A stretch of DNA of 64,000 nucleotides from positions 1 through 64,000 of IMG/VR virus record IMGVR_UViG_3300011113_000287. The stretch is one strand, 5' to 3'. The translations under genes and the position numbers were made by a program. Below are positions 1 to 64,000 of the stretch, one piece after another. Position 1 is the stretch's first letter, and the number at the start of each line of letters is the position of its first letter. The notes under the pieces are model-generated. The model saw only the letters and a program-made list of their open reading frames with translations, searched no databases and had not been told where the DNA came from. This DNA is from a virus.

Positions 1-86
1 TCTAAGACAAACTTGATTAGCCATCCAATACCAGCCCCAATTACGGGAACGGCTGCGACGACGATTGCAACCCATGCTTCGTTCAT
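1..86 (-). CDS. Partial small membrane protein (5' end; runs off the window)
   Basis: Manual translation MNEAWVAIVVAAVPVIGAGIGWLIKFVL; the ATG overlaps the stop of the upstream ORF; one hydrophobic helix. Confidence 0.6.
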   Translation of the reverse strand, partial: MNEAWVAIVVAAVPVIGAGIGWLIKFVL

Positions 87-646
87 GCCAACCGACCAAA
101 CCCAATCCCACGGTCTTTTGGTCCAAACGCCTCACCACGAAGTTCCCTAATTTCCTGATAGTCCAGTTTTCGTTGCAAGTCAAGTTCGTTAATATTTTGA
201 GGGTTTGACTTGTTGTACACGTTGATTGCCTTGGAACGCATACGGGCGGTGTCAATAAAACGAATTCGTGGAGAAACTCCAGCACCTTTTATCTTGGTAA
301 AAGGACGATGCGATTTAAAAGCGTCGGTTGGTTCTTGCATGACCTTGGCACTGCTGGATTCACGACGGGCAGACTGGTAACCGCCACCAATGAAACCAAC
401 ACGACGACCACTGTCATTCTTGGCAAACTTGTTTTTAAAGTTGTAGTCGTACCCAAGGTTCTTGTGGGAGTGCTGGCTTCCGTAAAACTCCGACCAACGA
501 GCCTTTCTCATTGCCGAAAAATCATACAAACCACCACCCTGGTACGACCCAGCAATGGGGATACCAGACAAAGAGGTGGTTAGCGGGATGATGACCCTTC
601 GTGGGTCGGCACTTCTACCTGACGGCGAGCCACCGTAACTAGCCAC
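83..646 (-). CDS. Hypothetical basic protein
   Basis: 187-aa ORF in the terminase operon, GTG start. Confidence 0.65.
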   Translation of the reverse strand: MASYGGSPSGRSADPRRVIIPLTTSLSGIPIAGSYQGGGLYDFSAMRKARWSEFYGSQHSHKNLGYDYNFKNKFAKNDSGRRVGFIGGGYQSARRESSSAKVMQEPTDAFKSHRPFTKIKGAGVSPRIRFIDTARMRSKAINVYNKSNPQNINELDLQRKLDYQEIRELRGEAFGPKDRGIGFGRLA

Positions 647-668
647 AACCGTTACCTATTTAAGGTAA

Positions 669-1076
669 TCAGTCGGAAACGACTGTTGGATTCGGCCTGT
701 TCATGTGAGAACCACTGTTCATCTCAATCTCAAAGGTCGGCATGCCATCGCCAGACATTGCACCAGTCACAAAGTCTTGGAGGAGGGCAGGAGCCTCAAT
801 CCACGAAGCAGAGCCGACGTGGGCACGCTCACGCATGGTGTCCTCTGGGTGCTTGTAGAACATCTCAGGATTGTTGTGGTTCTGACGCATTGGGGACGAG
901 GCAGTGTCATAGTACGCACCGATTGAGAAATCGTTTGGAACGTCGGTGTCGGTTGCGACACCTTCCTCAAAGCGGAGCGGTCCCTTGTTCATTGGGATGC
1001 TCGGAGCCATGGTGCGCTGGAACATAATTTCCCTGCGCCCACTCTCAGGGTACGGGTTCTGCGGGGCAATTGACAT
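669..1076 (-). CDS. Hypothetical protein downstream of terminase, possibly virion-associated
   Basis: Likely start MSIAPQNPYPE; contains GPLRFEEGVATDTDVP. Confidence 0.65.
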   Translation of the reverse strand: MSIAPQNPYPESGRREIMFQRTMAPSIPMNKGPLRFEEGVATDTDVPNDFSIGAYYDTASSPMRQNHNNPEMFYKHPEDTMRERAHVGSASWIEAPALLQDFVTGAMSGDGMPTFEIEMNSGSHMNRPNPTVVSD

Positions 1077-1156
1077 GTTGCTGGTCGGGTCTTGCATTTG
1101 TGAATCCTCCAAAGGTGGATGTTTATTACTTCTACTTTACCACTTTTGAATACAAA

Positions 1157-2752
1157 TTACCGATAAAACGGAGAAAGACCGACCTGGACTTCTGGCATGG
1201 TTTCATGGACCGTCATAGCACAAGCAAGTGCCAGTGAATCTGGGTAGTCGTCAAAAGCGCCCTTTTCATCTGGGGCGGCAGCCAAAAGGTATGGACCTTT
1301 GTAAACCTTTTCAAGGTCAGCCATCTGTTGAGCGAATTTCTTCCAGTTTCGTGTACGCCGTGCCTTGGCATGGGCTGGTATCACCAACTGGTCACGTTGT
1401 ATAAGTTCCGTCAAATGAACCCATCTTTCGTGCTGAGCCTTGGAATCCGAACTCATAGCAATAACTTCTATATCGGGAAGCAACAGTTGCAAACGTTCTG
1501 CCACCGCACCACCGACTCCCTGTGAGTCCACACCAACACGTAGTATTTCGTAATGACGCAAGAAGTCAACAATTTCAAAATACTGTTGTTCCCATTCTTG
1601 GTTGTTGATTTCCAACCAGTTAAGAACACGGTGTTCATAAAATCCAAAGGGGTCTGGATGTTGCCAGTCAACCCATACCACGGTAACTACGGTGGAGTCC
1701 GTGGACCTGGCTACGTCAATACCAGCAACCAGTGGACTTCTCCACCATTCTTTTACCAACGGCATAGACACATCAAACAATCTTTGCAGACGTTCTTCAG
1801 TAACAAACATTCCCTTTTCAAGAATCCATTTGTTACAGTACGACATTTGGAACTCGTCTGAGTCCTCGCCAATACGGACTCGTTCTTTGGAAATGAATTT
1901 ACCGTAATTATTGTTGTACTTGGATGCCACACGCCAGTCGTATTCAAAGTGGGCTTGTCGGTTCTTTTTTCCACCATTTACGTTTCTTCGTTTATTAAAC
2001 TGAATCATCTTGTAAAAATAAGATTTGTTCCTAGACGCCGTTCCTGTCAAACAAATGGTGCCGTTGTTGAACGCCAACATTGGTTTGATGGATTTGGTAA
2101 TGACAAACTCGTCTGCTTCCTGACATTCGTCCACCAAGACAAAATGGTAGGTTTTTGACTCAATTTTGGCTTTGGGGTTGCATGTCTGCATTCGGCAAAG
2201 TGACCCAGCGTTTTTGAGAGTGATAATCTTGCCTTTTCCACGAGCACCTCCCGACGCTGCTTTGTCGTCAATTTCAGGGTCAAGGAGAAAGTTAAGGGCG
2301 TGCTCGCTTGTAAGTTTGGTGACAATTCGGCTGAATACCGTATCGGCTTGGTCTTCGGTTGGGGCAAACACTCCGCACCAAAAGCCCCTCTCAAACTTAT
2401 CCAACCAGGTTGGATATACAGGAGCCAATTTGGGAAGAATGACCATCATTGATGCCATCACCCCCGACAACACTTCCGACTTTCCAGACTGACGGCAGCC
2501 AATCACCGTTACTTCGTCACCGTCTCCCAAGATTATTGACTCAATCAAACGGTAGGCAATAGGCACTTGGTACGGGAAGAACTCAATATCGCAGAATTCT
2601 TCAGTAAATAGAATGAGTTTCTTGACCAATTGGTCTACGAATTCTTCAGAGGCTTCGTCTAATTCTGGAGATAGTTCCTCAATGTCTGGAACTTCGTTTT
2701 CCAGGTCTTCAGTAGTTTCTAGGTCTTCAACTGTTTCGCTCACGGGAAGCAA
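1157..2752 (-). CDS. terL: Terminase large subunit
   Basis: Walker A GCRQSGKS, Walker B VLVDECQ, motif III LTGT, RNase H-like nuclease AGIDVAR and C-terminal DDYPDS. Confidence 0.95.
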   Translation of the reverse strand: MLPVSETVEDLETTEDLENEVPDIEELSPELDEASEEFVDQLVKKLILFTEEFCDIEFFPYQVPIAYRLIESIILGDGDEVTVIGCRQSGKSEVLSGVMASMMVILPKLAPVYPTWLDKFERGFWCGVFAPTEDQADTVFSRIVTKLTSEHALNFLLDPEIDDKAASGGARGKGKIITLKNAGSLCRMQTCNPKAKIESKTYHFVLVDECQEADEFVITKSIKPMLAFNNGTICLTGTASRNKSYFYKMIQFNKRRNVNGGKKNRQAHFEYDWRVASKYNNNYGKFISKERVRIGEDSDEFQMSYCNKWILEKGMFVTEERLQRLFDVSMPLVKEWWRSPLVAGIDVARSTDSTVVTVVWVDWQHPDPFGFYEHRVLNWLEINNQEWEQQYFEIVDFLRHYEILRVGVDSQGVGGAVAERLQLLLPDIEVIAMSSDSKAQHERWVHLTELIQRDQLVIPAHAKARRTRNWKKFAQQMADLEKVYKGPYLLAAAPDEKGAFDDYPDSLALACAMTVHETMPEVQVGLSPFYR

Positions 2753-2957
2753 TCTCCTTGTGAAGATTGTTCAAAATCTCCATTAACTCATCAAGTTGTT
2801 CAAGACCAGCACCGTGATGACGGTAACGGTCAAAGGAAGCGCCCAGTTCCATTATGGTTGTGTTAAACCAATCCAACAACGAGGGCTTGTCCAAACGTGT
2901 AATTCGTGCTGGAATATTGGCGGAATCTTTCTGCTTGCGCCAGATGCCTAGAGCCAT
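2727..2957 (-). CDS. Hypothetical helical protein upstream of terL
   Basis: 76-aa ORF overlapping its neighbours. Confidence 0.6.
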   Translation of the reverse strand: MALGIWRKQKDSANIPARITRLDKPSLLDWFNTTIMELGASFDRYRHHGAGLEQLDELMEILNNLHKEIASRERNS

Positions 2958-3361
2958 TCTCGTATCTCCTTTGGTCGGTAATGAAGGCGGCGTCCTTTAA
3001 CGGCACGCATCAAACCCTCCGCTTCGTTTTCTGTTCTATTCCTTCTACAAAACCCTATTTGAAACGAGTGTTTACCAATTCCAATTTGCAACCCACGACC
3101 AGTTCTCCAGGGAGAGTCGGTTTCTCGCATGAATGCAATAGAAAGCGAAAACCCTTTATGGGTGTCACGGGTAACCCAATAAACAAACCCAACTCCCTGG
3201 ACAAGGTTTAACGTGTCTTTAAAAACGTGTATACCACAAGCGACTGAAAGAATACTGTACCCAAGGAACATCCACAATTGCCACGTAAAAAGTGCCCACC
3301 ATGACAGCGTAAACGACAAAACGAATGTCCAAAAAACACCGTAGCCAACTATTTTGTTCAT
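2948..3361 (-). CDS. Membrane protein
   Basis: Two N-terminal hydrophobic segments. Confidence 0.6.
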   Translation of the reverse strand: MNKIVGYGVFWTFVLSFTLSWWALFTWQLWMFLGYSILSVACGIHVFKDTLNLVQGVGFVYWVTRDTHKGFSLSIAFMRETDSPWRTGRGLQIGIGKHSFQIGFCRRNRTENEAEGLMRAVKGRRLHYRPKEIREWL

Positions 3362-3364
3362 TGA

Positions 3365-3952
3365 CTACAGTCTAATGCCTGCGGAGTCCGTTCCACTATT
3401 GGCTGGAAAATCGGAGAACTGGTCGGCAAATGGTGTCTCGCTCGCTGGACGGTATCCGTATCCATTGAGCGTAGTATTGATAAAATGTCCTTTTGAATTA
3501 CTTGCTGCAAACTGTTGATAGATAGCCGCATCAACTGGCCCATATACCCAATCTGGACCACGCCTACCGTTCTTGTGAAACCGAACAAGTACGTAACCCA
3601 TTTTGGCTCCGTATAAATCAAACATGGGCTGGTCAAGTACAAACTTGTGCGAACAAAGGCGGGTACTGCCAGCGGGTCCTTGACCGTAGTTTGTTGGATT
3701 GTCTGGCTTGTTTGCTATTTGTGCAACAGGCACAGTATTGAAAATAGAAGTATCAATATCCTGAACTGGTCTATCGCCCTCAACTACGGGACGACCCTCT
3801 TCGTCTAAAGCAACACCACCAGTAATACGAGCACCAGCAATTCGGCGCTTTCGCTCTTCCTCACGCTTGAGGATATCAGACATGCCTTCTTCAAGGCGTT
3901 CGGTCAGGTTATAACGACCTGCCCCATGAAGTCCTGGTCTACGACGTGGCAT
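3365..3952 (-). CDS. KTSC-domain-like protein
   Basis: C-terminal VRFHK...WVYGPVDAAIYQQFAASNSKGHFINTTL matches the KTSC pattern (Y.Y..V....y..f..A.SKG.f.n). Confidence 0.7.
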   Translation of the reverse strand: MPRRRPGLHGAGRYNLTERLEEGMSDILKREEERKRRIAGARITGGVALDEEGRPVVEGDRPVQDIDTSIFNTVPVAQIANKPDNPTNYGQGPAGSTRLCSHKFVLDQPMFDLYGAKMGYVLVRFHKNGRRGPDWVYGPVDAAIYQQFAASNSKGHFINTTLNGYGYRPASETPFADQFSDFPANSGTDSAGIRL

Positions 3953-3969
3953 AGACTATATTTTACCAG

Positions 3970-4230
3970 TTACTCCTCAAGTGGGTCGGTTACTGCTGGT
4001 GCGACGAATACATCGTTCACCGCATCATAGATGTCACCGATACCAGCGTATTTGCCACGGAAGTTGGCGTTGTAGGAAGTTTGTCGCCATTCGCCTGCGA
4101 GTCCGAGTGACGCTAGGAACGCTTGACCGATAGGTTCGCTCTCAGGGTAAGTTCCGCCACCGCAGTCGTCGTTAGATACGACGATGACCTGTTGAACGAT
4201 GCCGTTGGATACTTGTGCGAAGTGAGCCAT
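3970..4230 (-). CDS. Small partner protein of Gly-rich fibre protein (copy 2)
   Basis: MAHFAQVSNGIVQQVIVV...WRQTSYN...YAGIGDIYDAVNDVF; directly follows a Gly-rich gene. Confidence 0.75.
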   Translation of the reverse strand: MAHFAQVSNGIVQQVIVVSNDDCGGGTYPESEPIGQAFLASLGLAGEWRQTSYNANFRGKYAGIGDIYDAVNDVFVAPAVTDPLEE

Positions 4231-4232
4231 AG

Positions 4233-5096
4233 TCAGACCTTGAACCTAACAAGAACGATACCTGAGCCACCTTGACCTGCGCTATTGGTATTGGAGACAT
4301 TGTTGCCGCCACCACCGCCGCCTGTGTTTGTTGACCCGCTTGCGCCAGCATTCCCACCACCACCAGAACCACCCGTTCCCGATGTTCCACCACCTGAGCC
4401 TCCGCCTGCGTAACGAGTAGTTCCTGCGCTTTCACCACGAAACGATGAAGCATCGTATCCTGTGCCACCTGTGCCGCCGACACTAGAACTTCCGCCATCA
4501 GAACCGTTACCGCCGCCACCGCCGCCGCCACCACCGCCAAAACTTGTCGTAACTCCACCAGCATTCCCTCCGTTACCGCCTTGCTGACCCGCCCTACCTG
4601 TACCACGAGCGTCAGCAGTTTGTCCACCACCACCGCAACCGCCAACATAGCCTGAGCCTGCGTCGGCGGCGCCAGCATTGACATAACGCATACCAGCACC
4701 ACCACCACCACCGACTGCGGTAATCGGGCGATTAGCCAGCGTTCCTATTCCAGAAACACCGCCGTTCGTTTGGACTGCGCCGCCGCCGCCAACTGTAACT
4801 GTTGCGTTTGCATCTAGATAAACAGTTTGAGTAACGACACCGCCACCACCGCCGCCGCCCATAAACGCTGTGATACTATTCTCTCCGCCACCTGCTCCAC
4901 CACCGACAACAAGAACATCAAACAGTCCAGCCTTCGTCACCGTAAGAGTTCCTGTTGCCGTGAAAGTGAGAAGCGTATAGTTCTGACCGCTCACCGTAAT
5001 CGGAGACGAAGTACCACCTGTCGCTGTGCCGTAGCCCTGCACCACAATCGTGTCCGTAGTTTGTGATGACACATAACCTAAATACGAACGAGTCAT
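4233..5096 (-). CDS. Glycine-rich virion fibre/decoration protein (copy 2)
   Basis: DVLVVGGGAGGG, poly-Gly tracts, C-terminal GGSGIVLVRF. Confidence 0.8.
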   Translation of the reverse strand: MTRSYLGYVSSQTTDTIVVQGYGTATGGTSSPITVSGQNYTLLTFTATGTLTVTKAGLFDVLVVGGGAGGGENSITAFMGGGGGGGVVTQTVYLDANATVTVGGGGAVQTNGGVSGIGTLANRPITAVGGGGGAGMRYVNAGAADAGSGYVGGCGGGGQTADARGTGRAGQQGGNGGNAGGVTTSFGGGGGGGGGGNGSDGGSSSVGGTGGTGYDASSFRGESAGTTRYAGGGSGGGTSGTGGSGGGGNAGASGSTNTGGGGGGNNVSNTNSAGQGGSGIVLVRFKV

Positions 5097-5317
5097 TCCA
5101 CTACCTCACTAACAGGCGAAACAAACTTGTCGGTAACAGCATCATAAAGCCAGCCCTTAGAGCAGTAGCCACGACCAGAGTTATCACGGAAGCACTCAAT
5201 CCACAACGATGAATCGCCGTATCGTTCAGGATTCGCCGTCAAGAACCCCCAAGTTACAACATGAACATCGGTGACAATGCCGTTCTCAACCTTTGCGAAA
5301 GTCGTTGGCTCGCTCAT
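5093..5317 (-). CDS. Small partner protein of Gly-rich fibre protein (copy 1)
   Basis: FAKVENGIVTDVHVV...GWLYDAVTDKFV; paralogous to 3970-4230. Confidence 0.7.
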   Translation of the reverse strand: MSEPTTFAKVENGIVTDVHVVTWGFLTANPERYGDSSLWIECFRDNSGRGYCSKGWLYDAVTDKFVSPVSEVVE

Positions 5318-6198
5318 ACCTTGAACCTCACCCAAACTTTGCCAGCCGCACCAGCACCACCAGCGACATCAAAATAACTGCCGCCACCACCTGAACCTGC
5401 AGTAGTCGCAGCATTACCCGTACCGCTAGTTTTACCTGCCACACCGCCTGTACCTGCAGCGCCGCCTGTACTTTGTGCGCCACCGCCACCACCTGCAGCA
5501 ATGTTGTCGGTACTTGCGCTAGTTCCCCAAGACGAAACATCTATGCCGTTGCCACCTGAGCCGCCAACTCCAGAAGTCGCATTACCGCCGACGGACGCAT
5601 AGCCTCCGCCTCCGCCTGCGCTATTGCTAAATGCGCTAGTGCCACCGTCATTGCCGAATGTTTCATCTACCGACTGTCCAACAGGTGACAAAGATGCACT
5701 ACCGTTGCCACCACCTGAGCCGCCGTCACCTGCCGTTGGGGTTGCACCAGAGTTGTTACTGCCTGACCCGCCGCCACCAGCGCAAGCACTAATCACGCTG
5801 CCGATGTACGAAGCCGCACCAGGGTTGCCAAAGTTAGCGCCACCAGCACCACCAGCACCAACATCAACAGCGTAAGTACCAGCCGCAAGATAAATCGTCG
5901 TCGTGCTAGCGAATCCGACAAGCGCACCAGCGCCACCGCCACCACCTGCAGTTGAACTCGTGCCTCCGTTTCCGCCGCCGCCTCCGCCACCACCACCGAC
6001 CAACAGCACATCAAACAAACCAGACTTAGAAACAACAAGGTTGTCATCAGATGAAAAGGTCAGCACCGTGTAGTTCTCTCCACCGATAGTGCGAGACGCA
6101 GAAGTTCCACCCGTAGCCGCACCATAAGCGTTCATAGCGATAACGCTCTGTGTCGTTAGTGATGACACATATCCAAGTTGCCGACGAGCCGTAGCCAT
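5314..6198 (-). CDS. Glycine-rich virion fibre/decoration protein (copy 1)
   Basis: DVLLVGGGGGGG, C-terminal GKVWVRFKV; paralogous to 4233-5096. Confidence 0.8.
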   Translation of the reverse strand: MATARRQLGYVSSLTTQSVIAMNAYGAATGGTSASRTIGGENYTVLTFSSDDNLVVSKSGLFDVLLVGGGGGGGGGNGGTSSTAGGGGGAGALVGFASTTTIYLAAGTYAVDVGAGGAGGANFGNPGAASYIGSVISACAGGGGSGSNNSGATPTAGDGGSGGGNGSASLSPVGQSVDETFGNDGGTSAFSNSAGGGGGYASVGGNATSGVGGSGGNGIDVSSWGTSASTDNIAAGGGGGAQSTGGAAGTGGVAGKTSGTGNAATTAGSGGGGSYFDVAGGAGAAGKVWVRFKV

Positions 6199-6201
6199 CA
6201 G

Positions 6202-6564
6202 TTACACCTCAATACGATTTACAAACCCGTGAATCGTAATCACATTCGCAGTCGCAGCAAACGCACGAACAACCAACGCAGTCGCATTACCCTTAATCAA
6301 AAGTCCAGGAGCAACGGTCACCAGACCAGCCTCAGGCTGAACAGTCAACTCAATGTGGTCATCGGGACTGCCAGTGCCACCCCACTCAATCGTAAGTTTG
6401 ACTGCTGATGCAGAAGTGTTCATCGCATACAGCCAAATCTCATCGTAGGTTGTTGCGGTTGCTGAACCAGTGTGAATCGTCGTGCCAGTCGTAGCGGTTG
6501 CAGCAACTTTAATTGCCCTACCGTCCGTAGAACCACTCAATGTGAGTTTGTTGTAACTTGCCAT
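6202..6564 (-). CDS. Small beta-rich structural protein
   Basis: 120 aa, strong AGGAG RBS, within the fibre cluster. Confidence 0.65.
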   Translation of the reverse strand: MASYNKLTLSGSTDGRAIKVAATATTGTTIHTGSATATTYDEIWLYAMNTSASAVKLTIEWGGTGSPDDHIELTVQPEAGLVTVAPGLLIKGNATALVVRAFAATANVITIHGFVNRIEV

Positions 6565-6593
6565 GGTATCTCCTAATCGTTAATTATAGCAGT

Positions 6594-7061
6594 TTAACTG
6601 AAAACTTGTACTTGTAAAACGTCTACTCCGCTTACAGCGGCCCACTGTACTCCAGAACCAGTTGTTTGAAGATAAAAGCCGTTTGTTCCAGCGCTTCCCC
6701 CAGCAGTCAAAGTGCCCGTAAGCGTAGCACCACTCAATGTCTTATTTGTTAATGTTTGTGTTGTATCTGTGCCCACAACCGTAGTTGTGGCATCTGGAAG
6801 AGTAATTGTTCTATCGGCAGTAGGGTTTGTAACTGTTAAAGTGGTTTCAAAAGCGTCTACGGACGAACCTTCAAAAATAATACTTGTGTCAAACTCGTTA
6901 CTTCCACCAGCATACGCCAATGCAGTCCACGCAGATGAACCGTTACCAATTTTAAACTTGCCCGTGTCGCTTTCAAACGCAGGTTCTCCAGCAGCCAGTA
7001 CTGGGTTTGATGCCGTCCATTGAGCGGCTGTTCCTCGTCGTAATTGAATTGTGGCTGCCAT
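6594..7061 (-). CDS. Mtd_N (major tropism determinant N-terminal) domain fibre protein
   Basis: IQLRRGTAAQWTASNPVLAAGEPAFESDTGKFKIGNG signature. Confidence 0.85.
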   Translation of the reverse strand: MAATIQLRRGTAAQWTASNPVLAAGEPAFESDTGKFKIGNGSSAWTALAYAGGSNEFDTSIIFEGSSVDAFETTLTVTNPTADRTITLPDATTTVVGTDTTQTLTNKTLSGATLTGTLTAGGSAGTNGFYLQTTGSGVQWAAVSGVDVLQVQVFS

Positions 7062-7420
7062 TACACGGTTCCTCCGTCAACTGTTGCTTCTACTGTATCA
7101 ATATATATTTCGGCTTCCAACACTCGCACATTTTCGGCACCACCATCAATTGAGGTAAGAGAGCCAAGACCTCCTACAGTTACTTGGTCGGCGCCAATAT
7201 ACAAATCGGCAACTACCAACGTATCATCTGTTTTAAGAGTATTGGCTGCGTGGCGGTACAAATTAACATCGCCAGTGGCAGAACCGCTACCCCAGGTAAG
7301 TTTTCCACCTGCATCAACAACAAGCCTTGCTTGCGTTTCCCCGTTTACGCCAACGTCTACGGCTGTAGAAGCAGCAGAACTGAATTTGCGTGCGCTAATT
7401 CTTTGTAGAAATGATGGCAT
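7061..7420 (-). CDS. Putative tail/fibre-associated protein
   Basis: GKLTWGSGSATGDVNLYR motif of fibre shafts; DGG motifs. Confidence 0.6.
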   Translation of the reverse strand: MPSFLQRISARKFSSAASTAVDVGVNGETQARLVVDAGGKLTWGSGSATGDVNLYRHAANTLKTDDTLVVADLYIGADQVTVGGLGSLTSIDGGAENVRVLEAEIYIDTVEATVDGGTV

Positions 7421-7466
7421 CGGGCCTCAACCTTTTGCTAAATAAGTGCCCCGCAGGGCTATGTTA

Positions 7467-8921
7467 TTAACCGATAATAGTTACACGATACTGATTGCTG
7501 GACGGAGCCGTCGCAAAACCAACCGTGACCGTATTGACAGTCGTCAACTCAACGTCTGCCAAAACTACTCCGTAAGGAGTTCCCTTTTCAGCAATCTGCA
7601 CCATGACATCACGGGTGTTTAGGTTGTGCGTAAGTGTGAAGGAGGTTGCCGATGCATCACCTACGTCAAACGCCAGTTTCTGCGGAAGGGTAGCACTTGC
7701 ATTTGCCGCACTTGCGCCAAGGTTAACACGAGCAGCCGAAGCAGTGGTTGCACCAGTGCCGCCGTACGCAACAGCAACAGCAGTGCCATTCCAAGTTCCC
7801 GTAGTGACCGTACCAAGAGTGGTGATGGTGTTTTGACCAGCGTAGTTGCTTGCAATGGCAACTGCGGCAGACGAGCCTTCACCAGGCGTGTGTGTAACAG
7901 TAATTCCCGTGCCAGCGGTGACATCGGCAACATAGTTTCCAGTCGTGTCAGTGCCAAGAGCAACGGAGTTTGCAGCAATTGAAACAACTCCAGTATCAGA
8001 AACGGTAACGTCTCCAGAAAGTGTCGTGTAAGTCGGTACACCACTTGAGTTAGCAAGGACAACTTGTGCGGAACTTCCCGAAGCAAGTTTGGAAAGCGCA
8101 ATTGCAGCAGAAGCGCTGATATCACCGTTGACAATCGTGGAATCGGCAATCATTGCCGACGTGACCGTCCCAGTGTCACTGGTTCTGACTACACCAGTAA
8201 TTGCTCCAGTGCTTCCGTTGACAGACGTGACACCAGTGTTGCTGATGGTGGCAGTAGACCCTTCGCCTGGTGTGTGCGAGACACTGATACCAGTGCCAGC
8301 AGCAACATCCACCATGTAGTTGCCAGAAGTGTCCGTGCCAAGGTCAATGGCGTCGTTTACCCACGCTGTGCCATTCCATTTGAGGAAATGACCAGCAGCG
8401 TTGGATGTGATTGTGACGTCGCCAATATCGTCAAGAGCCGTAATACTTACAGCACCAACGTCATCAGCAGTGGCAATATTAGCAAAAGTGCTGCCAGTAC
8501 CAATTTGCCACTTGTCAGTGGTTTCATTCCAACGAAGTCCTGCGGCAGGGTCTCCACCACGATTAACCTCAATACCAGCATTAACACCAGCAGAAGCACC
8601 AGCAGAGTTGCTATTAAGAACAACAATATTGTCTTCAACGGTCAATGTTGCGGTGTTGACGGTAGTAGTATCACCTTGAACCGTCAAGTTTCCTGAAACA
8701 ATCAGGTCATTGAACGTAACGTTAGAAGTAGTTTCAAGGGTCTGTGCGCCAATTGCCAACGTCTTCCACGCACTGCCCGTGTAGATTTTAAGAGTATTAG
8801 AAGTTGTATTGTAGTAAATTTGACCCGCTACTGGACTGGATGGGTCGGCAGAGAGGTTTTGTACCTTTGCATTACGCAATTCATTTTTGTTTAGGTCAAT
8901 ATTATTGACAAAAAGAGGCAC
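7467..8921 (-). CDS. Tail fibre-like protein
   Basis: Ala/Gly/Ser/Thr-rich; internal repeat LGTDTxGNYxxDVxAGTGIxVxHTPGEGS (twice); C-terminal THNLNTRDV module. Confidence 0.8.
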   Translation of the reverse strand: MPLFVNNIDLNKNELRNAKVQNLSADPSSPVAGQIYYNTTSNTLKIYTGSAWKTLAIGAQTLETTSNVTFNDLIVSGNLTVQGDTTTVNTATLTVEDNIVVLNSNSAGASAGVNAGIEVNRGGDPAAGLRWNETTDKWQIGTGSTFANIATADDVGAVSITALDDIGDVTITSNAAGHFLKWNGTAWVNDAIDLGTDTSGNYMVDVAAGTGISVSHTPGEGSTATISNTGVTSVNGSTGAITGVVRTSDTGTVTSAMIADSTIVNGDISASAAIALSKLASGSSAQVVLANSSGVPTYTTLSGDVTVSDTGVVSIAANSVALGTDTTGNYVADVTAGTGITVTHTPGEGSSAAVAIASNYAGQNTITTLGTVTTGTWNGTAVAVAYGGTGATTASAARVNLGASAANASATLPQKLAFDVGDASATSFTLTHNLNTRDVMVQIAEKGTPYGVVLADVELTTVNTVTVGFATAPSSNQYRVTIIG

Positions 8922-8933
8922 GATTTCTCCAGT

Positions 8934-9263
8934 CTATGAAATGTAGGCTTTTCCGCCAAAGGCTGAACTAAAGTTTATCACAAGTTGGTTCTCGGAAATA
9001 AACGTCACATCTCCGTAAACCTTACTACCAGCACTATCTACAATGGAAACGCCACCTGGGTAGTAACCTAAATTGTGAGTAATTGTCCACGAAGCAGAAG
9101 CCGTTGCTTGGGTATGCACATGGGTGATGCTGGATGTAGGTATTGCTGAAGGACTTGAAACAACCACTGTTTCCGTGGGTTTTGCAATAATGACTGTTTT
9201 AGGGGACGCTTTAACAACTGCTGAGACCTTTGACTTTTTAGTAACTTGTACTATTCTGCTCAT
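8934..9263 (-). CDS. Small structural protein (HNLG module)
   Basis: HTQATASASWTITHNLGYYP...GKAYIS. Confidence 0.7.
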   Translation of the reverse strand: MSRIVQVTKKSKVSAVVKASPKTVIIAKPTETVVVSSPSAIPTSSITHVHTQATASASWTITHNLGYYPGGVSIVDSAGSKVYGDVTFISENQLVINFSSAFGGKAYIS

Positions 9264-9982
9264 ACAGGCGGGGTAGAAACCGAAGCCTCTACAACAAGAG
9301 TTCCTTGTGCAATACAATCCCAGTCCCCATTTGCGTCCTGTACAAACAAGTCAAAAACGTAAGAACCCGCCGCAATGGTGTTCATATCCGAAATGTGCAT
9401 TTCAAGAGTTGCACCAGCGCTTGGAATCAGATAACCACGACGGTTTGCTGCCAATCCAGAAATCGTTGCCTCACTTGGCTTACTGGCATACCAACGCAAA
9501 TCTAATACCGTAGTACCAGAAGAATTCTTTGCTTGCATGAAAGCGCTTTGGACCGTCAAGATATCGCCGTCGTCGTCCTGCCACGTAAATATTCTGCTGT
9601 AATCGGTGCGTTGCTTGTAGCGAATTTCCATCTCATCTACTTCCTGTGACGGGGTTACGGTTGCGTATGAAACGACTTCCATTATTCCATTTGCAACGGG
9701 TTGATACACTTTCTCGTTTAAACCAACCGTAACGTTTGCCCACACGTCCCAATTGAGCATGCCTTCTGGCAAGTCAATCGTTTCATCTTGACCAAGTGTA
9801 AGTTGAATAATGCCTTCTGGGGTAATAGTGGCATCAATTTGCTTTTTTGCAGTAGCGCTAGTAGCAATAAATGCCGAAGGCGTGTCAACGTTCACTCGGT
9901 AACGGGTCAGGTTACTTTTTACACAAATGAACCGTTTCCAGGGCAAACCACGTACAATTTTAAAACTTACATGGGTTGGCAT
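9260..9982 (-). CDS. Two-domain beta-sandwich structural protein (BppU-like adaptor)
   Basis: Two similar halves ending in WDVW and FDLFV..GTLVV; leaderless -10 TAAACT upstream. Confidence 0.55.
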   Translation of the reverse strand: MPTHVSFKIVRGLPWKRFICVKSNLTRYRVNVDTPSAFIATSATAKKQIDATITPEGIIQLTLGQDETIDLPEGMLNWDVWANVTVGLNEKVYQPVANGIMEVVSYATVTPSQEVDEMEIRYKQRTDYSRIFTWQDDDGDILTVQSAFMQAKNSSGTTVLDLRWYASKPSEATISGLAANRRGYLIPSAGATLEMHISDMNTIAAGSYVFDLFVQDANGDWDCIAQGTLVVEASVSTPPV

Positions 9983-9996
9983 TATCCTAGTTTACC

Positions 9997-10161
9997 TTAT
10001 TCTTCCTTCTTCAACATTGCGCCCAACATGTGAAAAAACAAGGAAGCGGCGGATATCCAGAGTCCCCATTTCAAGGTTTCTCCACTAAGCGTGATAAGCA
10101 CCATTCCAGTGCCGCCAAGCGTCCAAGCCAGAGCCAGAATCTCATCCACGAATTTCTTCAT
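9997..10161 (-). CDS. 54-aa two-TM membrane protein (not in the ORF track)
   Basis: MKKFVDEILALAWTLGGTGMVLITLSGETLKWGLWISAASLFFHMLGAMLKKEE; ATG overlaps the upstream TAA. Confidence 0.7.
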   Translation of the reverse strand: MKKFVDEILALAWTLGGTGMVLITLSGETLKWGLWISAASLFFHMLGAMLKKEE

Positions 10162-11681
10162 TACTTTCCTTTTTTGCTAGAGGACCCAGATTGTGAGGAA
10201 CTGCTAGTAGGAATGGGTAACGGTGCTACAAATAATACCGCAGTTGCAGCCACTACGGTTCTTCGTTGGGCTACCGAAACGGTAGAACCACTTGGAACAT
10301 AGGTATCAAAGTTTCCACTAAAAACGTCTACGTTTTCTTCAAAGGCTTCTTTTACTTCGTCTGATGCCGTTTTCAGTCCTTCAAGGATAGCAACAATTTG
10401 CTCCTCAGACAGTTCTTCCTCATCAATGGCGGCAAAGATTGCATCGGCCTGTTCCCCAGTAACTATTGATAGTACTTCTGGACTGGTGGCAAGGGCGAGT
10501 GCCTGTTCTTGCGTTGGCTCGTTTTCTAAAAGGGTTTCAACTATTTCCGTTATTTGCTCATTGTCAAGATTGTCAATAAGTTCTGCAAGTTCTTCGGTAG
10601 TTGCTGTGTCTAGTTCATCAATATCGGGTATGCTATCCAACGATGGTTTTTCTTCTTCTGTTTCCTGTGTTGGGGATGTTTCTTCTGGTGTCGTTTCTTC
10701 TTCTGGCTCTGTTTCGGGTTGAGGCGTTTCAGGCTCAGGTGTCGGCAGAGTCCCAGGGGTTGTCTCCTCTGGCTCAGCGTCTTCTGGCTCAGGAAGAGTT
10801 GTGTCAGGGGGAAGCACTTCCTCCTCAGCAGGCGCAGTAGTTGTTGTTGTTTCTTCGTCTTCTTCTTCAGGTGCCAAAACAGTGGTGCTCGTTGTTGAAG
10901 GCTCTGGAACGGTGGTCTCAGGAACAGAAGAAGTAGTAGTTACGGGCACAACGTAAACGGTTGTTGTAGTCGTTGTTTGAGTAGGTACAAACACCGTAGT
11001 GGTGGTTGTTGTCGTGCTAGTTGTGGTTGTTGAACTGCTTGACGTCGTAGTAGATGGATTTTCTACCTGAGTTGTAGTCGTTGCGATTGTGGTCGTGACA
11101 TCCACAGTCGTACTGGTGGCAGGGACAGTCGTTGTTTGAGCAATGGTAGTAGGCGTCGTCGTTGGGACTGTGGTAGTTTCCTGCCATATCGTCGTTGTCG
11201 TACTTTCTACCGTTGTCGTTGTTGGGATAGTTGTAGTGCTAGGCGGGCTTGTCGTCGTACTCGGCGGTTCTGTCGTCGTAGTCGGAGTAGTTGTAGTAGG
11301 TGCATTGGTTGGCTCCAAGTTGGCGTCAATTATGTACGAAGAACCATACCACGCATCTGGGTTTCCACAACATACCCCAGCACGAAGTTTGTAAGTCCCT
11401 GGTTGTAAGTTTTGTGAGATAAACGAATCTAAACCAAAATAGTCGTCATTTGCAGCAATTAAAGTATTTGTTGGGCTGTACAACCACAACATTGAATCAA
11501 TCCTAAACTCTTGTGCGTAAGTGCGGATAGTCAACGTTTGTTCAGTTGTAATTTCAAAATAAAAATCACGATTGTTTTGAGTTGCTGTGTATGTGGCAGC
11601 CGTCACAGTGCCTGGAGCAAACCAACTGAATACGGCAACAATCCAAAATATCCATGCGCCTTTATGACGAGCACGACGCAT
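10161..11681 (-). CDS. Exported, membrane-anchored protein with PPC-like domain and Thr/Pro-rich mucin-like stalk
   Basis: N-terminal signal-like helix, DSMLWLY...ANDD..GLDS..L.PGTY, long Thr tracts, acidic stretch, C-terminal hydrophobic segment. Confidence 0.75.
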   Translation of the reverse strand: MRRARHKGAWIFWIVAVFSWFAPGTVTAATYTATQNNRDFYFEITTEQTLTIRTYAQEFRIDSMLWLYSPTNTLIAANDDYFGLDSFISQNLQPGTYKLRAGVCCGNPDAWYGSSYIIDANLEPTNAPTTTTPTTTTEPPSTTTSPPSTTTIPTTTTVESTTTTIWQETTTVPTTTPTTIAQTTTVPATSTTVDVTTTIATTTTQVENPSTTTSSSSTTTTSTTTTTTTVFVPTQTTTTTTVYVVPVTTTSSVPETTVPEPSTTSTTVLAPEEEDEETTTTTAPAEEEVLPPDTTLPEPEDAEPEETTPGTLPTPEPETPQPETEPEEETTPEETSPTQETEEEKPSLDSIPDIDELDTATTEELAELIDNLDNEQITEIVETLLENEPTQEQALALATSPEVLSIVTGEQADAIFAAIDEEELSEEQIVAILEGLKTASDEVKEAFEENVDVFSGNFDTYVPSGSTVSVAQRRTVVAATAVLFVAPLPIPTSSSSQSGSSSKKGK

Positions 11682-11762
11682 ACGGCTACAGACCAACAAC
11701 GGGTGACCCGCAGGCCACCCGCTTGGCGAGAAAACTCAGGATACAGTATAACATAACTCTAG

Positions 11763-12254
11763 TTACCCGTAGTGTTCGTTGTATTCGTCCCCGTGTTCAG
11801 TAACCCAGTTGTGCAAATCTTGATGAACGGTTTCTGGCGAAGGCCACTCTTCTGAAGTCATTGGGCTAAAAATACCGTGTTTACTATGGTCAACATAAGA
11901 AACCATGTCTACGGGACCAGCAGTAGGGTGATAAATGTCCATGCTTGCCCCACGGTGAATTCCGTAATAGCCTGACGGGTGAGAAACCCGATAATGGTAA
12001 CCCTCTGTCAAATCTTCGTTAATGTCCAATTTTCCAGGACCTTCTGAATATTTACGAGCAAAAGCCTCCTCAGTTCTGTTCTTCTCAGTTAAAAACATGT
12101 GTTCAGAATCGTGAAACCCCTCGGCTTGGGCAAGGCTGTTTAAAAGTTGTTCAGCCATCGCTTCCCCACGCTCACGTGCAGCGGCCCGCCGTATTCTTTC
12201 GTTTGCGATACGTTCGTTATTGTGACCAGAATCAAAATGTTCATTCCTGCTCAT
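11763..12254 (-). CDS. Hypothetical acidic protein
   Basis: 163-aa ORF. Confidence 0.65.
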   Translation of the reverse strand: MSRNEHFDSGHNNERIANERIRRAAARERGEAMAEQLLNSLAQAEGFHDSEHMFLTEKNRTEEAFARKYSEGPGKLDINEDLTEGYHYRVSHPSGYYGIHRGASMDIYHPTAGPVDMVSYVDHSKHGIFSPMTSEEWPSPETVHQDLHNWVTEHGDEYNEHYG

Positions 12255-12585
12255 TGTTGTTACCTTGTTGTCTTTGCATACGTCGTTGAAATTGTTTTAA
12301 ACTTTCGTTTTTTCGGGGAAAGTCCATTCCAACGCTTCTGTGTGCTTTACGCATCTCTCCTTCAAAATTGTTGGCGCCACGACCACCACCGCTAGTACCA
12401 GCCGCATTTACAATCCCGTCATCTTTAATATATATCTGAACGTGTCCTTTAGATGTCTGTCTAGCAATCATTGGGTGACCGCCAGAAATGGCTCTCTGTA
12501 AAATCTCACGAAAATCCTTATCTTGGAAAACACCATGCGCTGATTTTTCAGTAAGTTTATGCTGGTCCCAGTTAATATTATCCAT
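12241..12585 (-). CDS. HicA-like fold protein with N-terminal tag (MDNINWDQH)
   Basis: TSKGHVQI...AGTSGGGRGANNFEGEMRK resembles phage HicA-like proteins. Confidence 0.5.
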   Translation of the reverse strand: MDNINWDQHKLTEKSAHGVFQDKDFREILQRAISGGHPMIARQTSKGHVQIYIKDDGIVNAAGTSGGGRGANNFEGEMRKAHRSVGMDFPRKNESLKQFQRRMQRQQGNNNEQE

Positions 12586-12593
12586 TCCACCCA

Positions 12594-12755
12594 TTAGTAA
12601 ACTCCTTCGCAACAAGCATCACGGTTTCCACAGTCTGGGCAACGATAATGAGCATGTTCTTGGCGCATTTGCGCCCCGCAATGAATGCATTGCGTAGACA
12701 TATCGGCAATATCAATTTTGCAACATATATCTGTGCGTTCAACTTCAATAGACAT
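12594..12755 (-). CDS. Small Zn-finger protein
   Basis: CIHC...CPDC, DACCEG. Confidence 0.6.
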   Translation of the reverse strand: MSIEVERTDICCKIDIADMSTQCIHCGAQMRQEHAHYRCPDCGNRDACCEGVY

Positions 12756-12913
12756 CACGGACCAACTCTCATTGTTACTTCCCATGCCCCGTTGCCAACT
12801 TTGTCTACTTTTACAAGGTACATTGATTTAAACCCCTGGGCAGCGGCCTGCTGCTTGGCTATGGCAATGGCGTCAGCCATTGACTGAGTAAACACGGGAA
12901 ACTTAACAACCAT
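12755..12913 (-). CDS. Hypothetical 52-aa protein
   Basis: MVVKFPVFTQS...; divergent from the PhyH gene. Confidence 0.5.
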   Translation of the reverse strand: MVVKFPVFTQSMADAIAIAKQQAAAQGFKSMYLVKVDKVGNGAWEVTMRVGP

Positions 12914-12931
12914 TATACTTAATTCTACACC

Positions 12932-13708
12932 ATGAACACCACATTGAACGACCTCACAATTGCCGCACCAGCACCAAGCAAGGCCGATTGGAATGATGAT
13001 GGCTTTGTCATCAAGAAAAAGTTTATTCCCGAAGATTTGATGGAAGCCTATGAAGAATGTTGGCTTCGTAACAACATAACTAGACCACGTGGATGGGATT
13101 ATTGCACCCCATACAGAGACCATAAAGAAGTGCTTGACATCCTTTCATACAAGGGATTACACGACACGATGGAAGAGTTGATTGGAGAACCTGCTGGTGT
13201 CCATCTCAACCTTACTGGGTGGGTGACGACTACACGTGACTGGCATCAGGATACATACTTAAATCCTCCGCACGTAGGCGATTACTACGTGGCGGTGTGG
13301 ATTGCGTTGGAGACTATTCACCCAGACTCTGGCCCATTTCAAATGATTCCTGGTTCGCATCGTTGGCCCGTTGTCACGCAGGATAAGATTCTTGCCGCAC
13401 TTGAACCACACGAGCGAAACCATCTCTGGCCTACGCACAGCGAGCGAATCTTGACACCGTTATTTACAGAAGAGATTGCAAAAAGGAATGCTAAAATTTG
13501 TACGCACCTACCAGAACGTGGAGACGTTCTATTTTGGCATGGACGACTGCTTCACCGTGGCTCTCTCGCCAATGTTCCCGACAAACGACGCAAATCGTTA
13601 ATTGCCCACTATTCAGGAATAAATCACCGACAGGATATGCCGCCTGCAAGAAAATACAAAAACGGTTGGTACTTTCCTGTTGATGACGGCAACAAAAGCC
13701 TGATGTAA
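12932..13708 (+). CDS. PhyH-family 2OG-Fe(II) dioxygenase
   Basis: WHQD (HxD), VWIALE...GPF..IPGSH, GDVLFWHGRLLHRG. Confidence 0.9.
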   Translation: MNTTLNDLTIAAPAPSKADWNDDGFVIKKKFIPEDLMEAYEECWLRNNITRPRGWDYCTPYRDHKEVLDILSYKGLHDTMEELIGEPAGVHLNLTGWVTTTRDWHQDTYLNPPHVGDYYVAVWIALETIHPDSGPFQMIPGSHRWPVVTQDKILAALEPHERNHLWPTHSERILTPLFTEEIAKRNAKICTHLPERGDVLFWHGRLLHRGSLANVPDKRRKSLIAHYSGINHRQDMPPARKYKNGWYFPVDDGNKSLM

Positions 13709-13709
13709 A

Positions 13710-14195
13710 TTACTTCTTTTTGTTAGGGTCTTTCCACTCAGTGTCGGAAGGAAGGTTCCTGTTTTTGGAAACCGTTTGCGACAAATTGACAAGTCCCTTG
13801 ACGTAATCTTCACTGGAGCGACCACCGCCAGTTGCTTCTTGGCGCTTGCCCTCACGCTTGTAGCGTTTGTCTGCCGCTTCTGCGCCACCAGTCAACTGTT
13901 CAATCAATGCCGACATCTGTGTGGCATCGGGGTTTAACTCCACTGGAAGATTGGCTGGCAATCCTAACAACGACAAGCCTTCGTTGCGAAGCGCCACATC
14001 CTCCATGCGTTCGCTGAACTTACCTTTGTCCCAATCAAACGACGCCATCAACGCAAACAACCCACGGTGGTAATTGACAGGGTTTTGGGTTTGACGCCCA
14101 ACCTCACGTGTGATGCCAGATGTTCCCTGCATCGCACCAGTAGACGCCGCATTTTGAGCGTCAAAATTAGATTCGTCACCTTGCTTGTCAGCCAT
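13710..14195 (-). CDS. Hypothetical protein
   Basis: 161 aa; leaderless -10 TAAACT 6 nt upstream of ATG. Confidence 0.65.
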   Translation of the reverse strand: MADKQGDESNFDAQNAASTGAMQGTSGITREVGRQTQNPVNYHRGLFALMASFDWDKGKFSERMEDVALRNEGLSLLGLPANLPVELNPDATQMSALIEQLTGGAEAADKRYKREGKRQEATGGGRSSEDYVKGLVNLSQTVSKNRNLPSDTEWKDPNKKK

Positions 14196-14209
14196 AGTTC
14201 TAGTTTACC

Positions 14210-14824
14210 TCATGCCGTAGTGTCTGTAATAATTGTATCAAATTGTGGCTTTTGGTCAAAATCTTCTGGATACCAGTATTGAGTATTGACTTTGTACCGT
14301 GGGCGGTCTCCCCACTTAGGCATACCCACGGTAAACGAGGGGTCATGTACCAACATGCGATTTCCAGGAAGCGTTGCTAGATGCCCACACTCAAGCCAAA
14401 TAAAATTAAAGTGTTTGTGTTGGTCGGGTGTGCGTGAATAAGTATCATCGTAAGGTGCAGCAGTAAACCAGTAATGTCCTTTTTCCCAAGAACCCTTTAG
14501 GTACGCCCTGACTGATAGTTCGGACAAAGCGCCAAACTCCTCAACTCCAAAGTCCTGACCGTAGCATGACCAAACTTGAAGTTCCCCAAGTTGATGGTTG
14601 TGAGAACTTTTACCGTCCTTGAGAAACGCATGTACGGGCAAATGTTGAACAAGTGCCCCATTGGACAACAACGCCGAAATACCCCACGCTCTGTTTGGCA
14701 GGGCAGAAAGACCGTAAAGCAGGGCTGGCGTTACTTCACCATGTCCTTCTTGCATGTCGTACAGAAATTCGTTTTTAACATACGCATACATTGGACGAGG
14801 GATACTCGCAATGTGATTAGGCAT
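14210..14824 (-). CDS. Hypothetical phage protein
   Basis: 204 aa, translationally coupled. Confidence 0.7.
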   Translation of the reverse strand: MPNHIASIPRPMYAYVKNEFLYDMQEGHGEVTPALLYGLSALPNRAWGISALLSNGALVQHLPVHAFLKDGKSSHNHQLGELQVWSCYGQDFGVEEFGALSELSVRAYLKGSWEKGHYWFTAAPYDDTYSRTPDQHKHFNFIWLECGHLATLPGNRMLVHDPSFTVGMPKWGDRPRYKVNTQYWYPEDFDQKPQFDTIITDTTA

Positions 14825-15321
14825 TATTTTGGTCGGTAAATATCCCTAGGGTCTTCTGCATCTGGGTCAATGGTAAACTCACCCTCAGCAAAAAGGTCTA
14901 ACTGTTGCCCTGCTTCGTGCATTCTTTTTGCACCACGTCGTAGACGGTCCATTGCTGCCTGTTTGAATTGGTCGTGGGCTAACTGTTCTTCAACCCGTCG
15001 TTTTTCTTGCTCTTTGGGTGTTCGGTGAGACATGGGAAGTAATCCCATAGAACGTGCTGCGTACGGAGAATACACGTTGATTGTTGTTTCGTCTGCTGAT
15101 GAATCATCTACAACAACGTGTGTGCCGTGCCGCCTTCCTGCTTCAGTTGCAAAATGATGGAGGCGGTTTTCTAGTTCGTCTTCCCAACCCTGTGGATTTT
15201 GCTTTACCAAATCTTGCTGTACATCATTAAAATGAGAAATATACGTTCCAAGAGCGTCTGTTCCATGAAACTCATCGTTAGGGTCTTGCTCAGTGTGTAC
15301 CTTAAGTTTTATGTCTTTCAT
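14824..15321 (-). CDS. Hypothetical protein with QLDLF clamp-binding-like motif
   Basis: GQQLDLFAE near the C-terminus; internal LAHDQF. Confidence 0.65.
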   Translation of the reverse strand: MKDIKLKVHTEQDPNDEFHGTDALGTYISHFNDVQQDLVKQNPQGWEDELENRLHHFATEAGRRHGTHVVVDDSSADETTINVYSPYAARSMGLLPMSHRTPKEQEKRRVEEQLAHDQFKQAAMDRLRRGAKRMHEAGQQLDLFAEGEFTIDPDAEDPRDIYRPK

Positions 15322-15512
15322 CAGTCTGGTCCTGTCAGTCCTTTAGGATAATGTTGAGCCTGGTATTTAATAACTCTTTCACCTTTTGAATTGACCCCGT
15401 ACACGGTGGTGATAAACGCTTTGCGGTCTTCTGACCAATGCGTAATTTTGTCTGTAATGTACGGATTGTACGGGTCTCCTTGATGTCGGTTAATGTGTTC
15501 TGCGGCTGGCAT
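15321..15512 (-). CDS. Tagged small protein (MPAAEHINRHQ)
   Basis: Coupled to both neighbours. Confidence 0.65.
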   Translation of the reverse strand: MPAAEHINRHQGDPYNPYITDKITHWSEDRKAFITTVYGVNSKGERVIKYQAQHYPKGLTGPD

Positions 15513-15673
15513 CAATCGTCCCAATCATCCAGCATGTACCAAATCTTAGTAAAGTCAGGATTTTCAGGAACAAACACAAAGTCAAGCGGTTCCAAATCAG
15601 GGTCCATCAACTCATTTTTTAAGTGTTGAATGGGGTCTGGTTGGCTAAATTGATTGGCGTTAATGTATGCCAT
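15512..15673 (-). CDS. Tagged 53-aa acidic protein (MAYINANQF; not in the ORF track)
   Basis: Manual translation; fills the gap exactly with 1-nt overlaps at both ends. Confidence 0.65.
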   Translation of the reverse strand: MAYINANQFSQPDPIQHLKNELMDPDLEPLDFVFVPENPDFTKIWYMLDDWDD

Positions 15674-16032
15674 TATTTTTCTTTCATTGGTTCAATGTGC
15701 CGAGTGATGTAAGAAGCAGGTATATCCTGCGAGGAGTATGTGTCCATTCCGTAACTGCTTTGTATCCAATCTGTTGGAATACTTGTTTCAATAATATGTT
15801 TTCCATCTTTATGAGCATTTTTAAGTTCAAAAAGGCTAGTTGTTCCATAGGCACCCCATGGTCTTACTTGAGTCGCTTTTTCTTCGGGTGTTTCTGAGAC
15901 TCCCGTAGGATTGGCAGAAATACCATTTTTCATTAAGTCTTTAACCATTTTCTTTGTCCCAACAATAAAGTAATACTTTTCAAATTGTTCTGGGTGCAGA
16001 GGTTTTTCGTTCCCACTGTTTTGGTCAGACAT
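15673..16032 (-). CDS. Tagged protein (PLHPEQF), possible degenerate ART-fold
   Basis: VGT..MVKDLMKNGI...YSSQDIPASYI resembles the ART/Tpt1-like pattern but lacks the catalytic His. Confidence 0.5.
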   Translation of the reverse strand: MSDQNSGNEKPLHPEQFEKYYFIVGTKKMVKDLMKNGISANPTGVSETPEEKATQVRPWGAYGTTSLFELKNAHKDGKHIIETSIPTDWIQSSYGMDTYSSQDIPASYITRHIEPMKEK

Positions 16033-16079
16033 GGCAGTCAAGTATACACTATGCGTTATTGATGTAAAATAGTAAGAGC

Positions 16080-16811
16080 ATGGCTCGTTATTTTGGAAAC
16101 ATTGAAGCACAACGCCCTGGTGGTGAGGCTGACCAGACAGCACATTACCTTACTGGGGGCAACAGCAAGAACGTATTTGACCCACGAAAAGACCCTGGTA
16201 GCAGATACATACACATGACTGCCATTGGTAAGGAAAGTGAACAGTATCCAGGCGACTACGAAAGCGCCACGATAGGCGGTGTGTATTATCCAGAGGATTA
16301 CACTTTGGGACCATCGCACGATACTCCAGACGAAACGGGGACGCTGTTTACGCACCATCCTCCCACGATTTACATTAACGAAGCATTTGCCCATCCAAAC
16401 CTTCGTCACACGGTCCCCATCATGTTTTCCCACATGCACAGGCATTTGGGCGGGCAATTTGAACCAGACGAGATGCTTTCTGACTACAGTGTAGATTTGT
16501 ACCACAAAGCCAAAAAACTTGGATTACCAGTTCGCACTCCAAAATGGGCTGAAGACGACGACGACGAAGTTGGCGCTACTTTTCACTATGACTACGACCC
16601 AGACAACATAGACGCCGACCACATGCTCACTACAATTCCAGACACAGGTGACGATTCATGGACCAAAGAAATACCAGCACCTGAAATAGAAAAATCAAAG
16701 CAACATTACCGCAATTTACGGCGAACGGCACGTGACGAACAAATGCGTAATGTCCTCAATCCAAATCCGTATTTTGGTCCACAGTTTGAACAATTACAAT
16801 TTGATATCTAA
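16080..16811 (+). CDS. Hypothetical protein, possible GNAT-like fold, C-terminal FGPQF
   Basis: INEAFAHPNLR...LSDYS; -10 TAAAAT upstream. Confidence 0.55.
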   Translation: MARYFGNIEAQRPGGEADQTAHYLTGGNSKNVFDPRKDPGSRYIHMTAIGKESEQYPGDYESATIGGVYYPEDYTLGPSHDTPDETGTLFTHHPPTIYINEAFAHPNLRHTVPIMFSHMHRHLGGQFEPDEMLSDYSVDLYHKAKKLGLPVRTPKWAEDDDDEVGATFHYDYDPDNIDADHMLTTIPDTGDDSWTKEIPAPEIEKSKQHYRNLRRTARDEQMRNVLNPNPYFGPQFEQLQFDI

Positions 16812-17359
16812 TGAGCGCAGCCGACCACATCAACGAGGCGCAGAAATTGCGTGTATTTCACATGTCATGGCAAGAACAGCCTCCGCACTTGTTTAGGGAA
16901 GGAAGAGACAGCGAGGGAAGAGAAGGGGACGACGACAACGTGCATCCTGACGTAATTCACGCAGGAACACGTCGCTCGGCTTTGGGTATTCACCGAACGC
17001 AATTACATGAGTATGAAATTGACCCAGACGTAGTAGACCCAGTAGTTTATGGTGATGTGCAGTATCTAATGGACGCTCAAGAACGAATTCCAGATAGGTG
17101 GCAGTCCAAAGAGTTCACTAAGAAAATGAGCGGAAAACAGCAAGGACTGTGGGAAACTATTCCAGGTAAGCCGTCCGACGCAGTAAATCGCAACGTCGTT
17201 CTACCGTACCGAAACTACGCAGAAGATGTTGGAAGCATTTCGTACATGATTCCAAAGTCACTCATTGAGCAGGGAAAAGTAAGACACGTTGGAGTGGTAG
17301 ATGTGAGCAAAGGTGGTATTCGTAGGACACTTGAACAAAAAGAAGGAATGTACCGTTAA
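16811..17359 (+). CDS. Tagged protein (MSAADHINEAQ), ART-like
   Basis: VFH...IHAGT..SA...PYRN..ED.GSISY pattern. Confidence 0.5.
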   Translation: MSAADHINEAQKLRVFHMSWQEQPPHLFREGRDSEGREGDDDNVHPDVIHAGTRRSALGIHRTQLHEYEIDPDVVDPVVYGDVQYLMDAQERIPDRWQSKEFTKKMSGKQQGLWETIPGKPSDAVNRNVVLPYRNYAEDVGSISYMIPKSLIEQGKVRHVGVVDVSKGGIRRTLEQKEGMYR

Positions 17360-17372
17360 TACTTATTGAGTA

Positions 17373-18065
17373 TTAGTCATCCTCACCATCTGGTCCAGAT
17401 GTGTCGTTTGGATACTTGTCTTTCCAAGACCACGGGGTCAACGCTTCTGTAGCAATGTCGTATTGGTACAAATCAAAACCTGTGTTTCCCTGTGAAGAAT
17501 TGCGTTTAAAAAGTCCTACTGTTATTTTGCTAGGATGTGTTATGAGAGAAGACCTTCTGTTTTGTTGATGCTCTCTGTGCTCTTGAACGGACATGTCATT
17601 ATAACTTTCGTGCTTGTTGTGAGACCAACCATGTGTTGGTTCCGACGCCCACTCTTTCATGCTTTCATGCAAAGCCTGTTGCTCACGAGGACGAAAATAT
17701 ATACCATTTGAATCGTTTACATCGTGTATTTCTTGTCCTTTATGGGGCATCCATCCATAACGACCCCACGCATCAGAATCAGAAGTGTCTATAACTGGTT
17801 TTTTAAGGTAATGTTCCAAATGTGTGCCATTTTCACCAACCGCAGACCACCCGCCTACTATCAAACCGTTTTCAAGAGGCACTATATGATGTGCATTGAA
17901 ACTTTTAGAAATGTCGCCAAATGCAGTTTCTCTGAGAAATAAACCTTTTTCTATTGCTGGGTATGCTTTATCAAAGATAACGACACCCCTTGGGTGCGTA
18001 AGGTCAACACCTCTTTGTTTGTACGTTCGCAACGTTTCTTGGACGCCTTTAAAAAGTTCAGACAC
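17373..18065 (-). CDS. Hypothetical protein
   Basis: Likely GTG start just after the methyltransferase stop. Confidence 0.6.
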   Translation of the reverse strand: MSELFKGVQETLRTYKQRGVDLTHPRGVVIFDKAYPAIEKGLFLRETAFGDISKSFNAHHIVPLENGLIVGGWSAVGENGTHLEHYLKKPVIDTSDSDAWGRYGWMPHKGQEIHDVNDSNGIYFRPREQQALHESMKEWASEPTHGWSHNKHESYNDMSVQEHREHQQNRRSSLITHPSKITVGLFKRNSSQGNTGFDLYQYDIATEALTPWSWKDKYPNDTSGPDGEDD

Positions 18066-18066
18066 G

Positions 18067-18618
18067 TTAAACCCGTTCTGCGTAGATATCAACGTTCAAA
18101 AAGGCGTCAGCGACTGGGTTCCACACGGTGACTTCCTTTGGAGGAATAATACTGCACGGGAATTTGAACGAGGCTTTTTGACTCTTCCATTCTGGTTCGT
18201 CAAACAAGCCCTTCAAACCCTCATCAGTCCATCGGCAATAGTCGGACGGATAACCGTGGACGGGGAAAGTGTGGTGTGTCGCCACGTACAGAATTCCACC
18301 TGGCTTCAGCACACGGTGGGCTGCGGCAGCCGCAATCCACGGCTTACGCAAATGCTCCCAAACGCTCACGGCAATGAACGCATCAAACTCTTGGTCGGCA
18401 AACGGCGCCAAATTGTGGGCATCGGCAACTACGTGCACGTCTGCTCCAGCAGCCACATCGGACATGACGTGTGTAGCGCCCTGCGGAAGCCAAACACCGT
18501 GATGAGTTGATACACCAGGTTTCCATTGCAACGTGCCAAGTTCCAAAACTTTGGGGTTTCTAAGTTGCGATAATTTGTGTACGAAGAGTTCTTGCACTCC
18601 TCCGTCTGTGTCATACAT
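18067..18618 (-). CDS. Class I SAM-dependent methyltransferase
   Basis: KVLELG, DAHNL..F..FD, VWEH, VLKPGG.L, HGYP.DY.RWT. Confidence 0.9.
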   Translation of the reverse strand: MYDTDGGVQELFVHKLSQLRNPKVLELGTLQWKPGVSTHHGVWLPQGATHVMSDVAAGADVHVVADAHNLAPFADQEFDAFIAVSVWEHLRKPWIAAAAAHRVLKPGGILYVATHHTFPVHGYPSDYCRWTDEGLKGLFDEPEWKSQKASFKFPCSIIPPKEVTVWNPVADAFLNVDIYAERV

Positions 18619-18620
18619 GT

Positions 18621-18941
18621 TTATTCAACCTGTCTCAAAAAATATGGCGGTAAATCGTGACCTAACACTTCCCCATTCTCTGACCATTTCCAGTCAGCAG
18701 AATCGGGCAAATCGGCAGCAAATACGGCAGGACCGTATTCCCTTGCTCCTTCTAGTGTAGTTGCAAAATACACACCGTGCGGATGACCAGGTTCAGGGTT
18801 ATTTTCGTTTACGTGCTCGTATCCGTACTCTCCTGCACCAGGAGTGCTGGCTTTTAGTCCCTCTTTAAGGATACTTTCAACGTTGCTATCGTCCGTTCCG
18901 TGATAGTACGTGCGGAATTGGATACGGTTCAGTTTATCCAT
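18621..18941 (-). CDS. ADP-ribosyltransferase-fold protein with tag (MDKLNRIQF)
   Basis: YYHGT...ESILKEGL...GVYFATT...A.EY: H-Y pattern of ART/PARP/Tpt1-like domains. Confidence 0.7.
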   Translation of the reverse strand: MDKLNRIQFRTYYHGTDDSNVESILKEGLKASTPGAGEYGYEHVNENNPEPGHPHGVYFATTLEGAREYGPAVFAADLPDSADWKWSENGEVLGHDLPPYFLRQVE

Positions 18942-19477
18942 TATCGCAGTGTAATCTGTTCTTCGTCGGCAATCCACACAGGAATGAGTTGATTGGTCCT
19001 CATTGCAGCGTACGCACGGTGGTGACCATCAATCAGCAAGTGCCTTGGTGCTGAAACGATTCCTCCCCGCTCGTTTCGTTTCCAGTCGTTTTTGTCAATA
19101 TCAACCAACGACGTGTCTTGCTGATGCTTGGAGATAATCACAGGAGTGCTGACGCCATGTTCTCCCACGGATTTGACTAAATCGTCAATGTCGTACTCCA
19201 CGTTTCCGACAAACCTCTTTTGGGCTTCACGAAGTTGCGGGTTCTTTTCAAAAATAGGATTGTTTTCTTCATGGGCAAGGTAGCGCCAATCATGAACGTA
19301 CTCGCCAGGAGCCACTGATTCAATGAATTGGTCGGGGTGCAGCCATCCTTTTGCCCTAACCCGCATTCGGTCACCCTGCCTCCACACTGGTACGGTTTGG
19401 GCACGACCAGTCCCCATTGCACGGTGAAACCTCTCTATTTCCGCAGGATTAAAATTAGTAAGTTTGCGACGAGGCAT
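18941..19477 (-). CDS. ParB/Srx-like domain protein
   Basis: LVKSVGEHGVSTPVII...LLIDGHHRAYAA; internal LHPDQF. Confidence 0.75.
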   Translation of the reverse strand: MPRRKLTNFNPAEIERFHRAMGTGRAQTVPVWRQGDRMRVRAKGWLHPDQFIESVAPGEYVHDWRYLAHEENNPIFEKNPQLREAQKRFVGNVEYDIDDLVKSVGEHGVSTPVIISKHQQDTSLVDIDKNDWKRNERGGIVSAPRHLLIDGHHRAYAAMRTNQLIPVWIADEEQITLR

Positions 19478-19824
19478 CAGTCAATTCCAGGGCCGAAATC
19501 AACGCCACGAACGGGTTTGGGTGCTCCCTTTTTGAACGTGTAACGCTTACTGAAGCCCATGTCCATACCATGATGCTGCTGGACAATATCCTGAAGAATC
19601 TGCATGTCTTCAGAGGCACCCGCATACTCGCCAGGGTGACGCTGGGAAATGTGCCATGCACGTGTCATGGGATGGTTGAAATCGGCGTTGCAACCACGAA
19701 CCGAGCATCTTAACATGTTGATACTGTAACTGGTTCTCCCGTCTTCGTGAACCACGGGCGGGTCGGTCGGGTCACTGTCGGGATGGGGCGTGTCTTTGAA
19801 CTGGTCACCAGAAGGGAAGGGCAT
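19477..19824 (-). CDS. Tagged C2H2 Zn-finger-like protein (MPFPSGDQF)
   Basis: CSVRGC...F.......HISQRH; leaderless TACAAT. Confidence 0.55.
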   Translation of the reverse strand: MPFPSGDQFKDTPHPDSDPTDPPVVHEDGRTSYSINMLRCSVRGCNADFNHPMTRAWHISQRHPGEYAGASEDMQILQDIVQQHHGMDMGFSKRYTFKKGAPKPVRGVDFGPGID

Positions 19825-19897
19825 TCCTCTATTGTACAATAGTAGGCATGGCTGCAAATGACCGTTACCGCATCATGAAAGAACTTGGATACGACTA

Positions 19898-20143
19898 ATG
19901 GCTTCTTCTGACCACATAAGCGGAAAACAGTTTAGAAAAGTAGGGCCGTACAGGATGATTCGCCACCGAACTGGTCATTGGGAGTCAGAAGACGGCTTTC
20001 ACTTCATCCAGGGCACACCACCGACAAAATTTTGGGACGTTCAAAAAGACCCAGACGTCTACGACCCAGTTTACGAATCCGATGCTTCAAGCCTCGTAAA
20101 CGCCGTTTATCAGTTCAGAAAGTACCAAGAAGAGACAAAGTAA
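19898..20143 (+). CDS. Tagged small protein (MASSDHISGKQF)
   Basis: 81 aa, coupled to the next gene. Confidence 0.7.
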   Translation: MASSDHISGKQFRKVGPYRMIRHRTGHWESEDGFHFIQGTPPTKFWDVQKDPDVYDPVYESDASSLVNAVYQFRKYQEETK

Positions 20144-20514
20144 TGGCTGCCAAGGACCATCTTCAGGGAGAACAGTTGCGAATGTTCATGCGTCCCCACG
20201 AAATCAAGGGCATGATAGGGTCATCAGAGGACATGTTTCATCTTCACAACCCAGATTTGACCGAAGAAGAGCAAAAACAACAGGAAACGATGCCGAATTT
20301 GTGGGCGTTCAAGCGACACCATTGGGGTCCTTGGGAAAAATTGCAGAAATCCGTTGAGAAAGAGGGCGTAGAAAACCCAATTGAGGTCAAAATACCGTCT
20401 CGTATCTTCCCCACTTACAGAATGAGGGAAGGTCATCACCGTGTTATTGCCGCAGAGATGGCAGAAGAAGTCACAAACAAGGAATACTACGTCCCAATCA
20501 CCTATTTACGGTAA
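20143..20514 (+). CDS. Tagged ParB/Srx-like protein (MAAKDHLQGEQL)
   Basis: LQKSVEKEGVENPI...MREGHHRVIAA; start at the TAATG overlap. Confidence 0.75.
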   Translation: MAAKDHLQGEQLRMFMRPHEIKGMIGSSEDMFHLHNPDLTEEEQKQQETMPNLWAFKRHHWGPWEKLQKSVEKEGVENPIEVKIPSRIFPTYRMREGHHRVIAAEMAEEVTNKEYYVPITYLR

Positions 20515-20526
20515 TCAAAACTGAAC

Positions 20527-21060
20527 ATGGCTGCCAAAGACAACCTGCATCAAGCCCAGTTTGAGCAACATATTGCTGATTTTGCCAAAGAAACTGGAGT
20601 ACAAGTGTACGGAACGCATACCGTGGCGGGAAATACCGTCATTCCCACCGTCCGTACGACACTGATGACACGTCAAAAAGACGGGAAACGGCAATACTAC
20701 ATGGAAGCCCATGTGCCAGGACAAGAAGGAAACCTCCACCATTTAACGGTCACGAATTACCATGGACCCACTTTTTACGGTCTTTCCCTGAGCCAAAACG
20801 CCAGGGGAGACGAAAATCTTGATACTCACGATTTGGAAGAGTTTTCTCGTGGCGTACGCCAACATTTGGCAAAGGCAACGGAGTTTCCGCCTTCTGGCGT
20901 CAAACAAGAAAATGAAATCATGAACGAACGTGCCGCCGTACGAGGCCATTACAACGAGTGGCATGAACGAAACAAACTACGAGCAGTGGAAGTCACAGAC
21001 TGGGACACGAACGAACACGCCACTCGTGTGTACGACCCAGTGACTAAGAAATATTTGTAA
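20527..21060 (+). CDS. Tagged hypothetical protein (MAAKDNLHQAQF)
   Basis: 177-aa ORF. Confidence 0.7.
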   Translation: MAAKDNLHQAQFEQHIADFAKETGVQVYGTHTVAGNTVIPTVRTTLMTRQKDGKRQYYMEAHVPGQEGNLHHLTVTNYHGPTFYGLSLSQNARGDENLDTHDLEEFSRGVRQHLAKATEFPPSGVKQENEIMNERAAVRGHYNEWHERNKLRAVEVTDWDTNEHATRVYDPVTKKYL

Positions 21061-21064
21061 CTTA

Positions 21065-21520
21065 GAATAGGGCTACTTGCCCGTTTACGCTGTACCCTGG
21101 AATAGGGCTATTGTGGAGGTGGCGAGGTCCTTAATGAGGGGATTACCCCACCAACCGCTTTTGCCCACGCATCACCTTCAAAAGTCCTGTCAGCAGAATG
21201 TTTAGGAGGGTTCATATCCTCCATGCCTTCTGCTACTTCATGTGCAACATTGAACATTGCCGTAGCAATGCCACGACGACGTAGGCGCTTGGGAACGTAT
21301 ACCCCAGTAATCTCCCCCTCTTGATTCCATGCAAGACTACCCAAGTGCATCCTGCCAAACGAATCATCTATGAAAGCCGTTATTTCATGCTCAGAAGCAC
21401 CTGGCATGACAGGAAAGAAATAGGCGAATTGCCGACCCATGTGGTCTGGACCGTAGTACAACGGTTTTTGCCTTCGTTCCATTTCTACTATTGTACATCG
21501 TTTTTGGAATAGGGCTATTG
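21065..21520. repeat. Direct repeat TGGAATAGGGCTATTG flanking the GNAT gene, plus a partial third copy
   Basis: Copies at 21098-21113 and 21505-21520; GAATAGGGCTA at 21065-21075; core AATAG-GG-CTATT is a dyad. Confidence 0.8.
21108..21482 (-). CDS. GNAT acetyltransferase with tag (PDHMGRQF)
   Basis: ITGVYVPKRLRRRGIATAM (acetyl-CoA motif A), HSADRTFEGDAWA. Confidence 0.8.
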   Translation of the reverse strand: MERRQKPLYYGPDHMGRQFAYFFPVMPGASEHEITAFIDDSFGRMHLGSLAWNQEGEITGVYVPKRLRRRGIATAMFNVAHEVAEGMEDMNPPKHSADRTFEGDAWAKAVGGVIPSLRTSPPPQ

Positions 21521-21564
21521 AAGGTAGTGGTGGCGGGTGGCGCCTCAGTCCTACCCCCCTGCTC

Positions 21565-21578
21565 CGAACACACGTTCG
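21565..21578. promoter_or_regulatory. LexA (SOS) box, Gram-positive/actinobacterial type
   Basis: CGAAC-ACAC-GTTCG perfect dyad in non-coding DNA. Confidence 0.55.
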
Positions 21579-21650
21579 TTTAAGGGTGGGGGGGTGTGAC
21601 GGGGGTCACGTGGGTGCTTAGTCACTCCATGTGTCCCCCGTCACGGTATC

Positions 21651-21998
21651 CTATGCCACCTCCGTAGTGACTTGCGTCACGGGGGTGATACCTGCGCCTG
21701 CGAGTGCGGTGACAAGTGCCACCATCGCCTGCCTCATCGCCTCCACCTGTCCTGTGAGCGTGTCCACGTCCTTGCGGAGCGTCTCCACCTCGTAACCTTT
21801 GGCATAGTCGTCCATGTCGGGCAAGTCCTCCTGCCGAGCATAGTCTGACATGTCGTAGTGGTCGGACGGGTCACTCCACCCTCCGAGTGCGCTGGTGATA
21901 GCGTCGGACATGTCCATGTTGCTGACTGCCTCCTCCGCTATCTCTCGCACGTGGTCGGTGAAGTCGTCCCCGAACTCCACGCTGAACGTTGTGGTCAT
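21651..21998 (-). CDS. Hypothetical acidic coiled-coil protein
   Basis: MTTTFSVEF start after AGGAG; downstream of promoter P1. Confidence 0.7.
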   Translation of the reverse strand: MTTTFSVEFGDDFTDHVREIAEEAVSNMDMSDAITSALGGWSDPSDHYDMSDYARQEDLPDMDDYAKGYEVETLRKDVDTLTGQVEAMRQAMVALVTALAGAGITPVTQVTTEVA

Positions 21999-22043
21999 GT
22001 GTTGTCTCCTTTGTCCCATCGGTGCGGTTGCCCCGATGCCCTC

Positions 22044-22074
22044 AGTCTGCCACACGGAATACTATCGGTGTCAA
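22044..22074 (-). promoter_or_regulatory. Promoter P1 (19-bp spacer)
   Basis: TTGACA-CCGATAGTATTCCGTGTGG-CAGACT. Confidence 0.8.
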
Positions 22075-22206
22075 ATGCTCCCGTGTGACGTTCGTCACGT
22101 GCCCTACGGTTGGGGCTATGGGTGACGGCGGTCACATGGGTGCGGAATGGGGGTAGGGGTGTGACACTCGTCACGTCCCCACCTATTGCTATCCGTGTGT
22201 CCTGCG

Positions 22207-22443
22207 TCACGCTGTCACCTCGTACCGACTCATGTCCCCTACGGGGAGTGCCACGCCGAACGCTTCCGTCCAGCCACACGCCATGAGGAACGTGTTACGT
22301 ACGAAGCGTGGGTTATCCTCAACGCACATGTCTGCGAACGCATGGCATAACGTCCCCCATGCGAGCACTCCCTCTGGTGTCTCAATGGTATCTAAGTGCT
22401 CTTTGAGCACTAATGCCATCGCCCGATAGTCCTTACGTGTCAT
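22207..22443 (-). CDS. Hypothetical protein (MTRKDY...NPRF)
   Basis: AGGAGG RBS; downstream of P2. Confidence 0.75.
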   Translation of the reverse strand: MTRKDYRAMALVLKEHLDTIETPEGVLAWGTLCHAFADMCVEDNPRFVRNTFLMACGWTEAFGVALPVGDMSRYEVTA

Positions 22444-22464
22444 GATTACTACCTCCTGTGTCCC

Positions 22465-22495
22465 AGACTACTATTGCCCGTACTATCCGTGTCAA
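22465..22495 (-). promoter_or_regulatory. Promoter P2
   Basis: TTGACA-CGGATAGTACGGGCAATAG-TAGTCT; CRP-like site at 22505. Confidence 0.8.
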
Positions 22496-22579
22496 ATGCC
22501 CGTGTGTGACGTGCGTCACGCATGTGCGTGGTCGTGCGCTCGTGCGTGGTCGCCCGTGTGGTCGCACCTGTGTGGTCGG

Positions 22580-22894
22580 TCACTTCCACGTGGGGTTACC
22601 TGCCCTCGTCATCACGACGTACACTACGTCGTTCCATACCTTGCGCCGTGCTTTCATGCCTCGCAGGTCGTGTGCCTCCACCTTCCATTGGATAGGCTCG
22701 TTGTCGTCCATCTCCACGTCTCCGACGAACGTGTCGTAGTGCGTCCAGCCCCTACCTCCCGTGTCGGCATCGTTGTCGTCGTCAATGAGTTCGTAGAACT
22801 CGTCCTCCGACATGGTGTCGTACCAGCACCCCCCGTCATTGACACGCTTGGGCGAGCCATCGGGGTTCGTGCGTACTGTGCTAATCGTTGTCAT
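22580..22894 (-). CDS. Hypothetical acidic protein
   Basis: MTTISTVR start after AGGAGG; downstream of P3. Confidence 0.7.
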   Translation of the reverse strand: MTTISTVRTNPDGSPKRVNDGGCWYDTMSEDEFYELIDDDNDADTGGRGWTHYDTFVGDVEMDDNEPIQWKVEAHDLRGMKARRKVWNDVVYVVMTRAGNPTWK

Positions 22895-23108
22895 TCTTGC
22901 CTCCTGCCCCCAGCGTAACATTCGCCGTACTATCGGTGTCAAGCCCACGTGTGTGACGCTTGGCACGCCTACGTGCGTGTGTGGTCGTGCGTGTGGTCGT
23001 CCCCGTAGCCTCACGGTGATTACGACGGGTACACTTGCCACATACCTTGTGTGCGGTGAACGCCACCATCATGTCGCTGGTGTCTCCGCATTGTGAGCAC
23101 GGGGTCAT
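22881..23108 (-). CDS. Small Zn-finger protein
   Basis: CSQC...CGKC; the C-terminal tail reads through regulatory DNA. Confidence 0.5.
   Translation of the reverse strand: MTPCSQCGDTSDMMVAFTAHKVCGKCTRRNHREATGTTTRTTTHARRRAKRHTRGLDTDSTANVTLGAGGKNDND
22912..22942 (-). promoter_or_regulatory. Promoter P3
   Basis: TTGACA-CCGATAGTACGGCGAATGT-TACGCT; CRP-like site at 22952. Confidence 0.8.
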
Positions 23109-23416
23109 GAGATAGCCTCCTCGTCCATGTCGTCGTCGTCGTCCATCGCAAGGTTGGGGAAGTAGGTGACGGTTGCGTTGCGCCCCATGCTGTCTTGCCT
23201 ATTCCACGTGTCCACCAGCATGGTGAGCGTGTCACGCTCGTCCATGTCCATGAGATTACGGGCAAGTGCCAGCAAGCACTTCACGGGGTCATCGCTCACG
23301 ATGCCCAGACATGACTTGCCGTACATGTTGCGCCCTGAGTAGGCACGGACTTCGCCGTCCCCGTTGAGGGCTGTCTCAATGTTGCTTATCTGTTCGTCGG
23401 TCAGTTTCGTTGTCAT
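23105..23416 (-). CDS. Hypothetical protein (YSGRxMYGxxC type)
   Basis: Leaderless start 6 nt after the -10 of P4. Confidence 0.75.
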   Translation of the reverse strand: MTTKLTDEQISNIETALNGDGEVRAYSGRNMYGKSCLGIVSDDPVKCLLALARNLMDMDERDTLTMLVDTWNRQDSMGRNATVTYFPNLAMDDDDDMDEEAIS

Positions 23417-23422
23417 GTCCCC

Positions 23423-23453
23423 AACTTATCATTCGCAATACTATCGCCGTCAA
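23423..23453 (-). promoter_or_regulatory. Promoter P4
   Basis: TTGACG-GCGATAGTATTGCGAATGA-TAAGTT; CRP-like site at 23463. Confidence 0.8.
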
Positions 23454-23515
23454 GTGCTTTCGTGTGACACACGTCACTTACGCATGCGTGCGTGTGGTCG
23501 TAGTGTGTGTGGTCA

Positions 23516-23917
23516 TTAGTGACAACGTATCCACTCAACGGGGTTCTCCCGATAGTACCTGTCCCGTCGCTCGCACGCCAGCCGATACACTTCGTCCTCG
23601 TACGCCTTGTAGTACGCCCGTGCCCACGCTCGCACCTCCCATTGGAGCACGTACCTTTCGGGCATCTCCTTGCCATACGTCTCCTGCCACGCCTCAATGG
23701 GGTTGGGCATGTCTGCCTCCCATGCGAGTGTGCCCCCGATGTGGGCATGGATAATGTGGTTCAGGGCTTCCATGCTCATGTCCCCTATCTCGTGGAACAG
23801 GTCATGGTAGGCATGTGCCGTACCGACGATGCGTCCCCATTCGTTCCATTCGTGTCTGTGCTTCTCCCACGTGTCCTCGTACGTGTGCGTGTGGTCGTCC
23901 GTGCGTGTGGTCGTCAC
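23516..23917 (-). CDS. Hypothetical protein
   Basis: GTG start overlapping the upstream stop, GAGG RBS. Confidence 0.65.
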   Translation of the reverse strand: MTTTRTDDHTHTYEDTWEKHRHEWNEWGRIVGTAHAYHDLFHEIGDMSMEALNHIIHAHIGGTLAWEADMPNPIEAWQETYGKEMPERYVLQWEVRAWARAYYKAYEDEVYRLACERRDRYYRENPVEWIRCH

Positions 23918-24207
23918 TTCGCCACCTCGCTCGTTGCCAACATCTCCACGCTGGGGAAGTAGTCGGGGTAATGGTTCTCCCAACAGTCGTCGTTAGCGTC
24001 CTCCCATGACTGAATGTAAAGCGTGCCGTCCTTGCCCTCGCCGTCCCACTCCGTAGCCTCCAATGCCACGTGTGCCACGTCGTCGGTGTGTGTGGGCTTG
24101 CGAACGGACACGATGACGTGTGCCCCGTCCCATGCTTCGCCTTCCTCCAACACTACTTTAACTACCGTAATGCCACCTGTCTTGTGAGTAATGTGTGTCG
24201 TTGCCAT
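23914..24207 (-). CDS. Hypothetical protein
   Basis: AGGAGG RBS; downstream of P5. Confidence 0.7.
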   Translation of the reverse strand: MATTHITHKTGGITVVKVVLEEGEAWDGAHVIVSVRKPTHTDDVAHVALEATEWDGEGKDGTLYIQSWEDANDDCWENHYPDYFPSVEMLATSEVAK

Positions 24208-24225
24208 TAGTTGCCTCCTACCGCA

Positions 24226-24256
24226 ACAGTATCATTAACACTACTATCGGTGTCAA
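24226..24256 (-). promoter_or_regulatory. Promoter P5
   Basis: TTGACA-CCGATAGTAGTGTTAATGA-TACTGT; CRP-like site at 24266. Confidence 0.8.
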
Positions 24257-24272
24257 GCGTGGTCATGTGACG

Positions 24273-25028
24273 TTAGTCACCCCACCATTCGCTGCTCGTG
24301 GTGTTACCGTGCTCGTCGTACCTGCGAGGCTGGTCAAGTTCTGCGATAGTCTCCAATGCGTACTCGTTGCCTGAGTAATACTCAATGGTGGCGTAGCCTG
24401 CCCTTGCCATCTCCCTACACAACGTCCGTATCTCGTCGTTCATGGTGTCCATCGCCTCCCACAACGCCCGTTCGTCGGCGGTCATGCGGTCACGGGACTT
24501 CTCAGTCATGGCGATGAAGTATCCATTCATTACTGCCGTCCCGTTGGCGGTGGAATAGCCCACCTCGTCGCCGTCCTCGTTGTAGTAGTGGATAGTGAAC
24601 GAACTTTCGTGGGGATAACTATTATCGCCCACGAAGTCGGCGTAGCGAATACCCTCGCCCCACGTAAGTGCCTTCGCTTCGTCGGCGTACAACTTGCCCC
24701 GAACGCTTGCCCCGTCTCCCTGACAGTACCCCAGCGAGTACGTCACACGGAAACCGTTGCGGTTCTTGTGGTCGCCTTCTGCGAACAACCTGCGCCACGA
24801 ATAGGACGTACCGTCGTGGTCGTCGCTTCCCGTTGCCCTGCGAATGAACACGTCTTGTAACGTCTCCACGATGTGCTCGTCGTTCATGTGTATGTAGTTG
24901 TACGAACGAACGTCCTCAACTACTTTCTGTTGTGCTTCCTTAGACAGTTCTGCGAACGTGTAAACGTAGCGAGAACGTGTCACCAATGTGTTTATCTCAT
25001 GTTGCGTTGTGGTCATGTTGTCCTCCAT
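24273..25028 (-). CDS. Hypothetical protein (VYTFxEL...YSLGYCQGDGAS)
   Basis: 251 aa; downstream of P6. Confidence 0.75.
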   Translation of the reverse strand: MEDNMTTTQHEINTLVTRSRYVYTFAELSKEAQQKVVEDVRSYNYIHMNDEHIVETLQDVFIRRATGSDDHDGTSYSWRRLFAEGDHKNRNGFRVTYSLGYCQGDGASVRGKLYADEAKALTWGEGIRYADFVGDNSYPHESSFTIHYYNEDGDEVGYSTANGTAVMNGYFIAMTEKSRDRMTADERALWEAMDTMNDEIRTLCREMARAGYATIEYYSGNEYALETIAELDQPRRYDEHGNTTSSEWWGD

Positions 25029-25034
25029 GCCCTA

Positions 25035-25065
25035 ACCTTATCATCTGGAATACTATCGCTGTCAA
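25035..25065 (-). promoter_or_regulatory. Promoter P6
   Basis: TTGACA-GCGATAGTATTCCAGATGA-TAAGGT; CRP-like site at 25075. Confidence 0.8.
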
Positions 25066-25085
25066 GCGGTGTTATGTGTCCGTTG

Positions 25086-25586
25086 TCACACGTAGTCGGT
25101 AAGCGGTTGCCCCGTGTAGGGTACTCCGAATGTCTGCTCGTACAACGCCAATCCATCTGCCCACTCGCTCCACGTCCCATCGCTGGTAACGTTCACCAAG
25201 TCGCCGTAGTGCTGGCTTGCTCGCAATAGTATTGCCGTCACTACTGCGTCGTAAGGCTTGTAGGCGGTCTTACAGAAGTTAAACACGCCTTCTCCCTTCT
25301 CAATGCCTTCCTTCTCCCACTCCGCTACCGACACTTCTGCTGACCAATACAGGGTCTCGTGCCCGTCCTTGCCAACTCCGTTGAGTGCGAAGTATCCTTC
25401 GGTAAAGTCAGGTTGAGTACCGTCCTCGCCTATGCCATTGGCAAGTGCGATGCCGTTCTCCTGCGCCTGCTTACAGATGCGTTGTGCGTCCAGCACCAAG
25501 CGTCCGTACGCCTCACGTGCCTGCGCCCGTGCGTGTGTGGTCGCTTGCGTGTGGTCGTGCCTGCGCCAATAGTGTGTGTATCCCAT
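25086..25586 (-). CDS. MGYTHYW-type phage protein
   Basis: MGYTHYW...HET...FCKTAYKPYD...SDG. Confidence 0.75.
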   Translation of the reverse strand: MGYTHYWRRHDHTQATTHARAQAREAYGRLVLDAQRICKQAQENGIALANGIGEDGTQPDFTEGYFALNGVGKDGHETLYWSAEVSVAEWEKEGIEKGEGVFNFCKTAYKPYDAVVTAILLRASQHYGDLVNVTSDGTWSEWADGLALYEQTFGVPYTGQPLTDYV

Positions 25587-25608
25587 GTGGTCGTATCCTC
25601 CTGTTGTC

Positions 25609-25639
25609 AATGTATCACACGAACTACTATCGGTGTCAA
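25609..25639 (-). promoter_or_regulatory. Promoter P7
   Basis: TTGACA-CCGATAGTAGTTCGTGTGA-TACATT. Confidence 0.8.
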
Positions 25640-25654
25640 GTCGTGTGGTCGTTG

Positions 25655-26119
25655 TCACCACGATGCGTGGTAGTAGAACTCCCAACTATCAGGCATAGTA
25701 AGTAAGTGCTTAATAAGTTTGGCGGTGTAGTCAATGTCCATGTAAAAGTATTCGTTGTGCGGTGTGTCATCACCCCACAGAAAACGAGAGGAAAACAACT
25801 CTTTGGCTTTACTGTGGTCGGCAATAACCTGCTCGCAACTTTCCAGCAACAGCGACAAGTCCTCACGAGGAACGTATGTTTCAGCACCATTATTCTCCTC
25901 ATAGTTGGTGTTATCTGCGAACCATTGGTGAATGTGGTAAGCCTTGCGCCATTGTCCTACCTTTACGCTCAACAAGACACTTTGTACCCACATGTCATTA
26001 TCAACGGAAAACTCAGCCACTTTACTAATCTCCATGAGTTTGTGAAAGTCCTCCAAATCGGTGCTGGTGCTGTACGACGAATAATAGTTCCTTGCGTACA
26101 AGTATTGGTCAAGTCCCAT
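25655..26119 (-). CDS. MGLDxY-type phage protein
   Basis: MGLDQYL...WRK...IHQWF...YYHASW. Confidence 0.75.
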   Translation of the reverse strand: MGLDQYLYARNYYSSYSTSTDLEDFHKLMEISKVAEFSVDNDMWVQSVLLSVKVGQWRKAYHIHQWFADNTNYEENNGAETYVPREDLSLLLESCEQVIADHSKAKELFSSRFLWGDDTPHNEYFYMDIDYTAKLIKHLLTMPDSWEFYYHASW

Positions 26120-26123
26120 GTGG

Positions 26124-26384
26124 TCACTTTCCTTTCTTGGATTTGGATTTTTTGGCTTTGGACTTCTTTCGCTTGCGCTTGTTTGCGTGGGCGACTATTT
26201 CCTCCAACGTCTTGCTCAACTTCACGTCAAGTTTGTAGTCCTTGCTTTGTGGAGACAACCGAAGCCACTCGTAGTCGTCAATGTCGTACACGGGTTGGTC
26301 GTTACTCCACATTGACAGTTGTCCGTTGTCCACCTGCCAACCATAACGCTTGTCCCATTTGATAACGAAGTAGTGTTCTTTCAT
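26124..26384 (-). CDS. Hypothetical protein with Lys-rich tail
   Basis: AGGAGG RBS; downstream of P8. Confidence 0.7.
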   Translation of the reverse strand: MKEHYFVIKWDKRYGWQVDNGQLSMWSNDQPVYDIDDYEWLRLSPQSKDYKLDVKLSKTLEEIVAHANKRKRKKSKAKKSKSKKGK

Positions 26385-26401
26385 GTTGTCCTCCTAGTTG
26401 G

Positions 26402-26432
26402 AATGTACCACACGGGTTACCATCGGTGTCAA
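26402..26432 (-). promoter_or_regulatory. Promoter P8
   Basis: TTGACA-CCGATGGTAACCCGTGTGG-TACATT. Confidence 0.8.
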
Positions 26433-26433
26433 G

Positions 26434-26958
26434 TCAGCCAACTTGCGTAAGTTCTCCGCACACTCCGCACGTGTAGTAGTCTCCCAGCGTTGTGGTCGGG
26501 TCAAAGTGATGCTCCCACGTCTCAATGGGGTGCGAGCACTCCGTGAGTGTGGTCTGCTGTTCCACCAAGCCTTCCAACTGCGCCACCTTGTCGCCTTCCT
26601 CCGCCATGTCAAACTTAAACAAATCTGCGCTGTCCCAATGAGAAACGTCCACGATGAAATCAACCGTGCCGTCGCCTTGCGTGGTCAGTTTCGCTCCTTC
26701 GGGCAACCGACGAACGATGTAGTAATCGTCGTCAGCGTTCCAAATGAGATACTGCTTGTCGTCGGCACACTCCCCACACACACGGTCTCCCGTGTCTCCG
26801 TTGGGGTAGTGCCCCGAACCATTGGGCACTTCCGTCCCACACTTGTCACATAAGTAGTAGTCGCTCCACGTGGGCAGTAAGTTGCTCTTGTTCCCACACA
26901 TTGTGTCCCCACAGTTGGGGCATGCCTTTCCGTCGTGGTCGGTGATAAAGGTAGTCAT
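26434..26958 (-). CDS. Multi-Zn-ribbon protein
   Basis: CPNC, CDKC, CGEC, CGVC. Confidence 0.65.
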   Translation of the reverse strand: MTTFITDHDGKACPNCGDTMCGNKSNLLPTWSDYYLCDKCGTEVPNGSGHYPNGDTGDRVCGECADDKQYLIWNADDDYYIVRRLPEGAKLTTQGDGTVDFIVDVSHWDSADLFKFDMAEEGDKVAQLEGLVEQQTTLTECSHPIETWEHHFDPTTTLGDYYTCGVCGELTQVG

Positions 26959-27095
26959 TTCAGGCTCTCCTTGATGTGCCACGCCAGCGCACGTCCCCTG
27001 TCGTACGACTCAATGTACGGTTCGGGGTAATGCGTAGTAACGTCGTAACGATACTCCCGTATGCCATTGATAAATGCCTTGATGTGTTTAATCAT
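26955..27095 (-). CDS. 46-aa protein (not in the ORF track)
   Basis: MIKHIKAFINGIREY...IKESLK; ATGA overlaps at both ends. Confidence 0.55.
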   Translation of the reverse strand: MIKHIKAFINGIREYRYDVTTHYPEPYIESYDRGRALAWHIKESLK

Positions 27096-27532
27096 TTCAG
27101 GCTCTCCCATACTTCATCGTCGTCTATCAGTTCTACTGCTTGCGATACTGCTTCCTGTACGTCAAAGTGAACGCAGTCCAACCAACCATCGGTGATACCT
27201 TCACCGTAGGCATACAAATCAAACCATGCGTTGTTAAGCCACTCAATGCGTTCGTCTAAGTCAGCAAGTTCCTTGTCGGTCTTGGCAATACTAATGAGGT
27301 CACTCACGTAGCGGATTATCTCGTCGGGCTGTTTGTTCGCTTTACGAGCCTCTTTGCTGTCCCACACGTGGATACGCATTACACCATCACAGAACACATG
27401 GATTTCCCTATCACCCTTGACTATCGTTGCTACGGGTTCGTGCGCCTGCCTGTCATTGACGTAGAACGCAGGGTCACGACGGAGCACCAAGTCGTCGTCG
27501 CTAAGGTAGTTGTATTGTACGCTGGCTGTCAT
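27092..27532 (-). CDS. Hypothetical protein
   Basis: 146 aa, coupled. Confidence 0.7.
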   Translation of the reverse strand: MTASVQYNYLSDDDLVLRRDPAFYVNDRQAHEPVATIVKGDREIHVFCDGVMRIHVWDSKEARKANKQPDEIIRYVSDLISIAKTDKELADLDERIEWLNNAWFDLYAYGEGITDGWLDCVHFDVQEAVSQAVELIDDDEVWESLK

Positions 27533-27906
27533 GACAACTCCAAGTTGGGTTGGACAAGCGTGAGTCCTAATGACTCACACACACTAAACGAGTTGTATGC
27601 GTCGGTGGGTTCGTCGCCCCATGACATGCCTGCGGTAATGTTAAACCTACGATTATCTACGTGAAAGAAACCACAGTCACGACGGCTCTCTGAGTCGTAC
27701 ACTTCCTCAATACAGTCAATGAGAAACTGTTGTACGTCCTCTGGTGTAGGCTCTGTGTTGTACCAGCGTGATGTGGCACACATGTCCTCCAAGAACGCCA
27801 CCGTGTTCTTGTACCGTTCTGGTGATGCCAAGTGCTTTGCGTTGTCATACGCCTGCTCTTTCGTGGCTTCCATCTCACAGATGGAGAACATCAGGTCTGC
27901 GCCCAC
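27529..27906 (-). CDS. Hypothetical protein (MGAD...GMSWGD)
   Basis: 125 aa. Confidence 0.7.
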   Translation of the reverse strand: MGADLMFSICEMEATKEQAYDNAKHLASPERYKNTVAFLEDMCATSRWYNTEPTPEDVQQFLIDCIEEVYDSESRRDCGFFHVDNRRFNITAGMSWGDEPTDAYNSFSVCESLGLTLVQPNLELS

Positions 27907-27907
27907 G

Positions 27908-28057
27908 TCACACCCACTTCCCGTTTACGAGCACAAAGTCCATGAACTCTGCGTATTCGGGGTCAGCATGGAATACGTCGGTGCGACAGTATTCGCACAC
28001 TTCGTCCTTTCCATACACCCGTCCCATCGGGCACTCACAATACGATTTGTCGGTCAT
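27908..28057 (-). CDS. Small Cys-rich protein
   Basis: AGGAGG RBS; downstream of P9. Confidence 0.6.
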   Translation of the reverse strand: MTDKSYCECPMGRVYGKDEVCEYCRTDVFHADPEYAEFMDFVLVNGKWV

Positions 28058-28074
28058 TCTTGCCTCCTGCTTAC

Positions 28075-28105
28075 AATGTACCACACGACATACCATTGGT
28101 GTCAA
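28075..28105 (-). promoter_or_regulatory. Promoter P9
   Basis: TTGACA-CCAATGGTATGTCGTGTGG-TACATT. Confidence 0.8.
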
Positions 28106-28174
28106 GCCCCCTGTACGGACGATTACGGGAAGGAGGGGGAGTGCGTAACTCGTCCATACAGGGGGACAAACTTG

Positions 28175-28999
28175 TTATGCGTATGCGTAGACATACTCAA
28201 CGATGGAGAACTCTCCCTTGTCCTCCATCATGTATGCCATCATCTCTGTTACGCCATCAGGGAAATAAAAAAAGATGCGAGTATCGTGAACTCCAAAACT
28301 GTCGCACCCTTCATCAAAGTTTCCCTCATTTTTTTCTTCGTCATAGTCGCCAAACGACACGTATCCGCCAATGAGACCTTGACGTATGGGGTCATTACCT
28401 TTCCAACGATAGGTGATGTTAGCACCAATAGGTTCTTTCGCATTGTATTGTAAGTCAATGGACTGTACCTGCGCCCTGCGCCCGTCGCTCAGTATCAACG
28501 TTTGTTCTCCATCAAATGTTTCCTCGCTCGTGTAGACGGCACGAGACCCACGCACTTGTTCGTAGGACAAATGGCTGTCCTCTCCGTCAATGCGTGCCCA
28601 AATGTGGGTACAGCCAGCGAAATACGGTGTCTCCAACACTTCTATCTCAGACACTCCGTCTCCTACTGTGTTATCCCACTCGTCGTCGTTGTCGTCGTAC
28701 TTGTCCACCAAGATTTCGTAGGCAACGTTGGCATCGGCAGATTTCTCCGTAATGAAGTACCCAATGCGGTTCACGATGTGGTAACCATTAACGATGTACG
28801 TGCCTTTGTCCCCGTCAATGTATGTCCACACGGTGCGTTCCGTGTCGGGAGTATTAGCCCTGTCGCACACGTGCTCCACCTCGTCGCCGTAAATCTCAAA
28901 CATGGTTTGATTAAACGACGAGTCGGGGTCAATGTAGTTAATCATGGGCTTAAACTCTTTCTCCCATGCGTCATAGTCCATACGCACAACTTCGCTCAC
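28175..28999 (-). CDS. Multidomain acidic hypothetical protein
   Basis: VWTYIDGD...GYHIVNRIGYFITE in the N-terminal domain. Confidence 0.7.
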   Translation of the reverse strand: MSEVVRMDYDAWEKEFKPMINYIDPDSSFNQTMFEIYGDEVEHVCDRANTPDTERTVWTYIDGDKGTYIVNGYHIVNRIGYFITEKSADANVAYEILVDKYDDNDDEWDNTVGDGVSEIEVLETPYFAGCTHIWARIDGEDSHLSYEQVRGSRAVYTSEETFDGEQTLILSDGRRAQVQSIDLQYNAKEPIGANITYRWKGNDPIRQGLIGGYVSFGDYDEEKNEGNFDEGCDSFGVHDTRIFFYFPDGVTEMMAYMMEDKGEFSIVEYVYAYA

Positions 29000-29277
29000 T
29001 TGTCGCCTCCCAATGCGTTGTTCATCTTGACAAACGCCGTAACGATGTTTGCGTACGACAGGCATTTGGTCAGCACAGCACGAGACAAGTCATCTGACTT
29101 GCGTGTTGCTTCCATGTCAGAGTCGTTTTTATCGTCCAGCATGTACCACTCCTCACGTTCGGTGTCCCATACGACACCTGTTTCGGAATAGTGCTCGCCG
29201 TACTCGTTGTCTAACCACAGACTGACAATACCATTGTCATCTACTTCGGATACTACGGTAAAGTGATGCTGTTTCAT
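28996..29277 (-). CDS. Hypothetical protein
   Basis: Coupled ORF. Confidence 0.65.
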   Translation of the reverse strand: MKQHHFTVVSEVDDNGIVSLWLDNEYGEHYSETGVVWDTEREEWYMLDDKNDSDMEATRKSDDLSRAVLTKCLSYANIVTAFVKMNNALGGDK

Positions 29278-29504
29278 TAGAACACCAAGAACGTTCGCAA
29301 CTCGTCGTTTGTGTAAGGCACTTCGGTCTCTTTGTCTCCCAATGCCTGAGTGTCGTAGAACACGTCCCAGCCACCGTCTCCAACGAATACAACCTTGCCC
29401 TCAAACGTGCTAACACCCATCTCCTTAGCCTCCTCCAACGTGTCTGCTTCCACGAGGATACCAATGTCAATGGTCTTGGAACAATACTTGATAAACTTTG
29501 GCAT
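29277..29504 (-). CDS. Hypothetical protein (VEAxTLEEA motif)
   Basis: Coupled ORF. Confidence 0.6.
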   Translation of the reverse strand: MPKFIKYCSKTIDIGILVEADTLEEAKEMGVSTFEGKVVFVGDGGWDVFYDTQALGDKETEVPYTNDELRTFLVF

Positions 29505-29505
29505 G

Positions 29506-29751
29506 TTAGCCTACTTTCTCAACGAACAGGTGTCCTGCTCCGTTGCCTTCTTGGTCGGACGACGGGACGATTACCGTGCCGTCTGTGAACTCCACGAGGA
29601 ACGCATAATCTGTGTCGTAGTCCCACGCAAAGATTTCGCACTCGTTGATGGTCATAGGACGCACACGCAACACAGTTTTACCAACGAGAAAGCCAAACTC
29701 CCTCTTGATTACCGTCCTACGTTCTGCGTGTTCTGCTGTTTCTTTTGCCAT
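29506..29751 (-). CDS. Hypothetical protein (SSDQEGNGAGHL)
   Basis: GGAGG RBS; downstream of P10. Confidence 0.7.
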   Translation of the reverse strand: MAKETAEHAERRTVIKREFGFLVGKTVLRVRPMTINECEIFAWDYDTDYAFLVEFTDGTVIVPSSDQEGNGAGHLFVEKVG

Positions 29752-29770
29752 GTCATTACCTCCAAACGAC

Positions 29771-29801
29771 AACTTATCAAATCACTTACTATCGGTGTCA
29801 A
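29771..29801 (-). promoter_or_regulatory. Promoter P10
   Basis: TTGACA-CCGATAGTAAGTGATTTGA-TAAGTT. Confidence 0.8.
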
Positions 29802-30060
29802 GCCCGTCATAGTCAATGGTGAGTTGGTCAGCAAACATAACACTATTAATGTATTTGCCTACCTCAACGGGGTCGGTGGCAAACTCAATGAGAGCCTCGC
29901 CAATGAGGTGCGCTTCATACACACCGCACTCACAGCCTTCCGCCATGTGTTTGCCGTGCCTCACGGTGTTCCAACCAATGAGGTCAAGATACAAAATGAA
30001 CGGTGAAGGAAACGGATAGTCCTCACTCATTTCCCACAAGTGTGCTACTGCCTTCGTCAT
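29782..30060 (-). CDS. Hypothetical protein
   Basis: Coupled ORF. Confidence 0.65.
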   Translation of the reverse strand: MTKAVAHLWEMSEDYPFPSPFILYLDLIGWNTVRHGKHMAEGCECGVYEAHLIGEALIEFATDPVEVGKYINSVMFADQLTIDYDGLDTDSK

Positions 30061-30605
30061 GATTTCCCCTGTTCATTCGTTGTGATGTACGCTTCTTTCA
30101 CAGCGTCAATGATGCTGGGCTTGTAGTTCAGCCATGCCATGCTTCCGTTGAGAGCAAGTTCAGCCACCAACGTAAGCCATGCGTCGTCGGCAAAGTTTGC
30201 TCCATAATACACAGCCTTGTAAGTTTCCTTACTATGGGCATCAACGTCAGTAGTATTATCAAAGTATCCCTCCTCCAAAAGGTTGGCAAACACTTCACGC
30301 AACGCAGACGGGCTGTACGGAATGGCGTTGCTCCACGTCAGGTCTCCACTACGGAGAGAACGTTCAGCCAACTCTTTGCGAGTCACATCGGCAAGTTTCT
30401 TGTAAGGGTTAGCGTCATTAGACGTAATGTCCAACACTTGCGATACATTCTGCCCATACTGTTCTGCGATACGAGAGATTTCGCTGTCGTTGCCGTCAGA
30501 CTCCTCCCACTCGTCACGTGCTTCGGGGGGAAGTTCGTTGGGGTCAAGGAACATACAATGCTCCGCCTCTAACACCGTTCCTGTTTGTGAGCAAACTATC
30601 AACAT
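30057..30605 (-). CDS. Hypothetical protein
   Basis: Likely start MLIVCSQ. Confidence 0.65.
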   Translation of the reverse strand: MLIVCSQTGTVLEAEHCMFLDPNELPPEARDEWEESDGNDSEISRIAEQYGQNVSQVLDITSNDANPYKKLADVTRKELAERSLRSGDLTWSNAIPYSPSALREVFANLLEEGYFDNTTDVDAHSKETYKAVYYGANFADDAWLTLVAELALNGSMAWLNYKPSIIDAVKEAYITTNEQGKS

Positions 30606-30606
30606 G

Positions 30607-30876
30607 TTACAACTCCTCCCCATGCTCGTCTGTAAATACAAGGTCTTTCAGCCTCGCTTCGTGTCCGAAACCACACGAGAAGTCGTCCTTTGCGTAATGC
30701 TCAACACGTTCCATTACGCTTTCCTCGTCTACGGTGATACCTTCCTCAATAAGGTTCTCAACGATGCGAACCACGTCGTACGTCACGTGCTTGGCGACGT
30801 TAATGTAGTTACCAAACGGCAACTTTTCCACCATTTTCTCCATCGCTTCTAACGAAACTTTCTGTTTTTTCCTCAT
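30607..30876 (-). CDS. Hypothetical protein
   Basis: Coupled ORF. Confidence 0.65.
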   Translation of the reverse strand: MRKKQKVSLEAMEKMVEKLPFGNYINVAKHVTYDVVRIVENLIEEGITVDEESVMERVEHYAKDDFSCGFGHEARLKDLVFTDEHGEEL

Positions 30877-31160
30877 TGGTTCACATTCCTGTTCCATTGG
30901 GTACGAGGGTGGCGTTCCTCTGCCTTTTTAATCCATTCGTTGTATGAAGTAGGAGTAACGATAAAGGCATGTACGTCGTTAGCAGGAGTTTCAGGGCAAG
31001 CCTTTCCCTCTAACACCGAAACGAGTTTGTGTGTGTATCCGTTCGTGCCAGCAGGAAGGTTGTTCCCACCTGCCGACAGGAACACCATTTGTAACCTGCG
31101 AGGATTACCTTCTGGGTCGTCCTTGCTACACGTGATGTGTAATACGTAGCGAGTAATCAC
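30873..31160 (-). CDS. Hypothetical protein (GNPRRL)
   Basis: Coupled ORF. Confidence 0.65.
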   Translation of the reverse strand: MITRYVLHITCSKDDPEGNPRRLQMVFLSAGGNNLPAGTNGYTHKLVSVLEGKACPETPANDVHAFIVTPTSYNEWIKKAEERHPRTQWNRNVNQ

Positions 31161-31468
31161 TTGCTTCCTTTCTTTCCATCTTTGCCACGCTTGCTATCTC
31201 CACCAGCGTTGATGGTGATACTAGGTGCGTAGTTGATACTTTGGTCAATGTTGATAATAGTATTCTGAGTGTTCCTCAATGCCACGTCGGACGTGAGAAC
31301 GGACACTCTGCCCGTCTTTGTGTCCTCAACGATGAACACCGTTGCTCCATCTCCATGTTTCACAGCGTCCTCCAAACTTGCGAGTGCCATTGACACAACT
31401 TCTGTTTCGTCCTCAGCGTCGTCGTACGACATAGACCACGTGACTACCCAACGTCCAACGTCAGCCAT
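31157..31468 (-). CDS. Hypothetical protein
   Basis: Coupled ORF. Confidence 0.65.
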   Translation of the reverse strand: MADVGRWVVTWSMSYDDAEDETEVVSMALASLEDAVKHGDGATVFIVEDTKTGRVSVLTSDVALRNTQNTIINIDQSINYAPSITINAGGDSKRGKDGKKGSK

Positions 31469-31685
31469 AAATGACAGGCTCGCAGTCGTCGTTCAGTACG
31501 AAGTTGATGCCCAACTCCCGACAATGTTTGCGGAGAAAGGGAACTTCGTCGGAGATAGAGGCGAGTTGTGATGCCAACATGTTCCATTCCTCGTCATTCT
31601 CAACGTCAGGCAACCGTCCTGCGAGCGTGTGAAACCAGCCAACCGTGTCCCAATGGTATTTGCGGTGCTCTGCGTACTTGCTCAC
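31461..31685 (-). CDS. Hypothetical protein
   Basis: Coupled ORF. Confidence 0.6.
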   Translation of the reverse strand: MSKYAEHRKYHWDTVGWFHTLAGRLPDVENDEEWNMLASQLASISDEVPFLRKHCRELGINFVLNDDCEPVIYG

Positions 31686-32125
31686 GCCCTGTCCTCCGAC
31701 ACGTCCTTGACGAACGTCTTGGCAAACACCATGCGGTATCCAAACGTGGTATTGATGTTAAATGAAATCTCGTAACCACGATACAGCATTTGGTTCGTAA
31801 TACGGACTATCTTGTCGTGAGTGAACGCCCACTTGGTAGCGTACTTGTAATAGACGCTTACCATTTCTTGCTTTTCAGCATCGTAACGCTTAGGGAACGT
31901 CACTTCGGACTGTTCTCCGTCGTCGGTAACGATTTCCGTCTTAACGAGGGTGACACGAGGTGTAATACCGCCGATGGTGTCCATCGTCCAACCCCAACGG
32001 GTAAGCCTGTTTACTTGGTCAAACACTTTTGCCATTGAGCGTGCTTTGATGATGCGGTAGCGACGGTTGTGAACTCCGAGTTTGTCGTTGTCTACACGAA
32101 CCTTGCTGGTGAATACGTTTGTCAT
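31682..32125 (-). CDS. Hypothetical protein
   Basis: AGGAG RBS; downstream of P11. Confidence 0.7.
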   Translation of the reverse strand: MTNVFTSKVRVDNDKLGVHNRRYRIIKARSMAKVFDQVNRLTRWGWTMDTIGGITPRVTLVKTEIVTDDGEQSEVTFPKRYDAEKQEMVSVYYKYATKWAFTHDKIVRITNQMLYRGYEISFNINTTFGYRMVFAKTFVKDVSEDRA

Positions 32126-32156
32126 TTTGTTATCTCCTGTTCTTGTCTTTGTTATG

Positions 32157-32187
32157 AATGTATCACACGGGTTACTATCCGTGTCAA
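32157..32187 (-). promoter_or_regulatory. Promoter P11
   Basis: TTGACA-CGGATAGTAACCCGTGTGA-TACATT. Confidence 0.8.
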
Positions 32188-32266
32188 GTCTTGTCACGAA
32201 TAAACACGCTGAGAAAGTAGTACCCACATGTCAGTATTACGCATAATGCGATGATGGCAAAGTCAC

Positions 32267-32515
32267 TCATACGAGAGCCATCTCGTTCTCACGCTCAGGG
32301 TCGTGAACGGTGACTGTGGTAGACCACACTCCGTCAGCGTCCTCTTTCGTTACGAAGTGGAGGTCATAGTTGTCGTCAAACGTCACCCACTCATCACGAT
32401 TAATGATGTGTGAAAGATAGTTCGTACGACGTTCGCTACACGCCAAGTATCCAAACGAGAACCACAGCATTTGGTCTGCGAGTTCGTCGGTTGGCAACCA
32501 TTCCAACTTATTCAT
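32267..32515 (-). CDS. Hypothetical protein
   Basis: Coupled to the whiB-like gene. Confidence 0.6.
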   Translation of the reverse strand: MNKLEWLPTDELADQMLWFSFGYLACSERRTNYLSHIINRDEWVTFDDNYDLHFVTKEDADGVWSTTVTVHDPERENEMALV

Positions 32516-32850
32516 GCTTCCTTCCTCATTTCTTTTGATTTGCGTACAACCATTTTGTGTTGCTCATGGTAGAACTTCATACGACGTTTACGATTACGGT
32601 TCGGCTTACCACGAGGTTGGAAATCAACTCCTCCCCACACCCCGTAGAACTCGTCCTTAGCCAATGCGAAGTTAAAGCACTCACGCACTACTTCGCACTT
32701 AGCACAAATGCTTTGCGTATGCTTTAATTTACTTTTGTAAGTACCTACTTCGTCCTTCTCGCAGTCAAGAAAGAACAGGTTGGAGGGAAGCCCCCTACAA
32801 CCTGCCCTTTCGTACCACGACAGGTCTGGTGTCGTGGCGTTGTCCGTCAC
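32512..32850 (-). CDS. whiB: WhiB-family transcription factor
   Basis: W..RAGC...FF...CAKC.V.REC..FAL....YGVWGG. Confidence 0.9.
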   Translation of the reverse strand: MTDNATTPDLSWYERAGCRGLPSNLFFLDCEKDEVGTYKSKLKHTQSICAKCEVVRECFNFALAKDEFYGVWGGVDFQPRGKPNRNRKRRMKFYHEQHKMVVRKSKEMRKEA

Positions 32851-33854
32851 ACCAACACCAAGTCGTTGATGACCTTCATCACCTGCTCGTCCTGATTAAA
32901 GACCTTCCCCGTGAGAGCGTTCATCATGTTGCGCTCAACACGGTTATCGTCTTTACCGACGACGTGCTGGTTAAAGGTGTTAAAGGCGTGGATAACTCCG
33001 AGTGCCGTGCCCGTGAACGGTGCGACACGTGGGTCATTGACGTACATGTCCTTGATGCGCTCCTGTTTGTTCTCAATGCGAGAGACAGCCTGCTTTGGGG
33101 CGTTCTCGTCTGAGTTAATCGGCATCAACTTGTTCACGATGGCTTCCCACTCACGGTCAGACACCTTGATGCTGGCATACTTGTTCACTTCGGCAACGAT
33201 GTCCTCCGTCATGCGGTGGACGAAACCGAGTGCGTCACGCACATTCTGTAAGCGGAAGTTGCTGTTCTTGCTGTGACGAGCACGGAACGTTTCGGTCTTT
33301 TCGCTAATCGCACGAGCCAGCAAGTTGTCACACTCAACACGAGTGGCAACCTGTTTGTACGTGGTGCTAATAGACCCGTTGTGGCTCGTGGTAGCCAAGA
33401 GCATCGGACGAACGGAGAAGCCGTCAAGCACCTTGATGGTTTCGGGCATCTCAACGCTGACGAAACTCACCGCACCGTTTTTCAGGATACCTGCGCTACC
33501 AATGTTAAGGTCATCGTCCAAGAGATGCGACACGCTCTCAATGAGCCATGACTTGTATTGGTGAATGGCATAGGTGTCCTTAAACATGCCCAGCACATCA
33601 CCGTTGTCGCTACGGACAATGGCTTTGCGGTCAGTCTCCATGCGGTACGTGTCGTTCCACTTGATGTAGACGGGTGCTTCCTGAGCCTCCCACGAATACA
33701 GGCGACGGAGAACGTCCTCAACGGGGATAGCACCCTCGTAGTGATTTGGCTCGTCGCTCTGACTGTCCATGCGGTAGTGCCACGCCGTGCCACGCTGTTT
33801 CGTGTGCCCGATGAGGCAATACTTGTTCAGCCACTCGTATGTTTCCTTACTCAT
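32847..33854 (-). CDS. DUF932-family protein
   Basis: AWH, IVRSD...LG, SAG.LKNG, LLATTSHNGS, RVECDN, RHS. Confidence 0.85.
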   Translation of the reverse strand: MSKETYEWLNKYCLIGHTKQRGTAWHYRMDSQSDEPNHYEGAIPVEDVLRRLYSWEAQEAPVYIKWNDTYRMETDRKAIVRSDNGDVLGMFKDTYAIHQYKSWLIESVSHLLDDDLNIGSAGILKNGAVSFVSVEMPETIKVLDGFSVRPMLLATTSHNGSISTTYKQVATRVECDNLLARAISEKTETFRARHSKNSNFRLQNVRDALGFVHRMTEDIVAEVNKYASIKVSDREWEAIVNKLMPINSDENAPKQAVSRIENKQERIKDMYVNDPRVAPFTGTALGVIHAFNTFNQHVVGKDDNRVERNMMNALTGKVFNQDEQVMKVINDLVLV

Positions 33855-33892
33855 TGTTCCTACCTCCTGTGGTAGTTGTCGTTTGTAACATC

Positions 33893-33923
33893 ACCGTATC
33901 ACACGGCATACTATTCGTGTCAA
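33893..33923 (-). promoter_or_regulatory. Promoter P12
   Basis: TTGACA-CGAATAGTATGCCGTGTGA-TACGGT. Confidence 0.8.
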
Positions 33924-33928
33924 GTCCA

Positions 33929-35836
33929 TTACCGATAATCATTCAGCATGTCCTGTAACAGTTTTGCCGTCATCGTCCCTGCGTCGGCGTTCAGGTTCTC
34001 AGCCCAGCCGTCCAACACCGCCGACGTGCTTTCCGCTTTGGCGTTGAGCAGACTCCACAACCGCATGTCAATAGTTGGGAACTCAGCGTCCACCGCCGTA
34101 ATCCACCACGACACCACATGGCTGTCTTGTCCGATACGGTGACACCTGTCCTCAGCCTGCTGTCCTGTGGACGGGCTGTATGGCATCTCAGCCAACACCA
34201 CGTGCGATGCGGAGGTCAGGTTCAGTCCCGTACCTGCGCTCTCGTACTGTCCCAAGAACACGCTGACCTGCTTGCTCGTGAACTTCTCCACGTACCGTTG
34301 CTTGGCTTCGGGAGTAGAACCTCCTGCCACCATGACAACGCCATGTCCTTCCAACTTCTCGTACAAGGCATTGAGCACCTTACGATGGTATGCGAACACT
34401 ACTACTTGTTCACCCTCTGCGATGAGTGAGTTCACGTGCTCAACTACCGCATTGATTTTGGCGATACCCAGCAGTTCACGCAACTTGTTCATGCGAGTGA
34501 TGACCTCAGCCTTGCTCGCCCGTTGCCATGCTTCCGTGCCATACTTCTCCATGACCCAACGCAAGAAATCACGCTCCGCCGTGCGGTATTCGTCCATCTC
34601 CTCGTTGTTAAGTTCTATGTCAAGTTGCGCCCTGCGCTTGGCAGGAAGGTCAGCCAGCACGTCCTCCTTGCGCCTGCGTACCATACACGTGCCCCGTAAC
34701 ACGGTGTTCAGTTCCGTAGTGTTACTAGCACCATTCATGTTCGGAAATCCGTTCACCACACGGTAATCGCAATACTTGATGAGAAACTGCTTACGTGAGC
34801 CAAACACGTTGTCCAGCCTTCCAATGATGCGGAGAGGGCTAAGCAACTCGCTGGGACGGTTTGGTGTCAGCGTTCCCGACATGAGAGCGACGATGCCACT
34901 AACGGGAATACTATTGGCGATGTATCCGACACCACGTGTGCGCTGTGCCTTCTCGTTCTTGATGCTGTGCGCCTCGTCCACGATGAGCGTGTCATACTTC
35001 CCAGCCAACTTCGTAGCCCACGCACTTACCACGCTGTCACCGATGACGAGAACGTCGTGCTTAGTGAGGGAGTGTGGTTTGCGTCCTTTGACAGTAATGA
35101 CCTTGATAGACGGTGCGAACCTGCGAAACTCCTTTACCCATTGGAGGCGCAAATGGGGAGGTACGACAACGAGTGTCTTTCTTTTGTTCATCGTGGTGTC
35201 CAACGCCAATGCGATGCCCTGTGCCGTCTTGCCCAAGCCCATGCTGTCTGCCAGCAAGACACGTCGGGCTTCCAATGCGTACTTAACGCCAGCACGTTGG
35301 TATGGCAGTAGTGGCAAGTCCAAGTCAAAGCCAAGTTCAGCGTCATGGGACTTGGACAGTTCCACGAGTTCGGGACGAGACACCACAACTCTTGGCATGC
35401 GTTCCAGCCCGTACACAAACAGTTCCAAGTTTGCCAGCAACGTCACGCTGTCCCATTTCAGTTCGGGCAGTTCGGTGACGGACGGGCAGTTCTCGCTATT
35501 GTGGTACGTCAGCCAGCCACCATCGTCAAAGACGTACAGTCCCAGCCCTGCGAGCACGTCATTACCGCACAGCGCACAGGTGTCCTTGCGTTTGTTCACG
35601 AGGATACGTGTTGCGCTCATTGGCAAGTGAGCCTGCGATGCGGTGCGAGTAATCGGCAGTACCGACAAGTATTCCAGCAAGTCATTAGCACTTATAAAGG
35701 TCAGTTCATCAAGGTTCTGCGCCTTTATCAACTCGTCTACCTGCGTCTCGTCAAGCAACCCCAAAGGCATACTACGAGCGATAAGTGATGCCCTTATTTG
35801 GACTTGCTGTTTGGGCAATACGGCGACGTTAGCCAT
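33929..35836 (-). CDS. SNF2-family helicase/translocase (HARP-like)
   Basis: LLADSMGLGKT, DEAH, SGT..PNRP.EL, GTGLNL, QAEDRCHRIGQ. Confidence 0.92.
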   Translation of the reverse strand: MANVAVLPKQQVQIRASLIARSMPLGLLDETQVDELIKAQNLDELTFISANDLLEYLSVLPITRTASQAHLPMSATRILVNKRKDTCALCGNDVLAGLGLYVFDDGGWLTYHNSENCPSVTELPELKWDSVTLLANLELFVYGLERMPRVVVSRPELVELSKSHDAELGFDLDLPLLPYQRAGVKYALEARRVLLADSMGLGKTAQGIALALDTTMNKRKTLVVVPPHLRLQWVKEFRRFAPSIKVITVKGRKPHSLTKHDVLVIGDSVVSAWATKLAGKYDTLIVDEAHSIKNEKAQRTRGVGYIANSIPVSGIVALMSGTLTPNRPSELLSPLRIIGRLDNVFGSRKQFLIKYCDYRVVNGFPNMNGASNTTELNTVLRGTCMVRRRKEDVLADLPAKRRAQLDIELNNEEMDEYRTAERDFLRWVMEKYGTEAWQRASKAEVITRMNKLRELLGIAKINAVVEHVNSLIAEGEQVVVFAYHRKVLNALYEKLEGHGVVMVAGGSTPEAKQRYVEKFTSKQVSVFLGQYESAGTGLNLTSASHVVLAEMPYSPSTGQQAEDRCHRIGQDSHVVSWWITAVDAEFPTIDMRLWSLLNAKAESTSAVLDGWAENLNADAGTMTAKLLQDMLNDYR

Positions 35837-35981
35837 GCTGTTCCTCCTGTTCGTTGTCCACCAAAGATGATACAGCGTCGGTGTTACGACGTGACACAGC
35901 CTCGTCGTACAACCTGTCCAACAGGGCTTCCACCTTGCGGTCAGCCTCTTTGCGTAGTTGTCGTGTGCGTCGGTACGTCAC
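35829..35981 (-). CDS. 50-aa protein (not in the ORF track)
   Basis: GTG start after AGGAGG directly downstream of P13: MTYRRTRQLRKEAD... Confidence 0.55.
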   Translation of the reverse strand: MTYRRTRQLRKEADRKVEALLDRLYDEAVSRRNTDAVSSLVDNEQEEQHG

Positions 35982-35997
35982 TCAGCCTCCTACCCCA

Positions 35998-36028
35998 AAC
36001 GTACTATGCCACCTACTATCGCAGTCAA
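35998..36028 (-). promoter_or_regulatory. Promoter P13
   Basis: TTGACT-GCGATAGTAGGTGGCATAG-TACGTT; CRP-like site at 36038. Confidence 0.8.
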
Positions 36029-36048
36029 GGGACAATGAGTGACTAACG

Positions 36049-37122
36049 TCACACGGAGGACAGCACCTCGTTCCATTGTGCGATGCCGTGCTCCATGTCC
36101 CGTGTTCGTGCCAACTCGTACAGCCTCTCGCCTTCCTCTTTGCGTAGTTGTCGTGAGCCAACGAGTTCACGCAAATGGCGCAGCCATTCGTATGGACGAC
36201 GTGCGATGCGCCCAGCGTTCCACGTTTGCGACAGGCGCACGTACGAGTCGGATGCGGAGGCGACCCACGGGATACCGCTTGCGGAATACTCCAACAATTT
36301 GATTTCAGATTTTGCTTCGTTAAACGGCATTTGGCTCAGGGGTGCAATACCAACGTCCATAATCAATAATTTGGGATAGTCCTGCGGAGCACACATAGGA
36401 AGGGAGTCCACGTATTCTTTTGGCACTCCCGCTTCTTCGGAAAAGTGCGGAGATTTGTCGTGCCAGCCGCCGTGAAAGTAACGAACCTGTGTGGTCGTAT
36501 TTTGTGTGGTCGTCAGTTGATGAAGCACGCCACGCAGGATTTGTAAGTCCCCACTTCGGTGGGCAGTAGAACCAGACCAACCGACATGCACATGTTCCTT
36601 TTCTGTGTGGTCGTGTTTTACGAAGGCTTTGGTATCAACCGTATTAGGAAACAGGACGACGTTCTTGTTCCATTGACCAATGCGTTCATAAAGGAACGGA
36701 GTGGATGCCAATAGCAGGTCGCTGGCTGCGAGTATTGCTTTGTAATGGTTGATGTTTTCTTTGGGACTGTGCTTAGGGTGCGATGCTTTCCACGCTCCGT
36801 TGCTGGGGTTCAGCCCCCAATACCAATCGTCTACATCGTTGATAATGACTTGACCAATTGCCCGTGCCTTTTTGATGTGGTCAGCCAGTCCCTCATTCAT
36901 CATTCTCTGCATGATGATGGTGTCTACTTCGTGTAAGTTTCCCTCGTCGTCTTCTATTTTTAGTTCGGTGTAGTGCCATACCAATCGTCCAACCACGTAG
37001 TCGTAGTTCAGATGTGGTAAATACTTCGCCACACGTGCCCAACCAGAACCTCCCCAATGGGGAAGTTTGTCTGGAGTTACGGACGGATGGAGGCGGTCAG
37101 CGGAAACTACACCGACTCTCAT
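36049..37122 (-). CDS. GT-B glycosyltransferase
   Basis: DVDD, VGWSGS..H..DL, DVGIAPL...FN.AKS.IKLLEYSASGIP.VAS. Confidence 0.88.
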   Translation of the reverse strand: MRVGVVSADRLHPSVTPDKLPHWGGSGWARVAKYLPHLNYDYVVGRLVWHYTELKIEDDEGNLHEVDTIIMQRMMNEGLADHIKKARAIGQVIINDVDDWYWGLNPSNGAWKASHPKHSPKENINHYKAILAASDLLLASTPFLYERIGQWNKNVVLFPNTVDTKAFVKHDHTEKEHVHVGWSGSTAHRSGDLQILRGVLHQLTTTQNTTTQVRYFHGGWHDKSPHFSEEAGVPKEYVDSLPMCAPQDYPKLLIMDVGIAPLSQMPFNEAKSEIKLLEYSASGIPWVASASDSYVRLSQTWNAGRIARRPYEWLRHLRELVGSRQLRKEEGERLYELARTRDMEHGIAQWNEVLSSV

Positions 37123-37352
37123 TAATGTGTGGTCGTCTGTTCCTGTGTGGTCGTGTCTTGCAAAAGTGCTGGCTTCCACGTTGCCTTAAACGCACGCAAG
37201 GCGTTTCCATCCCAAAGCGGAGTAGCAGCGAGGATAACGACGGGTTGCGGGAAATCAGCACGCTTACGAAGGGTGTGAATGCGCTGTTTAACGACCCCAA
37301 GCACGGCTGCCGCTTCTGCTGTTCCGCAGAGGTCTTTTGTATCAATCAACAT
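37122..37352 (-). CDS. Small HTH DNA-binding protein (AlpA/excisionase-like)
   Basis: LCGTAEAAAVLGVVKQRI...FPQP...LW. Confidence 0.8.
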   Translation of the reverse strand: MLIDTKDLCGTAEAAAVLGVVKQRIHTLRKRADFPQPVVILAATPLWDGNALRAFKATWKPALLQDTTTQEQTTTH

Positions 37353-37398
37353 GTTTGTCTCCTGTTGTGTGGTCGTCTTTTGTAGACGGGTTATTATG

Positions 37399-37998
37399 TT
37401 ACATGCCCCAGTGCCCTAATCCACCGTTGTCCAGCAGATATTTGGCGACCCTGAGATTGCAGTCCAAATCATACAAGACTTCCATGTCCCCGAACGACGA
37501 ACCGCACGCATTGGCGGTAACGGTTTTCCACGAAGAGTTAACTTGTAACAACCCACGGTCAATAGAGCCGTCTTTGTTCAATGTCCAAGTGACGTTGCCC
37601 TGGCTGTCCCATCTGGCATTGACCGCCTTTGGGTTGCACCGTGATTCACGCCAAGCAATGTAGGAAAACGTCTTGACGGGCTTCAGACCGTATTGTCTGA
37701 ACAAATCCTCGTATTTTGGACAGGTTTCCGTTTCGTTTATTTCGTTTGTCTTTTTGGTTGTGTGGTCGGTTTTTTTAGGCATAGTTATGGTGGTTATGGG
37801 TAATTCAATAAGGCGTTGGTCGTAGGTGTATCCAGTGGGATACACCGTCTCCATTTCTACGACGTCTCCAATGTTTGCTGGCCCGTCTGATGTCCCAAAT
37901 TGTCCGATTGTCGTTGTTGTAATTGTTCCGATGAATATGACTATGGATGAAACCCAGTGTCGTAACAGAACGCACTCCTTTGTCGGTGGATAAAGCAA
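37399..37998 (-). CDS. Exported lytic transglycosylase (SLT-like)
   Basis: IAWRES.C, DRGLLQVN, NL..AKYL....G..HW; N-terminal hydrophobic segment; start uncertain. Confidence 0.85.
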   Translation of the reverse strand: MLYPPTKECVLLRHWVSSIVIFIGTITTTTIGQFGTSDGPANIGDVVEMETVYPTGYTYDQRLIELPITTITMPKKTDHTTKKTNEINETETCPKYEDLFRQYGLKPVKTFSYIAWRESRCNPKAVNARWDSQGNVTWTLNKDGSIDRGLLQVNSSWKTVTANACGSSFGDMEVLYDLDCNLRVAKYLLDNGGLGHWGM

Positions 37999-38062
37999 AA
38001 GACCGTAACAAATTGACGACGAGCGTCAGGTGGTTACGGTCTGCTATCCAGCATAGCAAAGA

Positions 38063-38461
38063 TTATTGCAGGAGTTGGTATAAAATCGTAAACAAATCAA
38101 AATTGGTGTCTTGCATACTTGGTACAACGCTTAAATCTTTACTTTGTTTTTTGATTGTTTCGTTTACATCAACACACTTTACGCAATGACAATTTTGTCT
38201 ATATCTTGTAACAGTGCCGTGCGGTTTCAACGCCGTCTTTTTAGGCTTCTTGCTAAATGCGCTTCTTTCTAACGGAGTGAGTCCTCCCCACATTCCCCAT
38301 TGTTCATTCAGCCCGTCCTTCAAACATTTCCTCCACACTGGGCACGCATGACATACTTCACGAGCAACAGCGTAATACTCGTCTTGATTATCCGCTTCTA
38401 ACGGCGGATACCACAAGTCAATGTGCTTGCCCTTGCACAGGGCTTCGTCTCTCCACGTCAT
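38063..38461 (-). CDS. whiB: WhiB-family factor with C-terminal HGT...CxCxxC module
   Basis: W...ALC, CHACPV...C, WGMWGG.T..ER. Confidence 0.9.
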   Translation of the reverse strand: MTWRDEALCKGKHIDLWYPPLEADNQDEYYAVAREVCHACPVWRKCLKDGLNEQWGMWGGLTPLERSAFSKKPKKTALKPHGTVTRYRQNCHCVKCVDVNETIKKQSKDLSVVPSMQDTNFDLFTILYQLLQ

Positions 38462-38817
38462 CAGTCATTTGCGTTTCGGAGAGTGCCCTCACGATAAAGT
38501 TTTACCACCTTTTGCGACGTCTCTTCTACAAAAATTACCAAGTCACGCATTTTCTGAGTTTGTACTTCTAATTCTGCTTCTGCTTTCTTTACTGTTTCTT
38601 CCAGTGTCCTGATGTAGTTGAACAATGCTTCCCATCCGTCATAGCGAAGTTCAGTCAAAGACAAATTTGTATGCTTTGAAATGTTATCCAAATTAACGGA
38701 ATCGTTCATCAACAACGGAGCAATACCACTGAGTGCTTTGCTCATACGTTCTACTTCTGATAGCAACACGCTTTTGGCAACGGAAGGGCGACCAAGACGG
38801 TCAAACAAGTGTTTCAT
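38461..38817 (-). CDS. Coiled-coil hypothetical protein
   Basis: Coupled ORF. Confidence 0.6.
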   Translation of the reverse strand: MKHLFDRLGRPSVAKSVLLSEVERMSKALSGIAPLLMNDSVNLDNISKHTNLSLTELRYDGWEALFNYIRTLEETVKKAEAELEVQTQKMRDLVIFVEETSQKVVKLYREGTLRNAND

Positions 38818-39148
38818 TATCGTCTGACTCGTCTATTGACACGACGGGAAAGTCACGTGTTACACAGTCCCAGCCGCAACCAATGTAGCCAGCAATATCT
38901 ACCCAATGGTCACGCTTGTCTGGAGTCCAAGACAAACGACTTACTTTTAACAACGCCATCATTACAGCAACGTCGTGCGGTTCAATGATGAATCCTTTTT
39001 TGCGCTCGGTAATGCGAGTCAAATACGACTGCCACAAATCAGCCGTCAATCCAAAATCGTCATGTGGGTCTCCGTAATCTTCGTTACGGTCTCCGACAAT
39101 CAGGCTTGCTGCATCAAGTAGTACTTGTTTGCGTTCGTTGGATGCCAT
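38801..39148 (-). CDS. DUF6378-like protein
   Basis: GDR..DYG.P, DVA.MM..LKVSR, D.WVDIAGY. Confidence 0.8.
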   Translation of the reverse strand: MASNERKQVLLDAASLIVGDRNEDYGDPHDDFGLTADLWQSYLTRITERKKGFIIEPHDVAVMMALLKVSRLSWTPDKRDHWVDIAGYIGCGWDCVTRDFPVVSIDESDDNETLV

Positions 39149-39732
39149 GGAATCTCCCTTTTGTTTACCTTGTCTACTAGCCTAGCGAAGTCTACCAGCG
39201 AATTGGCACGAAACGGCACGCTGTATTGACGGTTCCAGGGATGGTCGTGCAGCACGGAAAATACGCCAGCGTTATCCAACTGCATGTAGTACAAATAGTG
39301 GTCGTCAATCATTGCTGAATGTTCTTTGGCGACGTGGGCAAGGATTGTTTTATCGTGAGTAAAGTGTAAATGGTCGGGAATGAGGTCATGGTCGTGAAGC
39401 CACTCTGCGGTCTGTGCCCATGCCGTGGTGGGACGGGCAGTAATGACGTGCATTTTGACGCCCATAGACCTCAGTAGTTCCCATCCTGCACAAACCCCTT
39501 TCATGGGAGATTCTGAAGCAAAGAGTCGGTGGGTAACAGGGGCTGAATTGAGCATCACGTCAAACTCTCGTTTGTTGATTCCCCAATCCTCGTAAAAATC
39601 CCAATGGGTTGGTTCGGGAAAGTTTGTCTTTTCAAGTACGTCTTTGCAATACTTTTTAAAAGCGTTCATAAACGGGTACACCACGCCGTCCATGTCAATC
39701 CCGACGTCAGTGATTTTCTTTTGTTCGTACAT
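39100..39732 (-). CDS. 5'(3')-deoxyribonucleotidase (HAD)
   Basis: IDMDGV, ITAR, T.EWL, K, MIDD, PWN. Confidence 0.88.
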   Translation of the reverse strand: MYEQKKITDVGIDMDGVVYPFMNAFKKYCKDVLEKTNFPEPTHWDFYEDWGINKREFDVMLNSAPVTHRLFASESPMKGVCAGWELLRSMGVKMHVITARPTTAWAQTAEWLHDHDLIPDHLHFTHDKTILAHVAKEHSAMIDDHYLYYMQLDNAGVFSVLHDHPWNRQYSVPFRANSLVDFARLVDKVNKREIPWHPTNANKYYLMQQA

Positions 39733-39865
39733 TTTGTAACTCCATGTTTACGGCAGCGGTTGAGTGTACGTCTTTATTCGTACAAATGGGAGGGTATTTA
39801 TTGCTGAGTACTGATACGGTTTTTTTACATTTAGGGCATTTGTAAGTATACGGTAGGGCTTTCAT
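39707..39865 (-). CDS. Small Zn-binding protein (not in the ORF track)
   Basis: MKALPYTYKCPKC...PPIC....H; ATGA overlap. Confidence 0.5.
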   Translation of the reverse strand: MKALPYTYKCPKCKKTVSVLSNKYPPICTNKDVHSTAAVNMELQNVRTKENH

Positions 39866-41298
39866 TGCTCCTCTTCAATGTCTATCACTTCCTGATAAAA
39901 CGAGTCCGTTGCCGCTGGTCCTAGTCCACCATGTGGTAGGGCATTGGCTTGGTCGGCGGCTCGCTGTCCGAACAGTCTAGACAACACGCCGCTTGAACCA
40001 CGGGCTTCAACCTCAAAGCGTACAAGGTCACGGGTGTCGTTGATGCTCTTGAATTTCTCAATCATTTCAAAAGCCCTGTCCATTTCAGATGACAAAGAGG
40101 AATCAAGTCCTTGTCCCTCCATCTCTTCGGCAAAGCGGGCAAACATAACACGGCTCACTTGCATCTCAATCATGGCTCTAAGGGCTGCCTGTAGTTGGTC
40201 TCTAGTTCGTATCTCCACAGGCAGTTTAAACGCACATTCTGTATGTTCCTTAAATGCGGGACATTTTGAGGCCAGATAACAATTATCGCACTGCCGTAAA
40301 AGTGCTCCCGTGTAGCGAATTATGTTGGTTTGTTCAGGTGCAATTTCAATAGATTCCCCATGTTCATCAATGGTTTGAGAACCCATTGAGGTAATGGTTT
40401 CCACCCCCATGACGGGTAATAATAAACGCTCATTTTCGTTCCGCTTTTCGGGAGGGGGGATAACAATACCTGTACCCCTGTTTTCCACATTTGCTAAACT
40501 ACCACCATGGGGGGGTGTAATAATTATGTCACCACTTTCAGTGTCGTCGGAGTCGCCTTGATTGCTTGATGTCATGGTGTCATAGCCCCCAAAAATGTGT
40601 TCTTCGTAACGTTTCCACGATGTGATTGCCAACTTGCTGACCGCATCAACCTCGTCAGCCATGACGCTTTCAAACGGAATACCCAAGCGCTCAATGTCCG
40701 ACCTATGCCGTTTACGGGCAGAGTCTTTTTGTTGGGCGGGGTAACGTCGTAACCCATGTCCCGTCCAGACCTGCGTCTCTCCGTAACGCACAGCGCTTGT
40801 CCAGGAGTTGACCAATACGGCATCCCATTTGTAGTTTTCAATGTTGTCTGGTTTTGAGGTCAACCCGACCATTTCGGCGTTCCACCGCATGGCAATGGCA
40901 TTTAGCCTATTGTGATGGTGTTTAGTCAATGCCTTGTCACTGATGGCTACTCTGCCGTGCCTTTGGCAAATCCAATTAAGACGTTCAAGGTCGTCGGCGT
41001 CGTTCCAAATTGGTACGTACTTTTCGCCCAACCATGTTCCGTCGTAATCTGGGCGACCAATGACCAGAGTTAAATCATCAACATAAGACCGTAAAAAAGC
41101 ATCGTAACGAGACACGTCTTCGTCTGCCTCTGACGTGTAAATCAATAACTCACTATTTTCGTATTTCGTGCGTAGGTCTAATTGTTTCTTTTTTGGAATA
41201 GCCAAATGGGTCAAATTAAGACCAATACGACGTACTTCGGCTGATAACAGCATTGAGGCGTACATGCCTTTTTCTGCTCCGCCAAAGTAAATCTTCAC
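39862..41298 (-). CDS. Large protein: possible degenerate TGT-like barrel plus C-terminal Cys cluster
   Basis: KIYFGGAE start, NSW.SAVRYGETQVW, CDNCYL..KC......C. Confidence 0.6.
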   Translation of the reverse strand: MKIYFGGAEKGMYASMLLSAEVRRIGLNLTHLAIPKKKQLDLRTKYENSELLIYTSEADEDVSRYDAFLRSYVDDLTLVIGRPDYDGTWLGEKYVPIWNDADDLERLNWICQRHGRVAISDKALTKHHHNRLNAIAMRWNAEMVGLTSKPDNIENYKWDAVLVNSWTSAVRYGETQVWTGHGLRRYPAQQKDSARKRHRSDIERLGIPFESVMADEVDAVSKLAITSWKRYEEHIFGGYDTMTSSNQGDSDDTESGDIIITPPHGGSLANVENRGTGIVIPPPEKRNENERLLLPVMGVETITSMGSQTIDEHGESIEIAPEQTNIIRYTGALLRQCDNCYLASKCPAFKEHTECAFKLPVEIRTRDQLQAALRAMIEMQVSRVMFARFAEEMEGQGLDSSLSSEMDRAFEMIEKFKSINDTRDLVRFEVEARGSSGVLSRLFGQRAADQANALPHGGLGPAATDSFYQEVIDIEEEQ

Positions 41299-41522
41299 TC
41301 CCAGCCTGCTTTGCGCCACACGGCTTGCGATGAGAACGCTTCTACTTCCTTACGGTGTTCGTCGCTGTGGTAAAGGCGAAGGAGATGAATGCAGGGGTCC
41401 TGTCCTTCTTCGTACTGTTCGGCTTCTTCTTGGCTCATAGGCATGCCGTCGTGTGGGTCGCAGACAGGCGGTGAACACCAACCCATCTTGACTCCAATTT
41501 CAATCCATTCATCTTGTCTCAT
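41295..41522 (-). CDS. Small Cys/His protein
   Basis: GWCSPPVCDPHDG...DPCIH. Confidence 0.65.
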   Translation of the reverse strand: MRQDEWIEIGVKMGWCSPPVCDPHDGMPMSQEEAEQYEEGQDPCIHLLRLYHSDEHRKEVEAFSSQAVWRKAGWE

Positions 41523-41998
41523 GTTTCTCGCCACGTCCTTTCTGCGTTTTTGAGTGCTTGCGTTTCTATCTCTTTTGTGATTTCGTCCCATCCCACAATT
41601 GTACGTGGTTGGTCCCATTCTGGGCGTACTACATGAGGAACGGTTACCAAAAGGGTGGGAATGCCCTCTTTTATTACTTTGGCAACTGTTTTGGGGTCGG
41701 TGTCAACGTACCAGTCAATGCGGGTGTGTGCAGCGTGTATTGCCCTCACTCGGTCAAGCCTGTTGTCTGGGCCAGTCTCCCAGTGGAAGTCAATTGAACC
41801 TGGTTTGAATCCCTCTTTTTTCAACCACTGCATGACCAGTTCGTGATGATGCTTGTCAACACCGTCCACGAGTAGGCATATGCGTCCGTTGTACGTAGGG
41901 AACAACATGTTCCACAGTTTGCGCCCGTGGCTGTTCGGTTGACTAGAGCCAATCTCAGAAGACCTGTTGGCAATGACGTCAAAGGTAACGACAATCAC
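41519..41998 (-). CDS. HAD-fold-like protein (degenerate)
   Basis: WLKKEG, WYVDTDP, GIPTLLV. Confidence 0.55.
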   Translation of the reverse strand: MIVVTFDVIANRSSEIGSSQPNSHGRKLWNMLFPTYNGRICLLVDGVDKHHHELVMQWLKKEGFKPGSIDFHWETGPDNRLDRVRAIHAAHTRIDWYVDTDPKTVAKVIKEGIPTLLVTVPHVVRPEWDQPRTIVGWDEITKEIETQALKNAERTWRET

Positions 41999-42492
41999 TT
42001 GTCGTACAGTCCCAACATCTTGCGTTCTTTATGGGTGTACCAAGCGGCTGCTGGGCAGTACATACACAGGTACTGACGCTTGTCCTTGGGGACTCCGATT
42101 TTGCGACCAATGGTCTTGGATTCGTCGCACCAATCAATGCAGCCAGTGGTAGGACGGTTATGCCTGTTGAAGCAGTTGAGGGCATCCACTTTCAGTTCAT
42201 CACGGAAGTCCTTGATGATAATGTCGTGGTTCTTCAACTCATTCTTAATTGCCGTTTCAGCATCCAACTTGTCGGCGGTATCCTTGTCCGTGCGGAAGAT
42301 GAGAGCACGCCAATTGTCGTAATCCTGATTACGAGCCTTATGGCGTTCCAGCACGTCCAGCAATTCCATGTCGTATTCAGGAGGTCCGTCGTACGGGCGT
42401 AGTTTATAAATAACGCCATCGGTTTTTTTATTACCGACGACACGCCAACAAACGAGCAGACGATTAGGTTGGTCAGACATGTTGTTCTCCAA
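41995..42492 (-). CDS. Hypothetical protein with Cys/His motifs
   Basis: CFNRHNRP...C...YLCMYCP. Confidence 0.7.
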   Translation of the reverse strand: MENNMSDQPNRLLVCWRVVGNKKTDGVIYKLRPYDGPPEYDMELLDVLERHKARNQDYDNWRALIFRTDKDTADKLDAETAIKNELKNHDIIIKDFRDELKVDALNCFNRHNRPTTGCIDWCDESKTIGRKIGVPKDKRQYLCMYCPAAAWYTHKERKMLGLYDK

Positions 42493-42513
42493 ACGTGGTA
42501 TATCAGGTTACAG

Positions 42514-42783
42514 TTATTTTTTCATTCTTGGCTTCAGACTATTGTCTAACGCCAATCCTAGAAATTTACCGTCTTTAGGGTCTTCTACGTAGGTAAACGG
42601 GGAAGGTAAGCGCATGGCGCCAAATTGAGAGCCTTTGGCAACCCTCACCAATGACCCTGGTTCAATGTTTAGTTTGGACTTTTCCTTGTCCAATCCTTCG
42701 GGGCGCCATTCGTATACTGCTCCAACACGGGGTCTTTGTGGACGACGACGGCTGTTGTTTTGTTCGTTGTGTCCATGAGGCAT
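42514..42783 (-). CDS. Tag-B small protein (MPHGHNEQNNSRRRP)
   Basis: Leaderless TATAAT 6 nt upstream; SH3-like beta body. Confidence 0.7.
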   Translation of the reverse strand: MPHGHNEQNNSRRRPQRPRVGAVYEWRPEGLDKEKSKLNIEPGSLVRVAKGSQFGAMRLPSPFTYVEDPKDGKFLGLALDNSLKPRMKK

Positions 42784-42825
42784 GATTACATTATAGTGTA
42801 CACGACTCAAAGAAGTCTTAAAGTT

Positions 42826-43974
42826 TCACGAGTATTGCGGTTTTTCGTTTGGATACATTTCTACGGGCTTTCCACGTGTTACATATACTCGGTAATCTTG
42901 AGACGGTACTCCAAAGTGGCTATAGTCGTAATCATCGTCTTCTGGGACCTGCATAAACCTTGATGGCATGCCAAAGGCTTCTGCGGTATTATCGGTGTAT
43001 TCAAGTGGTTCAAATACTCCGTCGTCTAAGTCTGCTTGAAAAACGTCGTCTGCACGAGCGTTCAAAATACTACGCCGTTTCTTTGGATACTGCTGTTCAA
43101 GGCGTTTCTCTTCTTTCAGTGCACCACGTCTAGTCATAAATGGTCGGCTTTCATGCACCAATTCGCCCTCGTCGTACCACCAGCCTCCCTCTGCTGAGCC
43201 GCCGTAAGCATCATGCTCCTCGTAGACACCAACACGGTAAGGTGCAATTCGCTCTTTTAGTCTGTCAACTCGTGACAAATTCCTTGTTTTTCGTTTATGT
43301 AAAGCCTTCCCAACAGCAACAGAGTTTCTTGTGTATTCTCCTTGATACTCATTTCCGTCGTTGTAATAAACTTTTCCATCGCCTTTTACGTCTTTGTCCG
43401 ACGATGAGAAAACCTTACGTTCCTCAAGAGCCTTGTCAACAGAGCGCTTTCCCAGCAGGGCTGCAAGCGTGATGTGTCGGCTCGTTGCACGTGGATAGCC
43501 AAAGGACGGAATTTCTCCCGCAAGTACTTGTCTTTCTAATGCTTCAGCCCCTCTTTTAAGCCTTTGTGACTCTTGTAAGGAATCCACAACGTCAGGATGA
43601 CTGTTGTAAAAAGACGAACTTCGTTTTGATTTATTTATCCTTATTTGTTCTTGTCGTTCAAAGGTATCTGGATATTGATACATTCCTTTGTCTTCTATTT
43701 CTTTTAAAGTGTCAGCATTTGAGTGCAACGTCTCTATGCGTTTTAGCGTTTCATCTGTCCATCTTTTTTGACGGTTGAGAGACGTAACGTCCCTGTCTAC
43801 TGCTTCACTAAATCCAACTTTTTCGTATGAATCACCTTGTGCTTGCTGAAGGCGAAAAACCTGCTCTCCTGTTGCCGCCGACCCTGGTCGGATTAGTGCT
43901 CGTGCAATAGAGTCACGAAAACGTTGACCACGTGTCAATGGCTGTTCTGGTTCTTGGGTTCCCCAATCACTCAT
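42826..43974 (-). CDS. Hypothetical protein with C-terminal YGGxxEGGWWY domain
   Basis: AGGAG RBS before MSDWG. Confidence 0.7.
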   Translation of the reverse strand: MSDWGTQEPEQPLTRGQRFRDSIARALIRPGSAATGEQVFRLQQAQGDSYEKVGFSEAVDRDVTSLNRQKRWTDETLKRIETLHSNADTLKEIEDKGMYQYPDTFERQEQIRINKSKRSSSFYNSHPDVVDSLQESQRLKRGAEALERQVLAGEIPSFGYPRATSRHITLAALLGKRSVDKALEERKVFSSSDKDVKGDGKVYYNDGNEYQGEYTRNSVAVGKALHKRKTRNLSRVDRLKERIAPYRVGVYEEHDAYGGSAEGGWWYDEGELVHESRPFMTRRGALKEEKRLEQQYPKKRRSILNARADDVFQADLDDGVFEPLEYTDNTAEAFGMPSRFMQVPEDDDYDYSHFGVPSQDYRVYVTRGKPVEMYPNEKPQYS

Positions 43975-44317
43975 TAGATTCTCCTTCGCCAGAAAACTGG
44001 TCGCCAAGTTTGGGGATACCTGTTGCTTTACGCATACGAGCCTCCCATGTTATTCTTTGTAACAAACGTGCTCCAGGTGAATCGTAGGTTCCTGGACCTT
44101 GATACTCTCCCTCAAAGTCAGAAACGGGAACAGCAGCCGCTCGCATCATAGCACCATGCTGCTGCTCAGTGGTCATGCCATGTTCGGCAAGAATGTCGCC
44201 TTCAGCCTTTGCTTCTTGCTTTGCTATCAGCCCATCCATGTGTTTCTTGTTTCGTTTACGGCGAGTTTTTGCCGCTTGCGAACTTCGCTTTTCCATTTTA
44301 CTTTTCTTTTTAGCCAC
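43967..44317 (-). CDS. Basic hypothetical protein, C-terminal LGDQF
   Basis: GTG start AKKKSK. Confidence 0.6.
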   Translation of the reverse strand: MAKKKSKMEKRSSQAAKTRRKRNKKHMDGLIAKQEAKAEGDILAEHGMTTEQQHGAMMRAAAVPVSDFEGEYQGPGTYDSPGARLLQRITWEARMRKATGIPKLGDQFSGEGESNE

Positions 44318-44321
44318 GGTA

Positions 44322-44600
44322 TTAGCAATCCCAGGCTCGCAGAGACTTATTAATGCGGCTGTTAGGGTCACGTGCAGTTTTGGCTGACGTGTTCTTCTTC
44401 TTCATGCCTTCCATTCGGGCACAGAATGACTTGCGACGGGCAGCAGACTTCTCCGATTTGGCGGCTTCTTTTTTCTTCACAGGCGGCTTGAGGTCAGAGC
44501 CAGGGTTCTCACGTTCGTAGGACTTGCGTCCCTTTTCGTTGAGACCGCCCTTTTCGTTCTTGCCTTCTTTGCGCTGCCACGCTGCTGATTTCTTAGCCAT
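44322..44600 (-). CDS. DUF6321-like small basic protein
   Basis: WQRKEGKN..GGLN.KGR...RRKSFCARM...SRINKSLRAWDC. Confidence 0.8.
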   Translation of the reverse strand: MAKKSAAWQRKEGKNEKGGLNEKGRKSYERENPGSDLKPPVKKKEAAKSEKSAARRKSFCARMEGMKKKNTSAKTARDPNSRINKSLRAWDC

Positions 44601-44983
44601 TATCTTATGTTAATCCTTCCAACATGTTCTCTCTTTGTAAGTAACTTACCTTCGTTTGCCGTGGCCCCTACATTAAAATGGTCATCAATGTAACGTGCTG
44701 CTTGAATTGCTGATTTAAATGGAAAAGTTCTGTAACTATCCACTGTCTTTGGTTGTTCATCAAACTCAAGAGTTACATCATACCCAACAACGTGGAGGGG
44801 ACCAGCCGTATGTCGCCTTTTGCTGCCCATATTAGTTCTCATTTTCGGACGAACGTCTGGAGAAATTAACACATCTTTGTGGGTGTAATGAGGCCATGTG
44901 TCAAAACCCATTCCTGGAATAAGACGCATCTCACGTTTGGGTCTCCGACTTTCATTGTGGCGTTCGTCTTTTCCACGTGCCAT
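44600..44983 (-). CDS. Tag-B protein (MARGKDERHNESRRP)
   Basis: Coupled ORF. Confidence 0.7.
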   Translation of the reverse strand: MARGKDERHNESRRPKREMRLIPGMGFDTWPHYTHKDVLISPDVRPKMRTNMGSKRRHTAGPLHVVGYDVTLEFDEQPKTVDSYRTFPFKSAIQAARYIDDHFNVGATANEGKLLTKREHVGRINIR

Positions 44984-45105
44984 TACTTCTTCTTTTTCTT
45001 TTTGACCACAATTTTGCGGTTCTTTTCTTTCACGGTCATACCAGCATCCTCGGTCTGCCCTTTTAGTTGGGCATACTTTTCAGCCGCTGTGAGTTTCTTT
45101 GCCAT
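44983..45105 (-). CDS. 40-aa Lys-rich peptide (not in the ORF track)
   Basis: MAKKLTAAEKY...VVKKKKKK; TAATG overlaps. Confidence 0.65.
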   Translation of the reverse strand: MAKKLTAAEKYAQLKGQTEDAGMTVKEKNRKIVVKKKKKK

Positions 45106-45266
45106 TACTTCTTCTTTTTGGCAACAGCCATGTTGTCCACGAGGTTGGGGTAGGGGCGACCTGCTTTTTTGGCACGAGCCTTTGCCTCAGCCTTTTCAGA
45201 CGGGTCAAGTTTTTCCGACTTCTTTTTTGGGTTCTTCTTGTCCCATACTTGTTTCTTTTTAGCCAT
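45105..45266 (-). CDS. 53-aa Lys-rich peptide (not in the ORF track)
   Basis: MAKKKQVWDKKNP...AGRPYPNLVDNM. Confidence 0.7.
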   Translation of the reverse strand: MAKKKQVWDKKNPKKKSEKLDPSEKAEAKARAKKAGRPYPNLVDNMAVAKKKK

Positions 45267-45277
45267 GTTCTAACCTT

Positions 45278-45523
45278 TCAGTCTTCAGGCCAATCTAGAC
45301 CCCAGTCATCAATTGGCTTTTGTGGATATCCGTATTTCTTTTTTACTTTACCGTAGCCTGCCAACTTATCAAGTCGGTCAAACAATGCGTCAAGGTCTTC
45401 TTGACTCTTTGGTTCTGGACCCGACTCTGCTGGAACGCCGTTTGGAAACGCATTGGAGTAACCGTCAGGTGGGCGAACTGGTTTCCTTTTGGGATTAAAC
45501 GATTCGTCGTTACCTTTTGCCAT
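45278..45523 (-). CDS. Tag-B protein (MAKGNDESFNPKRKP)
   Basis: GGAG RBS. Confidence 0.7.
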   Translation of the reverse strand: MAKGNDESFNPKRKPVRPPDGYSNAFPNGVPAESGPEPKSQEDLDALFDRLDKLAGYGKVKKKYGYPQKPIDDWGLDWPED

Positions 45524-45528
45524 GATTG

Positions 45529-45846
45529 TTAATACAAATCTCCAGCCTTATGCGCTTTGTAGGCGTTGTAGTCGTCTCCAAAAGCCTCTTTCTCGGCGTC
45601 GGATTCCGCTGTGCGGTAGTAGGAGTCTGCCATGTCGCTGTACTCAGCGCTGCCTTCCTGCTCCATTCGTAATGCCTCTGCTTCATCTTCAGGAGTTGGC
45701 ACATACGAATCAGCCTTTTTGTAATCAGTGTTTACTTCCCTGGCGTTGGGGAACACTTGTTTGACAATAGCCATCTTCTCTTCGTCCGTCTGGGGACGCT
45801 GAGGGCGCCTGCGTGGGTTATTGGATTCGTCGTTACCTCGTGCCAT
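45529..45846 (-). CDS. Tag-B protein (MARGNDESNNPRRRP)
   Basis: AAGGAG RBS. Confidence 0.7.
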   Translation of the reverse strand: MARGNDESNNPRRRPQRPQTDEEKMAIVKQVFPNAREVNTDYKKADSYVPTPEDEAEALRMEQEGSAEYSDMADSYYRTAESDAEKEAFGDDYNAYKAHKAGDLY

Positions 45847-45855
45847 AGTTACTCC

Positions 45856-46017
45856 TTAGTTGAATGGGGGCATGTTTTTGCGACGTCGGTTCTGCGAAGG
45901 GCCAGCCACTGCGCCCAATCCAGTAAACGTACGGATACGGTCAACGGCTTCCTTCATCAAACGACGATTGTCCGTCCTGTTACCTGCAACGGGTTCTCCA
46001 CGATGCGTGTACGGCAT
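45856..46017 (-). CDS. 53-aa basic peptide (MPYTHRGEP; not in the ORF track)
   Basis: Manual translation; TAATG overlap. Confidence 0.6.
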   Translation of the reverse strand: MPYTHRGEPVAGNRTDNRRLMKEAVDRIRTFTGLGAVAGPSQNRRRKNMPPFN

Positions 46018-46223
46018 TATCGCCTACCGTACTCAGCCGTAGGAAGGTCGGCAAGTTCCGAACGCTCCACGATGTTGTATTGCATCTGCAACTCATGACC
46101 ACGCATGGTAACGCTGGTCATTTCAACCTCTCCACCACGGTTAGGAACGATGGTCTTGAACTTACCATCGGTTGCCCCCATGATGAGGTCTCGGTTCATT
46201 GAACGTGATTCATTAACAGCCAT
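46017..46223 (-). CDS. Small protein (MAVNESRSMN)
   Basis: Coupled ORF. Confidence 0.65.
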   Translation of the reverse strand: MAVNESRSMNRDLIMGATDGKFKTIVPNRGGEVEMTSVTMRGHELQMQYNIVERSELADLPTAEYGRR

Positions 46224-47311
46224 TATTCTTCCTCTTCCTTGGTTACTTTGCCTGCGGTCTTTTTCTTGGTTACCTTGCCTTTAGCAACAGCGGAGGGCGG
46301 AGTCTTTTTGGTTGCTGATTCAAGGTCGCTCTTAGCCTTGTCCTTGACGGCGCTGCGTTCCTCGGTCTCTTTGACCTTTGCCTCGGTAGCCGCCTTGGTT
46401 TTCTTGGCTGGCTTCTTTTCTGCTGGCTTGCTAGGAGTAGGCGACTTGCCAGCAGGCTTTTCAGCGGGCGATTTACCAGCGGGTTTCTCAGCAGGTTTTG
46501 CAACAGGCTTTGCGGGTTCTGTTGCGGGTTTCTTGGGGTCTGGCTTCTTGCTTGCAGGACCTTCTTTTGCAGGAGGCATTTTGCGAGCATCGGTAGTTGT
46601 CTTAACCGTAGTTGTCTTTCGGTTGTCGCTCATGTCGTCACGACCAGTGAATTTGTTACGACCAACTTGGGCGGTTGGATTACCAAACTTTACTCCGCTG
46701 AAATCAGCCATTGAGTCTCCAACGTCTCCTCCACGAGCAGCGTTACCGCCTGCCCCTCCACGACCTGCGCCACTTGTGCCACCCTTCCCTGCGCCGCCAT
46801 CGCCGCCACGAGAAGAACCAGCCTTACCGCCAGCAAAGGTCGGAGCGTACTTTTGAGATTGGTCAATCTTGCTGCCGACCATGCTATCTTTTGTTGTAGC
46901 ACCCATGCCAAGTGAGCCGACTGAACCCTTGATATCACCAGTCTGCGTCTTACCAATGCTCAAATCAAACTTAATGTCACCACCAGCAGTCATTCCACTG
47001 CCGCCACCTTTGGTTGCACCTGCGCCCATACCGCCAAATGCGGTTCGGCGTCCTTCTCGTGCGGGAGCCTCTGGCGCTCCACGACCATAATCGGGTCTTC
47101 CAATATCTGCTTTACCCATGGGCATTGCACCTTTCGCTTGGGGTGTTGGTTTTAGTTCTCCGTAAGTTGGTCCTTGCATGTTTGCTTGTGAACGATGACC
47201 TTGACCAGACAAACTTCCAGCGCCCATTTGGTTAGTTCCACGTTGCTGTGCTCGGAGGTTTACTCCAGCAAATCCAGCCTCTTGGTACTGTTGAAATGGA
47301 TTAATTGGCAT
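46223..47311 (-). CDS. Low-complexity Gly-rich then Lys/Pro/Ala-rich (histone-tail-like) protein
   Basis: PAEKPAGKS repeats, highly basic C-terminus. Confidence 0.7.
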   Translation of the reverse strand: MPINPFQQYQEAGFAGVNLRAQQRGTNQMGAGSLSGQGHRSQANMQGPTYGELKPTPQAKGAMPMGKADIGRPDYGRGAPEAPAREGRRTAFGGMGAGATKGGGSGMTAGGDIKFDLSIGKTQTGDIKGSVGSLGMGATTKDSMVGSKIDQSQKYAPTFAGGKAGSSRGGDGGAGKGGTSGAGRGGAGGNAARGGDVGDSMADFSGVKFGNPTAQVGRNKFTGRDDMSDNRKTTTVKTTTDARKMPPAKEGPASKKPDPKKPATEPAKPVAKPAEKPAGKSPAEKPAGKSPTPSKPAEKKPAKKTKAATEAKVKETEERSAVKDKAKSDLESATKKTPPSAVAKGKVTKKKTAGKVTKEEEE

Positions 47312-47608
47312 TTATACCCACAAACTTTGCATTGAATATCTACTAGAACCCTGGAACGTGTCGTCTACCAAACCGTTACGGAACATGACGGGCGCCCCTG
47401 AGACCCAGGAACGATACGTCGGTGTGTAACGTTGTAATGATAACACATCCATTATACCCGATTCACGCTTGGCAAATCCATAACGCTCTGGCATAAGTTG
47501 CTGCGGAACAACGGGGCGAATTTGACGGATGGTGTCGGGGTCGGAGATAGCCGATTCCAACGCAAGGTCAACCAACATCTCTTGACGGGAAGCCCAAGGT
47601 TTAGCCAT
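47312..47608 (-). CDS. Hypothetical protein
   Basis: 98 aa. Confidence 0.65.
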   Translation of the reverse strand: MAKPWASRQEMLVDLALESAISDPDTIRQIRPVVPQQLMPERYGFAKRESGIMDVLSLQRYTPTYRSWVSGAPVMFRNGLVDDTFQGSSRYSMQSLWV

Positions 47609-47610
47609 TG

Positions 47611-49470
47611 TTAGTCCTCAACGTTCGGTCTTGCTTGGGGAGAATAACCCATTGTTATTGGATATTGCATGATTTGCCTGTTTCGTTCACCATACGTTTC
47701 TCTCCTATAATCCCCACTATTTGACCACGTTAAGTTTCCATCTGGCATTGGACCCTCAAATGGAAGCCTCAACTGACCAGCATCTTCTAGCCGCAATTGT
47801 TGCCTTCGTGTGAATGGCTTACGACTGTTACGAGGACGCCTTGCTGAAGCGGCTGCGTTTGCACGTTGTTTCTGCCTGACCGTTTCGTAATGGGCGTCGG
47901 CAATGGAAGCGCCCATTTGCTGAGCAGTCTCCCTGGACCTGACGAACTCATGAGCACCGTGTTCTGGGAAATAATGTTTGAACCCAACGGGGCTTCCCGC
48001 CGTCTGTTTGTGGCGGTCCTGTTGGTATGCAGCCCTCAACATGTTGTCTGCAATTTGTTGGGGAGAGTGATATCCAGAATCAGAAAGGGCACGGGTAACC
48101 GCTGCCCGATGCCTGTTCGTTGTCTTGCTGTGCCTTTGGGTGGGGACGACAATAGTGTCGTCGTGCTGCCTCCACGCAATCGGAGTATTGTAAGAATATA
48201 CAACGTTTCTGTCGCTGCTGTCTGGCTGGTGCTCAGGAGCAAGTCTGCTCGTGTCTAGCCAACCAACACTGCCCATTGCACTGTGGTCTCCAAAATGGCT
48301 CATACTATCCCTAGGAGTAGCCGCTCCTCTAATCACGTCATCCCTGTTTACAAATGACTGAGCAACTCCTTCAATGTTGCGACGTCGTGGACCATCGGTT
48401 CTACGTGTGCGACGACCTTGCTGTCGTGAACCGCTGGGAGGTATGACGTTAGAAGATTCGTCTCGTCTTGTAACTGAGTTAATCCATGTACGGTCTAAGT
48501 TTTTTAAGTGTCTTCGTGTGTTTTCTTCTACCCGTGTTTTTGCTAAACTGTGATGGGCTGGACTGTTAACACTCTGCGGGTTAATGGGAACTACGGTATT
48601 TACAACGTCTTCTTTCAATTTAGCAAAACGTTCTTTCCACTCGGTGTCATCTACTCCCGTTTCACTAACTTCTTTACGGTGCTTTTCTGCCCAATCTTTG
48701 ACATTTCGTAGGTCAATTTCGTGCGGGGCGTTTTGACTTTCTTCAACAACTGGGAGTACGTTTCCCTGGAACAGTTGAATCCTGTCATCACGACCTTCAC
48801 GTACGTCACGTGTGGTGGGAACTGTGTAATAAGCCGCACTTCTACGTGGCTGAAGTTCCCCACGCATCCATAATTCTTGGTCACTTAGCGGTACGTCTTC
48901 TACACGACCTCGGTCAAGGGAGGTTTCAACTTCGTCTGACGTCCGTCCTGCCTGACTGTATTCAAACGGGGCATACCCAGACTGTTCTTCAACTTCATCT
49001 GGTGTCAGTGATTCTGCCCATTTTCCAGTTCCAACAATGTCGGTGTTTGCTGCTCTGGTAGCAGCATCAAGATAGGCTTCTTCTTCTGCTTTTGTCCACG
49101 GAGCAACCTCTCCACCAAGAGTGGGGTCTGTGCTTGTGAAATCCGTTGTACTGTGTACGTCTTTGTGCAGCCTTCGTCGCATTGGTTGGTGCGTTTCACT
49201 GTAACTATTCTCAGCACGCACGGCGAAGTCACGTGGATAATACTTGGGGTCTGGCATATACATGCCCGCAGGACTCTGCTCGTCCTCGGTTACCCCAGGA
49301 AAAGACTTTTCAATCTCCGCATTTACACGGCGACGATTTTCTTCTTGTTCAAGTTCTCCGTAATTAATTAATGCACTGTTGATTGACTGCTCAGCACGAC
49401 GTGTTTCCCTAAGCAAACGAGCACGGCGTTGCGCCCGTGACTCTGCTGGAGGTACTACTGGGTCTGTCAT
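47611..49470 (-). CDS. Large hydrophilic protein with YSYxTPIAW domain
   Basis: VVYSYNTPIAW...HSKTTNRH; GQLRLPF near the C-terminus. Confidence 0.7.
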   Translation of the reverse strand: MTDPVVPPAESRAQRRARLLRETRRAEQSINSALINYGELEQEENRRRVNAEIEKSFPGVTEDEQSPAGMYMPDPKYYPRDFAVRAENSYSETHQPMRRRLHKDVHSTTDFTSTDPTLGGEVAPWTKAEEEAYLDAATRAANTDIVGTGKWAESLTPDEVEEQSGYAPFEYSQAGRTSDEVETSLDRGRVEDVPLSDQELWMRGELQPRRSAAYYTVPTTRDVREGRDDRIQLFQGNVLPVVEESQNAPHEIDLRNVKDWAEKHRKEVSETGVDDTEWKERFAKLKEDVVNTVVPINPQSVNSPAHHSLAKTRVEENTRRHLKNLDRTWINSVTRRDESSNVIPPSGSRQQGRRTRRTDGPRRRNIEGVAQSFVNRDDVIRGAATPRDSMSHFGDHSAMGSVGWLDTSRLAPEHQPDSSDRNVVYSYNTPIAWRQHDDTIVVPTQRHSKTTNRHRAAVTRALSDSGYHSPQQIADNMLRAAYQQDRHKQTAGSPVGFKHYFPEHGAHEFVRSRETAQQMGASIADAHYETVRQKQRANAAASARRPRNSRKPFTRRQQLRLEDAGQLRLPFEGPMPDGNLTWSNSGDYRRETYGERNRQIMQYPITMGYSPQARPNVED

Positions 49471-49874
49471 TTGTCATCAATGTCTTTGTCTATGATTTTT
49501 CCAAGGGTTTTGTCCCACATCTTCTCCATCATGGTTTTATTGGCGGGGTTGCGGTCAATGAAGTCACGTTCTTCTGAATAGTTTTTGGCGGCTTTGGGAC
49601 GAGGGATTCCCTTATAAGGAGTCGGGTCTGTGTCTTCAGAAACTCTGTTCTCCCGTTTCGTTGCTTTCTTTTCCTCTTCCACGTAATCGTAGATTTCACG
49701 AGACCTGTTAGTTGGATGCTTTATGCGTGCGTTTCCCTTTGCAACGGCATCCGACCTTTCTTGAAGGTTGACTTCACGGACGTCCTTTACTTGACCAGTT
49801 TCCCTAAAATGATTGAGGTCAATGATTTTTGGGCGACGGCGAGGGTCGTTCTCGGAATTCCTACCTCTAGGCAT
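49467..49874 (-). CDS. Tag-B protein (MPRGRNSENDPRRRP)
   Basis: GGTGG RBS. Confidence 0.7.
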   Translation of the reverse strand: MPRGRNSENDPRRRPKIIDLNHFRETGQVKDVREVNLQERSDAVAKGNARIKHPTNRSREIYDYVEEEKKATKRENRVSEDTDPTPYKGIPRPKAAKNYSEERDFIDRNPANKTMMEKMWDKTLGKIIDKDIDDK

Positions 49875-50061
49875 TTGCACCACCTTCGTATTCGCTGTCG
49901 TACCAATCTAAAAAACGACCATAGCGACCAGCAGAACGGTGTAGCCCAGTTTCACGAATGGCTTGTGCCACATCGTGCACGTTCTCTTCCGTCACGTTTC
50001 CCTCATCAAAGTCAATGATGTGGTCCATATAAGACTTTGGGCGACGTGTTTTTTTAGGCAT
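49867..50061 (-). CDS. Small protein (G.YGR motif)
   Basis: 64 aa. Confidence 0.6.
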   Translation of the reverse strand: MPKKTRRPKSYMDHIIDFDEGNVTEENVHDVAQAIRETGLHRSAGRYGRFLDWYDSEYEGGANA

Positions 50062-50078
50062 GCTCTATTCTCCCCCAA

Positions 50079-50567
50079 TTAGCGCCAAGCAGGAGCAAGT
50101 ACTTTCATACGTGCCCGACGTTCTGGGTTAACTTCTTGTTGTTGGTTCTCGTTGTTGCGACCAAGACCACGTGGAACGTAGTTGCCATCACGCATCAAAC
50201 GGACTGGCTCAGCCCCAGGAGGGGCATACTTCATTCCCTGCGCTTGGATATTGAGAGCAGTCCATTTGTTGAATTCGTCAGGCCACATGTAGTCACCAGC
50301 ATTGATTCGCTCACCTTTGTGAACGCCACGTGAGTATTGGCGTGCGTTCATTCGGCTCAGTGTTCCAAGAACCTTGTCCTGTCGTCGGTTGGACGACATC
50401 GTGCCAAGGTACCCATCTGGATACTGTGCGTCTGGACTTGCTCGGTAACCAGACAAAGCCTGGTCTTTGGCGTTGCGAAAAACTGGAGATGGTCCGAACG
50501 TTACTGCCGTGCCAGCACCAGGCGGCTCTGATGGACTGTTCCACGAAGTAAATGATTGTTTAGCCAT
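50079..50567 (-). CDS. Hypothetical protein (YPDGYLGT...YSRGVHKGERI)
   Basis: 162 aa. Confidence 0.7.
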   Translation of the reverse strand: MAKQSFTSWNSPSEPPGAGTAVTFGPSPVFRNAKDQALSGYRASPDAQYPDGYLGTMSSNRRQDKVLGTLSRMNARQYSRGVHKGERINAGDYMWPDEFNKWTALNIQAQGMKYAPPGAEPVRLMRDGNYVPRGLGRNNENQQQEVNPERRARMKVLAPAWR

Positions 50568-50568
50568 G

Positions 50569-50718
50569 TCAGCGTCCTTGTGTAAGCCCTTGACTCATCA
50601 TCATTCCGCCCGCACCACCGCCAAACGGAGAAACAGGGCGAACTTGCCCACGCTTCCTGTAATAGCGAGACTTGTTACGGGACGATGGTTTGCGTCGTCC
50701 TTCGGACATTGACGCCAT
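50569..50718 (-). CDS. Arg-rich small peptide
   Basis: MASMSEGRRKP... Confidence 0.5.
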   Translation of the reverse strand: MASMSEGRRKPSSRNKSRYYRKRGQVRPVSPFGGGAGGMMMSQGLTQGR

Positions 50719-50720
50719 CG

Positions 50721-51332
50721 TCAGTTTACCTTGTTTTCCTTGTATGTACTCGTTCCACGAACTACGTCGCTGACATCGGTCCACTCGTCAGGTTTGTTTT
50801 GTGGGTCGTTAGGCGCCCCTCTCTTATGAGCAACACCGCTGAGTGAACTGTCTTTATCAACACTCAATGATTTTCCAGAGGCAGTAGTTCCAAATTCATT
50901 TGTCTGCGTTCCACCACCAATGCTGTCTCTGCTTTCAATAATGCTTCCAGTTCCTTTATGTTGGTACATTCGTGTAGCGTTTCGTTTGATACCAACACCA
51001 GCGTTGTCAAGGTGTGCCATACGTGCAGCAGTTCCCCTACTTCCAGCATTACTCTGTGTTGCTTTTGGCATGTAGTCTATTGCTGGGTCTTCTTGCATGC
51101 GTGTTTCATGACCATCGCCCCAACCAGATTTGGTCGTATACGTTACTATTTCAGGACGGCCTGGATTACTTCCCCACGATTCACTAACACGGGGTCCTAC
51201 AAAACCATCGGCATGAGCAATGGTGTGCTGGTCGGTCTCTTCTTGGGTTGGTATACGTCCTGCACGTTCTGCATTGGTTTTTGCTTTAGCAGGAGACCCG
51301 TATGCGTTGCCTGCTCGGTCATGTGTTGCCAT
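50721..51332 (-). CDS. Hypothetical protein (MATHDRAGN)
   Basis: GGAG RBS. Confidence 0.65.
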   Translation of the reverse strand: MATHDRAGNAYGSPAKAKTNAERAGRIPTQEETDQHTIAHADGFVGPRVSESWGSNPGRPEIVTYTTKSGWGDGHETRMQEDPAIDYMPKATQSNAGSRGTAARMAHLDNAGVGIKRNATRMYQHKGTGSIIESRDSIGGGTQTNEFGTTASGKSLSVDKDSSLSGVAHKRGAPNDPQNKPDEWTDVSDVVRGTSTYKENKVN

Positions 51333-51334
51333 AA

Positions 51335-51658
51335 TTACTCCATCATTCCACGTCGCTCTTGACGTGCTGCGTCTTCGTACCCGCCTTCTGCGTACGGTGC
51401 TCCAAGTTCCATTCGTCGGTCTTCATCCATTTCATGTTCATAGTCGCCACCCATAATTCTTTCAGCACTTTCATAACGTTCCGTTTTGTAGAGTTGGTCC
51501 ATAGCGGTTAAAATGGCATTATGACTCAGATTGGGATACGCCGCCTTGAGTCTTCCGTATTTTTCTTTGTCTTCAAGCGAAAGCCCTTTAAGACGGTCTA
51601 CGTTCCGTTTTGCTGGAGTATTGTTATTTAGTGGTCGCCCACGATGGTCAGTTCCCAT
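51335..51658 (-). CDS. Hypothetical protein (MGTDHRGRP)
   Basis: GAGG RBS. Confidence 0.65.
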   Translation of the reverse strand: MGTDHRGRPLNNNTPAKRNVDRLKGLSLEDKEKYGRLKAAYPNLSHNAILTAMDQLYKTERYESAERIMGGDYEHEMDEDRRMELGAPYAEGGYEDAARQERRGMME

Positions 51659-51660
51659 GA

Positions 51661-51951
51661 TTACCTCACAACGGGTTTAATGGAGATAGCAGAAATACTT
51701 TCTCCGTTCTCTCCAATAATATCATCAAAACCAATAATGTAAAGAAGGTCAATACCACGTGGGGCAACAAAACCACGTGCAATAGCACATGCCTTGACTG
51801 CTTGGTTCACGGCGCTTGCGCCGATTGCTCTGACCTTTGGATACTGCCCTGCAACTACAGAACGGGCGAGGATGGAGCCAACCGCTTGCGGATTGCTGCT
51901 TCCAGAAACTTTGAGGAACTCATCTACGTTGGCATTTAATTCTTGAGACAT
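51661..51951 (-). CDS. spoVS: SpoVS (Alba-like) protein
   Basis: LKVSGSSNP.AV...AIGASAVNQAVKACAIARGFVAP.GIDL. Confidence 0.92.
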   Translation of the reverse strand: MSQELNANVDEFLKVSGSSNPQAVGSILARSVVAGQYPKVRAIGASAVNQAVKACAIARGFVAPRGIDLLYIIGFDDIIGENGESISAISIKPVVR

Positions 51952-51987
51952 AATACTCCTGATAGGTCAAATTGTGACTTATACAGG

Positions 51988-52353
51988 TTACTTGTATTGT
52001 GCGTCATCCAGCAGTTCTACAAAATCATCTAACCTCATCACAACATACGACTCACCGACTGCTTTTGCGCCCTTGCCTGGGCGTTTTACAATGAGCACAG
52101 GAAGTGCGTTCTTCAGCCGTTTGGCTTGTTCAATTGTAGCGTCTAGCCATCCGCTCAAATCCCACTTCTTTTGGTTCTTACATTGTAAACACGCATTACG
52201 AAGCGTTGTGCGCTGTTGTATGCCGTGGATATCACCCGTATCGTTTTCCCCTGCGAGAACGGCTCTCCGTGCGTCTGGGAAGCCTTTGGAGATGAGGTAA
52301 TCCTTTATCAGTGTTTCAAATGCTGTGCCCTTGGCTTTGTGCTTGTTACCCAT
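51988..52353 (-). CDS. Holliday junction resolvase (PD-(D/E)XK)
   Basis: KAKGTAFE...DTGDI...QCKN. Confidence 0.82.
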   Translation of the reverse strand: MGNKHKAKGTAFETLIKDYLISKGFPDARRAVLAGENDTGDIHGIQQRTTLRNACLQCKNQKKWDLSGWLDATIEQAKRLKNALPVLIVKRPGKGAKAVGESYVVMRLDDFVELLDDAQYK

Positions 52354-52510
52354 CAATCTTTTCCCACTCGGCTTGGCTAAAGCCTCTAATGCGTCCATCT
52401 GTTTCAATGTACACCCATGTAGGCGCATCTGGGTCGCAACCACATCCTGATATCTGACGTGGGTTGTGCTCCACCACCGTGTCGCACTTTAAGCATTTTA
52501 CTTTAATCAT
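52346..52510 (-). CDS. Small Zn-finger protein (not in the ORF track)
   Basis: MIKVKCLKC...GCGC; ATGA overlap. Confidence 0.55.
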   Translation of the reverse strand: MIKVKCLKCDTVVEHNPRQISGCGCDPDAPTWVYIETDGRIRGFSQAEWEKIDG

Positions 52511-53001
52511 GGTTGGTATCGGTGCAGTCGTCGGTCTTGGGGGGCTGTACTAATGCGACGACTCAATTCCCGTGAAAGGATTTGAGTACCACGTTCACAT
52601 CGTTCAAACACAGATTCTACCAGTTTGCGGTACGCCCGTGCTCCCAAATGCTTGTCCTGCGTCTCCAAGACTTGTGGGTCAGTGTCACGTCGTGCCTTTG
52701 CCAAGGTCACTGTGTCTCCTTTTTCCCCACTCCATTGTCCGATAAGCGTTTGTGCTTCCATTAGACGCAGGTTGTTTGCACAACGTTCTTCGTCAATTTC
52801 TGCTACAACGAGTTCGGTCTTTGCGTATGACAGCCATGCCATGAATTCAGAATACGTGTTCATTAGGTCTGCATCCGACAACTCATCAAGGTTCTTGGGT
52901 ATGTCGGGCACGGCTCCGTGTGGCCTATCAGGAAGATTGAACTTCTCCAGGAAGTTCTGCATCGCTTGATTTGTTTCCTGTGTTGTCTCCGTGAACATCA
53001 T
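52507..53001 (-). CDS. Helical protein, possible recombination mediator
   Basis: Coiled-coil, LSRELSRR; in the RecA operon. Confidence 0.55.
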   Translation of the reverse strand: MMFTETTQETNQAMQNFLEKFNLPDRPHGAVPDIPKNLDELSDADLMNTYSEFMAWLSYAKTELVVAEIDEERCANNLRLMEAQTLIGQWSGEKGDTVTLAKARRDTDPQVLETQDKHLGARAYRKLVESVFERCERGTQILSRELSRRISTAPQDRRLHRYQP

Positions 53002-53785
53002 TCCTCCAGCATACGTCCTTGTATGGACACTGTTTACATGTTTTGTGGTCTTTTTCTGCCCAGTGAGGTCGGTCAATCAACGTGCCGTTTTGTAGGTGTT
53101 GTTTAACCAACGCTGCTGCCGCAAGGATATGTTGGATAAGGGCAGGTTGATACTTGACCTCAAACTCCTTGCAGTCCTGTGTCGCCTTCCATTCATACAA
53201 GATAATTCCCTGATGAATCCCTGTTACGTACATGTACAGGTTTAGTTGGCGAAGATGTGTGATAAACGGTTGTCGTATTCGTTTGAACAGTTCGTTGTCC
53301 GTTATCTTTTTTGATTCATACTCTTTGTACAACTCAACGTTTTCATAACGAACCGTACCCGTTCCCACGCTCTTGATTTCAAGAATGGCTTTGCCGTTTA
53401 CGTCCTCAATGAGTCCGTCAGCGGTTCCCATGATGTGGTGCTCTTCGTCAAAGATTGGAAGTTCAGTTTGCTTCATTACTCCAGCACGTTCAAGCCACCC
53501 TTGCCATTTACTGTGAATCAAGTGACCCGTGGCAAAGATGTTCAACGTGGTAAAGACATGTTGTCTTTCTTTGGCTTCATCATTGCCAAGTATCTTGTAC
53601 ATGGAAGACCGTGGACACCAATCTCGTTTACATATTTCGCTGGGATGCAAATACTTGGTGTCACGTTTTTCCGTTTGTTGATTGTTCTCCACCGCTGCTT
53701 GGGCAGATACCACAGGTATGAGACGACCCTTCACCCTCATACCAGTCTTGATGCTGTCAAGGTCGGCTTTGCTCAACTCAGCCAT
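52928..53785 (-). CDS. Cas4-like PD-(D/E)XK exonuclease
   Basis: HPSEI...CPR, G..IH, GTADG, LEIKS, QL..YM, C-terminal CKQCPYKDVC. Confidence 0.88.
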   Translation of the reverse strand: MAELSKADLDSIKTGMRVKGRLIPVVSAQAAVENNQQTEKRDTKYLHPSEICKRDWCPRSSMYKILGNDEAKERQHVFTTLNIFATGHLIHSKWQGWLERAGVMKQTELPIFDEEHHIMGTADGLIEDVNGKAILEIKSVGTGTVRYENVELYKEYESKKITDNELFKRIRQPFITHLRQLNLYMYVTGIHQGIILYEWKATQDCKEFEVKYQPALIQHILAAAALVKQHLQNGTLIDRPHWAEKDHKTCKQCPYKDVCWRNDVHGDNTGNKSSDAELPGEVQSS

Positions 53786-54107
53786 TGAAGTACTCCATGA
53801 AATCGTCTTCATACATCGTGATAAAGCGTACTCCGCCTATCTCAACTTGCAGCACGGGTATCCTGTCCTCCATCAACGCCTGTTTACGTAGTTCGCTCAT
53901 GTCTTTTACTTTGATGGAATACTGTTTAACGTTGTCGGTGAACTTGTTCTCAATCAAAAGATTGTTGGTTCGGACGTCATTCTTTCGCAACCATCCAGCC
54001 CCAGAGCCTGCGTTCCTGCTGCCTTTGTAACGGTCAGCAGTCTGCTTCTCTTGTTTGCGTGACTTCTTGAGTCTCCGCTTTTGTTCTCCGTCACTTCCAA
54101 ACAGCAT
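53778..54107 (-). CDS. Small PD-(D/E)XK nuclease/resolvase
   Basis: QE...A...GSGA...KNDV....LIENK. Confidence 0.75.
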   Translation of the reverse strand: MLFGSDGEQKRRLKKSRKQEKQTADRYKGSRNAGSGAGWLRKNDVRTNNLLIENKFTDNVKQYSIKVKDMSELRKQALMEDRIPVLQVEIGGVRFITMYEDDFMEYFNG

Positions 54108-55132
54108 CAGGCGGGTACTGTCAAATTAAAGTAGCCGAATGCTTGGTTCTTCAACTCACGTTGTAACTCAATGTCCTCACGAACGGCTGCGGTAAGTGCA
54201 TCTTTCCCCTGCCATTTTTGTTGACCAAATGAATAATAAGGACCAGACCGTGTGATGATTCCCACGGCGATTCCGATGTTCACCACGTCCTTAACAGTGT
54301 CAAACTCTCCAAGGCGGAAGCCTCCTGTGCTCGTGAAGTAGAAGTCAACTACTGCCGTTTGTTGTGGACGGTATGTCTTGTTCTTGATGGTACGAGCCTT
54401 GATGGTCTGTCCAATGGCTTCGTCTTTTTCTTTAATCCACTCGTCACGTTTTACCTCAACACGACTGAAATAATGGAAGTTCTTTGCCTTCCCACCTGGG
54501 GTGGTGCGGTTGTCTCCCCACATTACGCCAATCTTTTCACGCCACTGGTTGATGACCAAACCAGTGCAGGCTCTGTCTTCATTAATGAGTGAGCGACGTT
54601 GAGCCTTGGAGGACTTGCGAAAGAACTTGCCCGTCAAACGAGCACCCAAGCCAACGGTGAAGTCTTCCATCATTTTCTCTGCCTCGTCCCCAGGAACAAG
54701 CGAAGGCAATGAGTCAATGACAATCATGTCAACTGCACGGTTGTCAAGTGCTTTGATGATGAGGTCATACACCTGTTCCATTACGTTCGTCTCAACTACC
54801 CACAGGCGGTCAGTGTCTACGCCGATTGCTCGTGCGTACTGCGGAACGTACGTCTCTGCCGCAATCCACAGTGCCGTGAAGTCAGGGTTGATTTTCTGAT
54901 TGGCGGCGATGGTTTTGTATGCCAACGCAGTCTTTCCCGATGACTCTTCTCCGATGATTTCCGACCATTGGTTCAAGGGCCAACCACCACCAAGCATCAA
55001 GTCAAAAGCCAAGATGCCAGTGGTGATGCGTGGGACGTCCTCTTTTATTTCAGAACCTTTGATTAAAACATCATCGCCATACTTCTTTGAGATGGCGGCA
55101 ACGATTGATTCCAATGACTCATAGTCTCTCAT
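54107..55132 (-). CDS. recA: RecA/UvsX recombinase
   Basis: LGGGWP, EIIGEESSGKT, VIDS, INQ.R.KIG, TPGG. Confidence 0.95.
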   Translation of the reverse strand: MRDYESLESIVAAISKKYGDDVLIKGSEIKEDVPRITTGILAFDLMLGGGWPLNQWSEIIGEESSGKTALAYKTIAANQKINPDFTALWIAAETYVPQYARAIGVDTDRLWVVETNVMEQVYDLIIKALDNRAVDMIVIDSLPSLVPGDEAEKMMEDFTVGLGARLTGKFFRKSSKAQRRSLINEDRACTGLVINQWREKIGVMWGDNRTTPGGKAKNFHYFSRVEVKRDEWIKEKDEAIGQTIKARTIKNKTYRPQQTAVVDFYFTSTGGFRLGEFDTVKDVVNIGIAVGIITRSGPYYSFGQQKWQGKDALTAAVREDIELQRELKNQAFGYFNLTVPA

Positions 55133-55142
55133 GTTGTGCTCC

Positions 55143-55511
55143 TTAGACGACCCAGTTTACCTGTGATGCTTGCTCATACAAACCATTCCAACCACATTCA
55201 AAACAATGTGGCGCTGGTGCTGCTCCGTGAATCATACTGTTTGCACCTCTTCCAGTACGACTAAATACATTCTTACTTCCGCAACTTGGGCAAGACAAGT
55301 GACCATCACGTTTCATTGCTTCCCCGCCTTTCCAGATGCGTATGGCAGTTCCCATGCCAATTTGTGCGTCTGGTGCAATGTTTTCAACGGGCGCTTGTGG
55401 CGTTGGTTGTTGTGTTGGTAGCGGTCTATTGCTGTACGCTGCTGGATTTGGGTAACTTGGTTGTGGAGAAGGCTTTTCGCCTTTTAGTTTTTTAGACCAC
55501 CAGTCACTCAT
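55143..55511 (-). CDS. Zn-ribbon protein
   Basis: CPSCGS...CFECGW. Confidence 0.7.
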   Translation of the reverse strand: MSDWWSKKLKGEKPSPQPSYPNPAAYSNRPLPTQQPTPQAPVENIAPDAQIGMGTAIRIWKGGEAMKRDGHLSCPSCGSKNVFSRTGRGANSMIHGAAPAPHCFECGWNGLYEQASQVNWVV

Positions 55512-55878
55512 CGTCTTCTTCAACCATCCAATCCTTCAAGGTTTCTTCGTCAATTACTATAGAAATGTTGCCATTTTCCAAAAGCCTGTTGATTAGAGAC
55601 ATGCCGTAGGCGGTAAGTATTGGAATCAACTCTTCTTTTGGAGTACCTAGTTTATCGTTCTTTTCTAGCAAATCCAGCACCCATGCGGCTGATTCTTCGG
55701 CGTTATGGGCAATGCCTTGATTAACAAACAACGCCCACCTGCTGGCTATGTCAAAAGTCTCAGCATCAGCAACGTCTTTTGACGGCGTAGAAAACCCCAT
55801 GAAGTTGGCAAAAGATTGTCCTTGGGCAATTGACAACATTAAATAAAACAATCTTTTGTCTGCAATGCTATTTTCCAT
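55504..55878 (-). CDS. Hypothetical protein
   Basis: Between pol and the Zn-ribbon gene. Confidence 0.65.
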   Translation of the reverse strand: MENSIADKRLFYLMLSIAQGQSFANFMGFSTPSKDVADAETFDIASRWALFVNQGIAHNAEESAAWVLDLLEKNDKLGTPKEELIPILTAYGMSLINRLLENGNISIVIDEETLKDWMVEEDDE

Positions 55879-55880
55879 GT

Positions 55881-57941
55881 CTATTCCTTTGCCTCCGCCC
55901 AACTCTTTGCGAACTGGTACGAAACTTTGATGGGAACCTTGTCTAGAACCTTACCGTCTCCCATTGCTTCTAAGAACGGGGTAATTATTGATGGTGCTTC
56001 GTTTTGTTTTACGGTAGCCACAAGTTCGTCATGCACTTGTACTACCAATTTTACACTTGTATCTTTCATGGCGTAGTAAACATCAATCATTGCTTGTTTA
56101 CAAAGGTCTGCCGCAGTTCCTTGAACAATGGCGTTGACAGCCTGCCGTTCTGCACGTGCCCTCAGTTCTTTGTCCGTTGACCGAAGGTCGGGAAGGCGGC
56201 GGCGTCTACCGTAAAGCGTGCTGACATATCCGTCCTTACGGGCTTTTTCTACGAGATGTCGTTTCCAATCCGTGAGTTCAGAGAACGTCCTGTAGTAACT
56301 GCTTAGAATCTCCTGTGCATCTTTTTCGGAGATGCCAGTAACACGAGCAAGTTTGACTGAGCCGCCTCCATACGCAGTGAGGAAGTTGACACCCTTTCCA
56401 ATCTGACGTTCTTCGGAGGTCACGTCTTCTGGCTTCTTCTTAAATACGGCTGATGCTGTTGCCGTGTGGATGTCTTCCTCGTTAGCAAACGTGTGCAAAA
56501 GCCTGCTGTCTTGGCTAAACATAGCCATGATGCGAAGTTCAATCTGGTCATAGTCGGCAACCAACAGCGTGTTGTCTCCATTGGCTACAAACAGTTTGCG
56601 AATGTTTGAAGTCCTTGGAATGTTTTGAAGGTTGGGGTCGGAGGAAGAAAGGCGACCAGTGGCTGTGCGATGCAGGTGAAACGATGGGTGCAGCCTGCTC
56701 TTGTGTAATTTTGGTAAAAGACCGTCCACATAGGTGCTCTTCAACTTTTGCAACTCCGCCCATGTAAGAAGCATGGGAATGACTGGATGCTTGTTTTGCA
56801 GGCTCTTGAGGGACTCTTCGTCCACCGATGGTGCGCCTTTGCCAGTCATTTTGTATGGCTTTAATCCCAAGCCTCCCTCCGACTTTTTGGAGAACAGGAA
56901 CGTTTGCTTGTGCTTGTTGGAGTCGGGGTTGAACCCAACGGGGGCGTAGGACAAAATGGAGTTAAGAGTGTCCTGCATCTCTTTGTCTAACTCATTGCCT
57001 AGTGCAGAAAGGTTGTTGGCGTCAACTGGGATGCCCTCGTTTTCTATGTGCATGAGGACTTCCAAAACACGGCTGTCCAATTCCAACGCTTTGGTCAGGT
57101 CAGAATGGGCACGTACTTTCTGAATCAATTTCTTGTAGAGCAACCATGTCCAACGTGCATCACGATGAACGTACAAAGCCGTTGAATCAAAGGCTGTGTT
57201 GGAAACAGTCTTTCCTAACTTTCCGCCGTTTTCGTAGGCTTTGTGTCCACCGTAGTTAGTTTCAATCAGAGTCTCTAGTGCATAATTTAGTAAGTTTTCA
57301 TTTACAATGTGTTGGGTAATCATCGTGTCTACGTATGGACCAGGTGGTATTTCTCCGTAATACTTTGAGATTGACCGAGCGTCAAATTTTACGTTGTGCC
57401 CCACCTTGATAAGGTCACTAAAAAACAACGGACGCAGGCGTTCAAATACTTCGCTACGTGACAATTGTTTAGGTGGTTCTCCGTACACGGCTGGTTTTAC
57501 GTAACGAGCCTTAGCCATTGACTCCTGCCCGTTCTTCAGTAATTTACGAAAGCCAGGAGGAGGCACGGTGCTGCCGTCGCCAACTTCTTCTTTTTCCAAC
57601 ACTGACCCAAGGCGATGACCCATGGGGATTGCCCACGACCTGCCACTGGTAGCAATGCCTATCCAGAACACCTCGTTACGTAGGGGATTGACGGCAATGT
57701 CTTTTAAATACTGGTTTGTGATGTTGTCGTGCGCCCGTTGAAGGATGTCTGGACTCTTGTTCTTAAGCCCTTTAACGTGCTCTTGAAAGTCCTTCTCCAA
57801 ATGCTCCATGAGGTCGGGGTGATGCTCCAGCGTGGCTTGTGATTCCACGTCAAAGGCAAATGCCCCGACCCCACGAACGACTTTAATAAGTTCGTCTAAT
57901 TCTTGGAGCGTACTGACAACGGGAGGTATTGAACTCCCCAT
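55881..57941 (-). CDS. polA: Family A DNA polymerase with 3'-5' exonuclease
   Basis: FDVES, HNVKFD, TGRLSSSDPNLQNIP, DYDQIELR, RQIGKGVNFLTAYG, VHDE. Confidence 0.96.
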   Translation of the reverse strand: MGSSIPPVVSTLQELDELIKVVRGVGAFAFDVESQATLEHHPDLMEHLEKDFQEHVKGLKNKSPDILQRAHDNITNQYLKDIAVNPLRNEVFWIGIATSGRSWAIPMGHRLGSVLEKEEVGDGSTVPPPGFRKLLKNGQESMAKARYVKPAVYGEPPKQLSRSEVFERLRPLFFSDLIKVGHNVKFDARSISKYYGEIPPGPYVDTMITQHIVNENLLNYALETLIETNYGGHKAYENGGKLGKTVSNTAFDSTALYVHRDARWTWLLYKKLIQKVRAHSDLTKALELDSRVLEVLMHIENEGIPVDANNLSALGNELDKEMQDTLNSILSYAPVGFNPDSNKHKQTFLFSKKSEGGLGLKPYKMTGKGAPSVDEESLKSLQNKHPVIPMLLTWAELQKLKSTYVDGLLPKLHKSRLHPSFHLHRTATGRLSSSDPNLQNIPRTSNIRKLFVANGDNTLLVADYDQIELRIMAMFSQDSRLLHTFANEEDIHTATASAVFKKKPEDVTSEERQIGKGVNFLTAYGGGSVKLARVTGISEKDAQEILSSYYRTFSELTDWKRHLVEKARKDGYVSTLYGRRRRLPDLRSTDKELRARAERQAVNAIVQGTAADLCKQAMIDVYYAMKDTSVKLVVQVHDELVATVKQNEAPSIITPFLEAMGDGKVLDKVPIKVSYQFAKSWAEAKE

Positions 57942-57944
57942 CGG

Positions 57945-58607
57945 CTAGTTACCAAGGTCTTCCGAAGCGATTGCCAACAGTTCCGCATAGGTGGGAACTT
58001 TGATGATGGATGAGTCGTACTTCTCTTCCTTGAACTTGATAAGCGACGATTCCGAAATGGGTTCAATCTTCCACTCTTCGGCAATGTCACGCTCACGGAT
58101 GACCTGCAAATTGTACGACGTCGTTGCGCCCTTACCCGTACGGCTGATTGCCCAGTAGTGCTTGGTCAACGGACCAGTTTGCGGAGCCTTGTTCAGATTA
58201 CGAAGTTGGTCAACAACACGGGGTCCAATTTCCAACGAACGCAGGACAGGGGACGCACCCACCGACAACAATACGACGTTGAAAGAAACACGCTGTGATG
58301 GACGATTTCCAAGTTCACAAATCGGGCATCCACGCTCTTCAAGTTCACGGATGCAGACAAACGACTTCTGTCCGTCACGCTCAACCCAGTGTTGGTGCCA
58401 AGCGGCGTACGGTTCGTCCTCAATGAACTTGATGACCTGTACGTCTTCGCTGACCTTGAGACGCTGTGCGTAGTTGGAGTCGGCGCTCTTCAAAGCGTCC
58501 ACCTGCTGCCATCCGCCACGCAAGAGTTTGCGCTCAGTTACAGGTGCGACAGGAGTGTCCTGTTCTGTGTTGGGTGTCATTTCATCTGTGTCGTAATTAC
58601 GGGGCAT
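57945..58607 (-). CDS. Putative single-stranded DNA-binding protein
   Basis: IKF...QHW...C...CP.C...SRTGKG..T.Y; adjacent to pol. Confidence 0.7.
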   Translation of the reverse strand: MPRNYDTDEMTPNTEQDTPVAPVTERKLLRGGWQQVDALKSADSNYAQRLKVSEDVQVIKFIEDEPYAAWHQHWVERDGQKSFVCIRELEERGCPICELGNRPSQRVSFNVVLLSVGASPVLRSLEIGPRVVDQLRNLNKAPQTGPLTKHYWAISRTGKGATTSYNLQVIRERDIAEEWKIEPISESSLIKFKEEKYDSSIIKVPTYAELLAIASEDLGN

Positions 58608-58628
58608 GTTCTTTTTTCCTTTGTGTGT

Positions 58629-59057
58629 TTAGTGGGGCCATTGCTCTTTGATGTATTTTCTGAAACCGTTCCAATCTGCATTGTGAATGTCATGTATCTT
58701 GAAACGGTCTATTGCTTCCAGCAAGAACTCTACCTGCTCAACGCTGTAGAGCCTCCTTCCTTTTGAAGGTTTTTCTGGAAGTTGTTGCTTGACAGGTTTT
58801 GGAGTCCTGTACTTGGCTTTGGGTAGCCAACCACGGTGTTCCCATACCCTGAGCGTTGAGGGACTTTTTCGTAGGGCAATCGCAAGTTGTCCAATGGTGA
58901 ACATGTGCACTTCTTGCCCATTGATTACGTACTTCTTTGGTTTTGCTCCGTTGAAACGGTCTTCCGCAATTGCCGTATCTTTTTTCTGCCTGTTCTTGGG
59001 CGTGCGTCCTCCAGGAAAATCGGGAAGGTTGTTGAAGAAGTCCAACGGGTCTTTCAC
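58629..59057 (-). CDS. MerR-like winged-HTH protein
   Basis: FTIGQLAIALRKSPSTLRVWEHRGWLP...GRRLYS. Confidence 0.8.
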   Translation of the reverse strand: MKDPLDFFNNLPDFPGGRTPKNRQKKDTAIAEDRFNGAKPKKYVINGQEVHMFTIGQLAIALRKSPSTLRVWEHRGWLPKAKYRTPKPVKQQLPEKPSKGRRLYSVEQVEFLLEAIDRFKIHDIHNADWNGFRKYIKEQWPH

Positions 59058-59449
59058 GCTTTGAACGCCCATGTCTCTTTCTCTACGTAAAAACTTTGAA
59101 CGGTAGGGAGGAGCGACTTGTCGTTCCACGCCACGGCAAGCAGTTTATCTTCGCTCAGACGCTCAACGACTTCCTTAACGTCGTCCCACAGTCCGTTTTC
59201 TTTTGCCCATTCCTCTGCTGTCCCGACATTGAACGTCTTGCTTACCCGACGCTCACGCTTAAGTTCGTGACCACCAACGTTGAGCCAAATGTGCCCGCTG
59301 TCGTCAGGAGTTCCATGCTGTTCCACGACGGTGCTCAACTCTTTCTTGAGTTTGTCCACCCGTGCTTCCAATTGGCTGAGCAGTTTCTTTTGAGAAACAA
59401 ACTCTTCAACCATTTTTGTGTAGTAAGACTCGTCAAATTGTTCTGACAT
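59054..59449 (-). CDS. Coiled-coil phage replication-module protein
   Basis: 131 aa, coupled. Confidence 0.6.
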   Translation of the reverse strand: MSEQFDESYYTKMVEEFVSQKKLLSQLEARVDKLKKELSTVVEQHGTPDDSGHIWLNVGGHELKRERRVSKTFNVGTAEEWAKENGLWDDVKEVVERLSEDKLLAVAWNDKSLLPTVQSFYVEKETWAFKA

Positions 59450-59450
59450 T

Positions 59451-60995
59451 TTATACCTCCGAATGTTGTAGGAATTCTGTTAGTGAACTTAACGTCAACT
59501 CAAATCTACCTTGCGTGTCATAACCTTTGTCAATGAACGCTTCGTTGATTCCTCGTTTCTGCTGGAGCATCTCGTACTGTCGTTCCTCAATGCTCCCTTT
59601 CATAACAAAGGATGCTATCGTAACATGGGGGTGTTGCGAGGATAGGCGAATAATGCGAGCCTCCCGTTGGTCCAATTTTCCTGCGCTCCACGGCAGGTCG
59701 TACGAAATCAGATAGTTTGCTTGTGGTAAGTCCACGCCGTATCCACCAGCATCGGATGACAGGAACAAGCGGGTATTTGGGTCCGTGGTAAACTTTTGTT
59801 TGGCTGCGTCTTTTTCTGATGCGTCCATGTCGCCCGTAAACAATACGCACGATGTAAGGCTTTTTGTGCGCTCTGCCAATAACTTAAGATTGTTTTTAAA
59901 GAAAGAAAATAAAACTACTTTGTTGTCGGGGTCTTCGTTCAGGATGTCCGTGATGTAGTCTATAACAGCATCCATTTTTGGGGTGTTGAACGGTTTTGTA
60001 AGCCATTGCATGTCCATGACTTCTTTGGCGTATTTACTGCCTCCATCACCATCATTGTCTGTGTATTGTTTTGCTGACAACTCAACGAGCATTGGGTTGT
60101 CACACAACATTCTCAAAATGGTGAGGCGTGACATTATTTGTCCTTGCGCTTCGTTGGCAGCGGCGTTTCCGTGATAATGCGCCCATAAATCAAACCCTTT
60201 GCCATGAGTGTTAACGGCTTTCTTTATTTGGGACAACAGGTCATTTGCAATATTTGTATACGCCTGCGCTCCCTTTTCATCAAACTGGACGGGAATGACT
60301 GTTGAAATTACTTTGGGAAGTTGGTCTTCAATATCTTTTCTGTTTTTACGAACCATTGCTTTTTCCATTGACTTGTTTAACAGGTTCAGATTGCGATACC
60401 TCGTCGGCCTTCCAAACTTGTCACGTACTATGAACGTTTTGTCAAATACGTCAAACTTGCCCAGCACGTTTGCGTCAACAAATTCCATGATGGAAAACAG
60501 TTCTTCTGGTTTGTTTTCAATGGGCTGACCCGTAAGTGCAAAACGGTATTGGCATTTCTTTCCCAGTTTTTTCAACAAACGTGAACGCTTGGCACGTGGA
60601 GATTTAATCATCGTTGCTTCATCAATGACCATGGCTTCAAACCGTAGTGAGTTAAAAAGGTGTACGTCGTTAACAAGGGTTTCAGGATTCACAATGACGT
60701 ACTTGGCACGGAGAGCAGACCTCCATAACGTTTCCCTTGTTCTGGCATTGCCGTCAATAACTACGGCTCGTGAGTTTGTGAACTTGTTGATTTCTCGCAA
60801 CCATTGGTATTTGAGAGCCGCTGGAACAACAATGATGGCCCTTGAGATTTCTTGTTGGTCAAACAAGGTTTCAAGAGAGTTGATGGTAATTACGGTTTTA
60901 CCGCCACCCATGACAACGGCGAGGAGCATCTTGCCCCTGTCAATCATTTTCTCCCGTGCATCTTCTTGAAACGGGTACAGAGCGCCCTTAAACAT
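59451..60995 (-). CDS. SNF2-family helicase
   Basis: MGGGKT, DEA, LTGQPIEN, GYGVDL, YDLPWS...QR.ARI.R. Confidence 0.92.
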   Translation of the reverse strand: MFKGALYPFQEDAREKMIDRGKMLLAVVMGGGKTVITINSLETLFDQQEISRAIIVVPAALKYQWLREINKFTNSRAVVIDGNARTRETLWRSALRAKYVIVNPETLVNDVHLFNSLRFEAMVIDEATMIKSPRAKRSRLLKKLGKKCQYRFALTGQPIENKPEELFSIMEFVDANVLGKFDVFDKTFIVRDKFGRPTRYRNLNLLNKSMEKAMVRKNRKDIEDQLPKVISTVIPVQFDEKGAQAYTNIANDLLSQIKKAVNTHGKGFDLWAHYHGNAAANEAQGQIMSRLTILRMLCDNPMLVELSAKQYTDNDGDGGSKYAKEVMDMQWLTKPFNTPKMDAVIDYITDILNEDPDNKVVLFSFFKNNLKLLAERTKSLTSCVLFTGDMDASEKDAAKQKFTTDPNTRLFLSSDAGGYGVDLPQANYLISYDLPWSAGKLDQREARIIRLSSQHPHVTIASFVMKGSIEERQYEMLQQKRGINEAFIDKGYDTQGRFELTLSSLTEFLQHSEV

Positions 60996-61899
60996 TTACC
61001 CACCATGGTAGTACAGTTGCCGTCTTTACCGCAATTCCAAGTTCTTCGTCTGACATCTCACCAATGTCTTTGGCTTTAGTGTGTTTATAGTACAACCATC
61101 TTACACCGTTACGAAAAGATGGTAGTGCAGTCATCAACTTGTTACCAACGGTAATACCAGCCTCATCATTGTCAAGAGCGACAATGAGAAGGTCGCACGC
61201 CTTTTCAAGAATGTCAATCTGTTTTTTACTAACCTGTACCCCAAAACTGGCAAGGCATTGAAAGCCCGAATAAGCGGATGCAAAACGAACTACGTCAAGT
61301 GGTGACTCCACAAGCACTGCGGTGCGTGAGGTAAAGCGGTCAATACCAAACAAAGTATCTGACTTCTTTACACCGTTTGGTTGGTTGAGTACCCCGTATG
61401 ATGACTTCTCTTGCCAACCAAGAAGGTCTCCCGTTGGGGAAATGATAGGAATAATCCACGCTCTTTTGGATGTATCCCATCGGATACCATATTTTTCGGC
61501 TGCGCTTGCCTTGAGGTTGCGTTTGACCAATTGGTCATACGGGGGCTTGTCAAACGACATGTACGTTTCCCAATCAACGTCCGACTTAATCTTCTGTACT
61601 TTGGGCTTGGTAAGTTGTTCCATTCCTGCGTTCATGAGCAGGTGATAGATGGACGACACCGACTCGTAACTGCCCGTAATTTCTGCAATCAACTGCGGAA
61701 GGTTTCCACGTGACCCGCACGAATGGCATAACCACAGTCCTGTAGTGGCGTTCATTGACCACGACGGTGACCTGTCTGGTTTCCCCGTAGCCTTCTCGTG
61801 CACGGGGCAGCAACCGATTAATTCGTTTCCAGACTCACGACGCACATCCACGCCAAGGGCGTCAAGCACGTCACGAAAATTAGTAATACCAGTTGTCAT
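60988..61899 (-). CDS. DNA primase (Zn finger + TOPRIM)
   Basis: CPVH...CHSC, LVESPLD, ALDNDEAG, KDIGEM. Confidence 0.9.
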   Translation of the reverse strand: MTTGITNFRDVLDALGVDVRRESGNELIGCCPVHEKATGKPDRSPSWSMNATTGLWLCHSCGSRGNLPQLIAEITGSYESVSSIYHLLMNAGMEQLTKPKVQKIKSDVDWETYMSFDKPPYDQLVKRNLKASAAEKYGIRWDTSKRAWIIPIISPTGDLLGWQEKSSYGVLNQPNGVKKSDTLFGIDRFTSRTAVLVESPLDVVRFASAYSGFQCLASFGVQVSKKQIDILEKACDLLIVALDNDEAGITVGNKLMTALPSFRNGVRWLYYKHTKAKDIGEMSDEELGIAVKTATVLPWWVNV

Positions 61900-63136
61900 T
61901 GTCATCATCGGGACCTTCCTCCACTTCTGAGAAGTCCATGTTGCTCCAATCCCATTTAATCCTGACCTCTCCCTTTGGTGCGGTACGAGCAAGTACGACA
62001 CGCAGGATTGCTTGGTCATCAATGTCTGGGTCCGATTCAACGCCGATAACTAAGTCTGAGTCCTGTGCAAATGATGACGTGTAGCCAATGGCGTCGGCGG
62101 TAATCTGTCTACTCTTGCGGTTGCCAAGTTTCCAACTGAGCACCTGCGTGGTTCCAATGATTGGAATGTCGTAACGCTGTGCCAACCTCTTCAACGAACG
62201 TGTGATGTTGGTCAATGCCTGCGGAGAGCCTTTGGGTTCGCCCTGCTCGTCGTCCATCAGATAAACGCCGTCAACGACCAGCAGGTCTGGTTTGTGTTGC
62301 TGGAGTTTTCCTGCAATTGCGCTGACAGTCGTGAGTGACGAGATGTCCTCGGAAATAATAAACGGGTGCATGTTCTTTCTAAGAGAGATTGACTTTCGTA
62401 TCTTTTCAATCTCTGCGTTCGTAAGGTCTCCACGCATCAACTTGGTGTGTGAGATTCCAGCGACTATTGCGTCGTAACGTGCCGATTGCTCCTCTGCGCT
62501 CATCTCAAACGAAATGTACAACGGAACTTTGCCGTGGTTGTGTACGGCATTTGAAATGATGAGCGTAATGAGTGACTTACCTTTCTTGGCTTCACCAACC
62601 AACGTAATCAACTGTTGAGGACGTAAGCCAGAGGTAATCCTGTCCAATCCTGCAAAGCCAGTGGGAATACCACGAATGGCGTTGGGAGTGTCCTTCATCA
62701 ACAAATATCGCTCAATGCGCTGTTCCCACGTTTCAATGAGGTTGATGTCACGAAGTCGGGCGGTGTCTGCGGAAGCAACTTGCAGTCCTTGTGCAATGAC
62801 GTTTATCGCCTCTTGTGTTTCGTTTTCGTTGAGCAGTGGAACGGCTGACGAAAGGGTCTCCACCATCTTTTGGTGACGGTACGAGGTAATCAATTCCTCA
62901 ATGAGGTTTGAAAACTGCTCACGAGATGCATCCAACAATGAGACGTTTCCGTACTCTTGGTTGAACGCTCGTTCTGAGGGAACGGCGCTGTGGTCACGCC
63001 AGTATGTAACTACCCATTCCCAAATGTCCGACCACTGCGCTGAGAAATGCTGTGGCTTTAGTCCTGCCTCCACCACTGGAAGAACTTCGTTTTCTTGAAT
63101 GACCTTGCTGATTAAAAGGTGCTCTGTACTTGCCAC
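61880..63136 (-). CDS. dnaB: DnaB-like replicative helicase
   Basis: IPTGF..LD..T.GL, GEAKKGKS, SFEMS, VVDGVYLM, QDSD. Confidence 0.93.
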   Translation of the reverse strand: MASTEHLLISKVIQENEVLPVVEAGLKPQHFSAQWSDIWEWVVTYWRDHSAVPSERAFNQEYGNVSLLDASREQFSNLIEELITSYRHQKMVETLSSAVPLLNENETQEAINVIAQGLQVASADTARLRDINLIETWEQRIERYLLMKDTPNAIRGIPTGFAGLDRITSGLRPQQLITLVGEAKKGKSLITLIISNAVHNHGKVPLYISFEMSAEEQSARYDAIVAGISHTKLMRGDLTNAEIEKIRKSISLRKNMHPFIISEDISSLTTVSAIAGKLQQHKPDLLVVDGVYLMDDEQGEPKGSPQALTNITRSLKRLAQRYDIPIIGTTQVLSWKLGNRKSRQITADAIGYTSSFAQDSDLVIGVESDPDIDDQAILRVVLARTAPKGEVRIKWDWSNMDFSEVEEGPDDDNDNWYY

Positions 63137-63567
63137 TAAACAATCCACGCTTTCTTTTTGTCCACTACGTGAGAACGCAACCCAATACTAGAGGCTTGTT
63201 CTTGATTTGCAACGTAGATGGTTTTCAACGAACGTTGAAATTTTAAGTCGTACGCCAACTCTTCAACGTTGAGATAATAAAACACGGCAACTGATACCCC
63301 TTTGCGTGACAACCAGCGTTCAATGGGGTCTACTGCTTCTGGGTCAATAAAAGTGTAAACGTCGGTTGCAATACCTAAACGAACGCACGAGTCAATCATT
63401 GCTTTTAACGGTAGTTCGTGGGGTATAGCGGATTGTATATAACGCTCCCAATTGTTTCGTTGTTTGTAGAACTTGGCGGTCAGAGTGTCGGGAAGGGTTG
63501 CAAGCACTCCCTCAAAAATAACGCCCTGTCCCCTTACCCAATGTTCAGCAATGTCATTTCCCTGCAT
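63136..63567 (-). CDS. Hypothetical protein (degenerate HAD-like)
   Basis: MQGNDI...VIFEGVL. Confidence 0.6.
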   Translation of the reverse strand: MQGNDIAEHWVRGQGVIFEGVLATLPDTLTAKFYKQRNNWERYIQSAIPHELPLKAMIDSCVRLGIATDVYTFIDPEAVDPIERWLSRKGVSVAVFYYLNVEELAYDLKFQRSLKTIYVANQEQASSIGLRSHVVDKKKAWIV

Positions 63568-64000
63568 TGCGTTGGTCCGTCCCTGATACAGGAACGAGTC
63601 GGCACGCCGATTGCAGGATTGACACGAATCGTTCTCCGTAGCGCATAGTCAGTTTCTTGGGGTTGTACAGGCTGGTGATAACCGTGGGAAGGTTGGCATT
63701 GATGCGTTGGTACAGGAGGTTGGAAATTGAACGGGTGGTGAACTCCGTTTCGTTCTCGTCACCAAGTCCGTCTAACACCACCACGTCGTACACCGACCTG
63801 ACGTACTTTGAAATGTAAGGATTGACGTACTCATCGGGCAACGAACCGTCGTTGTTCAACTCGTCGTACATCATCTCAATGTATGTTGTGGCAGGGATGA
63901 AATAACCACTGACTGCATTTGCAGTAATTGCCTGTTTTAACAAACCAACCGCAAGGTGCGTTTTTCCTACGCCAGTTCCGCCGAACAAGTACAAACCAGT
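63554..64000 (-). CDS. DnaC/IstB-like AAA+ helicase loader (5' part outside window)
   Basis: GGTGVGKTHLA, VVLDGLG, LYQR...LPTVITS, G.DQR. Confidence 0.88.
   Translation of the reverse strand, partial: TGLYLFGGTGVGKTHLAVGLLKQAITANAVSGYFIPATTYIEMMYDELNNDGSLPDEYVNPYISKYVRSVYDVVVLDGLGDENETEFTTRSISNLLYQRINANLPTVITSLYNPKKLTMRYGERFVSILQSACRLVPVSGTDQRNAGK

Follow-up and report, generated by a model that had tools for sequence, protein, structure and literature searches.

T-even phages' internal proteins are diverse, and the capsid-targeting sequence (CTS) is the only part that they share (PMC3012670). The locus described here resembles the T4 CTS system (IPI-III, Alt) in that there likewise about 10 N-terminal residues recur on unrelated, fast-changing proteins encoded in a hypervariable locus, that an ADP-ribosyltransferase is among the cargo (here a candidate), and that the genes lie among late genes (here putatively late, judging by gene order). 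It differs in that the T4 tag ends in a prohead-protease cleavage motif while ours has no such motif, in that these phages yielded neither a prohead protease nor a core of the T4 type, and in that our motif has a C-terminal version as well. The T4 CTS, which we take to be MKTYQEFIAE, shows no sequence similarity to the tag.

Two other groups of systems invite comparison. MuF-anchored polymorphic toxins and polyvalent phage proteins were reportedly described by Iyer, Burroughs, Anand, de Souza and Aravind in 2017 and by Jamet et al. in 2017, and their effectors (ParB/Srx, ART and others) have been proposed to travel with the DNA. Our locus has the same effector-domain repertoire and the same combination of a conserved candidate delivery module with a variable enzyme, but here the enzymes are separate small proteins with a 10-residue peptide, unfused to MuF or to a portal-binding domain; the MuF domain (PF04233) had no match in the whole genome, while positive controls matched. 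Payloads of eCIS (PVC, Afp) carry N-terminal packaging signals that are longer and poorly conserved, and encapsulin cargo-loading peptides are usually C-terminal and follow another consensus. The likeness to both lies in a short terminal peptide, here a putative loading signal, on unrelated payloads encoded beside contractile or HK97-fold particle genes; unlike eCIS, the element here is a DNA phage, and the tape measure protein presumably occupies its tail tube.

The sequence comes from IMG/VR record IMGVR_UViG_3300011113_000287, of which the window, i.e. the whole stretch analysed, covers positions 1 to 64,000 (64,000 nucleotides); the complete phage genome is circular and 92,155 bp (92 kb) long. 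It belongs to a group of uncultured myovirus-like phages, probably infecting freshwater Actinobacteria, and was compared with 14 related IMG/VR genomes (referred to by numbers such as G002 and G014), in which tagged proteins were curated.

Forms and distribution of the tag

The first-pass annotation had claimed that neighbouring genes with unrelated bodies share a start pattern, and this proved correct: when all 92,155 bp of the genome were translated in six frames, M[APS][AS][AKS][DE][HN][IL]xxxQ matched five times, each time at an ORF start (20527+, 20143+, 19898+, 16811+ and 15512-), and nowhere else. The tag comprises 8-12 residues at the front of the protein, with the consensus MAA[KS]DH[LI]xxxQF in these phages; its general form is M-[AS]-A-[KS]-[DE]-[HN]-[IL]-x2-3-Q-[FL], the spacing before Q being variable. 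Shorter forms (MxxLNxxQF, MPxPxGxQF) are found on four or five of the neighbouring genes, and the starts at 15673- (MAYINANQF), 18941- (MDKLNRIQF), 12585- (MDNINWDQH) and 19824- (MPFPSGDQF) are backed by relatives. The classes MxxLNxxQF and MPxPxGPQF were found again in related genomes, the MPxPxGxQF class in G002, G007, G008 and the f60 family. A variant, MAASDHIHPYIKAYH, has kept the MAASDH[IL] half and lost QF.

Orthologues of the 20527 protein (P0002, P0003; 53-60% identity) keep [HN]-L-x3-Q-F-E-Q-H and begin MPNLNKHQF and MRHLNQEQF; the G002 orthologue of 18621..18941 begins MASLNPHQFRTYYHGT, and the G006 and G012 orthologues of 12241..12585 begin MGTEENLNWDQH and MGTEQHLNWDQH. The start of 11763..12254, whose orthologues begin MARNENFDKDH (G002) and MSRNEAFNSGH (G007), is possibly a degenerate relative of the tag, judging from its residues; the G007 orthologue is the first gene behind the box pair described below. 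The start of 19898 overlaps the stop of a 15-codon ORF upstream (TAATG).

Table 1. Features of the island, in window coordinates
Feature	Position	Strand	Remarks
163-aa protein beginning MSRNEHFDSGH	11763..12254	-	E-H-F-x3-H
114-aa protein, phrog_2089, unknown function	12241..12585	-	tag variant MDNINWDQH
Zn-ribbon protein	12594-12785		untagged
PhyH dioxygenase	12932..13708	+	untagged; PF05721, E 1.4e-17
63-aa protein	15321..15512	-	tag MPAAEHINRHQG
53-aa protein	15512..15673	-	short tag MAYINANQF (class N)
119-aa protein, weak candidate	15673..16032	-	KPLHPEQF at residues 10-17
243-aa protein, M[AP]RYFK family	16080..16811	+	motif at C-terminus (YFGPQFEQLQFDI)
182-aa ART-fold-like protein, family f60	16811..17359	+	tag MSAADHINEAQK
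SAM methyltransferase	18067..18618	-	untagged; PF08241, E 4.5e-12
106-aa PARP-like ADP-ribosyltransferase candidate	18621..18941	-	short tag MDKLNRIQF, immediately followed by RTYYHGT
Second ParB/Srx-like protein, 178 aa	18941..19477	-	no N-terminal tag; GHHR motif aligned
115-aa protein	19477..19824	-	MPxPxGxQF-class tag MPFPSGDQF
14-bp palindrome CTATTGTACAATAG	19829..19842	.	between divergent genes 19824(-) and 19898(+)
81-aa protein	19898..20143	+	tag MASSDHISGKQF
123-aa ParB/Srx-fold protein	20143..20514	+	tag MAAKDHLQGEQL joined directly to strand 1 (RMFM)
177-aa protein, unknown fold	20527..21060	+	tag MAAKDNLHQAQF
GNAT-like protein	21108..21482	-	PDHMGRQF at residues 12-19, or MGRQF from ATG at 21440
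ATAGCCCTATTC box at island head	21507..21518	-	more copies 21100-21111(-), 21065-21076(-)

Comparison with shuffled controls, a check proposed with the original observation, showed clear enrichment: over the 14 genomes the strict regexes matched 49 of 5598 near-stop ATG starts, against about 5 expected from shuffling residues 2-17, and only 9 of 7288 internal ATGs. Pairwise identity is 1.0 at codon positions 1-2 of the conserved tag residues and 0.22-0.48, i.e. unconserved, at third codon positions and in the upstream DNA. Because these have diverged while the residues were kept, the tag is under selection, and is conserved, at the protein level only. The 61 tagged proteins of the 14 genomes fall into 35 unrelated body clusters; different tag forms are seen on homologous bodies, several distinct forms are each maintained, and tagged proteins have tag-less paralogues, as in family f60, where a tagged and a tag-less subfamily can share one island. 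Island content differs between all relatives. The tag is thus, as had been proposed, a portable peptide that unrelated, fast-changing small accessory enzymes gain, exchange and lose. No tag was found in the partial record G013 (73% complete, 60 of 69 kb read) or in the 50 kb examined of cultured relatives (BRock group).

Tagged proteins and their predicted folds

ParB/Srx was among the cargo domains listed in the first-pass annotation, and for the tagged 20143 protein it was confirmed by the GHHR motif (DGHHR is nearly invariant in the ParB/Srx alignment that includes 20143-20514), by the AF2 model (pLDDT 86.9 overall, mean 50 over residues 1-10) and by Foldseek, whose top matches are all ParB/Srx proteins (ParB, KorB, Noc, sulfiredoxin; probability up to 1.0, E 3e-3). 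Its profile matches 1935 representative clusters, with 817 at E <= 1e-10, and among the best 150 the majority begin M[AS]A[SK]DH[LIV]xxxQL; a very large family of small viral ParB/Srx proteins in metagenomes thus has the tag as its conserved N-terminus. For the f60 protein 16811-17359 the AF2 model has pLDDT 62.7, with residues 1-9 below 50 and a strand at 13-19, and the top Foldseek matches (RES, diphtheria toxin, ParT) are weak (E 0.015-0.1); 18621-18941 matches PF00644 below the cut-off (E 4.2e-5). The ART fold claimed for the cargo is therefore weakly supported for both. In the two models (20143, 16811) the tag region has low pLDDT and lies directly ahead of strand 1, with no linker between tag and folded domain.

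Other assignments fared unevenly. The GNAT claim for 21108-21482 is borderline (PF00583, 20.5 bits against a cut-off of 20.7); five homologues of this protein (G002, G003, G012) have four different tag forms at Met1, while its own motif sits inside the protein unless translation starts at the downstream ATG. A HicA-like cargo was not supported, and the supposed Zn-finger cargo turned out to carry no tag. Among the further motif versions that had been listed, HPDQF of WLHPDQF (18941-19477) aligns instead with the ParB domain body, QLAHDQF and KLGDQF received no support from the analyses run, and KPLHPEQF is weak, its protein having no orthologue among the 14 genomes. The C-terminal YFGPQF of 16080-16811 held up, since nine members of the M[AP]RYFK family end ...H[ML]SxQF...LPG[MI][ED]GF or ...EQ[LM]xLPGI; the tag can thus stand at either protein end. 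The metabolic genes of the island, PhyH and methyltransferase, are indeed untagged.

Gene order and promoters of the island

Tagged genes are concentrated in the block between the box pair and the tail-fibre genes: it holds 46 of the 49 in 11% of the genome (binomial P 5e-40). None of the early promoters (TTGACACCGATAGT, n=13) lies within the island. At the head of the block stands a conserved box-pair promoter, and its genes share the orientation of the tail-fibre genes that they lead into (gap -4 to 18 nt in some genomes). Tagged genes overlap by 4 nt, or precede by 15-18 nt, genes of the operon leading to the tail fibres (G012, G006, G007); in G006 and G012 the orthologues of 12241..12585 sit 18 nt upstream of the conserved gene that precedes the tail-fibre genes, or share 4 nt with it. 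The genes further downstream code for virion structural or tail-fibre proteins and for TerL.

Box pairs stand at the island head in nine relatives and a single box in G004, with a spacing of 43-65 bp (43-44 in eight of nine pairs), all co-oriented with tail-fibre genes 6-15 kb downstream. The proximal box ends TATACT or TATTCT, and the first ATG follows 6-7 nt on in six relatives and 12-16 nt on in G008 and G014. The element looks like a host sigma-A promoter of the leaderless type. At the palindrome 19829..19842, TACAAT is found 6-7 nt ahead of the ATG on each strand. A Shine-Dalgarno sequence precedes 16% of island genes vs 47-66% elsewhere, and because most island genes lack it the abundance of their proteins may be low. 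Late synthesis of the tagged proteins, alongside virion proteins, fits this gene order. Location in the tail-fibre block, and not behind early promoters, is what a virion-loading tag would predict.

Readings of the tag and their significance

We tentatively put forward, as a possibility short of probable, that the tag is an unstructured docking tag which loads late-made enzymes into the virion in the manner of the T4 CTS. The tagged proteins would be made together with the virion proteins, the tag would address them to one common receptor, most likely the assembling particle, and the loaded proteins would be carried with the DNA into the next host, as are T4 internal proteins and Alt. Injected proteins of the predicted cargo types are known from elsewhere. 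The searches for the machinery returned no recognisable prohead protease (the head module holds no protease family except an optional proteasome-like hydrolase), no conserved residue pattern after Q-F that could be a cleavage motif, no structural or other gene family that tracks the tag over the 14 genomes, and no gene family present in all tag-bearing and no tag-less ones. Since protease, cleavage motif, MuF and co-varying receptor were not found, capsid targeting is one plausible reading only. Further points against it are the direct junction of tag and folded domain, the scarcity of Shine-Dalgarno sequences in the island, the host-like look of the box-pair promoter and the tag-free 50 kb of the BRock group. 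In its full form, in which an uncleaved 10-residue code at either end loads swappable ParB/Srx, ADP-ribosyltransferase, acetyltransferase and unknown enzymes for co-injection, without T4's prohead protease and core, we consider it rather unlikely.

Docking of the tag to another shared partner is as likely as virion loading. That partner could be cytoplasmic, either a hub of the host, such as the beta sliding clamp, RNA polymerase or a chaperone, or one encoded by the phage, so that host-modifying enzymes would be concentrated at one site; we hold this version to be doubtful. The motif does behave like a short linear motif, being unstructured, found at either terminus and variable in spacing. 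Like beta-clamp motifs (QL[SD]LF, QLxLxL), it is a short terminal peptide in which a hydrophobic residue comes after an invariant Gln, and QL[RSKAQ][ML]F of the ParB-like members as well as the M[AP]RYFK-family ends EQLxLPGI or QLQFDI are similar to the consensus for clamp binding, Q-phi-x-[LM]-[FL] or Q-phi-x-[LM]-x-[FL] (10.64898/2026.09.19.751633); a phage Mu protein is reported to use a clamp-binding motif (PMC12867686). However, most tags lack the hydrophobic residues at Q+3 and Q+4, and the conserved MAASDH[IL] upstream of Q, which persists in the QF-less variant, has no counterpart in clamp motifs. A clamp-binding motif in an accessible peptide was accordingly rejected: the fit is confined to the ParB-like subset and a few other tags, and in the 20143 model the RMFM segment, rather than being a free peptide, is strand 1 of the fold and predicted to be buried. 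Nor does the location of the genes, which lie upstream of the tail fibres and away from the early promoters, point to a take-over of the host early in infection.

It is improbable that the tag is a recognition sequence for a modifying enzyme, protease or degron system that times activity or removal, e.g. by cleavage between Q and F exposing a destabilising N-terminal Phe, Leu or Tyr. In favour of this reading, the Q is invariant, the residue after it is F, L or Y in 55 of 60 tags, and 8 of the 14 genomes have a gene for a proteasome-like Ntn hydrolase; but the hydrolase is absent from three tag-bearing records (G008, 99% complete, and the fragments G009 and G014) and present in G013, where no tag was found in the 60 of 69 kb read, and a variant without Q-F exists. 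Nor does any enzyme family co-occur with the tag: PhyH is not linked to it, because only 6 of the 14 genomes have PhyH, and in the clustering the methyltransferase of the window stayed a singleton. The lack of any co-occurring family also led to the rejection of a leader peptide for one neighbouring enzyme (RiPP-like logic). That the shared N-terminus is a functionless, tolerated relic of the large ParB/Srx family, spread by illegitimate recombination at gene starts (stop-start overlaps in 68% of island genes could favour cassette exchange at the ATG), is most improbable, given that synonymous sites are randomised while residues are kept over 35 body clusters and divergent genomes, that several tag forms are each maintained and that a C-terminal version exists.

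If virion loading is true, a cargo-loading code of this kind in these phages would be previously undescribed. The T4 idea of addressed internal proteins would extend to unrelated, ecologically abundant actinophages, and the tag would offer a sequence rule for spotting injected counter-defence or take-over enzymes in metagenomes, making the injected proteins of a large uncultured phage group, including the 817-cluster ParB/Srx family, predictable from sequence alone; it would also provide a very short handle to package foreign proteins. If the tag docks to a hub instead, dozens of enzymes would be aimed at one target, which would then merit a search. Either way, the tagged genes form a coherent, previously unannotated class with at least 35 body families in addition to the large ParB/Srx family, and with them goes a conserved regulatory unit, the box-pair promoter, which heads the block holding the tail-fibre genes.

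A portable peptide tag on unrelated accessory enzymes

The Q-F tag (M-[AS]-A-[KS]-[DE]-[HN]-[IL]-x2-3-Q-[FL], with the short forms MxxLNxxQF and MPxPxGxQF) was sought in 14 genomes, i.e. the window's genome and 13 fetched related genomes or large fragments, with gene starts taken from a simple script. Strict regexes match 49 of 5598 ATG starts near an upstream stop, versus about 5 expected after shuffling residues 2-17, which bears out the enrichment for which the first-pass annotation had asked a shuffled control; internal ATGs are matched by the same regexes in 9 of 7288 cases. In the whole-genome six-frame translation of the window's phage the pattern M[APS][AS][AKS][DE][HN][IL]xxxQ occurs five times, always at an ORF start and always within 15.5-20.5 kb. 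This specificity, together with the shuffling statistics and the enrichment of tagged genes in one block (see below), rules out a chance origin.

Among 18 strict-class tags from several genomes, the codons of the conserved residues show a pairwise identity of 1.0 at positions 1-2 and of 0.22-0.48 at position 3, and the bases 5' of the tagged ATGs are at background, except for the T/A of TAATG stop-start overlaps. The window's tagged genes likewise have unrelated upstream DNA and differing synonymous positions. Conservation therefore acts on the peptide, and a DNA-level repeat or promoter-start cassette is ruled out. A homologous N-terminal domain of paralogues is ruled out for most of the 61 curated tagged proteins (spread over 10 of the 14 genomes), since their bodies fall into 35 BLASTP clusters once the first 14 residues are cut off and represent at least three folds; the 19898 and 15512 proteins (named by gene start) may have a longer N-terminal region in common.

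The tag Gln is residue 11 in 21 cases, residue 8 in 14 and residue 10 in 10; F comes after it in 41 cases and L in 12, often with R or K next, and the tagged proteins show no isoelectric-point bias. The short forms listed in the first-pass annotation hold up in the relatives, where orthologues of the 20527 protein (53-60% identical) begin MPNLNKHQF and MRHLNQEQF, the small ART orthologue begins MASLNPHQFRTYYHGT, and the MPxPxGPQF class recurs many times. Homologous bodies bear different tag forms (in the GNAT-like cluster MGRQF, MSASEHLNRYQL, MPARNNLNNYQF, MSAKNSLNAIQF, MPIFGPQF and MAAKDNINGVQF), and tag-less paralogues are present too. The peptide is thus an unstructured tag, maintained by selection and portable between unrelated accessory enzymes.

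Coordinates of the features discussed (G numbers denote members of the 14-genome IMG/VR set; other coordinates are those of the window)
Feature	Location	Strand	Remark
Tag peptide MAAKDHLQGEQF			
Boxes, window's genome	21507-21518, 21100-21111, 21065-21076	(-)	three in this genome
Boxes, relatives (examples)	G003 59947/59904; G002 89543/89499	(-)	
14-bp palindrome CTATTGTACAATAG	19829-19842		between two divergent tagged genes
15-codon ORF MAANDRYRIMKELGYD	19851-19898		stop overlaps start of 19898 gene (TAATG)
ART-like family, window member	16811-17359		
Small ParB/Srx protein	20143-20514		
GNAT-like gene	21108-21482	(-)	
M[AP]RYFK paralogous family	16080-16811; G001 36203, 37715; G002 80561-82952; G003 54247-55089, 58275-58934; G007 79179-79907		
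M-x-x-(x)-DHRGRP[LV]H proteins	51335-51658; G008 10239-10652; G005 25380-25706		
512-aa protein	10161-11699		between island and tail-fibre genes
Proteasome-beta-like Ntn hydrolase, starts MTTIVGIQ	L002:7524-8153 (genome 87524-88153, beyond window)		PF00227, E 2.4e-7

The phage and the families that carry the tag

The contig (92,155 bp, with a 127-bp overlap between its ends; the window is its first 64 kb) encodes an HK97-type major capsid protein, an SPP1-type portal and a large terminase, tail-fibre and virion-structural family matches, and RecA, a DnaB-type helicase and SNF2 helicases; two further proteins look WhiB-like by eye. The nearest cultured capsid proteins, at 61% identity, are those of the Streptomyces phage BRock group, and IMG/VR holds hundreds of related contigs. 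The phage is probably myovirus-like, with Actinobacteria as host. Megablast of the island against cultured phages gave no match, and the first 50 kb of BRock contain no tags; single-protein scans of IMG/VR found nothing, and an exact DNA pattern for MAAKDH.xxxQF matched a single relative there.

A profile search with the ART-like family identified 209 proteins. Among the best 120 of these, 37 carry the Q-F tag, about a dozen begin with MAASDHI[HN]PxI without Q-F, and 62 start directly at strand 1 (MGKIVYHGT); tagged and tag-less subfamilies reside together in one island in G007 and G008. The AF model of this family is mediocre (pLDDT 62.7; residues 1-9 below 50, strand from residue 13), and its top Foldseek hits are weak, all of them ART-fold toxins. 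At a cut-off of E <= 0.001 the profile of the small ParB/Srx protein and its relatives retrieved 1935 representative clusters, of which 817 reach E <= 1e-10. The strict long tag is present in 99 of the best 150 clusters, and most of the others have variants such as MPTPNGPQFEQLKMFM. Ten clusters that we looked up are of metagenome origin with uninformative names, the ESM Atlas contributes viral clusters and one Actinomycetota cluster, and no cultured phage was matched in a tblastn search with the ParB-like protein. Its model (mean pLDDT 86.9) averages 50 over residues 1-10, RMFM (13-16) forms strand 1, and every top-ranking Foldseek match is a ParB, KorB, Noc or sulfiredoxin. In both models the low-confidence tag residues abut strand 1, and the tag is thus a flexible extension leading straight into the first strand of differing folds.

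The first-pass annotation had also noted internal or C-terminal versions of the motif, and we find it at the C-terminus of the M[AP]RYFK family, whose members end with ...QHMSPQFKDVPLPGMDGF or ...SEQLTLPGI (in the window ...YFGPQFEQLQFDI). Their tails look disordered and end in H[ML]SxQF...LPG[MI][ED]GF or EQ[LM]xLPGI, the latter resembling C-terminal clamp-binding hexapeptides. Small proteins of the window and two relatives have a different motif at the N-terminus, M-x-x-(x)-DHRGRP[LV]H; the G008 protein sits within that relative's Q-F island, and the two motifs have D-H in common.

Possible partners of the tag

The tagged proteins would be addressed to one common receptor, and a tentative reading is that the tag loads them into the virion. 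The types of tagged cargo agree with what has been suggested for polyvalent proteins that phages inject. The T-even internal-protein locus offers the nearest parallel: its products are diverse and have only a capsid-targeting sequence in common (PMC3012670), much as diverse proteins share a short tag here. In contrast to the T-even phages, the group studied here shows no cleavage motif after the tag; moreover, a prohead protease was not found, the genome contains no MuF domain, and no gene family co-varies with the tag over the 14 genomes, all of which weighs against simple membership of the T-even type. A test for an enzyme family that co-occurs with the tag was also negative. Both complete tag-less genomes have many families found in no other genome and were treated as one lineage, so that with only 14 genomes these co-occurrence tests have low power.

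Docking of the tag onto another shared partner is nearly as probable as virion loading, both standing well below even odds. Both the ParB-like N-termini (QLRMF, QLSMF, QLKLF) and the M[AP]RYFK C-termini conform to the published clamp-binding consensus, Q-phi-x-[LM]-[FL] or Q-phi-x-[LM]-x-[FL] (10.64898/2026.09.19.751633), but most tags do not, the fitting ParB-like segment is modelled as a strand of the fold, and clamp-binding motifs contain nothing that corresponds to the conserved MAASDH[IL] half. Weighing the missing T-even hallmarks together with these limits of the clamp fit, we rank virion loading only slightly above such docking. Recognition of the tag by an enzyme or a degron system is improbable, and a functionless relic very improbable.

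Several individual candidates were rejected. The small acidic protein encoded after the major capsid gene (MAKKSNQFAEP) is not a tagged head protein, as its orthologues have EF, VF, SF or IF at that site. Neither PhyH nor the methyltransferase is supported as a modifier of the tag, nor is the proteasome-like hydrolase as its protease or receptor. The hydrolase gene is flanked by a metallophosphatase-like gene and the portal gene; 8 of the 14 genomes have it, so that it is optional, and three records that bear tags lack it, among them G008, which is 99% complete.

The tagged block is transcriptionally joined to virion genes

The early-type promoter TTGACACCGATAGT has 13 copies on the minus strand between 22061 and 36028, most followed by a leader with a GGAGG-type ribosome site, and none in the island; this word is not conserved in the relatives, and timing is therefore not transferable to them. 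Instead, a pair of boxes reading [AG]TAGCCC[TC]A[TA][TAC]C stands at the head of the island, at a spacing of 43-65 bp (43-44 in 8 of 9 pairs). The proximal box ends in a -10-like TATACT or TATTCT, which precedes the first ATG by 6-7 nt in six genomes and by 12-16 nt in G008 and G014. The pair heads the block in nine relatives, three of which have one extra exact copy elsewhere, and G004 has a single box; in the window the GNAT-like gene has one box before it and, after it, two more at a spacing of 35 bp. In every case, also in both complete tag-less genomes (G004 and G005), the heading boxes are followed 6-15 kb downstream by conserved genes of the same orientation that lead into the tail-fibre genes. 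The pair is probably the promoter and operator of a block made up of accessory island plus tail-fibre genes.

Eight genomes have both landmarks, and in these 46 of the 49 tagged genes lie inside this box-to-tail-fibre block, which makes up 11% of the genome. Some tagged genes connect directly to the operon that runs on into the tail-fibre genes: in G012 one shares 4 nt with the operon's first conserved gene, in G006 the gap is 18 nt, and in G007 one precedes the operon's next gene by 15 nt. Shine-Dalgarno sequences are found in 16% of island genes versus 47-66% elsewhere, and 68% of island genes overlap or abut the preceding stop. The window's island is rearranged into short divergent units, with TACAAT or TATACT 6-8 nt before the ATG.

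The 512-aa protein encoded next to the island starts like a signal peptide, has very long linkers rich in Thr, Pro and Glu, and matches neither Pfam nor PHROG. At the corresponding position, relatives encode counterparts of 334-666 aa whose start is similarly hydrophobic but which BLASTP did not group with it.

The hypervariable block of tagged enzymes is thus transcriptionally joined to the virion genes and stands apart from the early promoter class, and from this gene order we infer that the tagged proteins are synthesized late.

What the first reader, a model, noticed from the sequence alone, without database searches (positions are those of the whole stretch)
22044..36028. Thirteen promoters with an invariant 19-bp spacer and conserved spacer box, in a genome encoding a MerR-like HTH
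Seen: 13 copies on the minus strand of TTGAC[AGT]-[CG][CG][GA]AT[AG]GTA-N10-[TC]AnnnT, each in front of a gene or short operon. The spacer is exactly 19 bp in all 13, and 11 have an extended -10 TG. In six (P1, P7, P8, P9, P11, P12) the region forms a dyad ACAC-N12-GTGT, e.g. ACACGG-ATAGTAAC-CCGTGT in P11. Established: primary sigma factors prefer ~17-18 bp spacers, and 19-bp spacers with an internal dyad typify promoters switched on by MerR-family DNA untwisting. Inference: a phage regulon gated by a spacer-binding factor. The MerR-like gene at 58629-59057 is the obvious candidate; the two WhiBs or the small HTH at 37122 are alternatives.
Basis: partly seen in the sequence, partly recalled or inferred. 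Interest (0 to 1): 0.85.

Follow-up and report, generated by a model that had tools for sequence, protein, structure and literature searches.

The report
Thirteen matched early promoters in actinophage
A 92-kb uncultured phage of Actinobacteria drives a 14-kb block of small unknown genes from 13 near-identical promoter/ribosome-site cassettes with an unusual, invariant 19-bp spacer and a conserved box next to the -35; the cassettes are real and under selection, but the proposed MerR-type switch by the phage's MerR-like protein is not supported.

Summary
There are 13 exact copies, all on the minus strand at 22044-36028. All have a 19-bp spacer and 11 have TG before the -10. None is expected by chance, and the next-best site in the 92-kb genome scores 2.4 bits against 31-48 for the 13.

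They look like host primary-sigma extended -10 promoters. Each sits 6-38 nt before a start codon. One gene starts exactly 6 nt after the -10 with no Shine-Dalgarno, which places the transcription start as expected for a leaderless actinobacterial mRNA.

Related uncultured phages keep the extended -10 and the distance to the ribosome site. The upstream half changes by lineage: the same box, other boxes behind TTGACA at 19 or 18 bp, or palindromes with no -35. Tally for TTGACA promoters: 34 at 19 bp, 7 at 18, none at 17.

The MerR-like protein is a conserved replication-module gene with an invariant recognition helix and no MerR coiled coil. It is also present in phages whose promoters lack the box. 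The small HTH and both WhiBs do not co-vary with the box either.

Best reading: an early promoter battery carrying a lineage-specific operator for an unidentified phage factor, more likely a repressor than an untwisting activator. Whether 19 bp reflects the unknown host's polymerase remains open.

The parts
35998..36028 (-). P13: -35 TTGACT, 19-nt spacer with GATAGTA box, -10 TACGTT; drives a 50-aa ORF plus the SNF2 helicase (33929-35836)
   Evidence: helicase Pfam
33893..33923 (-). P12: TTGACA-N19-TACGGT, TG before the -10, ACAC-N12-GTGT; drives DUF932 (32847-33854), WhiB-1 (32512-32850) and an 82-aa ORF
32157..32187 (-). P11: TTGACA-N19-TACATT, the only copy with 6-bp dyad arms; drives six small ORFs (30057-32125)
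29771..29801 (-). P10: TTGACA-N19-TAAGTT, with neither the spacer dyad nor the upstream dyad
28075..28105 (-). P9: TTGACA-N19-TACATT, box variant AATGGTA, Shine-Dalgarno at predicted +1
26402..26432 (-). P8: TTGACA-N19-TACATT, box variant GATGGTA, Shine-Dalgarno at predicted +1
25609..25639 (-). P7: TTGACA-N19-TACATT, highest matrix score (48 bits)
25035..25065 (-). P6: TTGACA-N19-TAAGGT; an in-frame ATG lies at predicted +1 and a second ATG follows a GGAGG
24226..24256 (-). P5: TTGACA-N19-TACTGT
23423..23453 (-). P4: TTGACG-N19-TAAGTT; the ATG of gene 23105-23416 begins exactly 6 nt after the -10 with no Shine-Dalgarno (leaderless arrangement)
   Evidence: the PHROG alignment of this protein starts at residue 1
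22912..22942 (-). P3: TTGACA-N19-TACGCT
22465..22495 (-). P2: TTGACA-N19-TAGTCT, no TG; lowest matrix score of the 13 (31.5 bits)
22044..22074 (-). P1: TTGACA-N19-CAGACT (A-11 and T-7 kept); drives gene 21651-21998
36039..36052 (.). GTGAC-N4-GTCAC dyad 10 nt upstream of the P13 -35. The same dyad lies at the same offset before P1-P6 (22085, 22506, 22953, 23464, 24267, 25076) and is conserved upstream of the helicase-operon promoter in five relatives (absent in G003)
21596..22210 (.). Two arrays of four GTGAC-N4-GTCAC sites at about 36-bp spacing, flanking P1 and its gene at the distal end of the promoter block

Best explanation
The 13 sites are a battery of strong promoter-plus-ribosome-site cassettes read by the host's primary-sigma (sigma-A) RNA polymerase. 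Each has a consensus -35, an extended -10 (TGnTAnnnT) and a start about 7 nt after the -10, so the mRNA begins at the Shine-Dalgarno or, for P4, at the ATG. They most likely form the early, host-takeover transcription class of a lytic freshwater-type actinophage. The 19-bp spacing is characteristic of the phage family (19, less often 18, never 17). It is tolerated or preferred because of the TG element and the longer spacer optimum of actinobacterial polymerase. The 16-nt asymmetric element (C, the -35 hexamer, then 9 nt of spacer) is an operator for an unidentified, fast-evolving phage-encoded factor that controls all 13 together. That factor is more likely a repressor that shuts early transcription off than an activator that untwists the spacer. 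Shown: the sites, their discreteness, their position relative to genes, selection on the box, lineage-specific replacement of the upstream half, and failure of the four named regulators to co-vary. Inferred: sigma-A dependence, early timing, existence and sign of the factor.
For: - **Discrete class.** There are 13 exact sites and none expected by chance; the weight-matrix gap is 31-48 bits against 2.4.
- **The -10 and start are placed correctly.** P4's ATG lies exactly 6 nt after the -10 with no Shine-Dalgarno, and the PHROG alignment confirms residue 1. Two more -10 + 6 nt + ATG cases occur in relative G003. AGGAGG begins at predicted +1 in six promoters and within 2 nt of it in three more.
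- **No phage polymerase route.** No sigma-70 region 2 or region 4 domain was found in the genome. Apart from two isolated hexamer pairs without the box (at 14259 and 45393), no other consensus -35/-10 pairs exist, so these are by far the best candidates for promoters usable by unmodified host polymerase.
- **Downstream genes look early.** They are mostly small ORFans, plus an SNF2 helicase, DUF932 and a WhiB.
- **Lytic lifestyle.** No integrase or resolvase was found.
- **Selection on the cassette.** Cassettes are 84-97% identical between this phage and G001, even between non-orthologous promoters, while the surrounding early-region DNA is 72-76% identical. Within the genome the box is invariant while the 3' half of the spacer and the flanks vary.
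- **Family comparison.** The extended -10 and the distance to the Shine-Dalgarno are constant, while the upstream half is lineage-specific. It carries other boxes in G002 and G003, TTGGTGACA in G004, and in G005 an 18-bp palindrome placed either 16 nt or 4-6 nt from the -10. A variable position suits an operator or repressor, not a positioned activator.
- **Spacer length is not critical to the box.** The same box occurs with 18- and 19-bp spacers in G003.
- **Literature.** The mycobacterial optimum is 18 bp (PMC1616969). In E. coli the TG element compensates for longer spacers and shifts the mode by +1 (PMC10911233). Cluster A mycobacteriophage repressors bind asymmetric 13-14-bp sites, some inside the early promoter, with subcluster-specific consensus sequences (PMC6550527).
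Against:
- The host is unknown, so its spacer preference could not be measured.
- In M. smegmatis a 19-bp spacer cut activity to about one sixth of the 18-bp optimum.
- The nearest cultured relative, Streptomyces phage BRock, shows a 17-bp mode. An invariant 19 is therefore unusual and could mean dependence on a factor or on DNA topology.
- No candidate box-binding protein was identified: no Pfam DNA-binding domain in the regulon ORFans.
- In close relative G001 the spacer is a near-perfect palindrome centred near -25, the position used by MerR-type and Mu C-type activators.
- Early timing is inferred from gene content only.
Confidence: 0.5

Rival explanations
1. MerR-type or Mu C-type activation. 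The 19-bp spacer misaligns the -35 and -10, and a phage dimer bound to the spacer dyad untwists the DNA to switch the regulon on. That would make this a middle class rather than an early one. The agent could be the MerR-like protein (58629-59057) or another phage protein.
For: - All 13 promoters have exactly 19 bp with near-consensus hexamers, as at the mer, soxS and Mu mom promoters (PMC9303308).
- Six promoters here, and all promoters seen in G001, carry a dyad spanning the spacer. In G001 an 11-bp perfect palindrome is centred near -25.
- The 19-bp spacing is poor for mycobacterial polymerase.
- A MerR-type winged HTH is encoded.
Against: - The MerR-like recognition helix is invariant across 60 homologues, while the spacer sequence differs completely between lineages. 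G004 has the protein at 79% identity but no box.
- The model lacks the coiled-coil dimerisation helix: the last helix is 11 residues.
- The gene sits between the helicase and SSB genes and is conserved next to the polymerase gene in BRock-like Streptomyces phages with a 17-bp promoter mode.
- Seven of the 13 promoters lack the dyad, and its right arm equals a TRTG-type extended -10.
- 18- and 19-bp spacers coexist with one box in G003.
- If these promoters needed a phage activator, the genome would have almost no recognisable early promoter.
Confidence: 0.15
2. No trans-acting factor. The 19-bp spacer and the TA-step-rich box are intrinsic promoter features. They are tuned either to the geometry of the unknown host's polymerase or to highly negatively supercoiled, freshly injected DNA. 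In the second case the class would switch off by itself when replication relaxes the template.
For: - Family-wide preference for 19, then 18, regardless of box sequence.
- A 14th candidate with a 19-bp spacer, TG and no box lies in an intergenic gap at 45393.
- Long spacers are favoured at high negative supercoiling (PMC9303308).
- TSS-mapped Streptomyces avermitilis promoters are reported to peak at a 19-nt spacer (PMC8780764).
- TA(G/C)TA-like cores recur in the boxes of several lineages.
Against: - Known holoenzyme contacts are not base-specific at -31 to -23, yet seven box positions are invariant or nearly so in 13 copies while the neighbouring spacer varies.
- Boxes differ sharply between sister phages that presumably infect related hosts.
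- Sister lineages carry palindromes instead, which points to protein binding.
- The BRock mode of 17 conflicts with a general actinobacterial 19.
Confidence: 0.2
3. The uniformity is mainly evolutionary. The cassettes are mobile regulatory units, like the PeSL motifs of T4-type phages. They are kept alike by recombination and in turn promote shuffling of the small genes between them. On this reading the box has no function of its own.
For: - Gene content between cassettes is mosaic among relatives, with many genes present in only one or two lineages.
- Cassettes cross-match between non-orthologous positions.
- Sub-families of spacers suggest duplication history.
- A small dyad lies just upstream of seven promoters, as in promoter/stem-loop cassettes (PMC2839356 and PMC4122927).
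Against: - Conservation has sharp edges (16 nt, then the TG and the -10) with a variable middle, which is not what conversion tracts give.
- The largest replacement seen between close relatives (WhiB-1) is inside an operon, not at a cassette.
- Recombination does not explain why the spacing is 19.
Confidence: 0.1

Closest known systems
MerR-family-dependent promoters (mer, copA, soxS) and the Mu C protein at the mom promoter
   Same: Near-consensus -35 and -10 hexamers are separated by 19 bp. In some copies and in the closest relative, a dyad spans the spacer.
   Different: No cognate MerR-family regulator: the MerR-like protein lacks the coiled coil and does not co-vary. The element conserved in all copies is asymmetric and abuts the -35. 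Relatives use 18 and 19 bp with one box. There are thirteen copies in one regulon rather than one divergent operator.
Cluster A mycobacteriophage (L5, Bxb1) repressor operators and stoperators
   Same: Many co-oriented copies of an asymmetric site of about 13-16 bp, which at the early promoter overlaps the -35 and runs into the spacer. The consensus differs between related phages.
   Different: Here every site is a complete promoter and none lies inside a transcribed gene as a stop site. No repressor gene has been identified and no integrase is present, so the phage is probably lytic.
Early promoter batteries of large lytic phages (SPO1 host-takeover module, T5, T4 early) and PeSL cassettes of T4-type phages
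   Same: A dense series of strong host-polymerase promoters stands in front of small, fast-evolving genes of unknown function. The cassettes flank mosaic gene content.
   Different: Those promoters have ordinary 17-bp spacing and no invariant box in the spacer. PeSLs include a terminator stem-loop.
T4 middle promoters (MotA box with AsiA sigma appropriation)
   Same: A phage-specific box lies around -30 upstream of a host-type -10, defining one temporal class.
   Different: The MotA box replaces the -35; here a perfect -35 is kept. No MotA-like protein was found, and WhiB-1 does not co-vary with the box.

Membership tests
Sigma-70/sigma-A-type extended -10 promoter | -35 hexamer close to TTGACA | tested here: met
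   11 of 13 are TTGACA; the other two are TTGACT and TTGACG.
Sigma-70/sigma-A-type extended -10 promoter | -10 TAnnnT preceded by TGn | tested here: met
   TAnnnT in 12 of 13, with P1 CAGACT keeping A-11 and T-7. TG in 11 of 13.
Sigma-70/sigma-A-type extended -10 promoter | Spacer of 16-18 bp | tested here: not met
   19 bp in 13 of 13. Family tally is 34 at 19, 7 at 18 and none at 17.
Sigma-70/sigma-A-type extended -10 promoter | Transcription start 6-8 nt after the -10 | tested here: inconclusive
   Indirect only: the leaderless ATG is 6 nt after the -10 at P4 and in two G003 promoters, and the Shine-Dalgarno begins at predicted +1. No RNA data.
MerR-family activator system | Promoter with a 19-20-bp spacer and good hexamers | tested here: met
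MerR-family activator system | Dyad operator centred in the spacer at every regulated promoter | tested here: not met
   A core dyad is present in 6 of 13 and a full 6-bp dyad in 1 of 13. The element conserved in all 13 is asymmetric.
MerR-family activator system | Regulator with an N-terminal winged HTH followed by a long antiparallel coiled-coil helix (and usually an effector domain) | tested here: not met
   In the AF2 model (mean pLDDT 82) the HTH starts at residue 55 after a 40-residue disordered N-terminus and a hairpin. The helices after the wing are 13 and 11 residues, with no coiled coil. Sequence and fold matches to MerR proteins cover the DNA-binding domain only.
MerR-family activator system | Regulator specificity matches the operator (co-variation or co-occurrence) | tested here: not met
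   The recognition helix is invariant in 60 homologues. The protein is present in G004 and in BRock-like phages that lack the box.
Cluster A-type repressor/operator system | Many co-oriented asymmetric 13-14-bp sites with a lineage-specific consensus | tested here: met
   13 co-oriented copies of a 16-nt asymmetric element. The consensus differs in G002, G003 and G004.
Cluster A-type repressor/operator system | Sites also within transcribed regions (stoperators) and a cognate repressor gene | tested here: not met
   No box outside the promoters. No repressor was recognised.
PeSL-like mobile regulatory cassette | Conserved promoter motif flanking variable genes, with replacement breakpoints at the motif | tested here: inconclusive
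   Gene content is mosaic and cassettes cross-match, but breakpoints were not mapped and one replacement is inside an operon.

The most novel reading that the evidence does not exclude
The invariant 19-bp spacer plus the -35-abutting box could be a new way for a phage to time a gene class. One version is a factor docked beside region 4 of sigma-A, for example a WhiB-borne DNA-reading tail (an actinobacterial counterpart of sigma appropriation). The other is a factor-free supercoiling sensor that fires only on freshly injected, highly underwound DNA. In both versions the lineage-specific upstream modules (boxes or palindromes) would be swapped onto a constant extended -10/ribosome-site core.
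Probability: 0.15. Interest if true: 0.8.

Novelty: new variant of a known kind. Interest (0 to 1): 0.5.

Why it matters
Nothing is known about transcription signals in the abundant, mostly uncultured low-GC freshwater Actinobacteria or their phages. This family offers a ready-made set of more than 40 near-consensus promoters with defined -35, spacer, -10, start and ribosome site. These could serve as expression parts and as a probe of polymerase geometry in those hosts. The modular replacement of the upstream half between sister phages is a natural experiment in how promoter specificity and its regulator co-evolve. If the 19-bp spacing proves to be a topological or factor-dependent switch, it would add a phage timing mechanism outside the E. 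coli and Bacillus models.

Tried and rejected
- **Exact 15-mer in 2.9 million viral contigs.** Only single chance hits, no other multi-copy genome.
- **Megablast of the region against GenBank phages.** No match.
- **Phage sigma factor.** No Pfam sigma-70 region 2 or region 4_2 match.
- **Sigma-28-type reading of CCGATA as a -10.** Rejected because nothing is conserved at the required upstream position.
- **Alternative 17-bp reading with GATACA as the -10.** Rejected because P8 and P9 would have G at the essential second position.
- **Antisense promoter from TACTAT on the plus strand.** No conserved partner element and nothing to transcribe.
- **Intrinsic terminators between units.** Not above shuffled expectation.
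- **Second repeated promoter class in the rest of the genome.** None found by k-mer or upstream-region inspection.
- **Box binder among regulon and neighbouring ORFs.** Pfam and PHROGs found no DNA-binding domain.
- **Host identification.**
  - No tRNA genes in the 64-kb window.
  - The single genome-contig scan returned only a phage contig binned into an Ignavibacteria MAG.
  - The protein atlas gave only viral WhiB clusters.
- **GTGAC-N4-GTCAC enrichment in BRock, as a test of a link to the MerR-like protein.** No enrichment.


Full report
**What the window is.** The window is the first 64 kb of a 92,155-bp IMG/VR virus record. Its ends repeat over 127 bp, and nearly all genes lie on the minus strand.
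- In the direction of transcription the order is: large ORFs not annotated here (92-64 kb; by analogy with BRock probably virion genes), then a replication module, then a stretch with a queuine tRNA-ribosyltransferase, a nucleotidase, WhiB-2, a lysozyme-like protein, a small HTH and a glycosyltransferase, then the 14-kb block of this finding.
- The replication module (about 64-52 kb) holds a DnaC-like loader, primase, helicase, the MerR-like ORF, SSB, DNA polymerase I, a UvsX-like recombinase and a Cas4-type nuclease.
- Two WhiB genes point to an actinobacterial host. No integrase or resolvase was found.
- The nearest cultured relatives are the Streptomyces BRock-like myoviruses. They share only about 33% polymerase identity but have the same module order.

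**The observation.** There are no more in the whole genome.
- Aligned, all 13 read C, the -35 hexamer, a 9-nt box (consensus ccGATAGTA), 10 variable nt, then TAnnnT. The spacer is always 19 nt, and TG lies one base before the -10 in 11 of 13.
- A weight matrix built from them scores the 13 at 31-48 bits and the next-best site in 92 kb at 2.4 bits. This is a closed class, not the top of a continuum.
Only one has 6-bp arms. The ACA/TGT core of the dyad follows automatically from TTGACA on the left and a TRTG-type extended -10 on the right.

**Are they promoters, and where does RNA start?** Each site lies 6-38 nt upstream of an ORF.
- In six promoters AGGAGG begins exactly at the 7th nucleotide after the -10, and in three more a GGAGG-type site begins within 2 nt of it. 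The predicted mRNA therefore starts with, or just before, its ribosome site.
- At P4 there is no Shine-Dalgarno. The ATG of gene 23105-23416 begins exactly 6 nt after the -10. A PHROG profile aligns to that protein from residue 1, which confirms the start codon.
- This is the classic leaderless arrangement of Actinobacteria, and it fixes the -10 and the start independently of the consensus. Two promoters in relative G003 show the same -10 + 6 nt + ATG geometry.
- No sigma-factor domain is encoded. Only two other isolated hexamer pairs with an extended -10 were seen in the genome, at 14259 and 45393, and neither carries the box.
- The genes served are small ORFans plus an SNF2 helicase, DUF932 and WhiB-1.
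- Together this is the signature of an early, host-polymerase class. That timing is an inference.

**Relatives.** Helicase homologues in viral contigs gave a graded series of related phages.
- Phages 93-95% identical in the helicase (G001, L097) carry the same cassette at orthologous positions. In G001 all five captured copies share one spacer that is almost a perfect palindrome. L097 has a one-base variant of the box.
- Cassettes are 84-97% identical between this phage and G001, even between non-orthologous promoters, whereas the surrounding early-region DNA is 72-76% identical. The cassette is therefore under purifying selection.
- At 75-78% helicase identity the picture splits. G002 and G003 keep TTGACA and the extended -10 but have other boxes directly behind the -35, with spacers of 19 or 18 bp. 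G004 has TTGGTGACA instead.
- At 65% helicase identity, G005 has no -35 at all. It has an 18-bp perfect palindrome placed either 16 nt or only 4-6 nt from the -10.
- The extended -10 and its fixed distance to the ribosome site are the constant core across the family. The upstream half is a lineage-specific module.
- For promoters with the consensus -35 the spacing tally is 34 at 19 bp, 7 at 18 and none at 17. In G003 the same box occurs with both lengths.

**Is 19 bp abnormal?** For E. coli it is. For Actinobacteria the evidence is mixed.
- The measured optimum in M. smegmatis is 18 bp, with 19 bp giving about a sixth of that activity (PMC1616969).
- TSS-mapped Streptomyces avermitilis promoters are reported to peak at 19 nt (PMC8780764).
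- By my own count, with the same hexamer definitions, Streptomyces phage BRock peaks at 17.
- In E. coli the TG element compensates for longer spacers, and TG promoters are enriched for 18 bp (PMC10911233).
- Long spacers are favoured on highly negatively supercoiled DNA (PMC9303308).
- The host could not be identified, so its own preference could not be measured. The spacing is a real peculiarity of this phage family, but it is not diagnostic of a MerR-type mechanism.

**The proposed regulators.**
- *MerR-like ORF (58629-59057).*
  - It has a genuine MerR-type winged HTH. A confident model (mean pLDDT 82) shows no long coiled-coil helix, and the HTH is preceded by 54 extra residues.
  - It is a core gene of the family: 81 homologues of 48-94% identity, all 141-157 aa. 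The recognition-helix residues are invariant.
  - It is 79% identical, with the same recognition helix, in G004, whose promoters lack both TTGACA and the box. It is also conserved beside the polymerase gene in BRock-like phages.
  - A protein with an invariant reading head cannot be what reads a site that differs in every lineage.
- *Small HTH (37122-37352).* Its recognition helix is identical in all six lineages.
- *WhiB-2.* It is likewise a conserved core gene.
- *WhiB-1.* It is hypervariable, only 32-38% identical even to the phages that share this box, although its neighbours are 93% identical.
- None of the four passes a co-variation test.
- The conserved proteins are better matched to the conserved motifs. 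The GTGAC-N4-GTCAC dyad lies 10 nt upstream of seven of the 13 promoters and upstream of the helicase-operon promoter in five of the six relatives compared; G003 lacks it there. That pairing is speculation.

**Mechanism.** I favour a battery of host sigma-A early promoters carrying an operator for an unidentified, rapidly evolving phage factor.
- The operator model rests on three points:
  - selection on an asymmetric 16-nt element that RNA polymerase is not known to read base-specifically;
  - sharp divergence of that element between sister phages;
  - replacement of it by palindromes, at variable positions, in other lineages.
- Variable position, indifference to 18 versus 19 bp, and the lack of any other early promoters all favour negative control (early shut-off) over activation by untwisting.
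- The closest precedent is the Cluster A mycobacteriophage repressor. It binds asymmetric 13-14-bp sites, some within the early promoter, with subcluster-specific consensus sequences (PMC6550527).
- Rivals that remain open:
  - a spacer-binding activator other than the MerR-like protein;
  - purely intrinsic tuning to the host polymerase or to supercoiling;
  - homogenisation of mobile promoter cassettes as in T4-type PeSLs (PMC2839356), which is compatible with any of the others.

**Verdict.** I rate it a new variant of a known kind, a phage early-promoter battery with an operator. It is of moderate interest because of the invariant 19-bp spacing, the start at the ribosome site, and the modular swapping of the upstream half across an uncultured phage family.

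Noticed in passing
window 21596-21722 and 22085-22210; single sites at 22506, 22953, 23464, 24267, 25076, 36039: The dyad GTGAC-N4-GTCAC occurs 15 times at up to one mismatch (3.5 expected). It forms two arrays of four at about 36-bp spacing around P1 and its gene, and lies 10 nt upstream of the -35 at seven promoters. It is conserved upstream of the helicase-operon promoter in five relatives, abutting the -35 in two of them. It is a candidate site for one of the conserved HTH proteins.
   Followed up: partly
window 22564-25652 and 36497-37768, minus strand: The asymmetric repeat ACGACCACAC(A/G) has 13 or more co-oriented copies, in both coding and intergenic DNA. They cluster in the distal promoter block and around the small HTH gene.
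   Followed up: no
window 32512-32850 (WhiB-1) versus G001, L097, G002-G005: The WhiB gene after DUF932 is only 32-38% identical between phages whose flanking genes are 93% identical. Every version has a different, strongly basic C-terminal tail (here PRGKPNRNRKRR...). It is either a hypervariable or a repeatedly replaced sigma-A-region-4 binder.
   Followed up: partly
window 38063-38461 (WhiB-2): This family-conserved WhiB has a 64-aa C-terminal extension that carries an HGTxxRYRQxCxCxxC motif and an invariant DFDLFTILYQLLQ-type tail.
   Followed up: no
window 45363-45393, minus strand: A 14th promoter-like site (TTGACG, 19-nt spacer, TG, TAAGTT) lies in an intergenic gap. It lacks the GATAGTA box.
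   Followed up: no
L168/L169 (G005) 21747-27880: The sister lineage has five promoters with an 18-bp perfect palindrome (core GTTCCACGTGGAAC) in place of a -35. The palindrome sits at two different distances from the extended -10.
   Followed up: partly
L173 (VGVV01000016.1): A 19-kb contig deposited in an Ignavibacteria MAG encodes a WhiB-2 that is 83% identical to this phage's. It is almost certainly a mis-binned contig of this phage family.
   Followed up: no
window 22000-24000: The distal part of the promoter block has 58% G+C against 46-50% elsewhere in the window.
   Followed up: no

Follow-up and report, generated by a model that had tools for sequence, protein, structure and literature searches.

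The 9-nt word CGACCACAC recurs in two regulatory regions of an uncultured 92-kb myovirus of freshwater actinobacteria, where about 25 sites, near matches included, all point in one direction and often stand in tandem. The word is polar, clustered, under selection as nucleotide sequence and conserved across a clade of related phages. With a probability of about one half, the sites are operator arrays for a 76-aa phage protein that would act as a polar repressor or roadblock and would regulate its own gene.

A polar word confined to two clusters

Strand-specific counts found 17 exact copies of GTGTGGTCG on the plus strand and none on the minus strand of the window (the whole 64,000-nt stretch of DNA analysed). 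Over the complete genome of 92,155 bp the count does not change, with these 17 copies and again none on the opposite strand. About one copy is expected, as dinucleotide shuffles give 0.95 with a maximum of 4. A sequence-only reading had reported 17 copies in one orientation, and the counts bear it out. The form of the word needed turning round: nearly all genes of the phage lie on the minus strand, so the sense word is CGACCACAC and not the GTGTGGTCG first given. The sense strand carries all 17 exact copies, as it does every copy counted in relatives. The core of the 9-mer is CGACCAC, and its fuller form is A-CGACCACAC-A/G.

The exact copies are confined to cluster B (22556-25651) and cluster A (36489-37768), which together occupy ~4.5 kb of the 92 kb, and no copies occur elsewhere in the genome. 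Their earlier placement at the two ends of an early-type region was roughly right. Cluster B lies within the distal part of a promoter-rich region, and cluster A lies upstream of that region, among SLT-HTH-glycosyltransferase genes. The predicted tandem pairing at 12-18 nt is present, with 12 of the 17 exact copies forming six exact pairs (start-to-start spacing 14, 12, 16, 14, 15 and 18 nt). The exact copy at 23492 is paired with a one-mismatch copy at 23507, and same-strand one-mismatch copies number 9 between 22.5 and 26.6 kb against ~0.7 expected. An array in the window has 1-4 copies and one in a relative as many as 5, always as direct repeats with 12-18 nt periods (Table 1). This spacing is not helically phased. 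A genome-wide polar word such as Chi or KOPS/SRS, over-represented and skewed along an entire replicon, was rejected, there being no copies beyond the two clusters.

Table 1. Sites of the 9-mer and the genes discussed with them (window positions; strand of the gene or sense word)
Position	Strand	Feature	Location or detail
22526..22578	-	Four-copy sense array	CGACCACAC at 22570-22578, 22556-22564; CGACCACGC at 22544-22552, 22526-22534
22979..22999	-	Tandem pair, 12-nt period	Upstream of promoter at 22942
23492..23515	-	Exact copy 23492-23500 and variant TGACCACAC 23507-23515	Intergenic
23516..23917	-	gpX (label given here), His-rich 133-aa protein	
23889..23913	-	Tandem pair, 16-nt period	Directly past stop of gene 23914-24207
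25535..25557	-	Tandem pair, 14-nt period	Codons ~10-18 (HDHTQATTH) of 166-aa gene 25086-25586
25585..25593	-	Variant CGACCACAT	Between Shine-Dalgarno sequence and start codon of 166-aa gene, overlaps ATG
25643..25651	-	Single copy	3 nt past stop of gene 25655-26119
36049..37122	-	Glycosyltransferase-like gene (phrog_7162)	Three intragenic sites
36489..36512	-	Tandem pair, 15-nt period	Within glycosyltransferase gene (TTTQNTTTQ), indel-rich loop
36605..36613	-	Single copy	Within glycosyltransferase gene, other reading frame (H-DHT-E)
37122..37352	-	76-aa MerR-type winged-helix (HTH) protein gene	Candidate 9-mer binder
37127..37153	-	Tandem pair, 18-nt period	Variable C-terminal tail of 76-aa HTH protein
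37367..37375	-	Single copy	46-nt intergenic 5' leader of HTH gene
37760..37768	-	Single copy	Low-complexity linker (KKTDHTTKK) near 5' end of SLT lysozyme-like gene

The strict single orientation and the two clusters 11-13 kb apart recall iteron systems, of which P4 ori/crr is an example. The word could accordingly be a polar cue for a DNA transaction, serving as origin or control-locus iterons, as preferred primase start sites, as a barrier to the fork, or as a signal for packaging or injection. Genes for a primase, a DnaB-type helicase, an SSB and a polymerase are present in the phage itself, and the plus-strand word contains TGGTC, a T7-type primase site. However, no AT-rich unwinding element or initiator gene was recognised beside the arrays of either cluster, no part of the window is richer in GC than cluster B (0.58), and the terminase genes lie ~35 kb from the arrays. 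No genome ends can be assigned to the clusters because the assembly is circular, its ends overlapping by 127 bp. Moreover, arrays shift within genes between relatives, which is more in keeping with regional regulatory sites than with an origin or pac site fixed in place. We regard a replication, packaging or injection cue as unlikely.

Selection and conservation at the nucleotide level

Selection at the 9-mer sites acts on the nucleic acid. Five of the exact copies are intergenic and 12 lie within ORFs, mostly in tails, linkers or loops, which refines the earlier statement that both kinds occur. The pair at 23889-23913 is counted as coding only given a gpX start at GTG 23917 (GTGA overlap), which makes it gpX codons 2-10 (TTTRTDDHT). 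When synonymous codons were shuffled within each gene so that the protein was kept, 2.1 intragenic copies were expected against the 12 observed, and the largest count in 2000 shuffles was 5. The sequence-only reading had named two outcomes that would undo its pattern, a similar density on the other strand or genome-wide and a codon-aware null that explains the counts. Neither was found, because the strand and genome counts show no such density and the codon-preserving shuffles fall far below the observed number. Its proposals of frame independence and of selection on nucleic acid both stand: a single gene translates the motif both as DHT and as TTTQ, and the comparison with relatives bears out selection on the nucleic acid.

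In relatives whose glycosyltransferase is 51-85% identical, the 9-mer recurs in the same two regions and in two reading frames, located in indel-rich loops and tails. It is sense-only in all relatives with a glycosyltransferase at least 51% identical. At the glycosyltransferase sites the wobble positions are fixed (ACG ACC ACA CA) and the flanking codons vary; copies are gained and lost, and motif-less relatives carry unrelated residues there. For example, the site at 36489..36512 holds 0 to 2 copies among relatives. The copy at 36605..36613 stays at gene offset +509 in most relatives, even where protein identity falls to 51%; motif-less relatives have other residues and codons at that place. 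At least one copy of the pair at 37127..37153 is kept in most relatives. The leader copy before the HTH gene is exact in 9 of the 16 motif-bearing relatives shown and degenerate or absent in the rest. The two-cluster layout itself recurs in an 87-kb relative, with the clusters 12.7 kb apart.

Placement of the arrays and their possible readers

The arrays are co-directional with transcription and occupy a 5' leader, a start codon, the edge of a -35 element, and positions directly past stop codons upstream of the next promoter. In cluster B, the four-copy array begins 1 nt past the stop codon of the upstream gene (22580-22582) and precedes a CRP-like palindrome and a promoter at 22495. The sites at 23492..23515 directly follow the stop of gene 23516-23917 and likewise precede a CRP-like palindrome and promoter (23453). 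The pair at 22979..22999 falls in the C-terminal tail of a zinc-ribbon-like ORF (22881-23108), and that at 25535..25557 lies ~45-65 nt downstream of the inferred start site of the promoter at 25639. The copy at 25643..25651 is 3 nt upstream of the -35 TTGACA of this same promoter, and in one relative (L007) CGACCACGACCAC likewise abuts a -35; both suit a DNA-level role in transcription. In cluster A, the leader copy precedes the HTH Shine-Dalgarno sequence by 3 nt (0-3 nt in relatives). The pair in the 3' tail of the HTH gene is 5-13 and 23-31 nt upstream of the ATG of the glycosyltransferase gene, which is translationally coupled to the HTH gene (TAATG overlap). In most relatives, a copy sits just ahead of the Shine-Dalgarno sequence of this HTH gene and in the 3' tail of the gene.

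The direction and placement of the arrays suggest a polar repressor or roadblock. In the reading we favor, the 9-mer would be the recognition unit of a phage-encoded, sequence-specific DNA-binding protein, most likely the 76-aa winged-helix protein of MerR type. Its binding would be monomeric, as with BldC, excisionases and mycobacteriophage D29 Gp36, and the monomers would align head-to-tail on direct repeats, each array offering 1 to 5 units at a period of 12-18 bp. Once occupied, the arrays would be polar repressors or roadblocks through which the HTH-glycosyltransferase genes control their own expression and some of the early transcription units are damped or insulated. We infer both the binding of the motif by the 76-aa protein and the sign of its effect (repression versus activation).

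The polarity is explained equally well at the RNA level, because every copy falls on the sense (transcribed) strand and no intrinsic terminators were found between the transcription units. CGACCACAC would then be read as a linear unstructured mRNA element, or on the non-template strand of the elongation complex, by a factor that binds RNA or is coupled to elongation. Options are repression of translation, processing by a nuclease, or antitermination in the manner of ops or put. All copies are on the sense strand of co-directional genes, and even the intergenic ones may be transcribed by read-through because of the missing terminators. Several copies also lie at translation starts: before the HTH Shine-Dalgarno sequence, 5 nt ahead of the glycosyltransferase start codon, across the ATG of the 166-aa gene, in gpX codons 2-10, and, in one relative (L013), as an array that begins right after an ATG. 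However, no conserved RNA structure surrounds the motif (most fold z-scores are near 0), no candidate RNA-binding protein was found, and the genome holds no exact complementary word to form a trans-acting antisense RNA. The glycosyltransferase copies (+509 to +625) have no start codon near them, and several arrays lie upstream of promoters, one of them abutting a -35, which suits DNA recognition. An RNA-level signal appears rather unlikely. More specifically, the 9-mer could be a strand-specific elongation signal instead of a classical operator, used by a phage factor that rides with or stops the host RNA polymerase. Such a signal, in nascent RNA or the exposed non-template strand, could be ops/RfaH-like, put-like or stoperator-like and of independent origin in lytic freshwater actinophages. 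It would explain the sense-only copies, the tolerance of any frame and the arrays at terminator-less gene boundaries; we hold this version to be quite improbable.

A further candidate is a different DNA binder, either a host actinobacterial factor that is recruited or titrated or a phage WhiB-like protein acting with sigma-A beside the -35 element. Two WhiB-like genes (38063-38461 and 32512-32850) flank the region, and their presence marks the host as an actinobacterium. WhiB7-type factors contact DNA directly upstream of the -35 element, a position taken by one copy of the 9-mer and, for the promoter at 24256, by a variant. The word is also unchanged across phages 51-85% identical, as would be expected for a conserved host reader. 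Against this, most copies are not beside a promoter, the sites cluster around the HTH gene, and no WhiB protein is known to read 9-bp words. No host regulon is visible, because a scan of bacterial genomes for the tandem pattern gave only scattered single matches at chance level. Another binder is an unlikely reader.

The 76-aa protein and known direct-repeat systems

The 76-aa protein is predicted to be a winged helix of MerR type that has neither the coiled coil for dimerisation nor an effector domain. Its model has an H-H-wing-H order (pLDDT 75.6) with no dimerisation coil, and its best structural matches are all MerR-type winged helices. These include BldC (Z 6.0, rmsd 2.6, 53/54 residues), the RdfS excisionase (Z 5.9) and Pukovnik Xis (Z 5.1). 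The matches are moderate (Z 5-6; Foldseek E 0.03-0.1), with the top ones tied within ~1 Z unit, and the model also resembles small-terminase and partition DNA-binding domains, a resemblance that would suit a DNA-transaction cue as well. A Pfam search with the protein gave no significant match; its sequence weakly recalls AlpA and HTH_17, and it matches a PHROG family of DNA-binding or excisionase proteins. Subclades differ in their promoter spacer boxes but share both the 9-mer and the putative recognition helix KQRIH(T/A)LRK. Motif-less relatives have KQQI(H/F)ALRK in place of this helix, and those with an HTH homologue show neither the motif nor another repeat in its stead close to the gene. 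That the KQR helix and the motif occur together represents a single phylogenetic event. The earlier suggestion of sites for a phage regulator, perhaps this protein, is the best-supported option because of the BldC/excisionase-like fold, the head-to-tail binding of its kin and the sites at the HTH gene, with the binder itself putative.

D29 Gp36 is a close published precedent. It represses downstream genes, and its binding sites are direct repeats at the end of a gene and four others within gp59.2, spaced 15, 19 and 16 nt (PMC12266134). Both cases involve an actinobacteriophage, a small MerR-like winged-helix protein of BldC/Xis-like structure, and short direct repeats at a gene end or intergenic region as well as inside a coding gene. 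The repeat word differs, being GCGGC within AGGCGGCG in D29 and CGACCACAC here. D29 has few sites, whereas here there are ~25, all co-oriented with transcription and in two clade-conserved clusters, in a 92-kb myovirus of a freshwater actinobacterial host lineage with putative binding.

Streptomyces BldC occupies direct repeats of 9 bp, variable in number, in a head-to-tail manner (PMC5859096). It is a small (68 aa) actinobacterial MerR-type winged helix without a coiled coil, reads a 9-bp unit, oligomerises head-to-tail, binds directionally, and ranks with the best structural matches of the 76-aa model. As with BldC and D29 Gp36, the sites here are direct and not inverted repeats, in variable numbers and head-to-tail. 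The BldC repeats, however, are AT-rich and contiguous (9-bp period), whereas those here are GC-rich with a looser 12-18 bp period; BldC is a host developmental regulator, and the 76-aa protein shares ~17-20% sequence identity with it.

Excisionase and Cox proteins (lambda Xis, P2 Cox, Pukovnik Xis, RdfS) belong to the same fold class as the 76-aa model. Their head-to-tail assembly on short direct repeats is cooperative, and some of them also regulate transcription, but they work at attachment sites with an integrase as partner. A profile search of the complete genome for tyrosine and serine recombinases (PF00589 and PF00239) found none, while control genomes scored. Excisionase (RDF) sites at attP were rejected on this ground.

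Stoperators are single sites of 13-14 bp dispersed genome-wide in short intergenic gaps and are bound by the ~180-aa monomeric immunity repressor of temperate phages, which blocks elongation. The sites here resemble them in being asymmetric, oriented with transcription, many per genome and in an actinophage, so the L5 analogy of the sequence-only reading holds for polarity. It does not extend to size, arrangement or location: the present sites are 9-11 bp, tandem, in two clusters and within ORFs for 12 of the 17 copies instead of dispersed between genes. The search of the genome found no integrase of either type. The stoperators of Cluster A mycobacteriophages (L5 gp71) are the subject of PMC9283540 and PMC6550527.

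The locus offers a directly testable pairing of the 76-aa protein with a clade-conserved 9-bp word written into coding sequence. If the operator reading is true, the recently described BldC/Gp36 mode, in which monomers bind direct repeats head-to-tail, extends to a new phage lineage, and arrays of this type can be strictly polar relative to transcription. Freshwater actinobacteria are among the most abundant bacteria of lakes, and their phages are almost all uncultured. The coding-embedded copies also provide a clean natural case of overlapping protein and regulatory codes. In the gpX homologue of one relative (G001), a five-copy array forms a ~25-aa insertion at a different position. Strain variants in two metagenome runs have 14 nt in place of 22988-23117, with the junction directly after the copy at 22979-22987.

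Distribution of the 9-mer and selection on it

The sequence-only reading had claimed 17 exact copies of a 9-mer in a single orientation, and an exact-word count confirms this. The word GTGTGGTCG occurs 17 times on the + strand of the window and not once on the - strand, against an expectation of 0.95 and a largest count of 4 in dinucleotide-preserving shuffles of the window. The complete 92,155-bp record contains the same 17 copies, with 0 on the opposite strand and none outside two clusters (A and B in the table). Because nearly all genes of the genome are on the - strand, the coding-strand word is CGACCACAC. An extended consensus reads A-CGACCACAC-A/G, with the first seven bases strictest. 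Twelve of the copies form six exact tandem pairs with a start-to-start spacing of 12-18 nt, and one further exact copy is paired with a one-mismatch copy as a seventh unit. Nine one-mismatch copies lie on the same strand between 22.5 and 26.6 kb, where ~0.7 are expected (CGACCACGC and CGACCACAA twice each, TGACCACAC, CGACCACAT, CGACCACAG and AGACCACAC, among others).

Coordinates of the features discussed
Feature	Position	Strand	Remark
Cluster A	36489-37768	+	SLT-HTH-glycosyltransferase genes
Cluster B	22556-25651	+	promoter-rich region
Ten near-identical promoters	32187, 29801, 26432, 25639, 25065, 24256, 23453, 22942, 22495, 22074	-	
CRP/GlxR-like palindromes	22084-22520, 23460-23480, 24262-24280		GTGAC-N4-GTCAC, between arrays and promoters
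Segment replaced in contigs of two metagenome runs	22988-23117		130 bp; most of a zinc-ribbon-like ORF
gpX gene	23516-23917	-	His-rich, 133 aa
WhiB-like gene	32512-32850	-	Pfam Whib E 2e-15
Glycosyltransferase-like gene	36049-37122	-	phrog_7162
76-aa HTH gene	37122-37352	-	
Terminator-like element	38000-38040	-	
WhiB-like gene	38063-38461	-	Pfam Whib E 4e-14; ~50-aa C-terminal extension
DpdA-like gene	39862-41319	-	queuine tRNA-ribosyltransferase homologue, phrog_887
166-aa ORF	58629-59129		
HTH_17-like stretch in this ORF	58809-58904	-	E 0.03
Direct terminal repeat	1-127 and 92029-92155		127 bp

Selection at the nucleic-acid level, independent of reading frame, had also been claimed, and it withstood a codon null in which synonymous codons were shuffled within each gene 2000 times while the proteins and per-gene codon pools were kept. 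The fourteen genes of the two clusters contain 12 intragenic copies, compared to a mean of 2.1 and a maximum of 5 in the shuffles. Further evidence comes from a codon alignment of the glycosyltransferase-like gene with 40 relatives. In the word-bearing clade, the copies are placed in indel-rich loops and use two reading frames (H-DHT-E at +509; TTTQ at +610 and +625). Their wobble positions are fixed (ACG ACC ACA CA) while adjacent codons vary, and copies are gained, lost or doubled among relatives. Relatives with ≤45% identity have unrelated residues at the motif places. The codon-null excess and the alignment thus establish that selection on the 9-mer acts at the nucleic-acid level and that the odd peptides are a by-product.

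The 9-mer is also conserved as a system among 75 related loci fetched via the glycosyltransferase. Every relative with a ≥51% identical glycosyltransferase carries CGACCACAC on the sense strand only, at matching offsets in that gene and upstream of it. Larger relative records display the two-cluster layout as well. In an 87-kb relative, two copies occur at the glycosyltransferase, with a five-copy array 12.7 kb downstream, and the downstream cluster of other relatives has 3-7 copies. Arrays of the downstream cluster are associated with a single gene, gpX, at a position within it that is not fixed. The gpX pair occupies codons 2-10 in the window, and the five-copy array of the 87-kb relative forms a ~25-aa insertion in the middle of the gpX homologue. 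A perfectly periodic 15-nt array was observed at L013:16731-16800, another related locus. It consists of four copies of ACGACCACCACGCAA, a variant in which CC replaces A at position 8 of the 9-mer, plus one degenerate unit; it starts 10 nt past a start codon and encodes (TTTTQ)n.

The shifting of arrays within genes among relatives argues against a polar DNA cue, such as iterons, primase start sites, a fork barrier, or a packaging or injection signal. The + strand word does contain TGGTC, which favors primase sites, but the neighbors expected of such a cue are missing, and we consider it the least probable of the alternatives weighed here.

A megablast comparison of the region with 50,697 phage records gave no match, and the motif string appears in the literature only in unrelated primers and oligonucleotides. 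A bacterial-genome scan for the tandem pattern returned at least 120 single hits, mostly in high-GC Actinobacteria, which is close to what, by our estimate, chance would produce in 596 Gb and therefore uninformative on a host regulon. A viral-contig scan returned hits from the same clade and unrelated multi-copy loci; those inspected were plain tandem repeats and were rejected as the same system. A 7-mer enrichment in two related loci (L054 and L062) was likewise rejected because its source is threonine/proline-rich repeats. Elsewhere in the viral and bacterial collections, the tandem pattern does not rise above chance or amounts to ordinary tandem repeats, so the 9-mer system is specific to the present clade.

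Placement relative to genes and promoters

The ten promoters take the form TTGACA-ccGATAGTA with a 19-bp spacer before TG-n-TAnnnT. Their conserved spacer box varies by subclade of the relatives (GATAGTA, ATACTAC, CCTACAT or CCAGCA). Consensus scans found no excess of intrinsic terminators in the promoter region (32.2-22.0 kb). The arrays of cluster B begin 0-3 nt past a gene stop codon. For those at 22578, 23515 and 25651, a CRP-like palindrome and the next promoter come downstream; the pair at 23913, directly after a stop codon, is followed by gpX instead of a promoter. At promoter 25639, one copy abuts the -35 element, as CGACCACGACCAC does in a relative; a variant copy covers the start codon, and a pair lies ~45-65 nt past the inferred start site.

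Two promoter-related roles were rejected. Inspection found no TAnnnT at a constant interval after the copies, as a MotA-box-like substitute for the -35 element would have. A phage RNA-polymerase promoter was considered because the word resembles ACGAC..CAC of T7-type promoters, but no phage RNA polymerase match was found among the large ORFs searched, and several copies stand too close to the next start codon for a transcript to fit in between.

The right half-site of the palindromes, CGTCACAC, resembles the 9-mer CGACCACAC. In the 87-kb relative, four CRP/GlxR-like palindromes follow the five-copy array within ~400 nt (L076:2900-3300). In contigs of two freshwater metagenome runs (X8, X13), 14 nt replace the segment containing most of the zinc-ribbon-like ORF. 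The junction begins directly after a 9-mer copy, and this variant has a TGA 1 nt before the motif, presumably the stop codon of the upstream gene.

In cluster A, a 9-mer directly precedes the Shine-Dalgarno sequence of the 76-aa HTH gene, and of the 16 motif-bearing relatives shown, 9 have an exact copy there. The variable 3' tail of the HTH gene contains a pair, just before the overlapping glycosyltransferase start. Three copies are inside the glycosyltransferase gene, and the upstream SLT lysozyme-like gene has one in its linker.

Could the 9-mer be read in RNA or on the non-template strand? Such a signal accounts equally well for the polarity, because all genes are co-directional, and it suits the copies at ribosome-binding sites. 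However, none of eight motif segments folded beyond shuffles except a small HTH-leader hairpin that is poorly conserved in relatives. Neither an RNA-binding candidate nor a complementary RNA was found in the genome, and several copies are placed where DNA recognition is more sensible than RNA reading. We regard an RNA-level signal as unlikely, though the foremost of the alternatives.

The terminator-like element, AGACCGTAAC...GTTACGGTC followed by TTTTGCTTT, resembles an intrinsic terminator with a large loop. Because it lies just upstream of the SLT-HTH-glycosyltransferase genes, the transcription unit with cluster A may begin here. The element is followed by a near-consensus DnaA box, TTATCCACC.

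The 76-aa protein as candidate reader

The candidate binder of the 9-mer is the 76-aa protein; no other recognizable sequence-specific DNA-binding protein was found among ~45 neighboring ORFs. The 76-aa protein has no significant Pfam hit, but its PHROG matches are to families labeled DNA-binding protein and excisionase or regulator; HTH_17 and an AlpA-family structure match it faintly. Modeling from 20 relatives gave a helix-helix-wing-helix arrangement (pLDDT 75.6), and the nearest solved structures are all MerR-type winged helices. These include BldC (Z 6.0, rmsd 2.6, 53/54 residues), the RdfS excisionase (Z 5.9) and Pukovnik Xis (Z 5.1); RacA, small-terminase and partition DNA-binding domains, and N-domains of classical MerR proteins also matched. 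The protein lacks a coiled coil, the element that makes MerR proteins dimers. It is thus probably a MerR-type winged helix by fold, with moderate scores and a fold assignment that is not functional proof. The P. aeruginosa antiterminator AlpA was set aside as a counterpart, being larger (DNA-contact residues 128-142) and of different architecture.

Between subclades the spacer boxes differ, but neither the 9-mer nor the putative recognition helix KQRIH(T/A)LRK changes, which would tie the protein to the 9-mer rather than to the spacer box. Relatives without the 9-mer have KQQI(H/F)ALRK instead, a weak link because it is a single evolutionary contrast, and no repeat that could stand in for it was found near their HTH gene. 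Instead of the 76-aa protein, the binder of the 9-mer could be a host factor or a WhiB-sigma complex; we think this improbable, a little more so than an RNA-level signal. No host regulon is visible in the bacterial-genome scan, with its chance-level hits.

Reduced MerR-type proteins without a coiled coil read direct repeats as head-to-tail monomers (PMC5859096, PMC12266134). BldC recognizes a 9-bp unit in variable numbers (PMC5859096). Gp36 of mycobacteriophage D29 binds AGGCGGCG-N13-AGGCGGCG at a gene end and four repeats inside gene 59.2 (spacing 15, 19 and 16 nt), and represses downstream genes (PMC12266134). The anatomy of the Gp36 sites is very close to that of the present arrays, and by this analogy and the modeled fold the locus may be placed in the BldC/Gp36 kind. 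L5-type stoperators share the polarity but are dispersed, whereas the present sites are confined to two clusters. They also belong to a temperate immunity context; no tyrosine or serine integrase was found in the present genome. Excisionase systems differ in having an integrase partner. Notable features here are the strict transcription-polarity, the many coding-embedded copies under nucleotide-level selection, and the conserved two-cluster layout. For this uncultured freshwater actinophage clade, we consider the observation itself solid, and there is a recent precedent for the likely mechanism.

How would the 76-aa protein act? Its monomers would bind the 9-mers, touching head-to-tail along an array. 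One effect would be negative autoregulation of the HTH-glycosyltransferase unit; as another, a subset of early units would be repressed or roadblocked in a polar manner. We infer both effects from the positions of the copies (leader, start codon, -35 flank and terminator-less gene boundaries) and their uniform orientation to transcription. Activation at the -35-flanking site is a possible alternative, and we offer binding, cooperativity and the direction of regulation as predictions.

The phage and its host

The phage is a myovirus (sheath, baseplate, portal, major head protein, large terminase) with replication genes for a DnaB-type helicase, primase, SSB, polymerase and UvsX-like recombinase. 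The window has no tRNA or tmRNA genes. The two WhiB-like genes point to an actinobacterial host. Public runs with the sequence are freshwater metagenomes from several studies, with no RNA run among those listed. The phage also encodes a DpdA-like transglycosylase, a few genes from the glycosyltransferase-like protein, and this neighborhood suggests a modified base in phage DNA, possibly 7-deazaguanine. The direct terminal repeat is exactly as long as the largest k-mer of common assemblers, so it is probably a sign of circular assembly and not of true physical ends. The 166-aa ORF located between the genes for SSB and helicase carries a second, faint HTH_17-like stretch. No PHROG family matches this ORF; another small DNA-binding protein could be encoded here.
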